Origin: Pocillopora damicornis
Lineage: Eukaryota
Reading direction: 5' to 3'
Assembly (NCBI RefSeq): GCF_003704095.1
Contig: NW_020845859.1
Location: 1-64,000 of the forward strand
Length of the DNA: 64,000 nucleotides
Position numbers and translations under genes: made by a program. The notes beneath the pieces are model-generated. The model did no database searches and was not told the DNA's origin. It saw only the letters and a list, made by a program, of their open reading frames with translations. Below, piece after piece: positions 1-64,000 of this stretch; positions within the stretch are counted from its first letter, which is position 1, and the number at the start of each line of letters is the position of its first letter.

Positions 1-69
1 TCTAGAATATAATATCTCCCAGTATTCGCTTACAACCGATCGTGCGAACTTAACGAACAGTAACAATGA

Positions 70-838
70 TTAACATTTCTTACTGAACTTGCGGATTTGT
101 TTGAACGTTTTTTTACTCCAAGGCTCGAACCAATCACACAGCATGATATCAAACGGCCCAAAGTTTTTTCCACCGGTGAGGAGGTACTCGCCGTTAACGT
201 TAAGATGAACACCACAGAGTCCTCCATTGGCTGGAGTTTCTAACCGAGTTATTTCGTTTTCGTGCAATGATCCTTTGAAGGTTTTCAAAACTTTAACTGT
301 GTAGCTTGCAGGGCCAACTGACCAAGGGTCATCACTTTCAGAAATCTCTGGTCGGAAACCTCTCAAAACCTTGGCTCTGATAGCTGTTTTAGGGAAATTA
401 ATAGTAAATACAAGGCTTGACAAAGTCAACGAAGACTTCGAAAACAACTTGAAGTTAAGGTAGCGATGAAAATTTGAGAACAATAAAAATATAAGCGGTT
501 AGGCTACTAAATAAGTTTCATCATGATTGCGTCCAAAAAAAACCTTTTTTTAATGGGTATGATAAGGATTTTATGGTTTATGGACCATGCTCCTCCTCGT
601 TGAAAAGTAAATTAGAGTATTGCCAAGCCGACCAAATCAATGAGGTAGATTTGAACTAAACATTTTGAAAAATTATCTCACCGAAGTCTGCATCGCAAAA
701 CCGTTGCATGTTCCAGTATCCAAAAACATTTCCTTTCCAGCCTGCGGTTGGTGGTATCGTAGGAACTGCGCATGAGCACCCCTCACTTAAGGCTACAGCG
801 CACAACAACAGCGTCATATAAAAGATTACGGAAGCCAT
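70..838 (-). CDS. TIMP: Single-domain TIMP-like metalloproteinase inhibitor (TIMP-A), ~156 aa
   Basis: Exons 838-682 and 383-70 (GT-AG, phase 1). Signal peptide MASVIFYMTLLLCAVALSEG, then CSC..., FCDADF|AIRAKV, VLKTFKG, LETPANGGLCGV, YLLTG, MLCDWFEPW, ending KKC-stop. Six NTR cysteines. Confidence 0.9.
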
Positions 839-1682
839 GATAACTGCCTCGTATTATGGAAAAAAAAAAACAACAACAATTTCTTCCTTTTCCCGTAAAT
901 AATGATTATAACGACAGTGGTAAGAGTAACAACATTACTAATTGCTGTTTGACTGAGCTTGTTGTCAAATAACGACTTGTCAATATTCTACCGACGTTTT
1001 ATCTCAAAAAAATCATTTTACTCCCGCGAAGAAACTAATTATTAGTTTTTGTTTTTTTTTCTTTTTTCCAAGCAAGAAAAGGGATCTCGTCTTTTAGATA
1101 TCCGCTTCGTTTAAGATGTTTTGTTTCGTTTAGGACATGAAATGGACGAAACAGTTCCGGCAAAACCAAATGTTTCTTCAGTCACCAAGGCGTTCAAATG
1201 AATAACCCATGAGTTGTGACAATCATTGTGACAACAGCGCTATCTTTGAAGGAAAGCCTGTTTTCTCAAATATGGCAGCCATGACAACGGTCGTTTGGAT
1301 CTGTGGAAGTCCAAATTAGTTCTACATAATGTGTTTATTCGAGAGTACAATCTATGTGAATATTCCAGCATCTGAATTTTCGGAGGAAAAATCAAGGATC
1401 ACCTTGCTCTTAACTAGAACAAGAAAGATGGTTAATTTTAATTTTAAGATATTTCTTTCACTTGTAACGAGTGTCCGATTTGTGCTGGAATCACAATGTT
1501 GCTCTTTTAAGGTGTGTAGTACTTGATACAATAAGCACAGGAATGTTGGAGCAGTAGTTTTTGTCCGATCCCCTCCAATTTCACTGTTTTTTTAGAATAC
1601 AGTTAAAGTTAAGCTTTGTACAAAATTCTGACTAATGGAAAGATAATGATTCGAGGTTGTATTGTACAAAGAAATACTCGAT

Positions 1683-1856
1683 GAGTTGAATGCTTACGAC
1701 AACGAAAGTAATCAAAATTAGACCTGAAAAAAATTCAGGCCTGTACGGGATTTGAATCCATAACCTCTGCGATACCGGTACAGTGCTCTACCAACCCCCA
1801 GTTGCCTTGTTATCTCAGTAGTGTTCACGACTGCGAAGATCGCTTTCATATTCATT
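1683..1856 (-). mobile_element. tRNA-derived SINE-like repeat fragment
   Basis: Minus strand reads GTTGGTAGAGCACTGTACCGGTATCGCAGAGGTTATGGATTCAAATCCCGTACAGGCCTGAATTTTTT (A/B-box-like head). A related copy lies at ~40050-40435. Confidence 0.6.
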
Positions 1857-1861
1857 GTAAA

Positions 1862-2048
1862 CCAGAGCAAAAGAGAATAGGTATGCAGGTTATCTAATTT
1901 TCCTTTTTAGATCAAATTAGAATGAATCAAACTCAAAGCTAAGTTTGTTTTTAAGGTGAACCTACCTGATGTGTTCTGATCGATTTGGCGGCCTGACTCA
2001 ACTGATGGCGAGGGCGTATGTCAGATGCGGTAATAAAACCAGGTTACA
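1862..2048. repeat. Upstream segment of TIMP-A, duplicated in inverted orientation at ~8140-8315 upstream of TIMP-C
   Basis: aaaagagaataggtatgcaggttatctaatttt...gtaataaaaccagg matches the reverse complement of 8140-8315. Confidence 0.75.
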
Positions 2049-2269
2049 GTAGACCTGATGAAATTTTGTGGAATATGCGGCTCCCTATTGGCTTTCAATT
2101 ATACGTTTACTTTTTCAATTACCGTATTTTATAGAAAATAATATCTTTTTAAGTAATTATTGTTTTTTTTTTCTAGCACGAGACTCACTCATATTTTCCG
2201 GTTGCCACTTCCCATTCCTTCCACTGAAGACACCCCGGATCATCTTCCTTAGAAATTGTCACTTTGAAA

Positions 2270-2775
2270 TCTATGGCCCTTTTTCCGTGACCTCTCTCTG
2301 TTTCTCTTATTAGTGTAACCTCATTTTTTTCCTAAGGTGCATTCTACTTTTAATTGTCTTTGCATGGGTTTATCTTCACTGTTTGATTAAATTTAATCAG
2401 TTCCAAGCAATTAAGACAATACGGACCTCAAGCAAATTAAAACTGCGAAAGAAATGAGGACGCGGCCAAGCAAAAGAGCTAATGAATAGAACAGCAATTA
2501 GCGCGTGCGTTTTAAGACTTTGTACATTTTTTAACCGTTCCCGGCAAAATCAGCAAAAATTACATAGTCTGAGAACGAAAACCTCGACGGCAAGCTACTT
2601 AAAGTTTTAAAGAACTCAACGAACTCACATGCGTTATGCTGAAGTTGAGAGGGATGCCGCAAGAGACGATAGATACATTCAGCCATTCGCAAAATGTTAA
2701 CTTAAGATATAAATTAATTTTTTTTAATGGACATTTTCCTCAGCACCACTGTTCTGCCTGCCTAAGGTCCTTCCT
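2270..2775. repeat. Segment duplicated at ~5320-5760 (upstream of TIMP-A and TIMP-B), including a MITE-like element
   Basis: Shared runs: tttctcttat..aacctcattt, gcatgggttt.tcttcac..gattaaatttaatcagtt, aaacctcga.ggcaa, cagccattcgcaaaa. Confidence 0.7.
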
Positions 2776-3833
2776 TGCTTTTTTTCGCAAAAACTTTATC
2801 ACAGGCAAGTCTGCAAGTCTAAAATGTAAAACCAAATTTTAATTTAATAATTACTAACTTGAATTTGAAAGGGCGGTTTTGAAATATTACCGCTAGCTAT
2901 GTTGACTTGCAGATAAATTGCCCAATAAAAAGCGTAAAAATCGTCAGAAAAAGTTTCTTTAAAACACAAAACTTAAAACATAAATCATTGGAAACATCAT
3001 ACACACGAGAAAAGCTAATTTTTCATTAAGTTAAAACTGTATCTCCGATGAGAAAAAAAAACTGCTTCTTGGGGATTTACAAGCAACCAAATAATTGCAA
3101 GTAAGTTCCTAAAACGTTTCCGAGACGTTACCAAGCATCTTATGTCCAAAGTTCTCCTCTCATGTTAATTGAGTCTCCCAGTTCAATCAGCAACAATGAC
3201 TGAGGGGGGTGGGAGGGGGAGTGAATAGTAAAAAGAAAACCCTTCGTCAAAAGTGAAACCACCACCTTGATAAACCCGGTTATTGTGACGACCACGTTAT
3301 TATTTGAAGATATCAATGGTTTTTATGTTTCTCGCTCATTTAAACTCACAGGCTTATTCTTGTTTGCTGGAAATAGCTTTTGCCATAACTTGGCCACAAT
3401 TGTGGCCGTTTATTTGCTAACAACTTGACTGAATTACATTTTATGAAATAATTCAAATAGTACGCGCGCTCTGATTGGCCATAAAACCATTTTACATGAG
3501 CGTATGTAAACACGGTTTTCGTTCCTCTTTCGTTAGTTATTTTATAAAAGAAATGTAAAATGGTTTCCGTATTTACATAGCCTGATGTAAACACTTGGGA
3601 GGTTGGGAGAACACTCGATAAGCTGAAAACCACTCCGCTTCGCGACGTGGTTTCCTACGCTTATCTTGTGTTATGTACGTTATGTGGTGCCGAAAGAGAC
3701 GATAAATTTAGAGTAGGTGACCTTAAAACATTTCCACCAGTTGGTTTCACAGGCAGATAGATTACCCAATGAAAAGCGTCAAACTCTTTTACATTCAGGA
3801 TGACGTCATTTTTCGCATAAGATAATCTCTCTG

Positions 3834-3906
3834 CCCCCTTACCCTTACACTTACCCCCTCTCCCTTAACCTCACCCCCTCCCCCCTACCCTCACCCCCTC
3901 CCCCAT
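3834..3906. repeat. C-rich low-complexity tandem repeat (cctcaccccctcccc-like)
   Basis: Direct inspection. Confidence 0.7.
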
Positions 3907-4082
3907 TCCAACCCAAGAAACGATGACGAGCCTTTACGAGTTATGCACGCTTTATTCTCACCATCTGATAAAATAAATAGTTAAAAAAAACCAGGTCAAG
4001 AGCTATTGAACTTGCTTAAATTGAATATCTTCCACTATTCGCCTGCAACCGATCGAGCGAACTTAACTTAAAATAACAATAA

Positions 4083-5010
4083 TCAACATTTCTTCTGGGC
4101 TTCGCGGATTTTTTTCCTCGTTTCATCTTTCCAAAGCTCATGCCAGTCACACTGCCAGATTTCCAGCTGACCTTCGCCTTTTTTACCCGTCAGGAGATAA
4201 GTTTCTTTGACGTTAAGCTTCACCTTACAGAAATTTTCAATTCCATTGGTTGGGGTTTTGAGTTCAACAATTTCCTTTTCATCAAACGTTCCTTTAAAGG
4301 TTCTCAAAACTTTAATTATGTAGACCACTGGGCCAACCGACAGAGGGTCGTCATCTTTGGTTGGGACCTCTTCAAAATCTTGGCTCTGATAGCTGTTGAA
4401 AAGAAGTTAAAAGTACCGCAATAAAAATGTTGCACAGAAAGTGACTTTTCAAAATCGCAGCCACGTGGTGCGTCGTGGTGATGCGCGAGGAGCGAAGACT
4501 TTGAACGCACAAAACAACTCGGGAAAGTAGTGTTCTACAAACAGTTGACCATTTGTGATTGTCGGTAGCATGGATTGTTTATGTGGCTCGAATTAAAATG
4601 CAAACAATGGGAGAGTAAAGGGAGTTTTTATGCCGCAAGGAAGTGGACAGACCACTAAGAAAGTTGTAAAATGGTGCGTACGCGAATTGCCAGGTTACTC
4701 TTTAGAATTTCCAAAAGCTTTTTTAATGGCTGCGACAAAATTCTTTTTTTATTTTTTTGGAGCATGCTCCTCCTCTGCGAAATGGAGATCAGATTAATGC
4801 CAAACTGACCGAGTGAATGATTTTGATTGAAACTAAATGATTTCAAAGTAGAATCTCACTGTAGTCTGCGGCGCATAAACGAAACTTGTTCCAGTACTCA
4901 TAAACGTCTCTCTCCTAGTCTTCCGGTAGTGGTGGGAGTAGACACGGACACTCCTCACTTAAGGCAACAGTGAACAACAACAGCGTTATATAACAGAGTA
5001 TGGAAGCCAT
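4083..5010 (-). pseudogene. TIMP-like pseudogene (TIMP-B)
   Basis: Exon 1 (5010-4860) reads MASILCYITLLLFTVALSEE-CPCLLPPLPED*ERDVYEYWNKFRLCAADY, with TAG at 4917-4915 where paralogs have TGG. Exon 2 (4392-4083) has a frameshifting ~10-nt deletion near 4355. The downstream frame gives DDPLSVGPVVYIIKVLRTFKG...FCKV..YLLTG..QCDW..KKC. Confidence 0.88.
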
Positions 5011-8000
5011 GATACCTATTTTGTATTATAGAAAAAATATTAGCAAAGTTTGGAATACTTTGTACAAATGCTTACCTTTATGAGGGCGATGGTGTTGCGA
5101 TTTTCAGTTTTTGTCGTGACGCCTGAGATCAGTTATTGCGGTCCGAAATCTACGCTTTTTGTAGGTGTGGGTGGGTGGAAGCTAAGAACCTTGTTCCCTC
5201 TCAAAAGAATTCGAGGTAACGAGTAGGTCTCTATGAGGCAATGGATTTTACGGCTAGGAGAGGAAAATTTTTACACTTAACATTCTCCACAATTAACGAA
5301 TGAAAATTCGACGCTCATTAAAGCCCCGTTTTTCGTGCATGACACTCTCCGTTTCTCTTATCACTAGAACCTCATTTCTTTGCTGAAGTACATTCTATTT
5401 TTTAACTGTCTTCGCATGGGTTTGTCTTCACCGATTGATTAAATTTAATCAGTTTCAAGTGATGTAGGCAAAGGGACCTTAAGCAAACCAAGACGACGAT
5501 GAGAAGGTGGCCAAATTAAAGATCCAATGGGTAAAACAATATCTTCGCACGTGCGTTTTAGAATTTTATTTATCCTCTGTAAAATAACAACGTGAAAACA
5601 CCAACATTTGCGCGTCCTGTGAACGGAAACCTCGATGGCAAATCATTAAAGTTCACACTTGATATGCTGAAATTGAGGCGTGGCGCCATAAGAGACAATA
5701 AATACATACAGCCATTCGCAAAATTCTTACTAAAATTGTATTTTTGAACGCATTTTAAACGTGTATTTAGAACGCACTTTGAACCCGCTTTGAACAGGTT
5801 TACATCAATGCGCCCGATGATTAATAAGGGGTCTCGTGCCACTCTATTCTTCGACGAAATGCAGAACTGAAACCATTCGCGACTCGCTGGTACTCCTCCT
5901 GTGAGATACGAGTTTTTTTCCTGTACGTCTAGAACACTGAATACAGATCTGGTAATCTATGTTTAAGAATTTGAGTGGAAACAAAGATTCTTCACAGCGT
6001 ACATCTTTACCTGCGCTGGATACTTCATTTGTCGTTCGTTCTCGTTGTATTAATCCTCAGGGATAAATAGTGGTATTATCAGATGTACGTAAGACGCACT
6101 GATATTCTTACCTTCATTTAAAAGTTCCTGCCTGGAAGAATCTTGATTTCATGAACTTCCGTTTTCTCAAACGGTTCGAACAAATAGCGGCTAAGTCCTT
6201 TTGCAACTTTTTCCCTTCTCTTTCACGTTCCCAACCACTTCTATCGCGATAAATTCCCCATTTTAACTATGAACACAGGTATAGCGAACGTCTGAAGTCA
6301 AACAATTATGTAATATCTCAGCACTGAGATATTAACTTTTTTCACGACACCTGTGTTGTCGTTATAGTATATTCCTTTACAGTTATCATCTCTGAATAGC
6401 TGTACCAAAACGCGACCTATTTACAGGTTCAGCTCATTATTTTACAGCATGCAGTTCTTTGAAAATTGTGTTTATCAATCAAAAGTCTATTTAACAATTA
6501 CCTATTGCCTAAGCGCAACATCTACGTTTAAGCATTTTTCTTTTTAAACTCGTGGATACTCTTGAACGGTGAAGCGCCAAGCGATTTCCAATGCTAAGAA
6601 GTCTAATAGTAAATTTTGTAAAATTTGCCGCAGGATTGAGACAACAGTAAATCAAAATTTCGATCAGAGTTTTCGATCTCGTGTTGACAAGGGCTGTCTC
6701 AGGTTTGAAACTTCTTGAGCGACTGAGAGTTTTTCCTTAAATTTGGTTCATTAAAAGCGAAGAGGGAGACTTTCATAGAACTCCGAGAGACATCTTTTTT
6801 TTTAAAAAAATACATTAGGTAAGGAAGAAGCTACCATGATTTGAGTAATTTCAAACTCTCGAAGTGTCGATACCATAATTCTTCCGTCGCCAGTAAAAAA
6901 ATCACGATACATTCTTTACCTTTCCTTAATTTGTATTATTACTGTACTGATTTTCACGAAAAGCCAGAATTTCTCTGACCTGTATCTAAACATGATATCC
7001 TCACCTTGCGCAGTGAATAAATCATTTACATCTTCTCACATGGAGGTAACAATGTTGATATGGCAACCTTGTTTATCAACGTAGCGGTTTTCTTTTCACT
7101 GAGAGTTTTTTTGGTTTTGTTTTTTTGTTTGTTTTTTTTTTACACTATTTTTCTACGAACATTACCAAGCACCATAACTATGAGCTTCAGTGGTGTACTA
7201 TAATTGAGGAAATATCAGTATCTGATATGCGAAAAAAAGTACACAAATCACTCAAAAACCTCTCTCATCTTTCCGCTACCCTCCTCAATTGATGCCGATT
7301 GAATTGAAGACTGAATTATCATAAAAAAAAGAAACCTCTAGGAATGAGTTGCAAGGCAACGTTTTGGAACTTTCTGGAAACTATTTGGTTGCTTGTAAAT
7401 TCTCAGTCAGGCATTCTGTTCTCATCTGAAGTTTATTTTTAACATATTTAGATTTAAGCCTTCCTCGCGTGTATTATAATTCCATTGATTTGTATCTTTA
7501 GTTTTATGCTCTAACGAAACTTTTTCAAAAGGTTTTTACACTTTTTCGTCGGCAATTCATTTGTACGTTAACACTGCTGGTGGTGTCGTCTTAAAATCGC
7601 CGTTTGCAAATTGACACTTATTAAATTTTAGGTTAAGTTTAATTTGATTTAAAATTCACATCTTCGACCTCCTCAGATGGAATTTTCGCGGCGAACGAAA
7701 ACGTCGATGTGCACATGGTTATGTCTACATTATTTGAAACTGGTCAAATTTAATCAATCAGTGAAGAGAAACCCATACGAAGACAATTAAAAGTAGATTG
7801 CACCTAAGCAGAAAAATGGGGCTCCATAAGAGAAACCGAGAGATTTCATAGAGAAAAAAAAAGGGGGCTTTAACTTTCATAAGGGAAATCTTAAAGGTGC
7901 GACGATTTCCCTTCAAAAGCGAGGTTACAATATATGAAATGAGTGTAATATATTTTATAATATTTGCCTTCATGTTGGAGTTATGTGGAGCGGTAACTGA

Positions 8001-8988
8001 ACAGATATGATCATAAATTGGTCTCATGCCGGAAAGAAAAAAGAATGTTATTTTCTTAAAAAAAACGGTAATTAAAAAAGTAAACACAATATCGACAGCC
8101 AAAAGGGAGCCGCATATTCCAGCACATTTTATCAGGCCTATTGTGACTTGGTTTTATTACTGCACCTCGTTGATGAGTTGGGTCAGACCGCCAAATTCAC
8201 CAGAACAGATCAGGTAAGTTGACCTTGAAACAAGCTTAGCTTTACGTTGTTATGATCTTATTTGATCCAAAACAGAAAATTAGATAACCTGCATATTTAT
8301 TCTCTTTTGTTTTGCTTTGATTGGTCGAGTGAAGAGGCTATCAAAAACAGGAAAACTTTCGGAAGGATACCAGGTTAGCGGAATAGTTATCTTTGAACAA
8401 CAATTTTTTTGGTACAATCCTAACCTTTATATTTTCTTTACATCGGCATAACGGCCGACTTCAAACGTTACTTGTTATTTGCCCGCACATTTAGGGCCTG
8501 TTAAAAAACCGAAAAATTGGCCGAAATTTCCACTCGTAAAAACTAAGAGAAAATAATGGGCTCAAGGTCCCTTGCGAAAATCAGATCAATATGTCGCTAG
8601 AGAAAAACGCTAGAATTCTGAAGATAACAATCCCATTTGATCTGGAGAGTGAGGCCGCTAAGATCTCTCATCAAATCAAAAATTGATAGAAAAACAACAA
8701 CAACGAAAAAGACCAAAACCGAAAAATCGTTAGATTTTAAGGGCAAACAGTAATCTCATAAATCAGGATTCAAAATCTAATGTCACTTTCTTGGTGGTAA
8801 AGTTATGTGCACAATAGATTAGAACAGACTACAGACTCTTAAAAACAGATTAGTAAGCGCTTGAGAAGAATCTGATTTGTCTACGGTAACTCCTTCCATG
8901 CAACGCTGGGCTGGTGATTTGAAATTGGCGTCAGTGCTTAGCATCCGAAGTGATGCGTTCCATTACTATTTGAAAAAAGGTCAATAAT

Positions 8989-9200
8989 TTAACCTTTTAT
9001 CTCCTACGATTGACCAAGAGATCATTTCTCCTTACAATATCAATACAGTATCAAGCATAGAATTGATGAGAATAAAGAAAAATATCAATGCGGGGATTGT
9101 TAGTTGATCCAATACCAAATTCTCCAAATTGACATCATAAGAGTTGTATGGCAGACAGTAAGGAGAATTACTAATAAGATCTTGGAAGTTAAAGGGTTAA
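8989..9200 (+). mobile_element. piggyBac-type non-autonomous MITE (~210 bp)
   Basis: TTAA-CC(T)TTT...AAAGGG-TTAA termini. Internal sequence is shared with several other copies in the window. Confidence 0.8.
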
Positions 9201-9289
9201 AAGTGATGAAACGCGTTGACTATTCTGCATTGTCTTTGTCGTTAATTTTGAGAATATTTGCAAGCGTTCAACTCACCATGTATTTATTT

Positions 9290-9487
9290 TTAACCCTTTA
9301 ACTCCCAGACTAAATTTGTAATTCTCCTTACTATCAACCATACAATTCTTATAAAGTTAGTTTTAAGAACTGAGTATTGGATCAACTAATTATCACCAAG
9401 TTGATATTTTTCTTTATTCTCATCACTTATCTGGTTGATATTGTATTGATATTCTGTCTTGGTCACTCATGGGAGTTTAAGGGTTAA
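9290..9487 (-). mobile_element. piggyBac-type MITE, inverted copy
   Basis: TTAACCCTTTAACTCCC...GGGAGTTTAAGGGTTAA; interior is the reverse complement of 8989-9200. Confidence 0.85.
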
Positions 9488-9873
9488 GATACGACGTCGA
9501 CTCATTATCTTTACACTAATCAAGGTGCTGGAATATTCATATAGATTGTACTCTAGAATAAACATTATATGAAAAACAAATTTGGACCTCCGCTGATGTA
9601 GCTTGTTGTTGTGGCCGCCATATCTAAAAAAAAAAAAGTCTTTCCTTTGAAATTCACGCTGTCCTATAGTAACTGTGATAATTCGTGGGTCATTCATCTG
9701 AGCAAAACGTTTTACACGAAGTGATATCCAAGTCGGTTATAACCAGAGAGACGAGATCATTTGCCTTACTTATAAAAGAAAAAAGTTAAACAACTAATGT
9801 TATAAATATTGTAAATAATATTATAAGAAGAGCTGAAAAAATTGATATTATTTTCTTCTGTCAGACTGTTATC

Positions 9874-11039
9874 ATGACTTCCATACTCTGTTACATGACG
9901 CTGTTGTTGTGCGCTGTGGCCTTAAGTGAAGGGTGCTCTTGCGCTGAGCCGGTACCACCATCAGACTGGAAAGGAAATGCTTATGAGTACTGGAACAAAC
10001 AACGATTATGCGCTGCAGACTACGGTGAGATTCCATTTTGAAATTGTTTAGTGTTAAATCAACCTCATTGACTTGGTCGACTTGGCAGGTATTAGTCTAC
10101 ATTTCTCAGAGAAAGAGCATGCTCCAAAAACCTTTTTTTTTTTAACGCAGCCATTAAAAAGCCTATTAAAAATATGACGTCGAGCGTATTTGAAGACTCC
10201 AAAGAGTAACCTGGCATTTGCGGACGCCACCATTTTGAAACCTACTTAGTAACCTGGCCGCTCACTTAAGACTTAATACTCTTCAAACCATTATTTTTTT
10301 GATATCTTTTAACGATGTATTTGAACAACCTAGACCTGCTTAAACAGACAGTCTCTATTCCTACGACCATCTTTAATTTGCTGTGACCAGAGCATCAACT
10401 GTTGAGATTTTGCGTGTATAGCCAGCTGGGCTCTGAGCTGTTTTCACAATGGTTGATAGCATAATCAGCTAAATATTGTATCTCCTTTCCATAAAATTTT
10501 CAAAGGAAAAGGTTTCATTTTCTTTAAAGATGCACAAAATCCTATAGAGCTAACGCAAATTTGATTTCAATCGATGCTTGCCTTGTTCACAAATTGTCAT
10601 CGCCAACTTTATTCCGGCAAGGTCTCAAATTAATGCTTCGTTATTTTTGTTACACCCTTCCTGAGTTGCAGGAATTTACTCGTAGACCCATTCCTGTGCC
10701 TCATTTTACTACGTTACTTTTATTTTTCTTACAACAGCTATCAAAGGCAAGGTTTTGGAAAGATCGGATGACCCTTTGTCGGTTGGCTCAGTGATCTACA
10801 AAATCAAAGTTACGCAATCCTTTATAGGACCGTTTGACGAAAAAGAAATTGTTGAGCTCAAAACCAAGGCCGATGAAGCGCAGTGTGGTGTACACCTTAA
10901 CCTCGAAGGAACACAAAACATTTACCTCCTGACCGGTGGAAACAGCAATGGTCAATTGGAAATCGAGCTGTGCGGCTGGTATGAGCCATGGAAAGATGAT
11001 ACCAGGGAGAAAATTCGCAAAGCCTTGAAGAAATGCTAA
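9874..11039 (+). CDS. TIMP: Single-domain TIMP-like inhibitor (TIMP-C), ~150 aa
   Basis: Exons 9874-10024 and 10738-11039. MTSILCYMTLLLCAVALSEG-CSCAEPVPPSDWKGNAYEYWNKQRLCAADY|AIKGKV...QCGVHL..YLLTG..LCGWYEPW..KKC-stop. Frame intact. Confidence 0.9.
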
Positions 11040-11635
11040 TCATTGTTACTGTTGATTCACTTCGCTCGCTCGATTATAAGCGAACAATGGGAGATATGGT
11101 GTTATAGAATGGTTCATGAGCACTTTGAAGTGGTCTGTAGAACAATTCATTTTGTCAAATGTTGGTAATAAAGCGAGTACAAAACCTAACATCTCTTAAC
11201 TGTTTCTTGGAGTAGNNNNNNNNNNNNNNNNNNNNNNNNNNNNNNNNNNNNNNNNNNNNNNNNNNNNNNNNNNNNNNNNNNNNNNNNNNNNNNNNNNNNN
11301 NNNNNNNNNNNNAACTGGCGGTGACGTTTTAAAGCCGTCTATTGCAAATTAACACTAAGTTAATGAACTAACTCACAGCTTAGACCTCCTCGGATGGAGC
11401 TTTTGCGGAAGAAACGTCGATGGTGATAGCTACATTACTTGAAACTGATTACCGTATGATTCGATTTAACACCCTCGTTCTAGTAAGCGCCCCCTCTGAA
11501 GTCAGCGCTCTCCCAACCTCCCCTCCCCCCCTGCATGTGCATTGAAATCAACCGTTAGGTAGTTCATCTTTATTTAAGTGCTCACTTTTAAAAAGCCTCA
11601 TCACAAATACATTGGTCTTTGTATCAGTCTCTCAC

Positions 11636-11762
11636 TTATTATAATTATTATTATTATGGTTATCATTATTATTATTATTGTTATCATCATTTTTATTACT
11701 GTTATCATCATTATTATTATTGTTATCATCATTATTATTATTGTTATCATCATTATTATTAT
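11636..11762. repeat. (ATT/ATC)n microsatellite
   Basis: Trinucleotide run; explains the poly-Ile and poly-Tyr ORFs. Confidence 0.95.
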
Positions 11763-14700
11763 GTCCAAGTGAATTCACTCATCCTTCAAACGAATAATCT
11801 CATCTTTAGAATTTGCGGTGATTGCCTGGCTGATCGTTCTAGCCGGCAGGAAGGATCCAGCGAAAACAAATCCTTTTTTTTCAATATTTTTTTATCCTTT
11901 AAAAAAAATCAAAGTTAACTTTGTTTGCTCACTCTACCGTTCTGCAAAAAAGAAATAAGCGCCCTGTCCCTAAGTACCGAAGGACGAGTAAAAAAAGTAA
12001 ATAAGCGCCCCGGGCACTAAACCGAGTCATGACGACAACTGACAATTATAAGGAGATTTCTGTAGGGATTGATTTAGCACCGTGAAAATACTTCCAATTG
12101 GTCTCCCTATTACGATTGGCTGATACCAGTATTATTCACAAATATTTGGAAAAATAACTAATTTACAGAAGATACAAGCTGTAAAATAACTATCTGAACT
12201 TATAGATAGGCTACGTTATGATATGGCTACTCAGAGATGATAACTGTAAATTATCATACGTTTTGGGGAATAAACTAAACACCTCTGTGCTAATACATTG
12301 TATGTGTTCGACTTAAAATATATCACTAAAACCAGTGTTCATATATGAAATGGCGATTTTATTGTAACAGAAGGAATAAGGAACATTCCTATACAAATAG
12401 CCCCCAAAAATACCAGAATAACAACGAGCACTAGTTCGTGATGGGGAAGGGGAACGCAAGTTTCTCACATATTATTAGAGCTGCATACCTAAACCATCCA
12501 ATAGATTGATAAATTTATATACTTGAGACGCAGTCGGAACGAGAAAAAACTAAACCAACTTGTAAAGAGCTAAAAGCCGGGAACCTTTATTCATACCAAG
12601 TACTAAACACACTGAGTATTTTATTACAACCGATGACTCACTTGAACGCGTTTAAAATTCAAGGTGTCATACCAACCAACAATAACTACATAGTTTACTG
12701 AAAGCTCCAAAATCAGCAACGCCATCGTACGTTAGTGAAGTTTTAGGCGACAGCTGGTTGCTAGCCATTGGCGGGAATTAACAAAGTATGGCTCTTGTCT
12801 ACCACACTGCACACGTCAACTCAGCCCGTCCAAAAGTCTCTTTAGATTATCATTTGTGGTCAATCTCATTTTACATAGAGATAAAATTGTAGGTAAGACC
12901 AGTTTTAACGTAACAACATCAACAACAAAAATGANNNNNNNNNNNNNNNNNNNNNNNNNNNNNNNNNNNNNNNNNNNNNNNNNNNNNNNNNNNNNNNNNN
13001 NNNNNNNNNNNNNNNNNNNNNNNNNNNNNNNNNNGCAATCAGTTAAAGAATGCTTCATTTGAATTAGAACATGGTTGAATTTCCTGCGAAATAAGATCCT
13101 CTATGTACTTGAACCATGAGAATCCAAAAATATTTAAAGGATGCACTTCAAAAAATAGTTCACTGATAAATTTCAAAAACTATATGGGATTGCTTGAGTT
13201 GAAGACATATTAAAGAACCTATAGAGTGACGTACACTTTAGGACGATTTTCGCCTTTTGATAATGACACGTTCTGCAGTTTTTTTTTTCGAACGAATCTT
13301 CTTTCGGGAAAAAATTGAATTAAATAATTGATAAATATTTAGTTTCCTTTGTTTGATATTCAGATTTTCAGGCGGTACAAATGCAAATGTTTAGCATACA
13401 ATTAAAAAAAATCAGCCATTTATCAAAAGCAACACACACCTTCTTTCAGTTTTACCTCTTCTCAATTTTTAGGTTCCAAGAAAATGATAAAACATGTAAC
13501 TTAAGTAGATTTAAAGGCCCTTATTTTAAATTCCCTGAGCTCTGAACTGAAGGTGCTTAACCTCGGATTTAATGTTCTGTCACAAGGACAAACCTGTATG
13601 TAAAGTAGTACGTTGTAAATTATGCAGGTCAATAGGCACACGCTTGACATACTTGTAACACCTGTAACGGGGATTAGGTGTTTTGACTGTTCTACATAAT
13701 TTATACAATCAGATCTTTCCGCAACGATCACCTTCCTTGAGGAGAGGGAAAAGTGTCTATTGTGGAGAGCTGGTAGTTTTGGGGAGGTGACATTTCATTG
13801 TTGAATGCCCTGGACTTAATCAACCTATATATCACTAGAAAAAAGATACTTTTGAATGTCATATCACCGGCTTTTGTGGTGATAGAGAAGATCATTATAA
13901 AAATCTCCAAATATCTATTGTTTGAGACAGCTCATCATCGATGCTTAACAACTTTTTCTAACTATTTGAACTTAAACTGTAACCCTGACCAGCTGTTTCC
14001 CGGAACTAGCCTTAAAAATGGTAAATTCATTTGAAAAAGGTGTGTGCATGACTTTGAATATTTGGCTATTCCAGATTACCAGTCATCTTTCTTTTCGTTT
14101 TTTCAAGGAATAACTAATTCATACTGAAATGACGGTTGGGTTCGATTTTTGGGAGAAATAAAGATTGTTGTTCCTATTTGTTGGACAGTAAACANNNNNN
14201 NNNNNNNNNNNNNNNNNNNNNNNNNNNNNNNNNNNNNNNNNNNNNNNNNNNNNNNNNNNNNNNNNNNNNNNNNNNNNNNNNNNNNNNNNNNNNNTCAGGA
14301 GGGGGTACGTGCTATTGCTATGGCTGGGACCAAAAGCCTGAATGGTATGTCAGCTCAAGGTACCTCTCTGGTTTGTGTGAGGAATAATAATAGTTTTCGA
14401 AGCGTATGAGCATCCAATCTACCTCTATAATGCTTTTGACATGCGTAATGAACATTTTCATGCGATATAAACTAAATCCTCAATTATTACCTTGGCCTGA
14501 AAAATTAACTCATTTTAGTGAGACGAGTATGTAGCGTTTATATTTGACCTATGATTTCATTCAAAATCAGACTCTACTTTTTAAAAAGTTGGTGCGGGGC
14601 TGTGAAGGAGCCAGTTTGTTTTAGGAATTCCTCAATCGCCATCGGTAAGAAGGATCCAAAATTATCTACATCATTTGCGATTCTATATGCGGTGCTATGT

Positions 14701-14835
14701 CCAACTTACTCCAGAGAAAATGAACTAAACACAAAATCTCACTGATTAATAATTATTCTTTATTTCTATCGCCTTTTGCCTTGATAAAATATTGATTAAC
14801 AACTCTAGAGCGAAGCATATTTCACTTTTGCTCAT

Positions 14836-17351
14836 TCAACATTTTTCCTGTTCTTTCTTGTAATAATTTTCCAGTGTTTTCTGTTTGTTCTTGCTTACAT
14901 TTTGAAATTCCACATTCCAGCCACATCGGGTAATGTGAAGGTCTGCATCTTCGCTTTTTTCTATTTTACCCGTTAAGAGGTAAACATTACCCAATTCAAG
15001 GTCTATTCCACAACCATCTGTCCTTGTCCAAGCTGTACCACTCCGCACAGGCCCTTGAATGGTCGCCATCGTAGGCGTCACTTTATAGAACTGGGCACCT
15101 TCTTTGAAAATATTTTTTATGTCGAGTGTATAGATTTTCCGGCTTCCCAAATCTGTGACTTGAGTAACCTTAGCTCTGATGGCTGTTAAGTGAAGACAAA
15201 AGCTCCGTGTTAAAAATGCTGATTTGTCTCAATAACAATTTCCTATACATTCAACGATATCAATGCACGGCAAAATGACAGCTGAATTATTATGATAGCC
15301 TTCGTTTGGTCTCCCAAAACATTTTGCAGAATCATCCTTTAAATGATATACCGATAAATTCACCATCTGTATTACTTTTTTTCTCTAGGAGCGGTTTTTT
15401 TTGTCTAGAGCGTAGCAGCTAGACACCTTGCAAAAGCGGTAGGAGATTCAATAGGTGCCTCATGTAAGACAACAAATGACGTATTGGTGTTATGGTTTCT
15501 GTGAAGTTACCGTAAGTGACAGGTTAAATGAAGTGAGCGATCATCGCGTAACATAATATGACAAGAATGCGCATCCAGTGATTGGGTGGAACCACTTGGC
15601 TATTTTGTCGTAAGATCTGTCGGAAATCCCTATTTGGTGAGCGTAACTCCTTGTGACAGAGAGATATTCGGGACCGATTGAATTCGAAAGAGCAAACATT
15701 TCGAGAAAACTTATCGTCGTAGAAAAAACATGCGTTTTTTAAATTGTCGTATCTTAAGAAGGGCCTGAAGAAGCGAGGCGTGGTTATTTCGGAGAGTACA
15801 CCAGTATTTTATAAGTTATTGATACTGAATACATTTCCGATCATACGCACCACACATTTCACCTTTATAATTTACCTTTTGTACTTTGTGCATTTTCACT
15901 TTTCCTTTAATCGACACACAGTCAGAGCTAGACGACCAGTGTATGTGTTAACAGATTTCACGACTTTACTTCTTGCACGAGTATCTACCTTTCAGCTGCT
16001 AAAAACATTGCGTAATTTGTGTTTTCCATACGTTTTAATTTACGATTCTTTGTGTTCGTTTTGGTCTCCATTTTATTTTGTAAGTTTAAAATAGTAACGC
16101 CTCAAAATGATTGGAATTTCGTCGCGAATTGTACCCAAATTGTACCTATCTATGTTTGACAGAATTAAATATTTTACGGAAATCTTCGGGTTAAATTTTT
16201 CCTTTTTTCTGTTCCCATGTTTCCAAAAACTTATTTCAAGTTTAGTTGTATCTGCTATTGCGTTAATATTTGCACAATTTTTTCCTTCGGCAGTCATGAT
16301 CTGTTAAGTTGAGAAACTCTCTCGAGGATCGACTTGCTTAGAAAACTCGGATCTCATAGTTTCATCGTCACATAGTTTATCCAAACAATTCCCTGAAAAA
16401 TACCGAACTTTGGTACACCAATACACCCATTGATATATATTGAACATACCTACCAAATAGACTGCGAGTGCAGTACGACTGTTAGCATGTTGTTTTGTGA
16501 TAATACATTCATTTTAATTTGGATTAGACACACGTACGCAGTGCGGACCTTTTTTAACCTTTGCGCGATCCTGCACTTTTTTCTTGCCTTCGACTTGAAA
16601 TGTCATGATTACCTCTTAACATGATCAGTCCTCGATTTGACGGTTCACGAAGTCAAGGCCGGCTCGTAAATTGCCACTGCCAGAAGAAACTGTGCGTAAC
16701 GACAAACTCATATTATTAAACTTCCTTTCTACGGAGTCTTTTATCGCAACTAGAAAAAGTCAGACTTTAAAAGAAAACTTTATTTGCTCATTTCTATTTC
16801 ATTTTAAGCGGAAAGTTTACCACAAGCCTCGATATAGTTCCGCTACTTTTTTTTTCTGGCCAGCGGTTCAAAAATATCGAACCTAGTCTCGTTATGTCGT
16901 AATGCCCGAAGTTTCAGTGGTTTGCTGCATGTTCAGGAGACAAGGGCGTGGCTGGAAGGAACTGATTGTTACTTCTCCTCTCTCGTTGGTATACATTTCA
17001 TTGTAAATTAGATACGAGAATTTGGTTTAAGATCACGATGACAACTTGTACGTGATCAGTTTAAGTATTCTCGTTACCCGTTCCCCAGGGAACGAATGGA
17101 TGTCATAGGAAGAAGTTATATCTTAATTACTTGTTAGAGTTTAAGAGAAAAAGGACAGGTTACCCGGAATAAAAGCAGAAATTATTGACTAAGTGAATTG
17201 GAAATCAAAACTTTTTAAATTATTGAGGTAGCAACTCACCGAAGTCATCTCTGCATAAAATCGCCATGTGAGTTGTCTTAGCGCAACTGCACGACTCGCT
17301 AAGGGCCACAGTGCACAAAATCAATGTCGCATAAGAGAGAATGGAAACCAT
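14836..17351 (-). CDS. TIMP: Single-domain TIMP-like inhibitor (TIMP-D), ~152 aa
   Basis: Exons 17351-17240 (MVSILSYATLILCTVALSES-CSCAKTTHMAILCRDDF) and 15182-14836 (AIRAKV...IFKEG...DGCGIDL..YLLTG..TRCGW..EKC-stop). Intron of ~2 kb, phase 1. Confidence 0.88.
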
Positions 17352-20300
17352 TTCTGCCGTCTTTTTCTATGGAAAAAGAGCACAGTTTTCTTTGTTTGAC
17401 GGAATTGTGAACTGCGCGAGAAGCTGATGGAAAAAATGGAACAAGAGGAAAAGAAACCACTGTTTCTTGTAATATCAGCTTAGCAAGTTCTGCGAGACTT
17501 GAACGATGAGCTTGTCTTGAGATTAACTTACCTGACTTGTTCTGGAGAACTTGCCTGCAAGACTCAACTGATGAATCGTAATGCCCTAGTATTGGTCATT
17601 TACGCAATTTAAAATATGAAATTTGATAAAGGATACTGGTCTCTATTGCTTGTTTTTAGTGTTTACTTTCTCATGTAAGTGTTTTCAATGAAGATAATTA
17701 CTTTCAATTATTTATCCATTTCTTCTTTCTTTTTTGTACCGAGGAAGTCGATTAAGAAACTTGGTTACTGTGCTGAGTTGTATGTTATTTGTTATAAATT
17801 TCTTCGCATTTAGTCGGCAAGCTATGGTTTAGTAGGGCTAACTACAAGTTGCTCAAAATTTTTTTTACTATATAAACATTACTTTTTCGTGATCTATGAA
17901 AATTATACTTCTGAAACAATATACATGATTGATTTTATAATTCTTGCATTTGTCCTTCAAAACAACTCACAGAAAAGAAAACTAATTTTGAATCACTTAA
18001 GTCATCCGTTTAGCTCCACTTCTAACAACGTTCTTTGTTGTCTAGACAACGATCTGTTTATGACTGATCGAGAACTGATCAACTCTGTGAACACGAGCAA
18101 ACCAGATCTAAACAACTAACTAAAATCTTTATTTTTAGTTTAAGAAAGACTACAAAGCAACTGCAGTCCCCTCCAAAAAATTCGGTGTTTTGTTTTTGCT
18201 ACAAGACCGTGGCGTCACTAAGGATGGCTAATGAATCATATTAATTTGGGTGATTGAGGAGCAGACCTCGGACGTGCCAGTACTACATATTATTCTTCAG
18301 GTTCCACCTACGCTAATGCGTTCATTTTTAAAAGTAGACATTTTCATTAAAATAAAAACGACATAGAAACTTATCATTTAACTGCCTACTCGTGCAACCA
18401 TTTTGGTTAATATCTGTAAAAAGCCTTAATTTGAGCGTGATGCAAATCATATGCAGGCTTGTCGCCTGGCCTGTGAATAAAACCCTTTACGGTGGAATGA
18501 GGCGCTCTTGTGTAGCGTGTGTTAAATTCTTTCGAAGAAAATCAACGAATCGGTATTTTTCCAAACATTAATGTCGCCATTAGAGAGTGGCAGCTTAAAA
18601 GAAACTTCCAATCGAAAACAAAGCAAACAACAATATTTGTATTTATGTATCTTTTTGCCATTTAGCTTGTATGAAAAGTGAAATCGATTCCATTTCCCGG
18701 TCCTCAGTTAGTGAACTTGGTTGCTGTGCTAAGTTGCATTTCATTCCTTTTTGGTTTTCTCTGATTTGATTCGTGTATTTTTTGTATGCTGACTCAATTT
18801 CAAAAATGGCAACTTTTGAACTCTTGAAAATTCTATACATTTTGCATAATTTAATTTCAGAACGTTTTTCTTTCCTCCGATAAGCGAAACATTTGAAACG
18901 AGTTACACAATTTTCAGTAGATAATTCACTGGCTCTTCCAAACTACTTAAGAAAACCTTAAAAAAAAAATTTTATTTGAATCATTAAATCAACCCTTTTA
19001 ACTTCAATTTGTGCAGGGGTCTTCGTCGGTTGTCAAGGCAACAATCTTTTGATAGCTTGAAATCGAACAAATACATGAAGAAGAGCTAGAAATAACAAAA
19101 CGAACGACATCACTTTTCTTTCGAAATCTAAGGAAAGTTCGAAATAATCTAATAATGATTCTCACAAAATTACCGTGTTTCTTTTCGTAGCGACACCGTG
19201 ACGTCATCACGATTAGCGACCACATCATTTAATTGGCTTATTAGAGGGCTTCTCGTTACTCTACAGGCGCCATACATACTTACAAGTTTAGAGAAATGCT
19301 ATAAGTTTTTACCCACTTAAAAATACAAGAGAGTAGATAATTGTATAGCCTGCTCACGGAATCCTTTCGGTTAATGTTGGAAAAAAAAAACTTTGGAGTA
19401 TGACAGAAAACAACTGAGTACCGGTCGGCCTGTGAAATAATCCCCGTTTTACTGGTTTTGACTTTTTTTTTGGTAAAGCCACGTATCGGTATTTCTTCAA
19501 TAATCACCGTCACCACTAAGAGAGTAACAACTGGAAAGCAAACTCGATCAATTGTAACGTTAACTGGCATAATGGTTCATTCGAAAATGATACGAGAGAA
19601 GTCAAGTAAAGCTCGACAGCGAGCGAAAGCCACAAAATTGTTGCGCATGAGCATAATTAATTAACGGTATAATTTTTATGTCTGCGTATTTTAGAACTTT
19701 ATATGCATTTTCTTCCAAATTTATTTTAGTGTGCTTACGCTCATCAAAGAAATTATTACAAAAGTTCGCTTCCTTATTTACTTTATATTTTAATGCGGTT
19801 ATATTGCCTTGAAAGACCACCAAGAGCTTCTTAAGTTATATCTTATATAATGTTCGGCAAGAGTAAGCAATTTTAGCCATTACAATGACACGATGATCAC
19901 AAGTCTCTTTCAAAAACAGACAAATAATCAAAATGGTGGATTAATAGATCAATGGGGGTACTACATACTTTTAAAAACGTTACACATAGCAAGAGATATT
20001 TATTCCGACTGAGGAACAAATATGAAACAGAACGAAACTAGATAAATGTAATTTTGATAACAATTAGTATATTTGAGGGAACAAATACAACTGCGACATG
20101 TCGTGATATTTTGGCAAGCTGAAATGACGAATTTTTTTTAAACTATTTGAACTCAGTTACACAACGCATCTTTGGAAAAACTTCATTATACTTGAGCTAT
20201 CTCAGTAACATTTTGACCCAAGAAAGCTGAACAGTTTCAAACTCAACCACTTATGAATTTTTGCAGTTCTTTGAAAAAGGTCTTCGACGATGAAAAACTC

Positions 20301-21527
20301 GATTATTTATAATTATTTGAACGCTTTGTGCTTTGAAGAGAAAGAGCTCTAATTTTAACAAGCTAACTTGAAAATTTGTTGGAATGCTCCATGGAATGAT
20401 GAATAATGAATGCGAAACAAGAGCAATTATTCAGTTTCAAAGCGAGTATTGAAAGAAATAAAAAACATCATAGAAGGTAATTTAAGAAAATTTCCTTCGC
20501 TGGCCCGAGAAACTTAGACACCGATGACTAAAACTAACGATTGAATCGAACTTTTTGGAACGGAAATATTAACCAAATTAAAGTTTGTTAGTAAATTTAA
20601 ATAGAATTATGATTCCAAATATGCAAAGGTAGTAATTTTTTTATTTAACGGGATTGTTAGGCAGAAAAACATTCAGCAAAATTTATGGTAAGCTACGGTT
20701 ACATCCTGATCAATTTTACCTTTTTTCTCTCATTTTCGCTTTTCATTTTGCTTCGTAAACACTGCTGCAAATCGAATTGTAAATCAAAACAATCAGTCCC
20801 TCCAACTGACTGGCTTCGCTTCGTTTCGTATATTTTTAAAGTTTACATGATTGACGTGGATAAATATGCTGAAATTCTAGCATTCTAAGAAATTTTTCAT
20901 AGAACTTTATATACAAAATGCCCAAAACTGAGAGAAAAAAAATCAATTGGTAATGAAACTAGTGGAAGCTTGAATAGTATTGTAAAAAAGAAATATAATT
21001 TACCAAAACAACTCATCGAAAATAACTTAATTAGCGTCTGCAAAGTAAATATTTCATATACCGCAAAACTCTTGGAGCAAATTGAATGAGAAGTTTTCTA
21101 ACCACTCGCAAACAGAGGTAGAAAATTGATTTGGTATTTTTTTTCTGTCTAGTGCGGTTTCCAATCGCAAAGACATGAGACTTTCTCGCAAACGTGTTTT
21201 CGTCCAACAACAAAATCTTAACAAGTGTTGGTCATAGCTAAGCCAATGTACTGATTATATTATTGAGATCCCGCTAAGAAATTCGAGAAACTATTCTTGG
21301 ACTTCCCTTGGCGACTCAAACCTACGTCAGTAAATGGAGGACTGATAGTTGTTGTGATCCCACCAAGATATTATGAACAGTTTTCAACAGCCGAGCCACA
21401 AAGATAAAATGATTTTCATTTCCTGTTAAATGCTGGAGCACGTAATCAATTCTGTTCTGTAAAACGGAGGCTATAAATCTGATAATTTTTGCCGTCATAA
21501 AGCCGAAGAAACCTGGCACTATGAAGC

Positions 21528-24500
21528 ATGGAAAGCTCTCGTGATATTACAGTTGCGTCGAGTAACAATGGCGCAGATGACATCATTGAGGAAACTTATC
21601 CATGCGCTGATGCCGATTCAGGGTCTATCAGAAACCGTATCGCCTGTAAGACAGGTCATATACTGAATAACCTTACGTCGAGCGTGTGGTATAGCTATGC
21701 ATTGCTCTATTTTCAACATGTTGCTGGTTTGTCCGCCGTCAGCGTTGGCATCATTTTCTTCATTTCTCAAACACTAATGGCAGGAAGTTCGCTTTTGATT
21801 ACTTTGGGCCGCGAGAAACGCTTATGGAAGTATTTTTCCCCGTATGGAAAACGAAAAGCATGGCATATTATTGGATCAGCCGGTGTGCTGTTCTCGTGGC
21901 CTTTCATCTTTATACCGTGCTTGTTTTGTGAAAATAATAGCTCGAATGTTACGTTAGGGGCTTACTATCTGCTATCTGTGGCTTTGTTTTCGATCTCTTG
22001 GCCACTTGCTGAAGACAGTTACTATTCACTTATGACTGAAATACGAGAGGAAAACGGCAAAGATACCGAAGCGTCAAGGTATGTTGGTGACAAATTCTCG
22101 GGTTTATAAACATAATTTTTAATAATAAGTATCTCAAACAGCACGCACTGTTGAAATTATACAAACTACTTTTTATCGGCCCTAATTTGAGAGACAAATT
22201 CAAATCTTATCCATTTTAAAGCCTCGTGAATCAAGTACAGTATTGTAATTCCTTTGGTGGCATGCCAAAACATTCTTGTCTAGCTTTCCTAATATTTTTT
22301 TCTCGGAAAAATCTAAGAGCTTTGTTTTGAAAAATGTGATTACTGATCATTCCGCATCCCATAATTGACACAGTTTCAATAAACAGCTGGAGCTCATGGA
22401 TGTCGCCCGGTGACATCTCAAAGACTTATTCTTGATGAACTCTTTTACAAAGTCGAACAAGCTTCGACAGTTTTCAATGCGAAGAGATACAATAGATCTT
22501 TTTTGTGCATGTTCCATTCAAGCCGCTTGTCTATGCTAAAAACGAGAAGTTGTCATCGGAAAACGGAGGTTTTTGAAAACGATGATGTGACTGCTTGGTG
22601 AATCTTGGGGCGGGAAAATAGGGCCTCTATTATGCACTCGCTCTGTGATGAATCTAGGTGTTTCTGCCACCAGTGATCGTTGTAGTGTGGACAAAGAACA
22701 TAACATACACTTTCTAGTGCGGACAGAATACTTTGATTACATTTTGAGAGAGAGCCCGCCTTTTTAAACTTTATCTGACGTAGCGTTGAAGGGACTTTAC
22801 CGTTTCAAATTCCTGTAAACCCACTTTATTTAGACTGTCATGGATTTAAATTGCATTTTCATAGATCCATTGTCCGCGTTTGCAAGGTGTGTCTCTATAT
22901 CTTACTGTGGATTCTGCTTCAAGAGAGTACGGAAAGTAAAATGAATTCAAATGTTAGCGAGCAATTTACGGTAAGTATTACCCTTAAAACTAAAGTGGAA
23001 TTTAGATTAAAGCTTTATCAGTGAAACGTTATGAGGTTATGAGATTTACAGGATGATAAGAATTTTATTCACTAAATGGCTTCAAGCAAACATTTTTTGA
23101 TATGAATCATGATCATTTTATTCTTTAGCGTTTTGCGATCATTCTACTTCCGGTTGGCTTTCTATTCGTCTTCGCTTTCCATTTAACGGTGCTAGAGCCC
23201 AGACCTCAGACAGATGAAGGAAAGCTTGATGAAGGTACTTGCACTTTACCTACTGAAACTCTCGCTGGGGGTCTGGAGCACAGAATGTACCGGTTTACAG
23301 GCCCTCAACGCGCACACCTGGACATACCAATTATATTGTTATTCCCTCTGAGCAAGAGGCTAACCTTTGCCACTCCCCCTCCCCCTAAAATTTCATAGTT
23401 TACCAAATATAGCCTTTAAATATTCGTGGTTTACGAAAGACTCTATGAAAATCTATTCAGTGCCGAACAGTCAATACATTTTGGAAAGGGGGCTAGTAAT
23501 TGTACGGAAGATTCATGTAAACGTGATTACACCAATAATATTTTTGACGCTGAGTTTTATACTGAAAGAATTTTTGCGAACTTTCGTTCTTAGTGAGAGT
23601 TGCACAAAATTTTTTTGTGCGCAAAGAGCATTGGGTAATAATAACTGTTTAATTGCTCCATTGTAACTCCATATACTCATTAGTTTCCTTATTTGTTTGT
23701 TTTTTTGATTCGTTTTTGTTTTTTAATGTAGAGAAAAACTGTGGGAGATCAACTGCAGACGTAACTTCTCGAACAACGATAGTGAACAACGAACCGACAG
23801 GAATGAGAGAGGGGCCAAAATTAACTTGGTTCGAATGGCTGAAAGAACCTTCGTTATATAAGGTAAGTAAAAATCTGAGATTTCACTTTACAGTTCACCA
23901 GAAGCGTTATCGTTTATACTACTTTCCCTCATGAAATATCTAGTCAATTTAAAGAATGAATTCTCTATCATCTGGATCCATTAATTCAGTGGTAGAAATT
24001 AATCTGCTTAAGTGTCTCAGACACAAAAATTTTTGATCTCAAAAGACATGATTAAAGGGGTTGAAATACCAGTTTCCAAATTCTATATTCATTTTAGCTT
24101 TAATATACTCAACTTTGCTTAAAATGCTACACCTATTTTATCCTGATTATTTGTTTTATTTCAACTTTTATCCGTATTCACACGAGTACACAAGCTTTGT
24201 AATTTTATCTTTATCGCGTTTAAATAAAGGTTTTATTCACTTCTTTCACTAACTAAAAATATACGGAAGGACGTGGTTAACATTTCGTTAGCCTTCTTGA
24301 TCAAACACGTCAATACACGGTGTTTTTTCTTTCATTAGATTTCCTTTATTCCGTAAACTATTCGATTATCGTTTTCCTTCTTTCCTTCATTATAGGTTGG
24401 TTGTATCGTCGTTTTTTCCAACATCACATTTCGGATCGTTCAGTCATACCTTCCGCTGTATGTCGTCGAAACGCTAAACTTACGAAAAGTAAGCAAAAAG

Positions 24501-24907
24501 TGTCGTAACAGTTATATTGTTAAGGCCATAGAACAATTTTCAATTGTATTGAAAGTGATCTGGCATTGCATTCATTAGTTTTGTGTTATTTCGTTTTGTA
24601 ATCGGTCCAGGAAACTCGTGCCTCTCTCGTAATTTATCCAATTGGATGCAAAACTAACACCAATCACGACTTGCATTGTTCGCCCGTGTTTTTAAAGCGC
24701 TTTAGGCAGTTTGGGTGTCTTTACTTTGAGTCCTCATCCGCCCCACAGGGTATCTTCTTTTTCTCTGAATGGCTGTTGTGATTACTTTGATTTTGTCTTA
24801 ACGAAACTCAGTAGAAAAGTTCTTCAATTTAAACGCACATTACATCGTCATTTGCTGCATTATTCTACAAAATGAAGGTATTTGTATAAGTAATCACATG
24901 ACTTCGA

Positions 24908-24941
<34 letters not shown>

Positions 24942-24952
24942 GTGGTCTTTGA

Positions 24953-24984
<32 letters not shown>

Positions 24985-27900
24985 ACAGGAAAAAATTATG
25001 TGATTACGTATTAATAATATACATGAAGAAATACGAGATATTATCATAATTATGCAGAAGAAAAGCGCACGCATCAAGTGTAAAAATAATTTATTCAAAC
25101 CCAACAAGTGACATTGCGCGTTCGGTCAAAACAACCGCGCACGATCAAAACAATAATATACAATGATATTTTCACATCTTCAAGGTGCAAAAAAGTTCAA
25201 AGTCAGGCTAAACAGTTCAAGGAATTGTTCAGTCTGGTTTGTTACTTCTTTGCACTGAATTAGCTCCCTTCTGCATTGAATTAATTGAAAACTGCATTTA
25301 TCCTAACCAATCAGAACTGAGTAATTTTTTCATGTATCTTATTGAGGACGAAACAAGCGACTGTAGAGTGAGAAATTATGATGTTATGTTTGCTATCGAG
25401 CTACAATAGGGGAGTGGAAAACGATTCAACTTTGCTGGCAGGTGAAGGAGTAGAGAATTATGGATAAAACCCTGCACCAGCATTTGATGAAAAACCAACA
25501 GTTTTATCCGTTGGATAATAAAAAAATTAATTAGGAATTCAACCAAGGAATCTCTCTTTAAGTCCTCTGATGTAAATGAAAATATATTTCAGTCATGTAT
25601 TTGCTTCTACCTTTCTTTGTTGTAGGAATCTGTTGCCTTTTTCCCCCTCATTATTGTGATCAGTCGTATTGCGACCGAACTAACTTGTAGAAGCTTCACA
25701 GATAGACTTACAATGACACCGAGGGTAAATCTCTCTTTGTTCTCATCACTCGTCTGAGAGAGCCTCATGCCATTTCGCATACGGTCACAGCCCGGTTCTC
25801 ACATATTATAGGGTGTGCCGTGATGATTCTGACTTTCAACGAATCAATAGTTATGTGTACTTCGGGGTCAATTGAGACTTTAATTCCGAATCAGAACATA
25901 TTAATTCATAATTTACGCAGAGCAGCTTATATAAAAAGGCATCGCTAGGATAAAGGGGGGGAGGAGTTTCTAAAGAAACTGCAGGGCTCCGTCGGTGGGG
26001 ATATTTCAAGATAATTAAGTTTATTAACTCAGCTGATAATGTAAATTGGTCGCCATAGAGAGTCTCTTTAGCAGATATTTCGAGCGTTAGCCCTCTGTCA
26101 GTACGAGTAGGGGAATTGTGCGCACTGCGTGTTTTTATGTGAAGAAAAAAGGAGATATACTATCTTGGTTATGCATGAATACTGAAATAGAATGACGGCA
26201 AAACACCTAGCAAGACACTTTTTTTTATCGGCGGTTCCGTGACCTCAGTTCCGTTTATTTTCTCTTTTTTCCCACAGGTTATAATCTTGTGCACAACTTT
26301 TGCAATATTTGGTACCAGCCTATGGTTTTTCGTACAGTCAGCATCTAAAACCTCCTCTGTTTATGTGCCCACGATCATTTTTGCCGGAATGTCCTCGCTT
26401 ATCACCATGGTAACGCCGACACTTCAGTATCACATCACTGGAAATAGCAAGGTAAGCGAACCCTTTTAAATCACGATAAAACGGAGACCTCTTTTTTGTC
26501 TCGAAAGTTTAATAGGCTTAAATTACTCTGTTTAGTCATACCAGTTTCGTTTTCCAGGAGAAAGAAGACATTTCACTCGATTAGCTGTTAGATGAGCAAT
26601 TTTTTAGAAATTTCGACATCACAGAGAGTTGCTTCTGTATATTTGTTAGTAAAGGATCATTCACTCTTTATCACTTTGGGGAGGGGGGAATCACATGGTT
26701 TTCAGGGGGGACGGAGGGAGGGGATCAGTCGTCACAAACGGAGTTTAAAGGGGGGATATAGAAAATTGACTTCCAATTAACTGCCAATGATAGTGGCCAC
26801 ATGAATATTACAGAGCCCAATGGGGGGAAGGTAAATCTCATTGTGACATAACTGAAATCCTCCAAACCTCCCCCCCCCCCCTCCTCTGTCCCTTAGAAAT
26901 ACTCACTGAATTTGAAAGAGATTCTCTAAAGACGTGATTAATCATCAAACGAGTAAAAGGATGGCTTAGTGGAGAAGATGAAAACAGATGTTTAAAAAGT
27001 TTAAACGGCGACCTAAAGAAACTGTTAGCTACGAATTCTATTTCTTTTCAGGAAGCGGTTACATTCGTTTCTCTAATTTTTGAATGCACGGAAAGGGTTC
27101 TTCTTGGAGGGATTGTGCTCGCAGTCCAAACATCTTTTCCCGGGAACAAAGACAAGTAAGCAACTAACAACTTCCCAAATTAATTTGGAAAATTTGTGGA
27201 GAGGGCGTAAATTACAAGAGTGTTGAAGCAGTCCTCAAGATAGAGGAAAGAAGAATTTGTCACCGGTCTCATTCCGTCTTGTTTCGTTCTTTTCCATTCT
27301 TTCCTTCCTCTTTGAATTCTAAAATATTTTGTCGGCGTTTTCTCCATCATGTTTGGCCATTTTCCTCCCTTTTTGCGTCACTTCTTCCTTCCTTTCAATT
27401 CATGACGGCTACAAATCTGCTGTTTAAAGTGTCGATATTTGTTCTTTACTAGTGCTTTTTGACAACCTTTCACTGTTAAGATCTCATTAGTAATTCTCCT
27501 TACTATCATCCATACAATTCTTACGTCGTTAGTTTGGAGAATTTAATATTGGATCGACCAATAATTCATATTTTCATATATTCTCATCACTTGTCTACTT
27601 GATATTGTCTTGATATTGTAAGGAGAAATTATGTCTTGGTCACTCTCGGGAGATAAAGGGTTAAGGCCTTCTTTAACTTTTTGCCTATTTATAATTGAAT
27701 ATGTCTATTTACAAATCATAACCCACCAACCACATTTTAGAACTGAACTTTTCGTGGGTTGCTCCTAGTGTCTATTTCCGAAATTTATCATAATATACAA
27801 ACTATTATTTCTTGTAAACCAGATCAGTCGGTGAATATCTGCGCGTTGCCTTCCCAGCAACCTTTGGTTCCTGCATTTTGGTTCCCCTGCTGATAGCTAC

Positions 27901-29529
27901 AGGGTCTATGAGCTCAAAAGACTCCAATGAAGGTATGATGCAAAACCCAACATGATAGCGCGCTCTAGACTTTACTCTTGATGAAGTGTTGTGGGTTTAT
28001 GTACAGCATTAAATGATCTAAATGGCCATCAAACGACCACAAACAAGCGAAAAAAAGGCTTTCAGACATATTACATGCAATTGGAGAAAAAACATCTCTT
28101 CCTGCGGATATCACGCTATGGAAACAGCATAGTAGTGCCAGTAATGAATACCTATATAATTGTTATTTTAACTGTAAAGTAGGTGTGTCATCTTCAACAA
28201 TATTTTTGATCTTAAAGGTCCGATGCTAACTATTACTGCAGCAAGTCCCCGAGAGGAGATTGAACCGATACATACCAGTCAGCGGTTGGAAAACTGTCTT
28301 GAACGTCTTGGTATGTGATTTTAACATATCACGCTCATCTCGTTCCCAGATCTTCCCAGTGAGATAAATAGTGAAATCATTTCACTGCTTGGAAAAGCAG
28401 TGGCAAAAATATACTACATATCAGCCGCCTTCATCACAGGTTTCCGCTATGTAGAATATGTTCGAAACGCATTATGGCGGGCGCGTGAAAACAAAATGGT
28501 ATCGTTATTGTGGTGGGAAATATCTGGCTTCGTTTTGGCTTTGACGAAAACGAAGACTCATAGCGCATTTGACCGAGGCTAAAGCCAACAACAACCAGTT
28601 TTACACAAGCGAATTTTTCCTCATTTTCTTCGCTTTTCTTGTTTTCCTTTATTATTTTCATTTCTCATCTTCTTCCGCGGTCATAGATTAAAAGCTTAAA
28701 TGAACTTTACTGTTATTTTCATTTTCAGTATGTTCGGAAACATCAACTCCACCCGTGTACATCGAACGTGGCGAAAGGAGGCGAAACAGTGCGGAGATAC
28801 AAAGTTAGCTGGTTGATAACAAGCATCTGTTCCGAATTACAAACTGTTTACAGTGAATTGATTCTTACCTTAATATTTTCCTTTCTTAAAGGTTCCTTGT
28901 CAACGGCTCTCCCGTCAGATGTCGAACCTGAAGCGGAAGCAAGGTCTCCTGAACAGCGGGATCGAGGTTTGTACTTGTTAGAAATGGGGTGTCGCAATTC
29001 AAGGTCATTTTGTGGTGTTGTTGGGGAAGAAACGATCCTCCCACATCACCTTTCCCCACCCAGGAGTATAAATGGGAACCTGAGAAACTTCATGAAATGC
29101 AGAGGGAGCCTGTAAAGGGATATAATTTTATCCAGAAGCAGAGGTAACAACATGGTCACTTTGCGGTTTAGTCTCGCAAACAGACGTTACCTCTCACTTT
29201 GATTGGCAAATCTAGGACCTTTCCTCTTTCGATATAAAACTGTCATCAACACCCCCCTCCCCCCTAAGAGTATAAAACTGTCGTATACACCCCCTCCCCC
29301 TTTCCCCCTTCCTTTCCTCACTAGACCTTTGCTTCTCTAATTTTTCTCAATAGACTTTAAAGGTGGTAAAAACTGTGTAACTTCGAGAATTTACACCTAA
29401 ATATTCTGTTTGGTCATACTTTTATGTGTGAGTTTCACAATGTCTCTTTCTTTTCTTCCTTTGACAGATATCGAGGAAGTCAAGCGAGCATTAGACGAGC
29501 TTCATCGACTTCCTTCCACTGATTTGTAG
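21528..29529 (+). CDS. MFSD12-like major facilitator superfamily transporter (divergent), ~592 aa
   Basis: Exons 21528-22078, 22865-22970, 23129-23234, 23732-23862, 24396-24488, 25626-25724, 26278-26451, 27052-27155, 27823-27932, 28218-28310, 28729-28803, 28892-28966, 29468-29529 join in frame. Motifs GHILNNLTSSVWYSY, YGKRKAWHIIG, WLKEPSLYKV, QSYLPLYV, ESVAFFPL. The last four exons are less certain. Confidence 0.82.
24880..25345. mobile_element. Intronic MITE-like repeat containing a perfect 30-bp hairpin
   Basis: Arms 24912-24941 and 24955-24984 are exact reverse complements. Element boundaries are approximate. Confidence 0.55.
27462..27664 (-). mobile_element. piggyBac-type MITE copy (intronic)
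   Basis: Same family as 8989-9200; ends GGGAGATAAAGGGTTAA. Confidence 0.8.
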
Positions 29530-30415
29530 CCTTTATCTATCCTTGTAGTATTTTACGGGATTGTAGAGGCGAATTCTTTGTTGATTTCAACTTCGTGTAA
29601 TCGCTGTTGGTCTCATTACCAACAACTGCTGCCAGGATGATTAACCCTTTCATTCCCACGAGAAACCAAAATGAATTCTTCCTTACAGCATTGATGCTTT
29701 TTCAGTCAGAAAGGCGATGAGACAAAAAGGAAAAATATCAACTGTATGATAATCTTAGATACAACACCAAATTCTCTGAGCCAAGAGTTGATATTTAGAT
29801 CGTCGGAGTGAAAGGGACCATATTTCTTAGGAGTATTTAACTAATCAAAAATAGCAATACGCATTCGTTTTATTTTGCCAAGTCTCGGACTCTCCTTGAG
29901 CCAAATGAAAGGAAATTAGATTATGCATGCTGAAAACATCCGCAGTTTCCCTGCGCAAGCTGTTATCTATTATACATATATTTAGCATCCATAATTGACC
30001 AGTTCCAATTTGGCGTTTTCTTACTCCTACTGGGAGAGAACTCAGTAGAGAAGAGCCCTCAGTATATATTCAGTATGTCAGAAAACATTTCGCAGTGCAA
30101 CGTTAGACTTACTGAGCGAAACGTCTTAGTTATTTCAGACAAAAGAACATCAACACATGTTCTCTTTGCCAAACCAAATAAAACCGCAATTAGGCAGATT
30201 TGGTCAACCAAGACAAGTTAGCTGACAAAGACTGTTGGCACTCCCCCCCCCAGCCCCGTCCTAGAGAGAAAAAAGCTTTATCACCAACGTATTTATCGAT
30301 TGAATAATATGCAGTGATCTTTGATAACATTGAAAACGCCATAAATATTATCTAATAAAATAGCTCGATCCTTCTCTCATGGAATTATTCATCTGGAAGG
30401 CATTTCATTGCCTCG

Positions 30416-30627
30416 TTAACCTTTTAACTCCCATGAGTGACCAAGAGAGAATTTCTCCTTACAATATCGATACAATATCAAGCATAGAAGTGATGAGAAT
30501 AAAGAAAAATATAAATTCGGGGATTAATAGTTGATCCAATACCAAATTCTCCAAATTGACATCATGAGAATTGTACGACAGACAGTAAGGAGAATTTCTA
30601 ATAAGATTTGGGGAGTTAAAGAGTTAA
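30416..30627 (+). mobile_element. piggyBac-type MITE copy
   Basis: TTAACCTTTTAACTCCC...GGGAGTTAAAGAGTTAA. Confidence 0.85.
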
Positions 30628-31119
30628 GGAGACAACGGCTCCGAAGATCAGATGTTTGGAGCAAGTATTTATTGTGAAGTGGAGTTTCTCTTTCCCCATC
30701 TTCTGAAACGCAATTTAAGGATCACTTAGCAAAGGAAAAACACATCAAAACAAAGAAGACAGAGCTGAACTCGAGGTTAAAAATATTTAATTAAATGATC
30801 ATCCCGTTACCTAAGGATTCAAACGAGAAACACTACATGTAACATATTACAACACGTCACAACTACCTAACAATTAAAAATAAATTTTGTATTAGTTTCC
30901 TTTTGCTGTATTTATTTTCTTGAGGCGGACTGACACATAGATTTGGCGCGGTTTCACGGTGTATGACCTGATCACATACCGGTCGAAAGTTCAAGTTGTG
31001 GTTTCCCTTACGAGTTGGTGATTTTGGTCCTCAGCACGTGATACGTTCACGTCCGATCAGAGAACGTGTTTGAATTGGAAGGTATCAAAAAAAAGAGTTT
31101 TGTAAAACTGTTAAGTTAC

Positions 31120-32782
31120 TCATGGGAAGCCGTATCCTCGGCGAGCACACTGCTGGAAAAGTCCTTGTCCTCTTCCTCGCCAGCCACATTTTTCGACGCC
31201 ATTTTGATCACGATAACTGTAGCACCGATGATATTTTGCTCTGCACATCCAGTGGGGGTCAAATCCATCACAGCCAAGTAGAAGGCCACCACAGTTTGCG
31301 AAGCAAAATCCGATCTTACACTTACATCCTTGGCTATACTGCATTTGGACACCGGCTCTCTGTTCAGGAGTCACCTCGGTCCACTTCTGATGGAAGTTGC
31401 AGAAGCTGGTGTACAGATTTCCGTCTAAAATCTTTCCGAAAAGGAGGTATTCGGTATAAGGCTGGAGCTGCACTCTACACGACGAGATTCGAGAAGGTGT
31501 GTATAGCTTGGTCAATGACTTGTTTTGCACGTTTGCATGGCCTTTAAAGATGGAGGTAATTCTTAACCAGTAGACTTGATAATTTCCGCCTCTATTTGGC
31601 ATGGCAGCTCTTATTGATGGACCCACGACCTTAGCGCGCAAAACTAACGAAGCAAAAAACAACACTTGTGAGAGAGGGTAAGAAAGTTAAGTTTACACTC
31701 CAAAAAAAAGTTGCAACTTCAACCGAAGCTCTACCTGGTTTCTGTGCTTGAAGCTGTTGGGAATGTTAAAGCTCACCCTGGTTGGAACACCAATATTTTA
31801 AGATATGCGAAGGTGATAGAAACGCTCTCATGTTAGGGCAAAATGTCATGAAGGAGTCTAATAGCAATTTCTTGTTACCGTAACTCAAGCGTAAAGTTCC
31901 GAGGGTAGCACTTAGAAGAAGTGTGAGTGGAGGTATTCTGCCGAAGGCATGCAAACTGAGACCCTGTTTAAGGCAAGATCTTGTCATTGCGCTGCCCCGC
32001 CCAAGAAGAGTAACTTTCATGGAATGTAGTATATCGACCTCATGAAGTTATTTTTGGCATATACGGACGGAAGTTTTAGAATTGGATCTAAAGACACTTG
32101 TAATTATAGCCGCATATGTAAACTTCTCGTAACAGAGGTCATCCGTGGATGTCAAACAGTCACAGATAAATGTTCCAATATCATCGAACAAATCTTTCGA
32201 CATTCGCAGGAAAACAGAGAAAGGAAAATACCCATTCATGCAACATAGACGGTATCAAATGTACAATGTAGTACATTTCATTTTCATTTTTCAGCTCTTC
32301 TTGTGAGTAAACAAATACTCTTTTTTGGTTTTTGGCTCAATCTAAAAACAGAATGTTCTGGTGAATCCCTGTGCATGAATTTTGTTCAAAATGTTGGAAT
32401 GAAACTTGTCAGATTTAGCTTGACTTGACTGAGCTTGACATAGATTTAAAGCATCAAACAATCGCTGTTGTCATGTTTATAAAACATTTACAGCTAAAAC
32501 GTTTTACAATAATTTCCGAAAAGACTATATGTATGTTACCACGAGCATAAATTAGGATTATTTGAATCGTGTCCTTCTATCAACTAACAGAGCAGAGAAT
32601 TCGCCCGTGGAAATGAACCGGCTGAATACTGGGCCAAATAAGCACAAATTACTTGAAAAGATGAACTTACCGAATCCACCAGCGTTACAGAATTGTTTTT
32701 GAGGATGTTCCGGCATACAGAAACAGGCGAAGGAAGAGGTCACCGAACAGACGGTTATCAACAGGAACAAGAAAACGGCCAT
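31120..32782 (-). CDS. TIMP: Two-domain TIMP (TIMP-E), ~211 aa
   Basis: Exons 32782-32671 (MAVFLFLLITVCSVTSSFA-CFCMPEHPQKQFCNAGGF) and 31643-31120 (VLRAKVV..IFKG..LYTP..SSCRV..EYLLFG..FCNFHQKW..YSQGCKCKI..CGW). Cys-rich C-terminal domain present. Confidence 0.93.
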
Positions 32783-32855
32783 CTTCCTCTCTTAGTTCAG
32801 TGTAGCTTTTTCAAACCAGCTGGAAATTGTGACCTTCTGCTGCTTCGTGATCGCA

Positions 32856-32863
32856 TTTATATA
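32856..32863 (-). promoter_or_regulatory. Candidate TATA box of TIMP-E
   Basis: TATATAAAT on the minus strand ~75 bp upstream of the ATG. Confidence 0.45.
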
Positions 32864-35277
32864 CCATTTCCACCTTAGTAACAATGACAGGGTTGCTAAC
32901 CGAGAGCGGTCAATAAATGCCGTATCAAAATATTGTGGGATGATATCATGAGGGCGTGTGGATCTACAAGGTCAAGAAACGTCATCGCAATAATTACTGA
33001 AAACATTTCGCAATGATGAAAACATGAAAACAAAGGAAGAAAAACATGTCCTTGGTAACACTACAAAAATGTGTAGCCTACTGCAACTAAAAAAGGTGCA
33101 AAAACCTTCATTTATCCTTTCTCGAAACGATGCTATGACTGGCTTTGATAGCCACGATCAGTGACAACGTTTAGATGTTCTTCAGTTCTTTTTTGAGGCA
33201 AAATTTCCAAAGTTTGATTTACCATTTAAGGAATTTTGTCTTTTCTTGTTTTAAGAGATGTTCTTACGTGAAAAAATTTCAGAAGCGCGTAATTTTTAAA
33301 CCTGGCGGTAGACTTAAAAGATAGACCAACCTATATAAAACAGATCCTTGCCTCTTAACATATCTGAGTTGAGTTATTTCCTTCAGTAAAGGAATTTACT
33401 ACCACAGGATGCTACTTGAAACGTTTTATATGGGATTGTTTCTGGTTTTTATCTCTGTTTTTGAAGTAAAAAATAGAATTTAAGGGAGTGGTTGTTTATT
33501 GAAGTACCAAAGCATCACTGAACTAATTTGCAAAGCCGTAGCTATGACCGATCTCTACTGCGCCTTTATGGAGCGATGATCTTTGTTTTCGAAGTCTGAG
33601 AAGCTTGAGACAAGATTTCGCATTGAGACAGAAGTAAAGAACAGAGGAATTAATTTAATCTTAGAATCAAACATACGATAATTTTTTTGCATGATAATAC
33701 AAATGCATTGAGCTTTCCGGATAGCGATGTTGCAACTCATCTCAAACAAACATTTTTGTTTCCAAGACATCCGCCGGTAATTTTTAGTTTCCGTGGAGAT
33801 AAAAGACGAAAATTATTCTTATCATCAGGATAAAAAGGTCGAAAAGAATGGCCATTGTCATTAAATAATAACAAATTTGCTGCTTTGGAGTGCACGTAAT
33901 ACACGCACGTTGTCAACCCGAGCTTTAAGAACTGTAGGTTAGGTGATAGAAATTCCATCTTTCTAGAAACTGGTCCGATACCGTACCTTGCTTCCGAAAT
34001 GTTTTGTGGTTGCGCAATCTGGATAAAGAGTAATACTCAGTAATATTAAAAGATTAGTCTACAGACGTAGTGAGGGTGCCATTTTTGGATTTTGGACAAG
34101 CCTCATAATTGAATTACTACCGAAATTTTACGTCACTTATCAACGTGGCTAGGATGTCACTGCAGAATTTTGTCACTGATCTAAGCGATTTTAGACCAAA
34201 TTTATTTATATGGCTGTCTGGAGTTCTGAATTTTCGCTTCTTTGAGGTTTTGACTTTGGGGGAGCTTTGAGGCCACAGTAACCTTCAATGCTGTATCCTT
34301 GAACCGCAGAGAGATTTTCACCACGTAACTCACGCTATGTTTCTCTCTGGAGAGACAATTATTCATGCAAGGTATATCAGTAGAGGCCATCTCCCGCTGA
34401 CCTTAGGCAAGTTACGTAGAGGCTTTTACGTGTACGTATTATTGTAACGCACATGATGATGCGTGTATTGCGCCTAAAAAAAGATATACTGGGGTCATAA
34501 TGTATCTGTCAGTGTAAGACGGTAAAACTGAAACGAAGAAAAATGTTCGGTAATGGGGTAACAGACAAAGGGATCTTTTAGAAATGAAGAGTAAAGTTCT
34601 TTTAAGCAGAGACTTCGGTTATGTAGGAAAACGAAAACAGACGATTTACTACCTTCACTCTTACTGCTTACATAATCAACATTAGTGTAGGTGATGTGAC
34701 TAAAAAAAAATCCGTCACAAATATGATTCACTTTTTCATTTTAACCAAAAATGCAAGCATTCTTTATGGCAAAAGCTGTAGCTGAAAGGCTGAGGTCGAA
34801 TGATACTCCGCACGACTGAACTTTGATGCAAATCAGTGTTCTAGGATGGAAATTTCTGATCAATTCCCCTGTATATGATAATTGTATTTCCGTTTTTCGT
34901 TTGCTAAAAGAAGACAGCAGATAATTGTTTAAAATCCCGTTCTCCATTGCCTAAATTGGAAATTTCAATCGGTCTTGAAAAAAACTGTAAAATATTGACA
35001 CATTTTCTTTTGAAATATTTCCGCACAAAGGAATGGTTGACGTGTTTTCATATGGAAATGTTTGTCATCGGTTAGAGGGTCAGTTTCATTCGTAGAAGGT
35101 GACTTTAAGTTGTTTAATGTAAGAGAAGACACGAAAAACAAGTTCCATGCATGGTAATTGACAAAGACGCCGTTTCATTATTTTGCTTCTTTCGATTTTG
35201 TTCAAACGCCAATGAAACGCGACACACCAATTTTCTTCGACTAAATATCCTTAGGCTGAGGTCATTCGCAGCCTTTA

Positions 35278-35707
35278 CAGGGCGTGAAATTAATTTTTTT
35301 TTTTTTGGCTCCTAAATTCTTCAAGGTGGTAGCCAATTAAAAAAAAAAAGGTCGCCATTTTCAAAGACAAACAAAAACTTTTTTTAGCCGTTAGCGTTCT
35401 AGATAGACCCTCCAAAATTAAGTTAGGAAAAAGATCTTTAACGTGCTACAAATTGGACTCTATGATGGATAATATACAACGTTCAAGCTCACCTAAATCC
35501 AAGATGGCGTCTAGTCATCGATTTAGATGTATGTGCTGCGTGTTTTGGAAACAAACTTAACGGGGAAGTTTGCAGCGGCTTTATCTTTCTAAGGATATGA
35601 TGAAGCATTCTAGTCGCCAATTTGGCGACTAATTTTCAGGATTTGGTCGCCAAAGTGAAAAAATTTAGTCGCATTGGCGCCTGTATCAGGCGCAATTTCA
35701 CGCCCTG
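35278..35707. mobile_element. Non-autonomous DNA transposon with 14-bp TIRs and a 5-bp TSD (hAT5-like)
   Basis: TIRs CAGGGCGTGAAATT / AATTTCACGCCCTG, flanked by CTTTA on both sides. Confidence 0.8.
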
Positions 35708-36606
35708 CTTTACATAGTTCAGCCAAATAACTTTCGCTGAAAAACGGAGGAAGATAATAACATATACAGTCGATGGAAGATCCGAATTGAGCAGCATGAC
35801 TAAGTATAATAAAGCACTCTGCTGCTTGTGATCCTCAGACGGAAATGTCAGTTTTTCAGGAAATAACTGAAAAGGAAGGGATTTCTCTCTATCAAAGTAA
35901 AAGTTTTGTTTCCTGTTGTTGCAGAACGCTTTTAGGTTTAGAAAAATCAAAATAAACTTTCGAACTCCGCCTTCATTCTTCTCATAGGTGTAAATCATTA
36001 GCATGGAAATTGATTGGGAAACGCTGATAATTTATGTGTTATTTACCAAGATAGGGTAGCATTGCAATTAGCAGGGAAAATTTGAGCATCTGCATTGTTT
36101 TCAGTTCATTTAATTCTACAGTCTTCACACACAGATATTCCCAACCATGAAATAAGGAAAGCTGCTTGAGTGACAAGTCTAGTTAAAACTAAAAGGCTTC
36201 ACTGATATGTTTTCAAACAAGGTTAAGTATTCAAAGATTATTTAAATATTCTATAATATACTTCTACAATTTTACAACATTTACAATTACGATGGAAAAA
36301 TCGATTGAAATCAGTTACATATATTTTTTCGTTATTATCAAAGATTGGCGAAAGTTTTACCACTGTACAATAATTACTTACATAAATAAAGGGAAATAGA
36401 CCAGAATAAATAAATCATTAATTTTTTTAGACTGATCTGTTCTTTACATTGAGTTCCGTATGGTTCCGTCATTTTGAGCTCCTTTTCTTTTGTCCGAAAG
36501 GTTTTGAAATGTTCGGGCGAGGTTGGAATGAAGAAGGAAGCTCTTCGATTTGTTTCTTGGAAAATTTCAGATCTGCTTACGCCTGTGCATTGTATTTCTG
36601 AAGTTA

Positions 36607-37533
36607 TCAGCATCTCTGTTCCATTTGAAATGAAGAGAGCTGTCTTTTGAAGCAACCACAGTGTACAAGCTTGCTTATTTCCCGCTTAATGTCCTGTTTG
36701 AGTAATCCATAAACGAGGGGGTTGAACGCAGAGTTTGCAATCAGCAGTAATTGTTGCACCTGTTCCACGTTCTTTGAAGGAGTTGGACAAAACGGCAAAA
36801 ACTGACACATGCTCTTAACAGAAGTTAGGGAGTAACAGAGAATGTAAAATGTCACCACAAAAACGATGAAAGCGATGGAGTTTCGAGCCCTGTTTCCTTG
36901 GCGCAAGGGCGGCGTGTTTTCAGTTCCTGTTGTAGTGGAGTCATTGTAGCGTAGCTGTTTCACAACTGCAGACCGCTCGCGGACATGTTTTCTGGCGATA
37001 AAAAGCAACTGTATCGTGGTTAGCAGCAAGCTTACCCAGGGAATGAGCTCGAAAACGATCGCCGCTACAAAGGTAAAGTACCTTATACCGTCTTTCGTTT
37101 GTATAAGAGTTAAAGGTACAAAACCGGCCACGAACGGTAGAATCCAGGCCATGCTGATGAACGCCAAAACACAGTTTTTTGACATGAAACTGGCATAAAC
37201 AAAGGGTTTGACTATCGCCATGTAGCGGTCCAATGCCAACACGGATAGATTGGTCACAGATGCGTACAAGAATACCCACTGAAAGATGGCAAGCAAAATG
37301 TGATGGCATCCGTTCTCAACGTTAGGTAAACAGAAGTATAAACCAGGATATAAACTCAAGCTTACTCCAAGATCTGCCACGGACAAAGACAAAAGAAACC
37401 AATTGGTAATGCACTGAAGGCGTGTTTTCGAAGCAATTAAAATGATGATGAAGATATTGCCTGTGAAAGCGAGGGCAGTCAGAAGCCAGCCCAGGACAGT
37501 AAACCATTGAGGTTTTCCTGAGTTGTCCAACAT
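36607..37533 (-). CDS. Class A (rhodopsin-like) orphan GPCR, 308 aa
   Basis: Seven hydrophobic segments with GN (TM1), LSVADL (TM2), LDRY (TM3), W..P (TM4) and NSAFNPLVY (TM7). A splice acceptor lies just upstream of the ATG, so upstream exon(s) are likely. Confidence 0.92.
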   Translation of the reverse strand: MLDNSGKPQWFTVLGWLLTALAFTGNIFIIILIASKTRLQCITNWFLLSLSVADLGVSLSLYPGLYFCLPNVENGCHHILLAIFQWVFLYASVTNLSVLALDRYMAIVKPFVYASFMSKNCVLAFISMAWILPFVAGFVPLTLIQTKDGIRYFTFVAAIVFELIPWVSLLLTTIQLLFIARKHVRERSAVVKQLRYNDSTTTGTENTPPLRQGNRARNSIAFIVFVVTFYILCYSLTSVKSMCQFLPFCPTPSKNVEQVQQLLLIANSAFNPLVYGLLKQDIKREISKLVHCGCFKRQLSSFQMEQRC

Positions 37534-39594
37534 CCTGAACCCAAACAGAAAGGCAAAATTTGGTTAGTTCTTTGAGACAGGTGGCCCAGGCTTGTGTAGG
37601 AAATTAATTAAACCAGTCTTAATTATATATCACTTAAAACGAAACCCATTTTTAAAGGATGGCTGAAACTCGTCAAACAAAAACAAAGCTAAATTAGCAT
37701 GAAGCTCAATCGATCGATGATGGTCGCCAGAAATAAAAACCCTAGGGTCTCATCAGGAACCGCAAATTAGGCCCAAAAATTTTCATCAGACAACTATTGA
37801 AAAAAAAAAAGCTATGGATCGGAAAATCGCCGAGGCTGCGATTCAGTTAAACAGGGGACCGGGATAACGAGACCTTTAGGCTGGACAAGCGAAAAACGAA
37901 AACAGTAAACCGTTCTTTCGTGAACAAAACCGCAAAGAAGTTTCTTTAATTTGGAGCAAATACCAAGGACCGATCTTAAAACGGCCGTTTTTAGTCATTC
38001 AGATAGCGCAGCCAGAACTGCGAGGCAAACTGCTTGCCGTCTCATAACACTGATGCGAAAATCACACTTAAAAAGATGAAAAATAACGAGAATAGGGCTA
38101 TACTCGCAAAAAAGTTCTTACTTCAGGTTTGTCAAGTTGGCCTGCTCGGTAACATTCAGGTGACGAGACATTCTATTCATCCGGTGAGGTTTAATAGTGT
38201 ATCGATGTTGCTCAGACAGTGGAGGCTGTATCTTGAAATAGAATCGTCAAATATTAAGTGGTGCTATTTATTGTACTGTCTTTGAAATTATGGAGGCCAA
38301 ACAAAGTGGGTGACATTTGCGTCTCACATTTTAATTAAAACGCAATGCAATATTATTTCGGGTTGGTGAAAATTTGACTATTTGAACGTTGACTTACTTT
38401 GACTGATAATTTCCTTCTGTTGTTGGTCATTCTATTAAAAATTTTTCATATTTGTTTGTGTTTTAAAGGTTAGTTAATGTAGTAACCCGTATTGTGTTCA
38501 ATTTAGTAATAATAACTCGACATCAAAGTGGAAAAATATGAATATCAGATCCTGATCAAAGTTACCAACCAAGAATTAGTAATGTAACTAAAAATTATAG
38601 TTCCTATCTATCTTATCTAGCGTGCATTCTCCTCAATAGCTACAAAAACATCTGCTATACACTTGTATATCATTATACAGAAGGTATTAAGTAGTAAAGC
38701 TTCGTGTAGTTTGACCTCTCCCTCCCAGCTAATATAAAAAGAAGATACAACTATCTTGCACTTGAAAAACACTGGTAATTAAAAATTTTTAATTTTTCAA
38801 TCATCTTGCTGTCATGTGAAATATGCCTCTCGCGGGAAATTAATATTGCCTTCTATATTCTGTCACTTCTCATTTTGTGCCAACTCACGTTCCATCATTA
38901 ACAACATTGATATGACACTTGACTCATGAGGAAAAAACCTTTTTCAATTTTCCTTTTCTGAGTTACTAATGTTACCGCTTCTAACCACGTCGCAGTTACA
39001 GTAATGAGACTGGCACCAGGCTCTATTTTTCTGAGTTTTACTTACACCGTAACATAATGATTGAGTTTCTATTGCCAGAAAAAAAAAACATAGATACTAA
39101 GAGCCCAAGCTGATTAATTTAAAAAAACAAACAATCCTATTTGTACCCACAGAATACTTTGTTCTCTCTATCCTTAATGTACGGTTAAATTTAAATTCGA
39201 CCGGGTGTCTGATTATCATATCGTAAGATCCACATTTTGAGGTAAAAAACTAACATTTAAGATGAGGAAATGATGTCATCTATCAGCCTGTTCCAGGCGC
39301 TTGGTCGGTGAAAGGGAGCGATTTTATAAACGGTACAATGGTAACGGAGGAGTGATAGCGACAGAGGTTTGGGTCGAGACCCGACCCAAACCTCCACCGT
39401 TTTTTCACTTCTCCACCACTATCGAGTCGTGGATAACGACTTTGGATGCGTCCTTGAGCAAGAGTTAACTACGCCAAAATAGAAGCCTAGAAACTACTGC
39501 TGGAATTATATGCGACTTTGCCAGAAATGAATTCTTATCTGACATTTCTGAAGAAGCGTAACTAAGGAGATGTTACTTAAACAGATAATGCGGA

Positions 39595-39790
39595 ATTTTC
39601 CCATTCCCAGTTCCCTTACTTTCCGTTTTCTATTTTCCGATCCTTATTTTCCGGTTCTACTTTTTCCGTTCCCTATCCGCTGTGCCCATTTTCCGTTCCT
39701 GGTTTTCCATTCCCGATTTCCTTTTCCATCCCTAATTCCCCATTCATCATTTCTCATTCCCTAATACCCATTCTCCTTTCGGCCATTTCG
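39595..39790. repeat. Pyrimidine-rich degenerate (TTCCCAT/TTCCGTT)n repeat
   Basis: Direct inspection. Confidence 0.7.
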
Positions 39791-40049
39791 TTCCAAGACA
39801 GTTCACTTCAAAACTACGTCACATTGTTCCACTGCGAAGTCTCATCTTACCACAAAAAAGTTTCATTCGCCAAAAACGATCTAAGAGAGTCGGACACAGA
39901 AACTTTCCGAATTAGTACATTACAAAGAGCTTTATGTAAAAAAATTACGTAAGACCTTTATAGATAGTTCAGCATTTCAACTCCACACAACATCGGGCAA
40001 GCACAGGTCCGAAAACACGTTACAGCTGCGTGTAGATGAATACGATGAT

Positions 40050-40435
40050 CATTAAATAACTGTGAATATATGAAAAACATTTATGTGTAATGCGGATAAA
40101 GACGTGATTGAGCAACAGGGAAAATAAGGCCTGAAAAAAAAAAAAAATTCAGGCCTGTCTGGGATTTGAACCCCGGTGATACCGGTGCAGTTTTCTACCA
40201 ACTGAGCTAACAAGCCAACTGGGAGCTGAGTTCTTTGATTTCAAATACACCTGAATAAATACTACAGATAAAGACGTGATTATGAAAGCGATCTTTATGA
40301 ACGCTTCTTGATTTTCAGTTATTTATTCATCACTTCACGGGTTTATTGCAAGCCTGAATTTTTCTGTTTTTGGTTTTTTTTTCAGGCCTTATTTTCACTA
40401 CTGCTCAAGTAGTGAAGTTCGCTCTCATATTCAAA
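40050..40435. mobile_element. tRNA-derived repeat with inverted arms
   Basis: aaattcaggcctgtctgggatttgaacccc...ctaccaactgagcta (tRNA-like on the minus strand). Arms gaaaataaggcctgaaaaaa / tttttcaggccttattttc. Related to 1683-1856. Confidence 0.6.
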
Positions 40436-42067
40436 TGATGATTATTATAATGCACGAGTAGGCAATTATGACACTCCGATTCTCTGATGAGTGTTAAAAG
40501 AAAATCCCTCTTCGAATTCTAGCAAGAAAGTTCGTAATATCAGAATTGGATCGATATCACTTCGTAGTGGAACGAGGTGACTGTATATCGAAACGATCTA
40601 ACCGAAATTTGGAAGGAACTGACCTCGAATGAAAAGACCATGGAACTAAAGACTAAGTGACCGTAAATCCCTCATTTCAGAAACTATCCGAGGAAAGAAG
40701 AAAATTATTCCAGAGTCTAAGGATCGGATCAGCATTTACGCTACATTTTCAATTTTCAGGGACGTTGACGGCTAATGTCAACAGCTACGCCATGGCGATC
40801 TAAGGACCCTTTGAAACACGAATTCACTCTTCGCTCTTTCATTCGACGTCATGCAGTCATCTTTATAAAAAAAATTTCCAATCAATATATAAAGAGAACG
40901 AGATACAATTGCGAAAAAAAAAGCTGCGCACCTTGTTTCAGTTTGATGTAGTCAGTGCAGCGAACTCCACAAGATTTGCCAAAATTTACAACGCAAAGTG
41001 CACAGTCGGTTATTATTCTTCCTCTTATTCAGGGAGTCGTTGTAATCCTCGTGATGAAAATCAACACCGACTGTCGCCCAAAGTACTGTATAATGTTTCC
41101 CGTACCGCGAAAAACTGTCTACATGAGAGAACATTAGTGAAGTTTCATCTCCGATGCGCCTAGTTTAAACTGAAGAATATCCAGAGATGGAACTCGAAAA
41201 AACCCAAACCATGTTCTTTTGTATAAGTAAATAAAATTTGAGCCTTCTCCGATGTGTATAGGGAATGAGGAAAAATATCAGAGCTGTCAGTCGCAAAAGA
41301 TCATTTTGAATAATTTCGATTTTGAACAGTACTCTTTAAAAGATAAATCTATTTCAATCTACTGGCGAACTTACCTAAAATTTGTGATTTTCGTGAGCTT
41401 TATGGCCAGACTGTTTAAAACTATCAACTTTGCACAAAGGCTCTGCGTGTTCACTCCGTCTCAAGCAATAAAACCGAATATTTAATATAAAAGAAAACAT
41501 TCATATTTGCACAACAAAACGAGCAGATACAAACAATCTTTCAGTTTCTTTGTTTCTACATTATTTTGCCTTTCGAACTAAGACAGTAATAAAGAGTGCA
41601 AAAGCCGTTTCATTTCTTTGCCATGTTGATATGCTACATGCACGTTGAAATAAAATCCTCGCTTCATCGTGATATTCAATTATCCTACTTATTTTAGCTG
41701 AAACATAATTCGCAATATATACCTTACAATATTTCTTGAATACCTGAAATTTTTAAGCCCATCCAGAGATTTTCTGGAACCGTAAAATCGCTTTTGTTTT
41801 CGTCTGCTACCGTTGAAATCCTTGCAAGTGGAAGTGATTAATGTTTCAGCTGCACTGCTGTTTTAAAAACAAAAAAACTTGATCACGCAAAGGGATCCGC
41901 TGCAAAAGGGTAAACTGCGTAGGATGGGTTTTGCTTTCGTAAATGTCTCATCAAAACGTGCTACAAAAGTAAATTCCTTTTTTTTACATGTAAGTTTTAA
42001 TCTTTAAAACGCTAATTTATGATAATTTGCATATGTATACCGAGATCTAATAATAACCAGCAGGGCT

Positions 42068-42275
42068 NNNNNNNNNNNNNNNNNNNNNNNNNNNNNNNNN
42101 NNNNNNNNNNNNNNNNNNNNNNNNNNNNNNNNNNNNNNNNNNNNNNNNNNNNNNNNNNNNNNNNNNNNNNNNNNNNNNNNNNNNNNNNNNNNNNNNNNNN
42201 NNNNNNNNNNNNNNNNNNNNNNNNNNNNNNNNNNNNNNNNNNNNNNNNNNNNNNNNNNNNNNNNNNNNNNNNNNN
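42068..42275. other. Assembly gap (others: 11216-11312, 12935-13034, 14195-14294, 57915-58014)
   Basis: Runs of N. Confidence 0.99.
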
Positions 42276-45200
42276 CATTCCTTCTATAAAAGTGTTTTGT
42301 CTCACAAACGGTCACCCTTTCATTTCCGTCAGGGAGGATGAATCCAAGACTGCGGCAAATAAGTAAAATATTCATAGTTCGCTGCTTACGTCTGTTTGTC
42401 AGAAAAGTGTATTTTCACTTAACAACTCATGTTTTTTGACAGCTCTTATGCAATCGTCGCTTAAGTGATCTTGCAGTAGTAGTAGTGAACTTATTTGTAT
42501 TCAGATCACGAGCGTATTAAGACACATGCCAATTTATCTGATAATCACTTAACCATCGATTAAGATCATTCATGTTTCAAGTTTTTGATGGTTTAGAAAA
42601 GAAATGGGCTCTATACAGCTTGACAGTGATGATGTTCAGGGTATATACTACAATGACGACAGATCCTTAGAACAAAGTAAAAAAGAAAAAAACAAAAAAA
42701 AATACAGGTGAAGAGTCGTAAGGTTGAGACATAAATGAATGTTGTTGTGTTCATGGAAAGTAAGTTACACTTTCGATTAAGAGAACAAGCTTCGTCAAAA
42801 TGGTCATTTTTGTCGTTTATCAATTGTCGTTTATCGGAAAGAAAGTGAACTTATGGGTAAGCGTCACACGCCGAGAAATAAGCTGAAAAAACAACGTTCA
42901 GATTACTATAAATTAACTGTTGAGAAAAATCTCAAAGCCATTACCCGTTATACCATTGTATGATAAATTACCCAGATCTGACAATACTGCATTTTTCAAA
43001 TTGACTCTTCAGTATCACCGAAAGCTTTCCTCTCATTTAATAGGTTCGTTCTCGTTTTTTTTTTGTTGTTCATAAACTGACGTAAGTGTCCTGTGATTGC
43101 ATTTTTTTTTCCTCAAATCAGGTATCGAACTGTCATTAAAAGAAAACGGCATTATGGAAGTCAATGCGGCCTGCTTTTTCTAAAAACAAAGTAAGATTTT
43201 TAAATATAAGAAAATAAGTCGCAGAGTTCAAGAACTAATGACGCTATTCGAGGCATATCCGGTTTTTCAACAGTGATAATTTTTTAAGAAATTTGAGCTA
43301 GTCTGGTCTAATATTTATTCCAACTTCCTGTTTTCTTCCTAAGGAAAGATGGAAAATGCTAATGATGAGATAAAAGATCATATCCTGTGGCCGGTAAATT
43401 TAAAGAGTTTTTTAGAACTTGCTTTAAAAAAGATTACGCACGGATGTAGCCCCTTTTTTAAACAAAATAGACTTCAATACGATGGAAAATAGAGAACTAT
43501 TTTTGTCGAAGATTCTGAATTTAAAGATCAAAGATGAAATACCTCAAAAGGTGATAAAATAAAAATTAAATAATGCAGTGTTATAAAGAGTACATTACTT
43601 GAAAAAAGAACGAAAAACGCTTGATACATATCGAGACACATGAAATATTTTGAGATGGCTTTCCGAAAAAAATTGCAATCAGAATATTGTCGAATCCCTT
43701 TTGAGTAGAAAAAACAATATTATTTGTTTTACAGGTGCTTGAAAAGGTAGCTTAGTGGAATGAACTTGAAAATGAACATCGCTACCGGCTTACTTATGAC
43801 TGAATTCAGAACAATTTTTGTCCATTTTCAGAAAATCGCATGAGCTAATTACGCTCGTGCCGACGTACGCTTTTGGAAGCGGAAAGTAGTCGAAACACTT
43901 CAAAATAAAACCCTTTACTGTCGAAAGCTGTTCTCGAGTTGTTGCTGTTTGATTTATTTTAAGGAAAACTCACTTATGAACGAGGATAAAAACTTCAGAA
44001 CTTACCAAGGACAAAGTCTGTAAATGCACCTTCCCTGATTTGTTTTATACAAATAAACGATGCCTCTAGTGTACAATACAATATCGAATCTTACGTCTCA
44101 TAAACCCACGAGTTCATTAACGCAGGAAAGTGTGATGTCATAGCAGATATCATATCGCAAATCAAAGAAAATAAATAACTGTAAAGGACGTGTGGTAAAG
44201 TATCAGACTAAAACGTTTTGATCTTGTCTCGCCACTGAAGATAAACTTAAACTTCCTCTCTAGACAAGAAAGGTTTGAATATGAAATTGTGTTGCAAATA
44301 GCACAGATCAAAAATGAAATACGTTGGTTTTGGAAGTCATTTTTAACTTTCGAACTATTGTTTGAGAGGAATCCAATTTTTGCTTGGATTTAGGTTAGTT
44401 ACGTGCTGTGCCGATTTGAACAATAAAAAATTTTAGACAATGAAGACTGATTAATACATTAAGTTGACATGTTTAGCAGAAATAATTAATATAACTTGTT
44501 TACTACCCAATATTATCATTCATTTAGAGATACATTCATTGGAAAATAACAAGAAACTCATGTAACGACACTAAAATGTTGAACGCTTGACATTAGAGCG
44601 GGTAAATACGATAATTTTTTTGAGAGACCCATTATAGTTTCTCCACCAGCAGTCACGGATTCAGTCCCCTTCTTGACTTCCGACAGTCTCCCATGAAACA
44701 ATGAATTACACTCGACACGTTTCTATTGCGTTCGGTCCTTGCCTAAAATAATCTTGAGTCCCCGACGTGCTTAATTTTAGCTCTCAACCTTTATTTTTGC
44801 TTCCAATATTTAGTTTCCGTCATTCAGCGTAATCTTTCATCGTTCAACTTGAACAAACAACATCCATCTTTAGAAAGGATGAGAAAGAACTCAAAACTGA
44901 GACTCGAAATTTCAACATTTTCATCGCTCAGTCTTAAAAATAAACTCTTACTTTTCCACATGAAATTTCGAACATTTTTTTCGCTTTCGCAACCATGAAC
45001 TCAGGAAATACTTCTTCTATGTAGGACCAGATGAAAGCTGCTTACAGCAAAGCGAAAAAGATCAATAAAAACCTCTGTTGATACATGACCCAAATATTCA
45101 AGTAGATAAAGTAATATTGACGGAAATAATCCATAACTATATAACACCGTCACGTGCATGTAAGAAGACTTTTCTTTCTGAGTCAACAACATAGAAAACT

Positions 45201-47400
45201 AATAATCAAGGTTGTTTAAACAGCGGATCTGAAAAATCTGCGTGCTGTAAATCTTTACCAAGGCGAGATAATCCATTTCCGTTGCTCTCTCGTCCCGTGA
45301 ATGCGATCCCGCTGACAACAAACAAAGTTGTCAAAAATTCGTCAACGGACCACTCCTTTGAAAAATCTTAACTGCGTCCCAGGTTTCGTCGGTCTGCTTG
45401 CAAACTAATTATTCTACTGGACCCGTTCAGTTCAAAACACTACACAGACTTAGCATGCAGGCTAAAGCTGCACAAGTTCGCATGGAGCCCCACTGTTGTG
45501 GTTATGTGAGGGGTACAAACTGTAATCCCGGGCCTAATGTGGAATTGTTCTAGCGGGCTATCTTCATTGAGGAGGCACCTATGTACACGAATAATTTTTC
45601 CGTCATGAGGTTTTCAATTGATTAAAAATTCTCCTGTTAATATTCAACAGACACCAGTGTAAAATCTAAGGACCAAAGCCGGACACAAGCGTTTAAGATC
45701 CAACACTAGTGTCTAAAATCGATCACTCATGTTTAAAAATCGAACAATGTCTAAAATAGGACACTAGCGTGCAAGTTTGGACTTTCGTGTCCGATTTTAG
45801 ACACCAGTATCTGATTTTGAACACTACATCGCGCAGAATTGTGTGACACATCCGGGATATTTACGGGTGCAAGGGCGCTAAATTTAAAAGACCGAGACGA
45901 CAAATGGCATGACACAATAAAAAAAAATGGCCGCAATAGGTAAGGGTCCCCTTGCGTTTAATTTTTTCACAGCTTAAATATATAAAATATCGAAAGGGTT
46001 GCATACGGTTTTCAAAGAAAAGATTTTCATAATAAAATAACAACTATTTACCACTGAGTGTCCGATTTTTGACAGTGGTGTCCGTTTGCCTTATTGCAGA
46101 ATGATATGGATAAACTTTCCAAAGTACATACCGTAAAAAATTTTTCATATTTATTTTTTTTTCGTATTTGAGCATTGCACATACCTACCAACGTCGTTGA
46201 TACTCTGGTCCACATCATTTCTTGAGTAGGCTGAATTGACTCCTGCTCGAACGACCGTCATAAAAAAGAAAGAGGTTCACAATTCCATCTATGTTTTAAG
46301 TTATTTTCCACTTTGCAGAGCTACCTTCAACTTTCATATAAGAACTCATTGTGAGAGACTGGTTCGCTGTAAACCCAATTAACGACAAATCAAGACAGCG
46401 AAAGAAGATAATGAAAACATCTTTTCCTTCGACGCGGCGATTTATGAAAAAAATATCGACTTTTGGTCTTTTAAACTTGTGCTTATACCATCTTTTTCCG
46501 GCTCCTTGGTCCGTCCCCTTGCAGGTGAGCTAAGCGATATTGTTTACATTTATTTTCAGGCGAATTCAAACGAGATATTTACCTCACCGCTGACGTCATA
46601 AGACATTGACCCATACCACGCCCAGTCACTGGTTGTTAGTTAAGGGGACGGTAATAGATTGAAATGCTTTTGCCAAAATCGGACAGCGGACGAGCAAAAA
46701 CTATACCTGATCACTGAGAGATATGGCTATTAAAAATGTTATTGCTAGATGCTGATAGCTTAGCAATTGTTAAACAAAGCCCAGGTCCATAACAGACAAA
46801 ATAAACATTCGACCGCTTTACCTCGACCGATGGCAATCGTCCCAACTTTTCCCAGAGGACCACAGTACGTGTTTATACTGAGATCTAGATGTTTCTCAAG
46901 CTCCAGTGGTCGTGCGCGGTGTAATGTGTTCCAAGTATTATCCAATCTGAACGTGCTCACAGCTCATAGGCGTAGGACAGGCTAACAGTGCGTACAGGGT
47001 TATAGAATTGGTCATTATAAAAGCGGGAGCTTTTGCAACGGAATTTTGCGAGTTGACGTATTTTGAACCGAAGTTATTTTTAAATTATGGGGAAAAGTAG
47101 GACAGGAAGTCGTTTAGCAGTTATCCGTGTTTGCGTCGAAATCGTAGACTACGTGATATTCAATGTTGCGATAATTCATCAATTTTTGCTGTTTACTGGA
47201 AATGGCGAACAGAAAAAAAATTTAATATCGTGCCGTTTTCTTTCAGTTGTTAAAATTCTTACGAATGATAATAATTGCACCAGCTGAATCTGGGGCAATG
47301 TCTGTTATTTTAATAAAGAAAATTGGAAGATTATATGAGGCAGAAGTGGATGTCTTTCTAACTGCTGGAGTAAACGATTTGTTGACATCTACAGTAAGTG

Positions 47401-47408
47401 TATAAATA
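47401..47408 (+). promoter_or_regulatory. Candidate TATA box of TIMP-F
   Basis: TATAAATA 110 bp upstream of ATG 47511. Confidence 0.5.
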
Positions 47409-47510
47409 GAGACAGCGTAGTCCAGAAACAAGCAAAGCCGAAGAAACTAAGCGAAGAAGAGTCCTGTGTAAGACCTGTAGGGAATCCCTGGACGGATACA
47501 AGGACAAAAC

Positions 47511-48458
47511 ATGTCATTTGCAATCTCTATCGGTTTTATATTTTGTTTCAGCTTCATAACTGCCAGCCAGAGCTGTATGTGCCGGTTTAGAGGACTGCGA
47601 AAAGACTTTTGTGCCGCTGCCATCGGTAAGCAATTGCAGTGCAAAAACATGGCTACTATATTAGTTCAATTTTGGTTGGGTGAAGTTCTTGGTCACAATT
47701 CAAAGAAAGGCGTAAGAGATTTTTCAATATATTTTATGTTTTGCTTTTTTTCCTCTTAGCAAACACATTAGTAATGTATTTATATTTAAAATTTTATTGT
47801 TATCGACATATGTAAAAAATATAGAATTATAGATTCCATTGTAAATAGATTTTAGCCCTTGAAATAAAGATATAAGCTTGTTTGTTATTATCATCTATAT
47901 CACTATTATTAATATTTTTTTTTGCATTTGTTCCACAATATGCACTAGCCACCCTCGTGTTTAAGATTAAGAGCTCATGTTCTTTTCAAAATTCAGGAAT
48001 ATGATTTCTTTCGATTTTTTTAAACAGTCATGAAAGCCAAGGTTACGTCCAACGCTACAAATGCCCTCCATGTCCAGTCTGATAATGACACATTCAGCCT
48101 TTATTCTTCTTCTCAAGTCTACAATCTGAAAATTGTTGAAGTTTTCAAGGGTAAAGAACAACTTAATCAGCTGGCAGGATTCACACCGTCTATCAGAGGC
48201 GAGAGCCCAGTGTATACAGTTGAGCTGCACACCCCTCCTCGGTTTATTTCATGCAGCTTCCTGCTCCGCGAAGGTCAGGAGTATCTCCTGTCAGGCAGAC
48301 TAGACAACAACAAGTTAAGTTCCGAATTTTGCGATATCCGTCTGGAGTGGGGTGATATCACGCCAAGGCAGGAATATGGTGTTAGGGTAAAATACGCTGA
48401 GGACTGTTATGATGGAGGAATTAGAATCCATAACCAGTTTCAAGACCAATGGCCGTAA
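47511..48458 (+). CDS. TIMP: N-domain-only TIMP-like inhibitor with short tail (TIMP-F), ~181 aa
   Basis: Exons 47511-47625 (MSFAISIGFIFCFSFITASQS-CMCRFRGLRKDFCAAAI) and 48028-48458 (VMKAKV..VEVFKG..LHTP..ISCS..EYLLSG..FCDIRLEW..YAEDCY). Confidence 0.9.
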
Positions 48459-49607
48459 TTTGCATCGCGATTCATAATTTCTGTTCGTACTGAAGTGCTA
48501 GAATCGTATTTTTTTAACTGTTGTTGTGTGCAAAATTTAAAAATTAGGCCAGTGAATTGTCAAGGTCTAGTTTTATTAACCAAGTTGAAAACTTGTACCT
48601 TCTTTATTGCGTAAATTGCTACTAAATAGTTGTATATAAAGTAGACTTCACTGTTTGCATTAATAAATTGTATAAAAAATCTTACACCTTCTCGTAACGT
48701 TGTCCTGTTGTTTGTTCGTTTGATCTTTCCATCTGAGTTGACTGATCTGTTTTCTTTAAAGCCTTTGAAAATCGTTACCAAAAATACAGGTCAAAATCTG
48801 CGAAGACTGACGTTTAACGGTTATTTCACTTAACATGTTTTGGGTGATTTCAACTAGCGAGTTTCTGCCGCTCTCTGGTTTCGAAATTTGCGCCTTGTTC
48901 GTTGAGTTAGTATCAAACAACTAATCTCATCGATATCAGGTAAACCTTTTGATTGGTAATCTTGGAGTATGATGGTTTATGTGTGGGTTTTAGCTGAGAT
49001 GGACAGACGTTGTTTAAGTTGAGAAATGAACATTACAGAGTATTGTTGGAGTTAAAGACTATCTAAACAATGATGCGAGCCTGCCTTATTTCTTTTTTAC
49101 GACATATAGCGGAAATGTCATAGAAATTCGTTCTGCTTTGGAGATTTTAAGTAAAGCACTCGGAATGTTTACATACCTAGGATATGGATTTGCCGAACTA
49201 CAATCTATTTGTGGTCTTTAAATAAGGGGGGTAAGTCTCTAAAGATACCGTGATGTTACGTCGGTGGCGGATATCATAAGATGAACAACTCAGTTTTATT
49301 AACTGAGTTGCTGATGTAAATTTGCCATCATAAAGAGTTTCGTTAGTTCGCGATCATTTCCTTCATTCTCTTCACCCTAATGTTTGATTCTGGGGTGATA
49401 CTGTGGGGAGAAATTGGATACTTATCACTCTAAGTGGTTCCCATTGTTTGTTTCGTAGAGGAAAGATGGGATCGTATGATCTCCTGTTTGTTTCCCTTTC
49501 ATACGCAGACATCAATAAAGAAATTAAAACTCCCCGGAAAGCTTAAGAAAAATGAAATACCTTATTTAGGAAAACTATTTCGAAAGCATGTTTTCATTTC
49601 CAGGTCT

Positions 49608-49972
49608 TCAATTACAGCGTAAGCTTACATGATGATGTGATGATGTAAAAACAGTGACTCTTCCTTCTCGATTTATCAGATTCGCATCTTTCCACGATTT
49701 GTTTTCTTGCCAAATAATGGCTGTTACGCACATATCAATCAATCCCGCAGACGTCTTGCTGAGCAGATCTATGTCTGAAAGCACGAGTGTCCGTGACTCA
49801 AATGTTATCAAATCGCACACGTCCATTCTGATCTTCGAACCTATTGAAAACTCGGCGTCTATTTGGGCAGCACGGGCTGAAAAAAAGTGACCTTTCTTCC
49901 TTTCTGTGTTTCAAATACTTTCAGCTTGAGCGTGTGAGCATGATGGAATTCGCATTATCTTGCTTTTATGGC
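49608..49972 (-). pseudogene. Possible degraded TIMP/NTR exon-2 relic
   Basis: AIKAR*...LKLKVFETQKG, then a frame change in a poly-T run to ...DVCDLITFESRTLVLSD...LIDMCVTAIIW...LRCN. Motif order mimics the paralogs. Confidence 0.35.
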
Positions 49973-50536
49973 AATACAGAAGGATACCTAAGAGAGAGGC
50001 TTACTGTTGTATAAACACATCAATAGCTTTTAAGAGTCTCGGAAGAGTGTCAAATTAAATACTTGAGAAGGGAAATCAGTAAAGATCGGCGGTCAGTTTA
50101 CAAACATATTCTAACGCAAATGATCTTGTAAACCTAAAATTACAAATTTATGATATAAGAAGACTAGACGAGAGAGAATCCCGTGTTTCCAGATTGTTTT
50201 CACGCAAAGAATTCCTCATACCTCTAGCAGCAAAATTAGTGCGTTTCGCTGCAAGTCACAAGTGCCAGGAATGTATATACATTTTTAGACAAAAAAGTCT
50301 CTTTCTTAATTAGGAGTGGTCTTGAAAAAAACTATTTTGGCTCATCATTTGTATAGTACATCAACAGTAGTGTGTTGTTCCAGCTGTTTATGTAATTTAG
50401 GCCACATAACTCTAAAATGAGGGGGTGATGTTTTTATCGTGGACAGGAGTACGTGTTGCAGAATTCAAATAACATTTTTAATTAGAGCTGAATTGCGGTC
50501 AGATATGGAATTAGCAGACTTGAATAAGAACATCTG

Positions 50537-50747
50537 TTAACTATTTACTTCCCTGATCAAATTTGAAATTCTCCTTACTGTCAACCATGCAATTCTTATA
50601 ATCTTAGTTCAGAGAATTTAGTATTGGATCAACTAATTATCCCCAAATTGATATTATTCTTTATTCCCATCACTTATCTGGTTGATATTGTATCCGTATT
50701 GTAGGGAGAAATTCTTTCTTGGTCACTCATGGGGATAAAGGGTTTAA
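50537..50747 (-). mobile_element. piggyBac-type MITE copy upstream of TIMP-G
   Basis: Bounded by TTAA; interior is near-identical to 9290-9487. Confidence 0.8.
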
Positions 50748-52001
50748 GACAGCTCGTGAAACAGCCACAATTAAGCCAAACATTGTTAAAGCTTCTAAAA
50801 TAGCATATTAGCAAGCGCCAGAAAAATAAAACACAAAAACACAGACTCTCAGTTGACTCTGAACGGAACGTGCTCTCGGATTAACTTGGATAAATTCTGC
50901 TCGTTGGAAGAAAGTTAAATGTACCGGACGTATAGGCTTGTGTTTTTCAGCAGAGTGGGAGTAGGCCGAGGGTCAAAGAATCCAAAGTTATATTCAATTG
51001 TGTTTTTCTTACAAATAACTACTTCAAATTAACCGAAACCAAAATTAACCAAATCAAATTGTGTATGAAACTTAGTCCATGAAGTGATGTGAAATTTTGT
51101 TTATTTTCTTGTAAACCGACCTAGATTGCGCCATGAGTTTTCCAGCACTTATCCAAATGATAGGAAATCCTTTCAGAGACAGTGCGAGAGAAGCAATTAA
51201 TCCACAATCATCGATCATGGCGAAGATGCAAGTGGGTTTCCCTTGCGACTGAAACGTGCCATCCTATTCAAAAATGCTTGATTCAGGAAAACGTCTTTCA
51301 TGTGCCTAATTGTGTAACATAATAGCGATAAGAACAGAGATCGGTTTTGTTTTCCCGTAAAACGTGCCTTCCTGTTTGAAAAGTTAATTGTACTAAAACA
51401 TTTGGCATATGCGTCACTGTTTTTTCGGTACTTCGTAAGTCAATTTACTCAGGTAAGCAGGGTTAGTATTTTCAACTGGGTGAATAACGTAGATTGGCCT
51501 CCGAGTTTAAAAGCTGACGTTTCGAGCGTTAGCCTTTTGCCAGAGCGAAGCCCCTTAAAGAACGTAATAGAAGACCACTAAATCTATTTTTAATTTTTTT
51601 TTCTCGTGAATATAATTCAAGGTCACCATTTGACGATTAAAAAAATTAAACAATAGCGCTTGAAATATATCCCTAAAATTTTTTTCTTTCCAAAGGTCAG
51701 GGTAAAACCTCTCAACACACGTGTTGCCAAAGACTCAATCTGACTGCGTGCGCGTGAATGACTTGTCACGAGCTGGAATTTCACCGGAAGTCAAACAGCG
51801 GTTAAGAATTGCATCATCAGAAGTATTTACGTAACAAGTTTGACATCCTTCCGTAACCCACCCACACAACTCCCGTTGGTACAGGAATCACATAAGGATG
51901 GACTTAACTTGTTTCTGTCAGGCAGACGTGATTCATCAGCTGAAGTAACCACACTCTTACTGAACATCAGCGGACTAGAGTCAGAGCAGAAATTGTGAGC
52001 C

Positions 52002-53314
52002 ATGGAAGTTCATGCATGTCTCTTGGTGGTCTCATACTTATTGGCGTCCTGTCATGCCGGCCTTATTCAAAAGCCTGTGTTGGAGCATCCTCAGCAGGTT
52101 TTTTGTAAAGCAGACTTTGGTGAGTTTTGCGCTTCATTGAAAATTTTAAGAGATCATGGTTCTGTTAAAGTAGCAATGACCATGTGTCAGTTTAGGGTTT
52201 ATAGGGATCCCAGGCTCCTGTTTTATGTTGCAATATTCAATCGACAGCCGGCCCGGTTGAAAAGGGTCCTATAACGGATTTGAGTTCATCATTCAACTTA
52301 TAAGGATTCAAGAAGGAAAGCTTAAGTTTTGGAGCTCAACACCAGGGATTCCTGCCACAATTTTATTTGTCTTTCAGAATTGTCTCACCCAATTAAGCGT
52401 TAAATGGTCAATGAAAAATTAGTTTCAAATTGTCGGGAGAACTGAAAAAGGAATCAAAGAAGCTTATGCGTGGCATACCATAACAAGAAAGTGGTAGATC
52501 AAGGCAGATGAAATTTGAATAAGTTTAAAAGTTACGAACCTAAATTTGCACCAAACTTCTGTAATAATGTCGCTTAGCTTTGAAAATAAAGAAACAGGCG
52601 TGCGACCTACGCTGATTTGCTTATGAGCCCGCGATTTTGGGGATAAATATCCTTTGAACTGGCGAAGTTCAATGCTGTAATTTGTTATTTAACGAAAGGG
52701 TCTACATATTGCAAAGTTTTCACGACACTATCTTTTCCATCACAGTTATACGTGCCGATGTTGTGTCGGGACCTGAAACAGATCCGGAAGGTCACTATGA
52801 AGTTTTCAGCATAAACATCACGGAAGTCTTCAGAGGATTGTCACGCGGACCTGCCCTGAACGCTACCAAACTTTACACTCCCGGTAATATGTCGACAGAG
52901 AGAGTGACTGGCCCTTATGGGATCAGAGCAGGCGCTGAGTACCTTTTGCACGGCGAAATTTTGAAAGGTGTAGGAATGTATACGAGATTCTCCTCATTGC
53001 GGAAGGAGTGGAATAATGTGATCCCACAAGAGAGAGAAAAATTTCAGTATTATGAAGCCGGATGTCGTCAATGTCAGTTGAAACTGTGTGGTGAAACCGA
53101 CCTAGAATGTCAGAAAAAGTTGCCCGGATGTGAGATGAAGGCAAATCAGTTAGCCCCCTGGCAGTTCTTGAAATCGTTTTGCTGGCATAGGTATGAGCAC
53201 TGTGAAGTGGATGCAACTGGTGAGCAGTGTTACTGGAGGAAAACAGACGAACCGAAAGAATGCGAGGAGAGCAATCCTTCTTCCATAAATAGCTTTCAAG
53301 GCGTCGAGGCATGA
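52002..53314 (+). CDS. Two-domain TIMP-like protein lacking the CxC inhibitory motif (TIMP-G), ~228 aa
   Basis: Exons 52002-52119 (MEVHACLLVVSYLLASCHAGLIQKPVLEHPQQVFCKADF) and 52746-53314 (VIRADVV..EVFRG..KLYTP..EYLLHG..YYEAGCRQCQ..QCYW). Frame intact. Confidence 0.9.
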
Positions 53315-53819
53315 AATATGAGCAGATGGGAAAAAAACTTGTACCTTCAAATGAGACTTAAAAATAAAATAAAAATACGATATTATTCGGTGCTTATAAA
53401 TTGCCAGTTCAATGTAAACTTAGATATACCTTTCATAGGAATGATGTTAAGTTGTATCAAATCGATATCTGTGAGAGCTGTAGACATCAAAGTAAATCAA
53501 TTAAAGCTTTTAAGACGAAGAATGCTTCTCAAGATTCTTTTTTATGATCGATATTGACAGCCAAGGGAACTGTGTACAACTTTAAGGAAAGCAAATCAGT
53601 GGAAACTCATATCTTACCAATTGGGTAATATCACGAATGCATAGAAATACGACCATAAAACAAAGCATCTCTATTTCTCGAGCTAAAATCTTTGATCGAG
53701 TTTTGTCTCATCCGTTTATCACAGCAACTCTTGTGGGAAAAGGTCACCCGTTTACCTTAACTCCTTCCATCTGAACTCAAGCGAAACCTCTCGTAGCGTT
53801 AAGTATGGAGATGGGGAAT

Positions 53820-54013
53820 GAAGGGGGTGGGTGGGGAAATCCGTGTGTATTCATGACACTCTCATTCTGAAAGGGGTGGGGTGGGGAAATCCGTGTGTAC
53901 TCGTGACACTCATTCTGAAAGGGGTGGGGTGGAGAAATCCGTGTGTACTCATGACACTCATTCTGAAAGGGGAGGGGTGGGGAAATCCGTGTGTACTCGT
54001 GACACTCTCATTG
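53820..54013. repeat. Minisatellite, ~48-bp unit x4
   Basis: Unit gaaaggggtggggtggggaaatccgtgtgtactcgtgacactcattct. Confidence 0.92.
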
Positions 54014-55962
54014 TGACATGATAATGCTTACGATAATAATCTTGATTATGATAATGAAAATGATGATATATAACAATACATGACATCATATTGGATGAGT
54101 TTTGACTGATAGCATGAGAAAATAACGGTGATAGATTTCGTTTACATTCCTCGGATTCGCACTTTTTCGCAATCTGAATTTCTAGTTTTGTATCTTATTG
54201 ACTTAGAAAAAATATTCTCACGGGAACCTCAATCCCTCCTCCTTTGCAATGAGGTCTATCGCCGTCTTTTGAAACGGATTTGTTCTCAATGGAGCCAAAC
54301 ACTGATATATTGGCCATTATTTAATCTCGAAGAGTGTGAAATTAGGGTCAAGTAAGGATATTTATTTAAAGGTCCGGGTTTTATTCTGGGTTAGAATAAA
54401 GTGACCCATCCAGCCGGTAATCAGTTTCTATAACATGAAGCCACTAAGAATATGAAGGGGATGCCATTTTATTGCAAGGTTACACCCCAGCATTTCCGAA
54501 ACAGTTCCTTGGCTCCCATTAACACACACGGGTGGAGAGAGGCGCTTTGCGTAAAAAGTCTCGCCCATGGATTCGGCCAGGTCTCGAACCCAGACTTCAT
54601 GACCCGGTCTCTGTATAGATTGGCGGTCAGCTGGTTACTAACACAAGTGCCATATGCATATTAATTTCATAAAGAACTAGAATTGGGATTTTTTTTTTCT
54701 TGTTTACGCCTAAAGGATTTCGCAAACTTGTGGCAGCCAAAATGATTCGTCTGACAGCCTCAAGTGCTATGAAATAGTAATTCATCCTCAGACGAGAATC
54801 TCTATTACTGAGGCAACAGTTAGTGTTATCGAGTTACAAAAGCTACGTCAATTATTTGTTTTGCTGACCGCCAATAGCTCTTTTCTACTTGAAGAGAAGT
54901 GCGTTATTCCGTCTGTTTGCAATTCAATACGGGCCAGACAACCCTCAAGTGGCTTTTGTGGTTGTTGTAGGCGGGAAACGGGTTTCAGAACAAAAATAAT
55001 TGGGGCTTGCTTGTAACTGAATTGTGGTCAAATATGGAATAAGCGGAAGTGAATAAAACATAAAGCTTTCAGACAAATCTTTAATTTAAAACCTATATAA
55101 CAGCCTATTTATAAGCTTTAAAAAAATCAACAAGTTGGCTCCGATCCGAACGTGCCTTCGCTCACCTTTAATTTATTCTGCTCGTAAAAGAATCCTAGAG
55201 TCCAAAGACGTAGACTGCTTTTACGTAGGAAAGTAAGCGGGTATATGGCACGTTTTGTTGACAAAACACCAAGAGAAACCCCTTAACACACTCAGAGCTG
55301 AGTATAACTAAATGAAAACATGACAAGACTGTTTCAATGTTTCTCTATAAAAAACCTCTCTACAAATGAAATTGGGTCTTTTTCGTTTTTTGTTTCTTTA
55401 AGTGGTTGGGAAAGGACGTGACTTCCTACTGAAATTCTAACTCATTTTACCATTTGGCACGTGCGTGACTTCGTAAACCCTAAGAAACTTCTGCCAAACG
55501 AAAGCACTGGGGAGAACGATCTTTCAGTTTCCTTTGGCTTACACGTTTAAAAACATCAAACTTACAAAAATATCTGGCATTTCTGTGAACTTGACCTTCG
55601 TGACTTCGTAACTCCATTCGCCGTAGTAGCTAAGTCTTTAGCATATAACAGCAGATGAATTCATCTTGGTTTTTTCTTTCTTTCTTTCGAGAAAACAATC
55701 TGTGTTCATCAAGATATCTGTCTTGAATAAATTGCTTGAATAACTTCCGTAAAATTTTTACCAGTCTAAAGAGGCACTGAAATCCGTATGAGCGCGTCGC
55801 TTAAGGTGTAATTTGTCTCCATCCAAGTGGAGGGCTTGTCCCAACCTAGAATGTTCGGCGGAAGTCGGGTAACAGTCAACATTTGTATTTCGAGTTATGA
55901 TATTTTCGTGTCCACTTTAAATTCCTCACGGAATCCGCCCACCCAACTCCCAGTTACACAGG

Positions 55963-55971
55963 ATATAAATA
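55963..55971 (+). promoter_or_regulatory. Candidate TATA box of TIMP-H
   Basis: ATATAAATA ~90 bp upstream of ATG 56055. Confidence 0.45.
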
Positions 55972-56054
55972 TAGACGAACCGCCGCTTTTCTCAATCAGC
56001 CAAAGGTGATTCAAGAACTTCAACAGGCGAAAGTCAAAACAGAAATTGGAAGCC

Positions 56055-57157
56055 ATGGAAGTTCACCCGCGTCTCATAGTGATGTTATGTTTGATTGCAT
56101 CTTGTTATGGAGGTATTATTCAGTCGGAACATCCCCAACTAGCTTTTTGTAAAGCGGATTTCGGTGAGTTTATAGAATGTTTGAAGATCCTTAGAAATCA
56201 TAATGCTTTTAACAATTTGTAACTTAGAGTTGTAGATCAAAAAAAACGTTTCGCAACTGAGAGAAAGCACAACTTGAAACTGTCCTGGTTAGATTGAATT
56301 TGGACATTTATGTGCATGTTCCAGGATGGTAAAAGAAAAAACATTTGACTTCGGATTGTGCGTGTAAGTTTTCACGTTTTTCAATGGGTTTAGAGAAGAA
56401 AAAAAAAAGGAGAGAGAGAGAGAGACAAAGGAAAGTGTCAACATGGTCAAGTGTCGGAAATGCCATTGTTTATTGACGTTACCGGTATTTTTTCATTATC
56501 TAATTATTATTATTGATATCATCTTATTTTTATTATCATTATTATTATTTTACAGTGATACGTGCCCACATCGATTCGGGACCTGAAACAGAGGGTAACT
56601 ATTTTGTTTTCAAGATAACCATTAAAGAAATTTTCAAAGGGTTGTCGCTCGGACGTCAAGGTAAGGCCTTCGGTTTGCTGGAAACAGAATTCAAGACGAA
56701 ACTTTACAGCCCCGACGGCAGCACGTCTGATAAAGTAACCGGACCATTTGGGATCAGAACGGGAGTCGAGTACCTCTTGTTTGGGGATATTCTGCACGGC
56801 GGGAGGCTGTTTACGAAATTCTCCTTTCTGCGAGAGGACTGGGACACAGTGACTCCACGAAAAAAAGCAAACCTTCGGGGGTACTATGAGGCCGGATGCC
56901 GTCAATGTCAGATCAGGCCATGTGGTGAATCTGACTTGGAATGTCGCAAAAAGTTACCTGGCTGTGAGAAGAGAGCGACCCAGACTCCGTACTTGTATCA
57001 ATGGACGCTTCTATCGAGGTGTTGGAAGCAATTTGAGCACTGCGAGGTTGATGCAACTGGTCTGCAATGTTACTGGAACGAAACAAGGGAATCGAAACGA
57101 TGCAAGGAAAGAAACTCATTGCCCCTTCCTTCTAGAGGCAATTCATATGATGCATAA
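56055..57157 (+). CDS. Two-domain TIMP-like protein lacking the CxC inhibitory motif (TIMP-H), ~236 aa; tandem paralog of TIMP-G
   Basis: Exons 56055-56163 (MEVHPRLIVMLCLIASCYGGIIQSEHPQLAFCKADF) and 56556-57157 (VIRAHI..EIFKG..KLYSP..EYLLFG..YYEAGCRQCQ..QCYW). Confidence 0.9.
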
Positions 57158-58686
57158 ACAGCTGAACTTGACCTAACTATTATCTTCAAATGAAACTAAT
57201 TAATTTGTAGTTTTGCTCTGGTATTTTTTGAAGTTATTATTCACTGAGTTGCTGCTTTTAAACATTTTATTGTAAAACGTGTTAGAGTTCTAAAATAGAA
57301 ATGTTTGTATTATTATTATTACTATTATTATTATTATTATTAACTAAACAAGCACTTTTTGCAATGACTTTGTCAGTCAAACTAATGGTTTGATTCTTTA
57401 AATAACAAAAAAATGTTACCCAAAGGAACAAACTCGTCCATAGTGACGGTATAAAGATATAAGTAAACAGTGGCTATCTCCTTTGTTGATTAAAGCTTAA
57501 AATTAAAAAAAACATTTTCTTCAAGGTCGAATCACATTAAGCATGGCAACCGAGAACATTAGTCAATTTGTATCTTTCATGGGATCACTTATCTAATCCG
57601 TGCGGGCAAAGGTTATCTATTTTCCGTGAATGAGTGTGTCTCCACACAGGGAGCCCTCAGAGGCTGGGGGCGTAGCGAAGCGTGTTCCTCTTCCGACAGG
57701 CAGAGCCCTTCAGAGGGAAAGGCTTAGGAGGTCCGCAAAGGTCACAACATGATTCCATCCACCTTCGCGGATGTCCTTCGGGAAAAAATTCGTACGCGCG
57801 CTAGTTTCATTAAAATCCTAGCAAACTATATATCAGAAGAAAGAGCGGCATTTCTTTTAAGGAAGTGTCAAGAGCCGGTAAGGCGTGATACGACCGAAGG
57901 TTCTTCTATTGAATNNNNNNNNNNNNNNNNNNNNNNNNNNNNNNNNNNNNNNNNNNNNNNNNNNNNNNNNNNNNNNNNNNNNNNNNNNNNNNNNNNNNNN
58001 NNNNNNNNNNNNNNTTTTTCCAAAGAGATTCCACGTGTGAATTTTGTAAAGTGCACGATGTAAACAAAATATGGAAATGACATGAAAATCGAGCCTCACC
58101 ATAAGCGACTGCCGCGAAAAATCCCCAGGGGATTCGCCCACGTCCCAGATTATGACGCCTTCCTGATTTACTAACTTTTATATGAAAATACGTTTTTCTT
58201 AATAACTCGGGTGTTTTTTAAAGATTTCGGAAAATGTTTTTATGCAAATGTTAGGTTGAATGTTTGAATTCTGTGTAGTCAAATAAAAGAAAATCAATTT
58301 TTTCGGCCTCTGAAGGTGGGAAGTAACCTTAGACAAAAAGAAAATATCTTCTTAATAGCCGGGTTCTTTATTTACATACAGCTATTTCATATTTACAACG
58401 AGGCAGCCTATTTAGATAATAGCGATTTATTTGGAATATACCGTTATATTCCTTCTAAGCTTTCAAGAGCTGACCTGGAAAAAGTGTTTCAGTATAGCAA
58501 GGACTGAGCAAGACTAAATTAGAGAGTAAAATTACTTCCAACTTAGAAAGGCTATTGAACCTTGCTTTATACTAATATGAGTTCAAAGTTAAGAAACCAG
58601 GGAGACGCAGACGCTTTTTATTAAATTTTGCAAGAGCTATCATTTCTTTCCCTTCTCTCTTCTCATTTTCCTTCATCCTCTGCCTC

Positions 58687-59018
58687 TTAACAGACAGCAC
58701 GAGCTGCTTTATCGCCGTCATCTGTAACAAATTCGTTCTCTTTGTGGTCCCCATCAACATCATCCGTTACAGCGCGGTTTTCGTAAGTATGAGAGATTTT
58801 TGTAATGTCTTCTGTCTGAACTGAACAGTCGGCGGTGTGAACTAGAAGGAGTAAGGTGCATTCAAAATATTACTAAAAGTGTAACGGAATTATCCTATCT
58901 CTGGAGATAAAGAAATTGGCGCAAAATAGGTACATCGGGTGATGTTTTTGGAAGGAAGACTTTTCAGGACTTTCAGGAAATGTAGAGGACGTGGTGAACC
59001 CCAGCAAGGTCCTATTGC

Positions 59019-59063
<45 letters not shown>

Positions 59064-59120
59064 AAAAACCGTTCAATCGATTTAGTCTAGAATCTGGAAA
59101 TAGAAAGAGGCTAGATATGT

Positions 59121-59161
<41 letters not shown>

Positions 59162-59235
59162 CGGAAGATATGAGGAGAAACGTTTTTCCCAAATTTATAG
59201 AGATTTGTATGGAGCCGCCATGCTGGTGCCCACCT

Positions 59236-59267
<32 letters not shown>

Positions 59268-62200
59268 CAGAAACATCTGTCACTGAGTTTTGGTACAAAA
59301 GCGTGAATTTATCTCTCTAAGAACTCATAAACGTAACAATAATACTTTATTCTAATACAAGAACTGTTCAGATAGCTGAATTTCCCTAAATAAGTCACCT
59401 TTTAAACCAACATAACAGCTCTCTCGCTCGTCATGTAAAGGCCACGTCACGCAAAAGCTTAGAAATTCAAGAGTAGTCTATCACTAAACCAAGAACCCAT
59501 TTGGAGTGAAAATTTGTCTGAATATTAGTTTTTAGCTGCTCTAATACATCATGAAAGTAAAATCTCAGGAGGATCAATAGTTCTGAAGTCTGAAATTTAG
59601 TGACGTCACGTGAAAACCAGCAATTAATCTCTTACGGGATGCCCAGAAAAAGTAATTATCCATGACAACAAAAAAAAAACCTGGTATGCCGACAAGTGTT
59701 CTTTGGTTGGTCGTATTAGTAAGAGCTCTTACTGGGTCAAGAGGGGATAGAAAAGCAGCCGAGTCTGAAGAAATTTATATGAAGAAACACCTGGACTCTT
59801 ATTCAAGCATGTTGTGGTGACGACTAAATGTTGTTTACAGTAACAGGAAGTCCTATCGTTTTCTCTCGTAGTAACCCATTGTAACTGTACTCGAGCAGTG
59901 GTGGCCCATGCAGCTGGAGTTTATCGTGATTTCTACAGCATTAAGTGACCAGAAGTATTTTAACTCCCTCCCTGACAGGATGCCAGTTTACCGCCAGGCT
60001 ACCCCCAGCGCTTCATTAGGCCTCCCTAACAATTCGTCGCTACCCATTTATACTCCTGAGGGGAGATAAATACGGTGAGAGTTACGTGTTTTGGCCAGGA
60101 ATACAAGACAGTGACTCTACCTGCAACTTATGGCTACTCATATACTCCAATCTCTTTCAATTACTGAGTAAATCGTGTGCCATTTACTTGACTTACCTAC
60201 TTTCTTACACTTCATGGTGGCCGGAAGGAAAGCAACCACAGCTAAGAAACCCAGTAATGACGCAGCGCCTGGTACCACAGAAAACGCGTATCGGACATAC
60301 TCAGCGGTGGCTCTGCCGAGATACGTCAAGAACGTGTTACGTCAATACTCATTAAAAAAGTTATATGTGTTACTTAATTCCGTGTTACGTGCTCACGTGT
60401 AAAGCGTGAAGCGTTAAGTAGTAAGGGTTACGCGTTCAGCGTTTAATGTTATGTGTTAAGTGTTGCGTGGCACGTGAATCTAGATCCTAAACTCGAGCGG
60501 CCTGGAGAATGAACACGTGTAGGACTTTGTAAACTCTCATCAATTATTTAAAGAATCCTAACGGTTGGTTACTATCACTTTCACTTCGCATTTTTTTTTA
60601 CAATTCGATTGAATGGGCGGATAAATTGACAAACAAATAAATATTAGAAACATTGCTGCTGCGTCAGTGGGAGGAATAACTTAGTTTATTTACTGAGTTG
60701 ATAATGTAAATTTCTTAAGCTGACATTTCGAGCGTTAGTCCTTCGTCAGAGGTGCACATGCGTGCATCACTCACCTGCCGGTAGGAAACAATTCCTGAAT
60801 GACTAAAATAGAAGTCCCACAAGCCACCTTGGCTAAAATGCTCATCGACGCAAAGACGAACGCACCGGACTCTTTATTGTCTCCGACCAGCTTACCAGCC
60901 AGAGCCAATGACGTCACGTACATCACAGAACTACCGCATCCTACAAGGATCGCAGCGCAGTAGGCCGCGTTCTTTCCCGATTCGTCTTGAAGGTAAAACC
61001 AAGCTGAGGATCCTACCACCAGAGAGGCGGCAAAGCAGTATGTCCACTGTTAAGAGGAGCGGTTGAGTATGCAAATTAGCAAGGCAATCTACTACAATCC
61101 AATGTAAAGCTCTAGGCTCCCAAGCTTTAGGTTAATAACCTACTTATTTTGATGTCATTACCACTCACTTTGTCTCCAAGCATTTTGTCGAGTTTCTTCG
61201 CGGCTAAGCTCGAAATTACACTGCTGAGCAAGATCACTAGAGGGAAATAAGCGATGGATTCCTTCAAGAGAAAAAGGTATATTCATATTTTTAATCATTC
61301 TGTAGATCTTAGAGGAACTAAAACGAAGATGGATGTAATGGCATAGCAGACTGCCTCTTTCTCACAGCTCATCATACTCCCCAAGGCCTTTCCCCTCGCC
61401 CTTCACTTCGTATCCATCACTCCTTATTATGCCTCGGTCCAAATTGTACATTCCTCTCACTTAGTTTCGTACCCGGATCCGTGTAACTAAAATATCAAGT
61501 TTGGCCGTGAGAGGTCTGGGTAAGAGGATAACTTTCCCCCAAAACGTCCTTCTCCCAACACCCCTGAACTCTACCTCCGCATCCATCACCACTCATGTCC
61601 TTTTCCTAACCCCAATTTAACAAAGCCCCATCTATCATCCTTTCCTCCTCCTTCCATCTTTTCTTATTTTACTGTGACAATAAAGTCGAGGAATAAGAAA
61701 GTAGCGATAACCTTTTCAAATCCGAGGGTTTCCGTCAAATAAAGTGGAACGTACGAAGAGCTGACTACTTGAACGAGGCGCGCACACATGAAGGCAAAAG
61801 AGATCTGTAAAAAAAGAAAAAGCGAGAATATTTTTTGATGCGATCAAGGTTGTTTATTAAATGTTTTCGGGCAGACCCCTCCTGTTATTTGAGATAAGTT
61901 ACCACCAACGTTTATCCAATTAGACGTGAATTTTTCGAGCCAAGCTCTCCGCAGCCTAATACATTCTTATCGATTGAAAACACTTCCCAAAATTACCTTA
62001 TAGAACAGTGGAGTTTTAAACCAATAAGACCAGCTCTTGTTAGTTTTACTACTCTTCGTTCCCTGATCATTCAATATCTCTATTATAAAACTGTCTCCAC
62101 TGAAACTCGCATCAGTCGTCTTGGAGAGCAAGCCTCCGCGGCTGCTATAAGACGAAAGGGACCTGTGTCCAACGTAGAAAGAGCTGGATTCCATTGCAAT

Positions 62201-63742
62201 ATCATCCTGTTTGGCAAAGTCGAGTTTTTCTGTCTCGAGGTTTGATTTGGTATGGGAACTTTCGAAACAGTCAACAGGATAATAATTTTCAGGCGATGAA
62301 GCGTATCCTTCGCTGGCGTCGCTGCAATCAGATCTGTTACTCTGACGTTCAGCCATCACCTGCACCTCATTTCCGTCCTCGCTGTTCACTTGATCTGTTT
62401 CTGGCGAACTTGTTACACCATTGTCACTTTGTTTATCCTGGCTTTTAAAGGCAGGATTTGAGAAACTAAATTCGTTTGTTATCCTATGTTTTTCTTGCGT
62501 TTGAAGGTCACAATTCTCACCAGAATCTCTAGCAATTTTTTCACGATCAAAATCTAGCTTCTCGTCGGTACAAAAAGCCGGATTTGCAAAGCTAAATTCG
62601 TTACCATTCAAGCCTTTCCTCAAATCAGTCACGTTCCATTCAATGTCTCTTTTTACGCGCGATTCACTACCCTTCTCCTGGGTAGTTTGAAGATCTTTAT
62701 TATCTTCATATTCCTCTTGTTTGAGTTCCTTGGGTGTGGCCTCAGTCTGTACCCAATTCTCCTTAGGAGCTTGATCGAGATCTTTTTCTTTGTACATACA
62801 GAACACCCCAACTGTTTTATCAGGTAGAGGCAGTGTGGCGCTTAGAATTCTCCGTCTCTCCCCACCCGTGAGGCTGCCGAAAGGACCTGGAATGCGTTAA
62901 AAGACATCACGTATTACTTTTGAATTTTATTTGATGGACGTTTTATCTTTCGGAAAGAAAGGATTCTAGAGGATTCTCACCGATTTACTTTTCAATACAC
63001 TAGAGCATTGTGCGTCAAATATTCTTCTTTTTTTTTTGTTGCTAATCTGGAACTGAGATTTTTCTTTGATTATTCCCTATTCATCAACAGCTAACAACCC
63101 AAGAACAAGTTCTGTTCACAAAAACGAAAACCCGAAATCGCATTGGGATCGGATGAAAAATCAAAGAAGAACTGGAACATGCCTTGATTAGAAACATGTG
63201 AATTAATGATAAAAGATCAGCTCTCTGTCACGCAAACGCTGCTCTCTGTCACGCAACATTTGCGTGACAGAGAAATGGACCAACTTCCTTTTTCCGTTGA
63301 ATTACCTTTTTTGTTTTCCACAGGGGTGGGAGGTTCTTTGGTTCCCAGGTGAAAAATTAACGAGAAAAAACAACCTGTCCCTACCACAATCACCGATATT
63401 TCCTGAAATAAAAAGGATTTAGGGTGAGTTTGGATTCTACATCACCGGCAAATTTATTTTATTTTTTTTTTTAGTTTTAGAAATGCTCCGGTTTCTATTG
63501 TCTCTAAAATGATCTTTGAGAATAAAGCAAGCAATTCATATTATTTATTAATTTATTATTTATGTAGACAAGTACACATGTTTTTTTAACAAGGGAAAAA
63601 TGTGACTTAATTTCTTAACTAAGACCACACCATAAAGTCTTTCCACTGACTAAAAGAAATCTTCTCATCTCCGCCATCGGTTTTGAGGACGATCCAAGTG
63701 ATGGCATACACGAAGATGCCGCTGAGAAATGTAAAACCGGAT
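58687..63742 (-). CDS. MFSD12: MFSD12-like MFS transporter (5'-partial; first exon lies beyond the window)
   Basis: Exons 63742-63631, 63402-63306, 62886-61997, 61804-61712, 61261-61169, 61046-60775, 60312-60197, 58841-58687 join in frame. Motifs FHLGTKEP, WFKTPLFYK, MCARL, YVPLYLTETL, ESIAYFPLV, SGAFVFASMS. The symbol denotes the family; orthology is unproven. Confidence 0.88.
59014..59624. mobile_element. ~610-bp non-autonomous DNA transposon in the last intron of the MFS gene
   Basis: 14-bp TIRs ATTGCTGGTTTTCA / TGAAAACCAGCAAT. Confidence 0.75.
59895..60110 (+). mobile_element. Interspersed SINE-like repeat (related copy ~54400-54610)
   Basis: Shared motifs between the two loci: gttt.ta.a.cat.aag..act.aga, caag/ggtaccccc.agc, cccatt.a.ac.c..ggg.ggaga. 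Confidence 0.5.
60719..60752 (-). ncRNA. Minimal type-I hammerhead ribozyme-like motif (Penelope-type remnant)
   Basis: Minus strand reads CT-CTGACGA-A-GGAC-TAAC-GCTC-GAAA-TGTC-AG. More degenerate copies lie at 51513-51546 and 26071-26104. Confidence 0.55.
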
Positions 63743-64000
63743 CTGAAAGAAACCAAAAAGAAAAATTGACAAATTATGGTTTAATATTGAGCGCGGTTCA
63801 CTAAAAGGTTCCATGAGGGTCTCCAAGGGTAATGGCTTTTACGGCAAACGGTTAAAAAATTTGACCATTTTTTACGGTTCACGGCTGATCTCTCACAGTT
63901 TAAAAAAAATACGGTTAACTCTTTTAAGGACTTAGGATTATCATTTGTCCATTTTTATGCACGACAGGTAATTGTTATGTCTCTTTTTTCGGTTAACCCC

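Follow-up and report, generated by a model that had tools for sequence, protein, structure and literature searches.

TIMPs set the balance of matrix breakdown in coral growth, wound repair and skeleton formation. In the stony coral Acropora millepora, seven TIMPs (a-g) of one or two domains have been described (Nicosia 2016, PMC4860685). In that transcript-based study Cys-X-Cys is absent from four of the seven, the proteins lacking it were set aside, two of these have no signal peptide and may be partial, and the word "tandem" does not occur. In another stony coral, calicoblasts co-express a Timp1 with Mmp24/25 (PMC12019164); that gene is not matched to any of those reported here. Echinoderms carry up to 45 TIMP genes in lineage-specific sets (PMC8467561), and their TIMPs and tensilins show a variable residue 2 and repeated loss of CxC or HPQ (PMC8467561; PMC4807446). 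The hookworm proteins AceES-2 and Ac-TMP-1/2 are secreted single-domain NTR proteins, of which AceES-2 has an incomplete motif, retains the N-terminal disulfide and does not inhibit MMPs (PMC3679795). In human TIMPs, replacement of Cys1 by Ser strongly lowers MMP inhibition (PMC3003256). Literature searches, with most subscription journals out of reach, returned no paper on the cluster described below or on its glycine-start subfamily.

We analyzed a 64-kb stretch of Pocillopora damicornis DNA (the window) and found eight TIMP genes, A-H (Table 1). Like vertebrate TIMP-1 to -4 (PF00965), gene A is predicted from its structural model to adopt the NTR/OB fold, and A, C, D, E and F carry Cys1-X-Cys3 and three predicted N-domain disulfide pairs. 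Unlike the vertebrate genes, those of the coral stand in tandem, have two coding exons and are single-domain in five of eight cases; E, G and H have an eight-cysteine C-domain, A-D and F lack HPQ, and G and H lack the four ridge cysteines. Mixed architecture and the presence of some CxC-less members are shared with the A. millepora set (PMC4860685), while lineage-specific growth, a variable residue 2 and loss of CxC or HPQ recall the echinoderm expansion. Unlike the tensilins (C-X-X-C), G and H appear to have lost two matched cysteine pairs, those of both ridge disulfides, and the H-types keep an in-register glycine; unlike AceES-2, G and H keep Cys13-Cys124 and a full C-domain.

Eight TIMP genes in four architectures

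Each gene comprises two coding exons with GT..AG splice sites, separated by a phase-1 intron at a single common site directly after the Cys13-equivalent. The Pfam TIMP profile search proposed in an earlier note on this DNA, run on the window, matched exon 2 of all eight genes above the cut-off (E 2e-23 to 4e-10), with scores of 41-83.5 bits for A, C, D, E and F against a curated cut-off of 23.1, and profile and tblastn scans in all six frames revealed no TIMP in the window beyond these eight. These matches and the gene models agree with the note's count of at least eight TIMP/NTR genes of four architectures within ~57 kb, as do the mixed orientations it described, four genes lying on the minus strand (A, B, D, E) and four on the plus strand (C, F, G, H). 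A, B and C are single-domain genes in which the Cys3-Cys13 stretch is longer by 13-15 residues; D and F are single-domain with the canonical 9-residue spacing; E is a two-domain gene with 14 cysteines (six in the N-domain plus eight); G and H have two domains, 10 cysteines and no CxC. The models of A, C, D, E and G equal RefSeq proteins letter for letter.

Table 1 TIMP genes and interrupting genes in the window.
Feature	Position	Strand	Match or support
TIMP A exon 1: signal peptide, C-S-C, 15-residue insert	682..838	-	model equals XP_027047413
TIMP A exon 2: one NTR domain, ending at the Cys124-equivalent	70..383	-	Pfam TIMP E 3.6e-15
TIMP B exon 1, broken copy: C-P-C, in-frame TAG at 4917-4915	4860..5010	-	
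TIMP B exon 2: frameshift near 4352 in the reference haplotype	4083..4392	-	Pfam E 3.9e-10
TIMP C exon 1: signal peptide, C-S-C, 13-residue insert	9874..10024	+	equals XP_027047417
TIMP C exon 2: single domain	10738..11039	+	Pfam E 4.7e-11
TIMP D exon 1: signal peptide, C-S-C, canonical spacing, no HPQ	17240..17351	-	equals XP_027047410
TIMP D exon 2: single domain	14836..15182	-	Pfam E 8.4e-11; Stylophora ortholog P0360
MFS_2 transporter exon, unrelated, between D and E	21525..22109	+	Pfam E 4.2e-06, slightly below cut-off
TIMP E exon 1: signal peptide, C-F-C, HPQ	32671..32782	-	equals XP_027047421
TIMP E exon 2: N-domain and 8-Cys C-domain	31120..31643	-	Pfam E 2.1e-23
Rhodopsin-family GPCR, intronless, unrelated, between E and F	36607..37563	-	Pfam 7tm_1 E 2.2e-24
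TIMP F exon 1: signal peptide, C-M-C, canonical spacing, no HPQ	47511..47625	+	
TIMP F exon 2: single domain, short tail	48028..48458	+	Pfam E 2.3e-10
TIMP-like G exon 1: signal peptide, predicted Gly start, no CxC, HPQ at mature position 10	52002..52119	+	equals XP_027047412
TIMP-like G exon 2: no Cys70 or Cys99 equivalents, C-domain kept	52746..53314	+	Pfam E 4.3e-10; alignments
TIMP-like H exon 1: signal peptide, Gly in register with Cys1, HPQ 7-9	56055..56163	+	
TIMP-like H exon 2: no Cys70 or Cys99 equivalents, G-P-F-G-I loop, C-domain kept	56556..57157	+	Pfam E 4.7e-11

The window paralogs are only 21-57% identical, so they are not haplotype duplicates; this divergence, together with five separate RefSeq models, rules out haplotype or assembly duplication of the genes. 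Cys1-X-Cys3 directly follows the predicted signal peptide in A, C, D, E and F, the cleavage sites being predicted by the (-3,-1) rule applied by eye. A, C, D, F and E each have six N-domain cysteines, for which the pairs 1-70, 3-99 and 13-124 are predicted. Residue 2 reads S, P, S, S, F and M in A-F, as the earlier note had it; such variation is ordinary in invertebrate TIMPs (PMC8467561). The AlphaFold model of A (pLDDT 87) superimposes on N-TIMP-3 with Z 14.3 and an rmsd of 2.5 over 112 residues. Its residues 21-156 align with 1-119 of 3cki_B, which would place Cys21 at TIMP residue 1, on the ridge.

The description of a diversified secreted TIMP set stands as far as diversity and predicted secretion go. 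The surprise attached to it by comparison with mammals (four dispersed TIMPs) and insects (about one) was overstated, because A. millepora has seven (PMC4860685) and echinoderms have up to 45 (PMC8467561). Nor are most copies silent: A, G and H are represented by spliced transcripts or proteins and C, D and E by weaker evidence, while no spliced record of F was found among the best 15 of 136 cluster members. Two unrelated genes overlooked in the earlier note, the transporter exon and the GPCR, interrupt the cluster. The six-repeat protein P0029 was rejected as a relative, being an unrelated Lingula protein, and an ESM Atlas search returned general TIMP clusters only.

Age of the cluster and turnover in A/B/C

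RNA and DNA contigs were compared with positions 1-11200 of the window, which hold A, B and C. A polyA-RNA contig spans the splice junction of A (682/383); C is matched by one RNA contig (depth 2.9), the match stopping at the exon 1 donor. B is a pseudogene in the reference, as had been proposed, with an in-frame stop codon in exon 1 and a frameshift in exon 2 that is not found in other haplotypes. An independent contig from DNA run X3 covers 3885-6928 with 0 differences, which rules out assembly error as the source of the defect. Run X17 has 10 extra bases at the frameshift site, and four of five B-type exon-2 proteins are in frame. The frameshift is haplotype-specific, and B is a segregating broken copy. 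No clear spliced B transcript was seen in the RNA contigs of three runs, where absence of cover is no proof of absence. The X17 contig spans B exon 2 and an unspliced part of exon 1, and may be DNA. The non-coding flanks of A, B and C can still be aligned (69-80%). One A/B/C-type gene, without the insert, was found in Stylophora, against at least three insert-bearing Pocillopora copies; the single Stylophora copy comes from a word-limited search with 33 matches among 705 candidates, and no F-type gene was seen in Stylophora.

In the tree of N-domains, A/B/C and a single Stylophora gene form a group (100/99), as do D and its Stylophora ortholog (100/99), F and an Oculina protein (100/100), and G and H (100/100); E, G and H likewise each fall with an ortholog from Stylophora. 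A clade A-D was not recovered in the careful tree (12% of bootstrap trees), although a quick tree gave it 96. The Oculina F-type protein reads C-X-X-C. Judged by equal contig sizes in the records and by nearby locus tags, synteny also appears to be kept: the records of the A/B/C-, D-, E-, G- and H-type proteins of Stylophora all give a contig of 2,105,177 bases, so that these orthologs apparently lie on one scaffold, and the Oculina H-type (ACROYT_G019597) and F-type (ACROYT_G019600) genes are listed on the same 33.96-Mb sequence, three locus tags apart. The D, E, G and H orthologs in Stylophora and the neighboring F and H genes in Oculina indicate that the cluster is for the most part old and stable. 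Duplication and loss are confined to the A/B/C branch: lineage-specific duplicates together with a pseudogene were found there only, and turnover does not extend to the cluster as a whole. The birth-and-death label therefore fits A/B/C, with its duplicates and broken copy, and fails for D, E, G and H, which have Stylophora orthologs, and for F, which has one in Oculina. The same ortholog pairs largely refute an origin of the entire cluster in one recent series of births and deaths within P. damicornis. The tandem and inverted arrangement of copies, the single broken gene and the common intron position would suit such an origin, which we regard as very improbable; A is also closer to a Stylophora two-domain TIMP from a different locus (44%) than to E (30%).

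The CxC-less G/H subfamily

The less ordinary part of the cluster is the G/H subfamily. G and H are TIMP homologs by descent, as indicated by TIMP profile matches (E 1.8e-18 and 9.1e-19), HPQ, Cys13-Cys124 and the C-domain, and in the tree they stand nearest to E-like TIMPs (88/72). Spliced Logan proteins represent G (P0016, P0223) and H (1-3 residues different, the closest by 1). Cys1-X-Cys3 is present in none of 27 HPQ-bearing members of the subfamily, and the Cys70-Cys99 span is free of cysteine in 85 of 87; the other two have a cysteine at a different position. From the alignments, Cys1, Cys3 and both predicted partner cysteines are lost together, as matched pairs. A metagenome scan gave 10 loci of 1.1-4.2 kb, below the size needed for synteny; with one partial locus (L010) left out, H compared with nine coral loci has a dN/dS of 0.21-0.31 (Nei-Gojobori), and the subfamily is under purifying selection. 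H residue 25 aligns with TIMP-1 residue 6, which makes Gly20 the Cys1 equivalent. The AlphaFold model of H (pLDDT 57, residues 13-32 below 50) has TIMPs as its best matches at an rmsd of ~12 and is too poor to place the N-terminus.

Functional readings

Taken together, we consider it probable that the TIMP cluster is of old stony-coral origin, that it unites at least four lineages (A-D, E, F and G/H) with recent turnover only in A/B/C, and that A, C, D, E and F are metzincin inhibitors and G/H binders. The former, which keep Cys1-X-Cys3 and the three N-domain disulfide pairs, are probably secreted and would act on metzincins of the coral itself (MMP, ADAM, ADAMTS) by the standard TIMP mechanism, the Cys1 amine and carbonyl binding the catalytic zinc and residue 2 entering the S1' pocket. 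The residue-2 side chain and the A/B/C insert may tune the choice of enzyme. In G/H the two disulfides that would pin the ridge are gone and both ridge halves appear rebuilt, as a Gly-start N-terminus and the G-P-F-G-I loop. G/H are more likely non-inhibitory binders, most likely of matrix, pro-enzyme or receptor, than tight MMP inhibitors.

An immune arsenal, comprising the cluster or at least A/B/C and engaged in an arms race with metalloproteases of microbes or symbionts, is unlikely in our judgment, and none of the present results points to such targets. Recent A/B/C duplication, the segregating broken copy, further A-like variants (P0021, P0349, P0352) and the higher dN/dS of A versus C (0.53, pairwise Nei-Gojobori) would accord with it, but no gene pair in the window has a dN/dS above 1, relaxed selection after duplication explains 0.53 equally well, and E shares 91% identity with its Stylophora ortholog. 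The best-known coral-pathogen protease, VcpA of Vibrio coralliilyticus, is moreover of the thermolysin type, which is not known to be targeted by TIMPs.

We hold it possible, though doubtful, that the H-types are still active-site inhibitors in which Gly1 replaces Cys1, with ADAM/ADAMTS rather than MMP as a possible target. The free amine and carbonyl of Gly1 would then sit on the zinc and a hydrophobic residue 2 in S1', and the G-P-F-G-I loop would hold the ridge without disulfides. Besides the alignment of Gly20 with Cys1, this draws on the N-termini: Gly lies exactly six residues ahead of His7 in nine of 12 sampled (the remaining three, of G-type, likewise begin with Gly), eight of the nine in register carry I, L, V or F as residue 2, and by eye the (-3,-1) residues are compatible with cleavage directly ahead of Gly. 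There are precedents in the serralysin inhibitors, which use a disulfide-free N-terminal Ser, and in collagen, which MMPs cut at Gly-Ile/Leu. The nine N-termini represent about three related lineages rather than independent events, however, Gly may merely suit signal peptidase, and the register is broken in G, where His is at 9-10. MMP inhibition is strongly lowered on Cys1-to-Ser replacement (PMC3003256) and is lacking in AceES-2, which has no second Cys (PMC3679795). The wider proposal that a stony-coral TIMP subfamily, conserved from pocilloporids as far as Orbicella, Oculina and deep-sea Desmophyllum, blocks a metzincin without ridge disulfides, Gly1 and its hydrophobic neighbor mimicking collagen P1-P1' and the G-P-F-G-I loop serving as a brace, is a shade more doubtful still.

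The map of old and of turning-over copies points to where function should be sought, and G/H offer a natural test of the requirement of Cys1-X-Cys3 for TIMP inhibition. Were the Gly1 reading true, CxC-less TIMPs, routinely dismissed as inactive, would include working inhibitors, and a working disulfide-free tip would be relevant to TIMP engineering and to the reading of many CxC-less invertebrate TIMPs. The in-register Gly, which is invariant in the H-types, argues against G/H as plain non-inhibitors.

Gene content and transcription of the cluster

A six-frame scan with manual exon work identified eight TIMP genes (A to H), each consisting of two coding exons with a phase-1 GT..AG intron directly after the Cys13 equivalent (8/8 genes). 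The exon-2 segments of all eight passed the Pfam TIMP cut-off, and four purpose-built profiles plus tblastn found no ninth TIMP copy in the window. In their four architectures, their strands and their residues at position 2 (S, P, S, S, F, M), the exon models agree with an earlier note. A Pfam search also placed two unrelated features, an MFS exon and a GPCR, inside the cluster. The TIMP genes were already annotated: RefSeq has Pocillopora damicornis proteins identical to models A, C, D, E and G, and one 115,160-base contig is listed for GenBank models pdam_00020461, 62, 63, 65 and 68. In the GenBank model pdam_00020461 (P0274), exon 2 of B is joined to gene A; this fusion looks like a misannotation that arose from the broken state of B.

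Features of the window
Feature	Position	Strand	Remark
TIMP genes A to H	70-57157	both
MFS-type multi-exon gene	21525-~29000	+	between D and E
Separate MFS-type multi-exon gene	~58700-63000	-	beyond H; weak Pfam match
High-copy repeat, ~200 bases	8988-9489		inverted pair at about 9-9.5 kb, MITE-like, very high read depth
High-copy repeat, ~200 bases	27466-27665
High-copy repeat, ~200 bases	30416-30627
High-copy repeat, ~200 bases	50534-50749
Similar short peptide readable from both strands	59050-59316	both	suggests an inverted repeat

Exon 1 of B carries a stop and exon 2 a frameshift, and both are real, as they are reproduced in an independent DNA contig. The sequences compared indicate that the frameshift varies between Pocillopora haplotypes or species, since sequencing run X17 has 10 extra bases at this position and 4 of the 5 B-type exon-2 proteins compared are in frame.

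Read contigs from three RNA runs and one DNA run were aligned to positions 1-11200. The A intron is spliced exactly, with a polyA-RNA contig from run X15 linking 682-849 with 25-383; exon 1 of C is matched as far as the donor by a single contig of depth 2.9, which is weak evidence. Full-length spliced Logan proteins exist for G and for H (1-3 differences in H). The spliced E proteins examined in Logan are Stylophora-like (17-18 differences), thus Pocillopora E rests on its RefSeq model; support for D is also a RefSeq model. Among the 15 listed of 136 cluster members for F, no spliced form was seen, and the exon-2 frame is intact in all 15.

The predicted model of gene A (pLDDT 87) contains the insert as a lower-confidence loop entering a longer first helix (38-49). 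Structure comparison aligned Cys21 of the model to TIMP residue 1 (Z 14.3), and the inhibitory ridge looks intact in the prediction. One guess is that the Trp/Tyr-rich insert could be a second contact site.

Age and history of the cluster

The cluster is older than the earlier note assumed. An N-domain tree built from 43 rows gives each of D, E, G and H a Stylophora partner protein and F an Oculina one, and joins A, B and C to one single Stylophora gene with support of 100/99. Since this Stylophora gene has canonical spacing, the A/B/C insert would most simply have arisen in the Pocillopora line. One 2,105,177-base contig is named in the records for the Stylophora A/B/C-, D-, E-, G- and H-types, and the locus tags of the Oculina F- and H-types are three apart; from these labels we infer that clustering is conserved. 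The flanks of A, B and C are still alignable (69-80%). Taken together, the tree pairs, shared labels and A/B/C flanks indicate that birth-and-death, proposed earlier for the entire cluster, is real but restricted to the A/B/C branch within an old cluster. Gene A is closer to a Stylophora two-domain TIMP located on a different contig (44% identity) than to E (30%), which suggests that A-D are truncated descendants of another lineage, with weak tree support (76/86).

One ENA contig encodes a relative of gene A (P0020) whose first half is like the A-like paralog P0021 and whose second half is like gene A. It has one switch point, in this one contig, and is either an inter-paralog recombinant or an assembly chimera.

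The cluster is real and is mostly an expected invertebrate TIMP expansion. PMC4860685 describes seven TIMPs from Acropora that differ in architecture, of which four lack CxC, and PMC8467561 up to 45 echinoderm TIMPs that vary in the same ways. Residue 2 takes ten different letters among the 78 canonical TIMPs compared, with Ser in 43 and Phe inflated by E alleles. We found no account of the window's TIMP cluster in the literature searched, and none of the Gly-start subfamily; the alignment in PMC4860685 may already show an H-type protein. A Lingula anatina protein (P0029, XP_013398359) has 1440 residues and six tandem NTR/TIMP-like domains, several preceded by a basic-residue site and a short CxC lead-in, and is possibly a TIMP polyprotein.

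The G/H subfamily and probable modes of action

What is new here is the G/H subfamily, which raises one sharp testable question. G and H lack Cys1 and Cys3 together with their disulfide partners Cys70 and Cys99. The Cys70-Cys99 span is free of cysteine in 85 of the 87 G/H-type members compared, and a conserved G-P-F-G-I motif replaces the Cys70 loop. G and H form one clade (100/100) with named members from Stylophora, Orbicella, Oculina and Desmophyllum, and the intron position is the same in 3 of 10 metagenome loci. Pairwise dN/dS against nine loci is 0.21-0.31 for H and 0.19-0.31 for G, rough values with dS near or above 1. A Gly lies six residues upstream of His7 of the HPQ motif in 9 of 12 sampled N-termini. 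Of the 9, 8 have a hydrophobic residue 2; the rows behind both counts are related. PDB alignment places H Gly20 at TIMP-1 position 1. Judged by eye, H-type proteins would be cleaved just before the Gly; the predicted H structure is of poor quality and uninformative on the N-terminus.

Serralysin inhibitors, with a disulfide-free N-terminal Ser, are a precedent for a tip without the disulfide. MMPs cut collagen at Gly-Ile/Leu, and VcpA of Vibrio coralliilyticus is of the thermolysin-type class. A, C, D, E and F would use the standard TIMP mechanism (PMC9409782, PMC3003256), since their motif is intact; their likeliest targets would be the coral's own metzincins.

Possible inhibition by G and H through Gly1 is favored by the way in which zinc is bound, through residue 1's backbone amine and carbonyl. 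Two reports also favor it, as ADAM and ADAMTS inhibition can survive altered termini (PMC3003256) and a C1S mutant of TIMP-3 still had one activity in a cell assay (PMC2064509). However, MMP inhibition is usually crippled when Cys1 is lost (PMC3003256) and AceES-2 is inactive (PMC3679795). We therefore consider Gly1-based inhibition unlikely and rate above it a binding role for G/H, which has roughly an even chance.

Another coral metagenome has a second copy of the H-type (L009:97-639), with a damaged G-P-F-G-I motif and a dN/dS of 1.18 at dS 0.07 versus L008; from these sequences it looks like a decaying duplicate. Two further contigs are listed with two H-type proteins each. The models of the Stylophora G ortholog (P0013 / P0213) stop just past Cys124, so that the C-domain retained in Pocillopora G may have been lost in Stylophora. 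Finally, the Oculina F-type protein P0085 has C-X-X-C at its N-terminus, the spacing of sea-cucumber tensilins.

What the first reader, a model, noticed from the sequence alone, without database searches (positions are those of the whole stretch)
52002..57157. Two intact TIMP paralogs with concerted loss of both inhibitory-ridge disulfides ('disarmed' TIMPs)
Seen: TIMP-G and TIMP-H keep HPQxxFCxADFVIRA, the Cys13 partner (YEAGC) and a full C-domain. Their predicted mature N-termini are GLIQ/GIIQ rather than CxC. The partner cysteines are also gone: TPGNMSTERVTGPYG / SPDGSTSDKVTGPFG replace TPxxxxxCG, and YTRFSSL / FTKFSFL replace YTSFCNF. Established: TIMP Cys1 chelates the metzincin zinc and is held by the Cys1-70 and Cys3-99 disulfides (TIMP-1 numbering). 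Inference: loss of all four cysteines in two diverged genes with open frames and a shared new VTGP(Y/F)G motif points to selection for a new function rather than decay. Candidates are a non-inhibitory ligand, a decoy, a pro-MMP adaptor, or an inhibitor with a different mechanism.
Basis: partly seen in the sequence, partly recalled or inferred. Interest (0 to 1): 0.85.

Follow-up and report, generated by a model that had tools for sequence, protein, structure and literature searches.

The report
Coral TIMP clade lacking inhibitory-ridge disulfides
Two neighbouring, expressed coral genes encode relatives of the tissue inhibitors of metalloproteinases that have lost the four cysteines holding the inhibitory tip rigid. 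They belong to a conserved stony-coral subfamily that selection has kept for a job probably different from classical protease inhibition.

Summary
TIMP-G (52002-52119 + 52746-53314) and TIMP-H (56055-56163 + 56556-57157) are intact two-exon genes. Spliced transcripts matching these models occur in RNA libraries from at least three independent studies.

Both proteins match Pfam TIMP, and a model of H folds like full-length TIMP-1/-2. At the four columns where canonical relatives have Cys in 69/69, 72/72, 74/75 and 75/75 sequences, this clade has Gly, Ile/Met/Phe, Thr/Ser and Ser. The Cys13-Cys124 pair and an 8-Cys C-domain are kept.

They are not a local oddity. They belong to a discrete clade (100% support, long stem, short inner branches) found in Stylophora, Orbicella, Oculina, Desmophyllum and unnamed coral assemblies. 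dN/dS is 0.07-0.30; for G it is 0.4-0.6.

H is the ancestral type. G is a pocilloporid duplicate that evolves faster and has lost its C-domain in Stylophora.

The same genome holds another, probably independent, four-cysteine-less TIMP and one that lost only Cys1/Cys70.

A 2016 paper noted cnidarian TIMPs without Cys-X-Cys and set them aside, so this is a new variant of a known kind.

Function is untested. My best reading is a secreted TIMP-fold binding protein without the rigid wedge (about 0.5). The main rival is a re-tooled inhibitor that uses a flexible Gly-hydrophobic N-terminus (about 0.3).

The parts
52002..52119 (+). TIMP-G exon 1. It encodes the signal peptide, the predicted mature start Gly20 (52059-52061), Ile22 (52065-52067) at the Cys3 position, HPQ, and the retained Cys35 (the Cys13 equivalent, 52104-52106). 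It ends in a split codon (phase 1).
   Evidence: Sequence and translation. RNA contig L001 covers 51941-52119 and joins exon 2. The splice joint appears in RNA runs X1, X5 and X13. A 3-nt in-frame deletion of Val26 at 52077 is seen in X5 and X13.
52120..52745 (+). TIMP-G intron, GT..AG, phase 1.
   Evidence: Joint 52118/9 -> 52745/6.
52746..53314 (+). TIMP-G exon 2. It encodes the rest of the N-domain and the 8-Cys C-domain plus stop. Thr94 (52907-52909) is at the Cys70 position. Ser122 (52991-52993) is at the Cys99 position. Cys146 (53063-53065) is the retained Cys124 equivalent.
   Evidence: Pfam PF00965 match at 37.8 bits. Codon coordinates. RNA contigs cover it, with the 3' UTR reaching at least 53516.
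56055..56163 (+). TIMP-H exon 1. It encodes the signal peptide, Gly20 (56112-56114), Ile22 (56118-56120), HPQ and the retained Cys32 (56148-56150).
   Evidence: Spliced RNA contigs X1 record 7, X5 record 29 and X15 record 22.
56164..56555 (+). TIMP-H intron, GT..AG, phase 1.
   Evidence: Contigs join 56163 to 56557/8 (table 8).
56556..57157 (+). TIMP-H exon 2. Thr98 (56738-56740) is at the Cys70 position. Ser126 (56822-56824) is at the Cys99 position. Cys151 (56897-56899) is retained. It also encodes the 8-Cys C-domain and the stop.
   Evidence: Pfam PF00965 match at 42.8 bits. Codon coordinates. P0030 is a full-length transcript-derived protein that differs by one residue.
31120..32728 (-). 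Canonical paralogue TIMP-E, used as the internal comparison. Its mature start is CFC. It keeps the Cys70 and Cys99 equivalents and has 14 Cys.

Best explanation
G and H encode secreted, two-domain TIMP-family proteins of a discrete stony-coral clade.

**What changed in the clade's stem.** The two disulfides that tether the inhibitory ridge (Cys1-Cys70 and Cys3-Cys99, TIMP-1 numbering) were removed together. The four cysteines became Gly, a hydrophobic residue, Thr/Ser and Ser. Rapid remodelling of the surrounding loops followed, and then long-term purifying selection.

**What was kept.** The TIMP fold, the Cys13-Cys124 bond and the C-domain are retained.

**Most likely mechanism.** The protein works as a binding scaffold and no longer as a rigid wedge. 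Without the tethers, the N-terminal hexapeptide and the 'VTGPFG' connector are flexible. The protein is then no longer a tight 1:1 active-site inhibitor of MMP-type enzymes. Instead it binds a partner through the remodelled ridge face and the strongly conserved C-domain. Candidate partners are a pro-metzincin, a matrix component or a cell-surface protein.

**The two copies.** H is the ancestral-type copy. G is a pocilloporid duplicate that is acidic, glycosylation-rich and faster evolving, and its function seems to rest in the N-domain alone.

**Shown:** gene structure, expression, cysteine pattern, fold, clade, selection.
**Inferred:** the signal cleavage site, the flexibility, the loss of canonical inhibition and the binding role.
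For: **Expression and gene structure.**
- Spliced RNA contigs for both genes in RNA libraries of several independent studies.
- Pfam TIMP match.

**Fold.**
- The PDB profile search gives TIMP-2 1br9 at 5.9e-11, with HPQ aligned to residues 7-9.
- The AF2 model of H (P0030) has pLDDT 82.7 and pTM 0.78. Its lowest confidence is exactly at residues 94-100, the connector that lost Cys70.
- Foldseek top hits are full-length TIMP-1/-2. They are followed by non-inhibitory NTR/OB domains: PCOLCE, meteorin and agrin NtA.

**Cysteine pattern.**
- Four universally conserved Cys columns are replaced.
- The mature Cys count is 10 against 14.

**Clade and selection.**
- The clade is discrete. Its representatives score at least 102 bits and the next best relative 83 bits.
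- Clade support is 100%, the stem is 1.2 substitutions per site and the inner branches are short.
- dN/dS: H in Pocillopora vs Stylophora 0.22-0.30, Orbicella vs cor3 0.07-0.11, G vs H 0.22-0.25.
- The five listed coding SNPs in H are all synonymous.
- Many clade-specific invariant residues lie in the C-domain as well as in the ridge loops.

**Low constraint on N-terminal geometry.**
- The N-terminal hexapeptide is less conserved than the rest: GIIQSE vs GFFQLE between Pocillopora and Stylophora H, against 84% identity overall.
- Its length is polymorphic in G.

**Precedent.** The hookworm TIMP-like protein AceES-2 has an altered disulfide pattern and showed no MMP inhibition at 15:1 and 115:1 (PMC3679795).

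**Established knowledge.** The Cys1 alpha-amine and carbonyl chelate the catalytic zinc. The two disulfides hold residues 1-4 and 66-70 as one rigid ridge.
Against: - No biochemical test exists, so 'non-inhibitory' is an inference.
- In H-type members Gly1 sits six residues before HPQ, exactly as Cys1 does.
- Zinc chelation uses main-chain atoms, not the Cys side chain.
- Residue 2 is Leu/Ile/Phe/Val, which would suit a hydrophobic S1' pocket.
- The ridge loops (VTGPFGI, TKFSxLR) are among the most conserved parts of the clade. That pattern would also fit a still-functional protease-binding ridge.
- No partner has been identified.
- The complex prediction could not be run.
Confidence: 0.5

Rival explanations
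1. Re-tooled inhibitor. The clade still inhibits metzincins, possibly a different subset such as astacins, ADAMTS or particular coral MMPs. It would use a flexible, substrate- or product-like N-terminus: the free amine of Gly1 at the zinc, hydrophobic residue 2 in S1', and the remodelled connector loops as a secondary binding surface.
For: - Gly1 occupies the Cys1 position, six residues before HPQ.
- Gly1 is invariant in 11 of 11 members that have exon 1. Residues 2 and 3 are always hydrophobic or small, and Gln4 is mostly kept.
- The ridge loops are invariant within the clade.
- The genome holds many MMP genes: 41 PF00413 matches.
- Established knowledge: chelation uses main-chain atoms of residue 1.
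Against: - Loss of both tethers should cost much binding energy and rigidity.
- The connector is modelled with very low confidence.
- The hexapeptide differs at 3 of 6 positions between Pocillopora and Stylophora H. In G it carries a 3-residue insertion and a 1-residue length polymorphism.
- Canonical paralogues with an intact Cys-X-Cys exist in the same genome and cluster.
- AceES-2 is a precedent for lost inhibition.
Confidence: 0.3
2. G, but not H, is a redundant duplicate under relaxed constraint and is drifting towards loss. Its open frame and expression would then be a transient state.
For: - dN/dS for the G N-domain, Pocillopora vs Stylophora, is 0.40-0.60, against 0.22-0.30 for H.
- Four of six coding differences among Pocillopora samples are non-synonymous.
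- One RNA contig (L001) carries a 1-nt deletion that shifts the frame inside VTGPYG.
- There is an in-frame Val26 indel polymorphism.
- The Stylophora orthologue has lost the whole C-domain.
Against: - dN/dS is still below 1.
- G has survived since before the Pocillopora/Stylophora split (98% support).
- The exon-2 frame is intact in a cluster of 156 member sequences.
- Spliced G contigs have very high k-mer depth in three RNA runs, though this is only a rough measure.
- The frameshift was not seen in the four runs laid.
- The Stylophora deletion is in frame and leaves a complete N-domain.
Confidence: 0.15
3. Artefact of the gene model. In this reading a hidden upstream exon supplies Cys-X-Cys, or signal peptidase cuts in front of the signal-region Cys (AS|CHA, AS|CYG) so that the mature protein starts with Cys.
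For: G, H and their Stylophora orthologues share 'ASC' three residues before the conserved Gly.
Against: - RNA contigs contain the 5' leader, the ATG and the exon 1-exon 2 junction, with an in-frame stop just upstream in G.
- The 'ASC' Cys is missing or displaced in L003/P0026, P0017, P0050 and L004.
- A lone N-terminal Cys would have no partner, because the Cys70 equivalent is gone. It would also sit 10-13 residues before HPQ instead of 6.
- Leu or Ile at -3 fits the cleavage rule poorly.
Confidence: 0.03

Closest known systems
Canonical TIMPs (human TIMP-1/-2; coral paralogue E in this window)
   Same: - Pfam PF00965 match.
- Two-domain fold.
- HPQxxFC...VIRA motif and the Cys13-Cys124 bond.
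- C-domain cysteine pattern identical to paralogue E.
- Two-exon, phase-1 gene structure.
- Membership of a tandem TIMP cluster.
   Different: - No Cys1 or Cys3, and no Cys70 or Cys99 partners.
- Residue 2 is hydrophobic instead of Ser/Thr.
- The connector is 3-4 residues longer, with GPFG.
- A 9-residue KAFG-type insertion in H-type members.
- Lower pI: 5.6-9.1 against 9.2-9.9.
Cnidarian TIMP homologues without Cys-X-Cys noted by Nicosia et al. 2016 (AmTIMPa/d/f/g, AvTIMP, Nematostella TIMPs; PMC4860685)
   Same: They are cnidarian TIMP-family sequences that lack the N-terminal Cys-X-Cys.
   Different: - That paper excluded them from analysis, and several lacked signal peptides.
- It gives no statement on the partner cysteines, on a conserved clade, on expression or on selection.
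- Whether any of them belongs to the G/H clade could not be checked.
AceES-2, the hookworm netrin/TIMP-like secreted protein (PDB 3nsw)
   Same: It has a TIMP-type OB fold with an altered disulfide pattern. It is secreted and showed no MMP inhibition in vitro (PMC3679795).
   Different: - It is a single-domain protein.
- It keeps one N-terminal disulfide.
- It comes from an unrelated lineage.
- No sequence-level kinship beyond the family.
Non-inhibitory NTR/OB modules (agrin NtA, PCOLCE NTR, meteorin NTR, complement C345C)
   Same: The same fold is used for binding laminin, procollagen and other partners, not for inhibition. These domains are structural hits to the N-domain of the H model.
   Different: - They are structural matches only: the Foldseek E-values are far weaker (7e-6 to 1e-3 against 1e-9 for TIMP-1/-2) and sequence identity is 13-19% against 21-24%.
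- They lack the TIMP C-domain.
Other cysteine-poor TIMP paralogues of the same genome (C569:129334-129825 with Stylophora XP_022786627.1; C2287:143336-143794 with Nematostella XP_001641336)
   Same: - The C569 gene and its relatives lack the same four cysteines.
- The C2287/Nematostella type lacks only the Cys1/Cys70 pair.
   Different: - They form separate clades. The C569 type is nested (96% support) among canonical genes of its own cluster.
- Holding both cysteine-less groups together costs 23.9 lnL, p-AU 0.043.

Membership tests
TIMP family (Pfam PF00965), by homology | A significant match to the family profile over both domains | tested here: met
   G exon 2 scores 37.8 bits and H exon 2 scores 42.8 bits against a cut-off of 23.1. 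The matches reach profile position 183 of 183. The PDB profile search hits TIMP-2 and TIMP-1 at E-values from 6e-11 to 1e-9.
TIMP family (Pfam PF00965), by homology | A two-domain TIMP fold: an OB-type N-domain plus a C-domain | tested here: met
   The AF2 model of P0030 has pLDDT 82.7. Foldseek top hits are full-length TIMP-1/-2, with probability 1.0 and E about 1e-9. This is a prediction, not an experimental structure.
Canonical inhibitory TIMP | The mature N-terminus is Cys1 within a Cys-X-Cys motif | tested here: not met
   The clade has Gly and Ile/Met/Phe at the columns where 69/69 and 72/72 canonical relatives have Cys. The cleavage site itself is inferred.
Canonical inhibitory TIMP | Three N-domain disulfides: Cys1-70, Cys3-99 and Cys13-124 | tested here: not met
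   Only the Cys13/Cys124 equivalents remain. Thr/Ser and Ser replace Cys70 and Cys99. The mature Cys count is 10 against 14.
Canonical inhibitory TIMP | Ser/Thr at residue 2 pointing into S1' | tested here: not met
   Residue 2 is Leu/Ile/Phe/Val (Ser in one member), against Ser or Thr in 52 of 72 canonical sequences.
Canonical inhibitory TIMP | 1:1 tight-binding inhibition of MMPs | not testable with these tools
   This needs recombinant protein and enzyme assays.
Secreted protein | An N-terminal signal peptide with a cleavage site | tested here: inconclusive
   There is a hydrophobic N-terminus of about 19 residues, with small residues at -1 and -3 before the conserved Gly in all orthologues. 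No SignalP-type predictor or protein data were available.

The most novel reading that the evidence does not exclude
Loss of the ridge disulfides is a repeated evolutionary route in cnidarians from protease inhibitor to something else. On this reading the G/H clade is a stony-coral-specific, TIMP-derived extracellular ligand or adaptor whose activity is independent of MMP inhibition. G would be an abundantly expressed, acidic, N-domain-driven derivative. Equally novel would be an inhibitor with a new, untethered Gly1 mechanism.
Probability: 0.3. Interest if true: 0.7.

Novelty: new variant of a known kind. Interest (0 to 1): 0.55.

Why it matters
The twelve cysteines and the N-terminal Cys-X-Cys are treated as the defining and mechanistically essential features of TIMPs. 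Here a whole clade has removed both ridge disulfides together, and it is still conserved across coral genera and still expressed. This is a natural experiment on what the TIMP fold can do without its wedge.

It gives a concrete, testable set of proteins: H, G, the N-domain-only Stylophora G, and canonical E as a control. These could separate MMP-dependent from MMP-independent TIMP functions.

It also flags that automatic names such as 'metalloproteinase inhibitor 1-like' in coral genomes probably overstate what these genes do. That matters for reading coral wound-healing, calcification and stress transcriptomes.

Tried and rejected
- **Complex prediction.** I set up H (P0030, residues 20-236) with a single-exon MMP catalytic domain of the same genome (L016:1504-1980) and zinc. 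There is no result either way.
- **First AF2 run.** With only 12 clade sequences it gave pLDDT 55.7 and was discarded. The 91-sequence alignment was used instead.
- **ESM Atlas search.** It returned only generic TIMP clusters.
- **Literature searches for cell type or function.** I searched by accession numbers, by coral names and in the supplements of the Stylophora cell atlas. None gave expression or function data for these genes.
- **The Stylophora G protein.** It is not on record in the contig index. A Logan contig (L012) was used instead.
- **dN/dS limits.** G vs H and the deeper pairs are near or beyond saturation (dS 1.2 to above 3) and are only indicative.
- **Depth.** These are contig k-mer depths and are not a measure of expression level.
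- **Single origin for the two cysteine-less groups.** The test is only borderline against it (p-AU 0.043), and the groups were named after seeing the tree.
- **Taxa of the unnamed members.** cor2, cor4, P0015-P0017 and P0020 could not be assigned to species. Presence in complex-clade corals (Acropora, Porites) is therefore open.
- **Joined sequences.** Joined (spliced) sequences were built only inside scripts, from the window file. All database searches used exon 2 by reference or proteins returned by the databases. The step of searching with the joined model was left out.
- **N stretches.** The 605 N bases in the window (for example near 57.9-58.0 kb) were left alone.

Full report
**1. What is in the sequence**

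The window is the first 64 kb of contig C2494 of a 234.35-Mb, 4393-contig assembly. Three things point to a pocilloporid coral:
- The proteins are 74-86% identical to Stylophora pistillata.
- The matching RNA runs are coral libraries.
- The assembly size and contig number agree with my recollection of the published Pocillopora damicornis assembly. That last point is my own knowledge and was not tested.

Reading the DNA and translating it gives two two-exon genes on the + strand:
- TIMP-G: 52002-52119 + 52746-53314, 228 aa.
- TIMP-H: 56055-56163 + 56556-57157, 236 aa.

Each has a GT..AG phase-1 intron that splits the codon between FCKADF and VIRA. In G an in-frame TGA lies directly before the ATG.

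Exon 2 of each gene matches Pfam TIMP (PF00965) at 37.8 and 42.8 bits, against a cut-off of 23.1.

A six-frame scan of the genome finds eight TIMP-type exons in this window. It finds a second cluster of five or six genes on contig C569 and one gene on C2287.

**2.

I compared the G/H clade with 75 canonical relatives in a 91-sequence alignment.

| Canonical position (TIMP-1 numbering) | Canonical relatives with Cys | G/H clade residue |
|---|---|---|
| Cys1 | 69/69 | Gly |
| Cys3 | 72/72 | Ile/Met/Phe |
| Cys70 | 74/75 | Thr/Ser |
| Cys99 | 75/75 | Ser |

- The Cys13 and Cys124 equivalents are kept.
- Eight C-domain cysteines are kept, the same number as in the canonical neighbour E.
- Mature proteins have 10 cysteines against 14 in canonical paralogues. 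That is exactly two disulfides fewer, with no unpaired cysteine.
- The codons concerned are 52059-61, 52065-67, 52907-09 and 52991-93 in G. In H they are 56112-14, 56118-20, 56738-40 and 56822-24.
- A profile of the clade aligns to human TIMP-2 (1br9, E 5.9e-11) with HPQ on residues 7-9. In H-type proteins the conserved Gly therefore sits exactly where Cys1 sits.
In 'VTGPFG' the first Gly is ancestral (59/75 canonical sequences). Pro, Phe and the second Gly are new.

**3. The gene models are real and expressed**

- A public RNA contig (L001) is colinear with 51941-52119 + 52746-53516 at 99% identity. It is the spliced G mRNA with its leader and 3' UTR.
- I laid contigs of four RNA libraries from four studies on 51941-57220.
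  - The G splice joint appears in three of them.
  - Spliced H contigs appear in three (X1 record 7, X5 record 29, X15 record 22).
  - Intron-bearing contigs are present only at far lower k-mer depth.
- These are contigs, so they show presence and splicing. They do not show expression level.
- Transcript-derived full-length H proteins occur in many runs. P0030 differs from the window's H by one residue.

**4. It is a conserved clade, not a local accident**

Searches with exon 2 and then with profiles return a closed set of about 16-20 protein clusters, all with the same four replacements.

Named members:
- Stylophora XP_022785952.1, the H orthologue.
- Stylophora XP_022787039.1 / PFX34325.1, the G orthologue.
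- Orbicella XP_020607994.1.
- Oculina XP_078369439.1.
- Desmophyllum KAJ7363324.1.

All named species are 'robust' stony corals. Several members come from unnamed assemblies.

Further evidence that the clade is discrete:
- An exhaustive HMM search of 1.84 billion representatives shows a gap. Clade members score at least 102 bits and the next relative scores 83 bits.
- I found exon 1 of three genomic orthologues upstream of their exon 2.
- With the transcript-derived proteins, 11 members show a conserved [A/G/S]|G-hydrophobic-hydrophobic-Q-x-x-HPQ.
- The signal-region Cys of G and H is absent or displaced in several members. This argues against cleavage in front of it.
- Neighbouring MFS-transporter and GPCR genes recur next to the orthologues, which fits conserved synteny.

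**5. Phylogeny and selection**

In a 71-row maximum-likelihood tree:
- The clade has 100% support.
- Its stem is 1.2 substitutions per site and its inner branches are short.
- G and H arose by duplication before the Pocillopora/Stylophora split (98-99% support).
- H keeps the ancestral features, including a 9-residue KAFG-type insertion. G has lost that insertion.

dN/dS values:

| Comparison | dN/dS | Note |
|---|---|---|
| H, Pocillopora vs Stylophora | 0.22-0.30 | dS about 0.3-0.4 |
| Orbicella vs another robust coral (cor3) | 0.07-0.11 | |
| G vs H | 0.22-0.25 | dS about 1.2, near saturation |
| G N-domain, Pocillopora vs Stylophora | 0.40-0.60 | |

- The five listed coding SNPs in H are all synonymous.
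- In G, four of six coding differences are non-synonymous.

G shows several signs of weaker constraint:
- A Val26 in-frame indel polymorphism in the N-terminal linker.
- One contig with a 1-nt frameshift, which was not seen in the four runs laid.
- In Stylophora, an in-frame loss of the whole C-domain, confirmed in an independent contig.
- It is acidic (pI 5.6) with three N-glycosylation motifs. H is basic (pI 8.8).

**6. Structure**

- With a 91-sequence alignment, AlphaFold2 models H at pLDDT 82.7 and pTM 0.78.
- The lowest confidence is at residues 94-100, the connector that lost Cys70. The clade-specific insertion is also low.
- Foldseek places the model with full-length TIMP-1/-2 (E about 1e-9). 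Non-inhibitory NTR/OB domains follow: PCOLCE, meteorin, agrin NtA and complement C345C.

**7. The phenomenon recurs**

The same genome has two other cysteine-poor TIMP genes.

| Gene | Cysteines lost | Named relative |
|---|---|---|
| C569:129334-129825 | The same four | Stylophora XP_022786627.1 |
| C2287:143336-143794 | Only the Cys1/Cys70 pair | Nematostella XP_001641336 |

- The C569 type is nested among canonical genes of its own cluster (96% support).
- Forcing it together with the G/H clade costs 23.9 lnL units (p-AU 0.043, borderline, with groups named after seeing the tree).
- Disulfides are lost as pairs. No member has an odd pattern.

**8. What is known**

- Nicosia et al. 2016 noted that several Acropora, Anemonia and Nematostella TIMPs lack Cys-X-Cys. 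They excluded them from analysis (PMC4860685).
- A 2023 survey defines 'pseudo TIMPs' by missing NTR motifs and does not discuss cysteines (PMC10755359).
- The hookworm TIMP-like AceES-2 has an altered disulfide pattern and did not inhibit MMPs (PMC3679795).
- I found no paper on this clade, its partner-cysteine loss, its expression or its selection.

**9. Mechanism**

Established knowledge: the alpha-amine and carbonyl of Cys1 chelate the catalytic zinc. Residue 2 enters S1'. The Cys1-70 and Cys3-99 bonds make residues 1-4 and 66-70 one rigid ridge.

In this clade both tethers are gone, residue 2 is hydrophobic and the connector is longer.

- **Best reading (about 0.5).** The fold is kept as a binding scaffold and canonical tight inhibition is lost. 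Binding goes through the remodelled ridge face and the strongly conserved C-domain.
- **Main rival (about 0.3).** An inhibitor with a flexible, substrate-like Gly-hydrophobic N-terminus. The exact spacing of Gly1 from HPQ and the invariance of Gly1 and of the ridge loops keep this alive.
- **G in relaxation or decay (about 0.15).** This is compatible with either reading for H.
- **Gene-model artefact.** This is essentially excluded by the RNA contigs.

**10. How the searches were run**

- Spliced sequences were joined only inside scripts, from the window file.
- Searches were made with exon 2 by reference or with database proteins. The joined-model search step was left out.
- The N stretches of the window were not touched.

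**11. Verdict**

The interpretation 'selected for a new role' is supported. 'Disarmed' is plausible but untested.

Novelty: a new variant of a known kind, already glimpsed in the literature.

Noticed in passing
G000:C569:129334-129825 (+), locus L008 2335-2826; exon 1 near L008 262: A third TIMP paralogue lacks the same four cysteines. Its N-terminus reads ...FLRHPQEQFCSADF, and it has no Cys at the Cys70 or Cys99 positions. It sits among canonical genes of the C569 cluster and has a Stylophora orthologue, XP_022786627.1 'metalloproteinase inhibitor 4-like'. The loss is probably independent.
   Followed up: partly
G000:C2287:143336-143794 (+), locus L007: A TIMP gene with an insertion of about 100 residues in the N-domain. 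It lacks the Cys1 and Cys70 equivalents but keeps the Cys3- and Cys99-like cysteines. Its nearest named relative is Nematostella XP_001641336 'metalloproteinase inhibitor 3'.
   Followed up: partly
window 14821-15204 (-): A TIMP-type exon (N-domain only type) with an in-frame TGA at its end region. It may be a pseudogene, or the exon may simply end there.
   Followed up: no
window 79-387, 4113-4340, 10758-11030 (single-domain TIMP exons ending in ...KKC): Several cluster members are N-domain-only TIMPs that keep the Cys70 and Cys99 equivalents.
   Followed up: no
Stylophora orthologue of G (P0022/P0009; Logan contig L012): There is an in-frame loss of the entire C-domain. The protein ends ...YYETGC + 11 residues. 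The nucleotide alignment to the window stops at 53065.
   Followed up: yes
window 52077-52079 and about 52909: A 3-nt in-frame deletion (Val26 of G) appears in two RNA runs. A 1-nt deletion shifts the frame of G in one Logan RNA contig (L001/P0010) only.
   Followed up: partly
window 54887-56163: In run X1 the spliced H contig extends unspliced about 1.2 kb upstream of the ATG. This could be a long 5' leader or read-through. It carries several small indels relative to the window.
   Followed up: no
P0018 (Logan): A Pocillopora H transcript contig diverges after ...CWKQFEH into unrelated sequence. It may be an alternative 3' end or a chimeric contig. It is a single record.
   Followed up: no
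window 21528-22109 (+) and 36607-37533 (-): An MFS-type transporter exon and an intronless GPCR lie between the TIMP genes. Similar neighbours (MFS_2, 7tm_1) lie beside the orthologues in other corals (L003, L013, L004), which suggests conserved synteny.
   Followed up: partly
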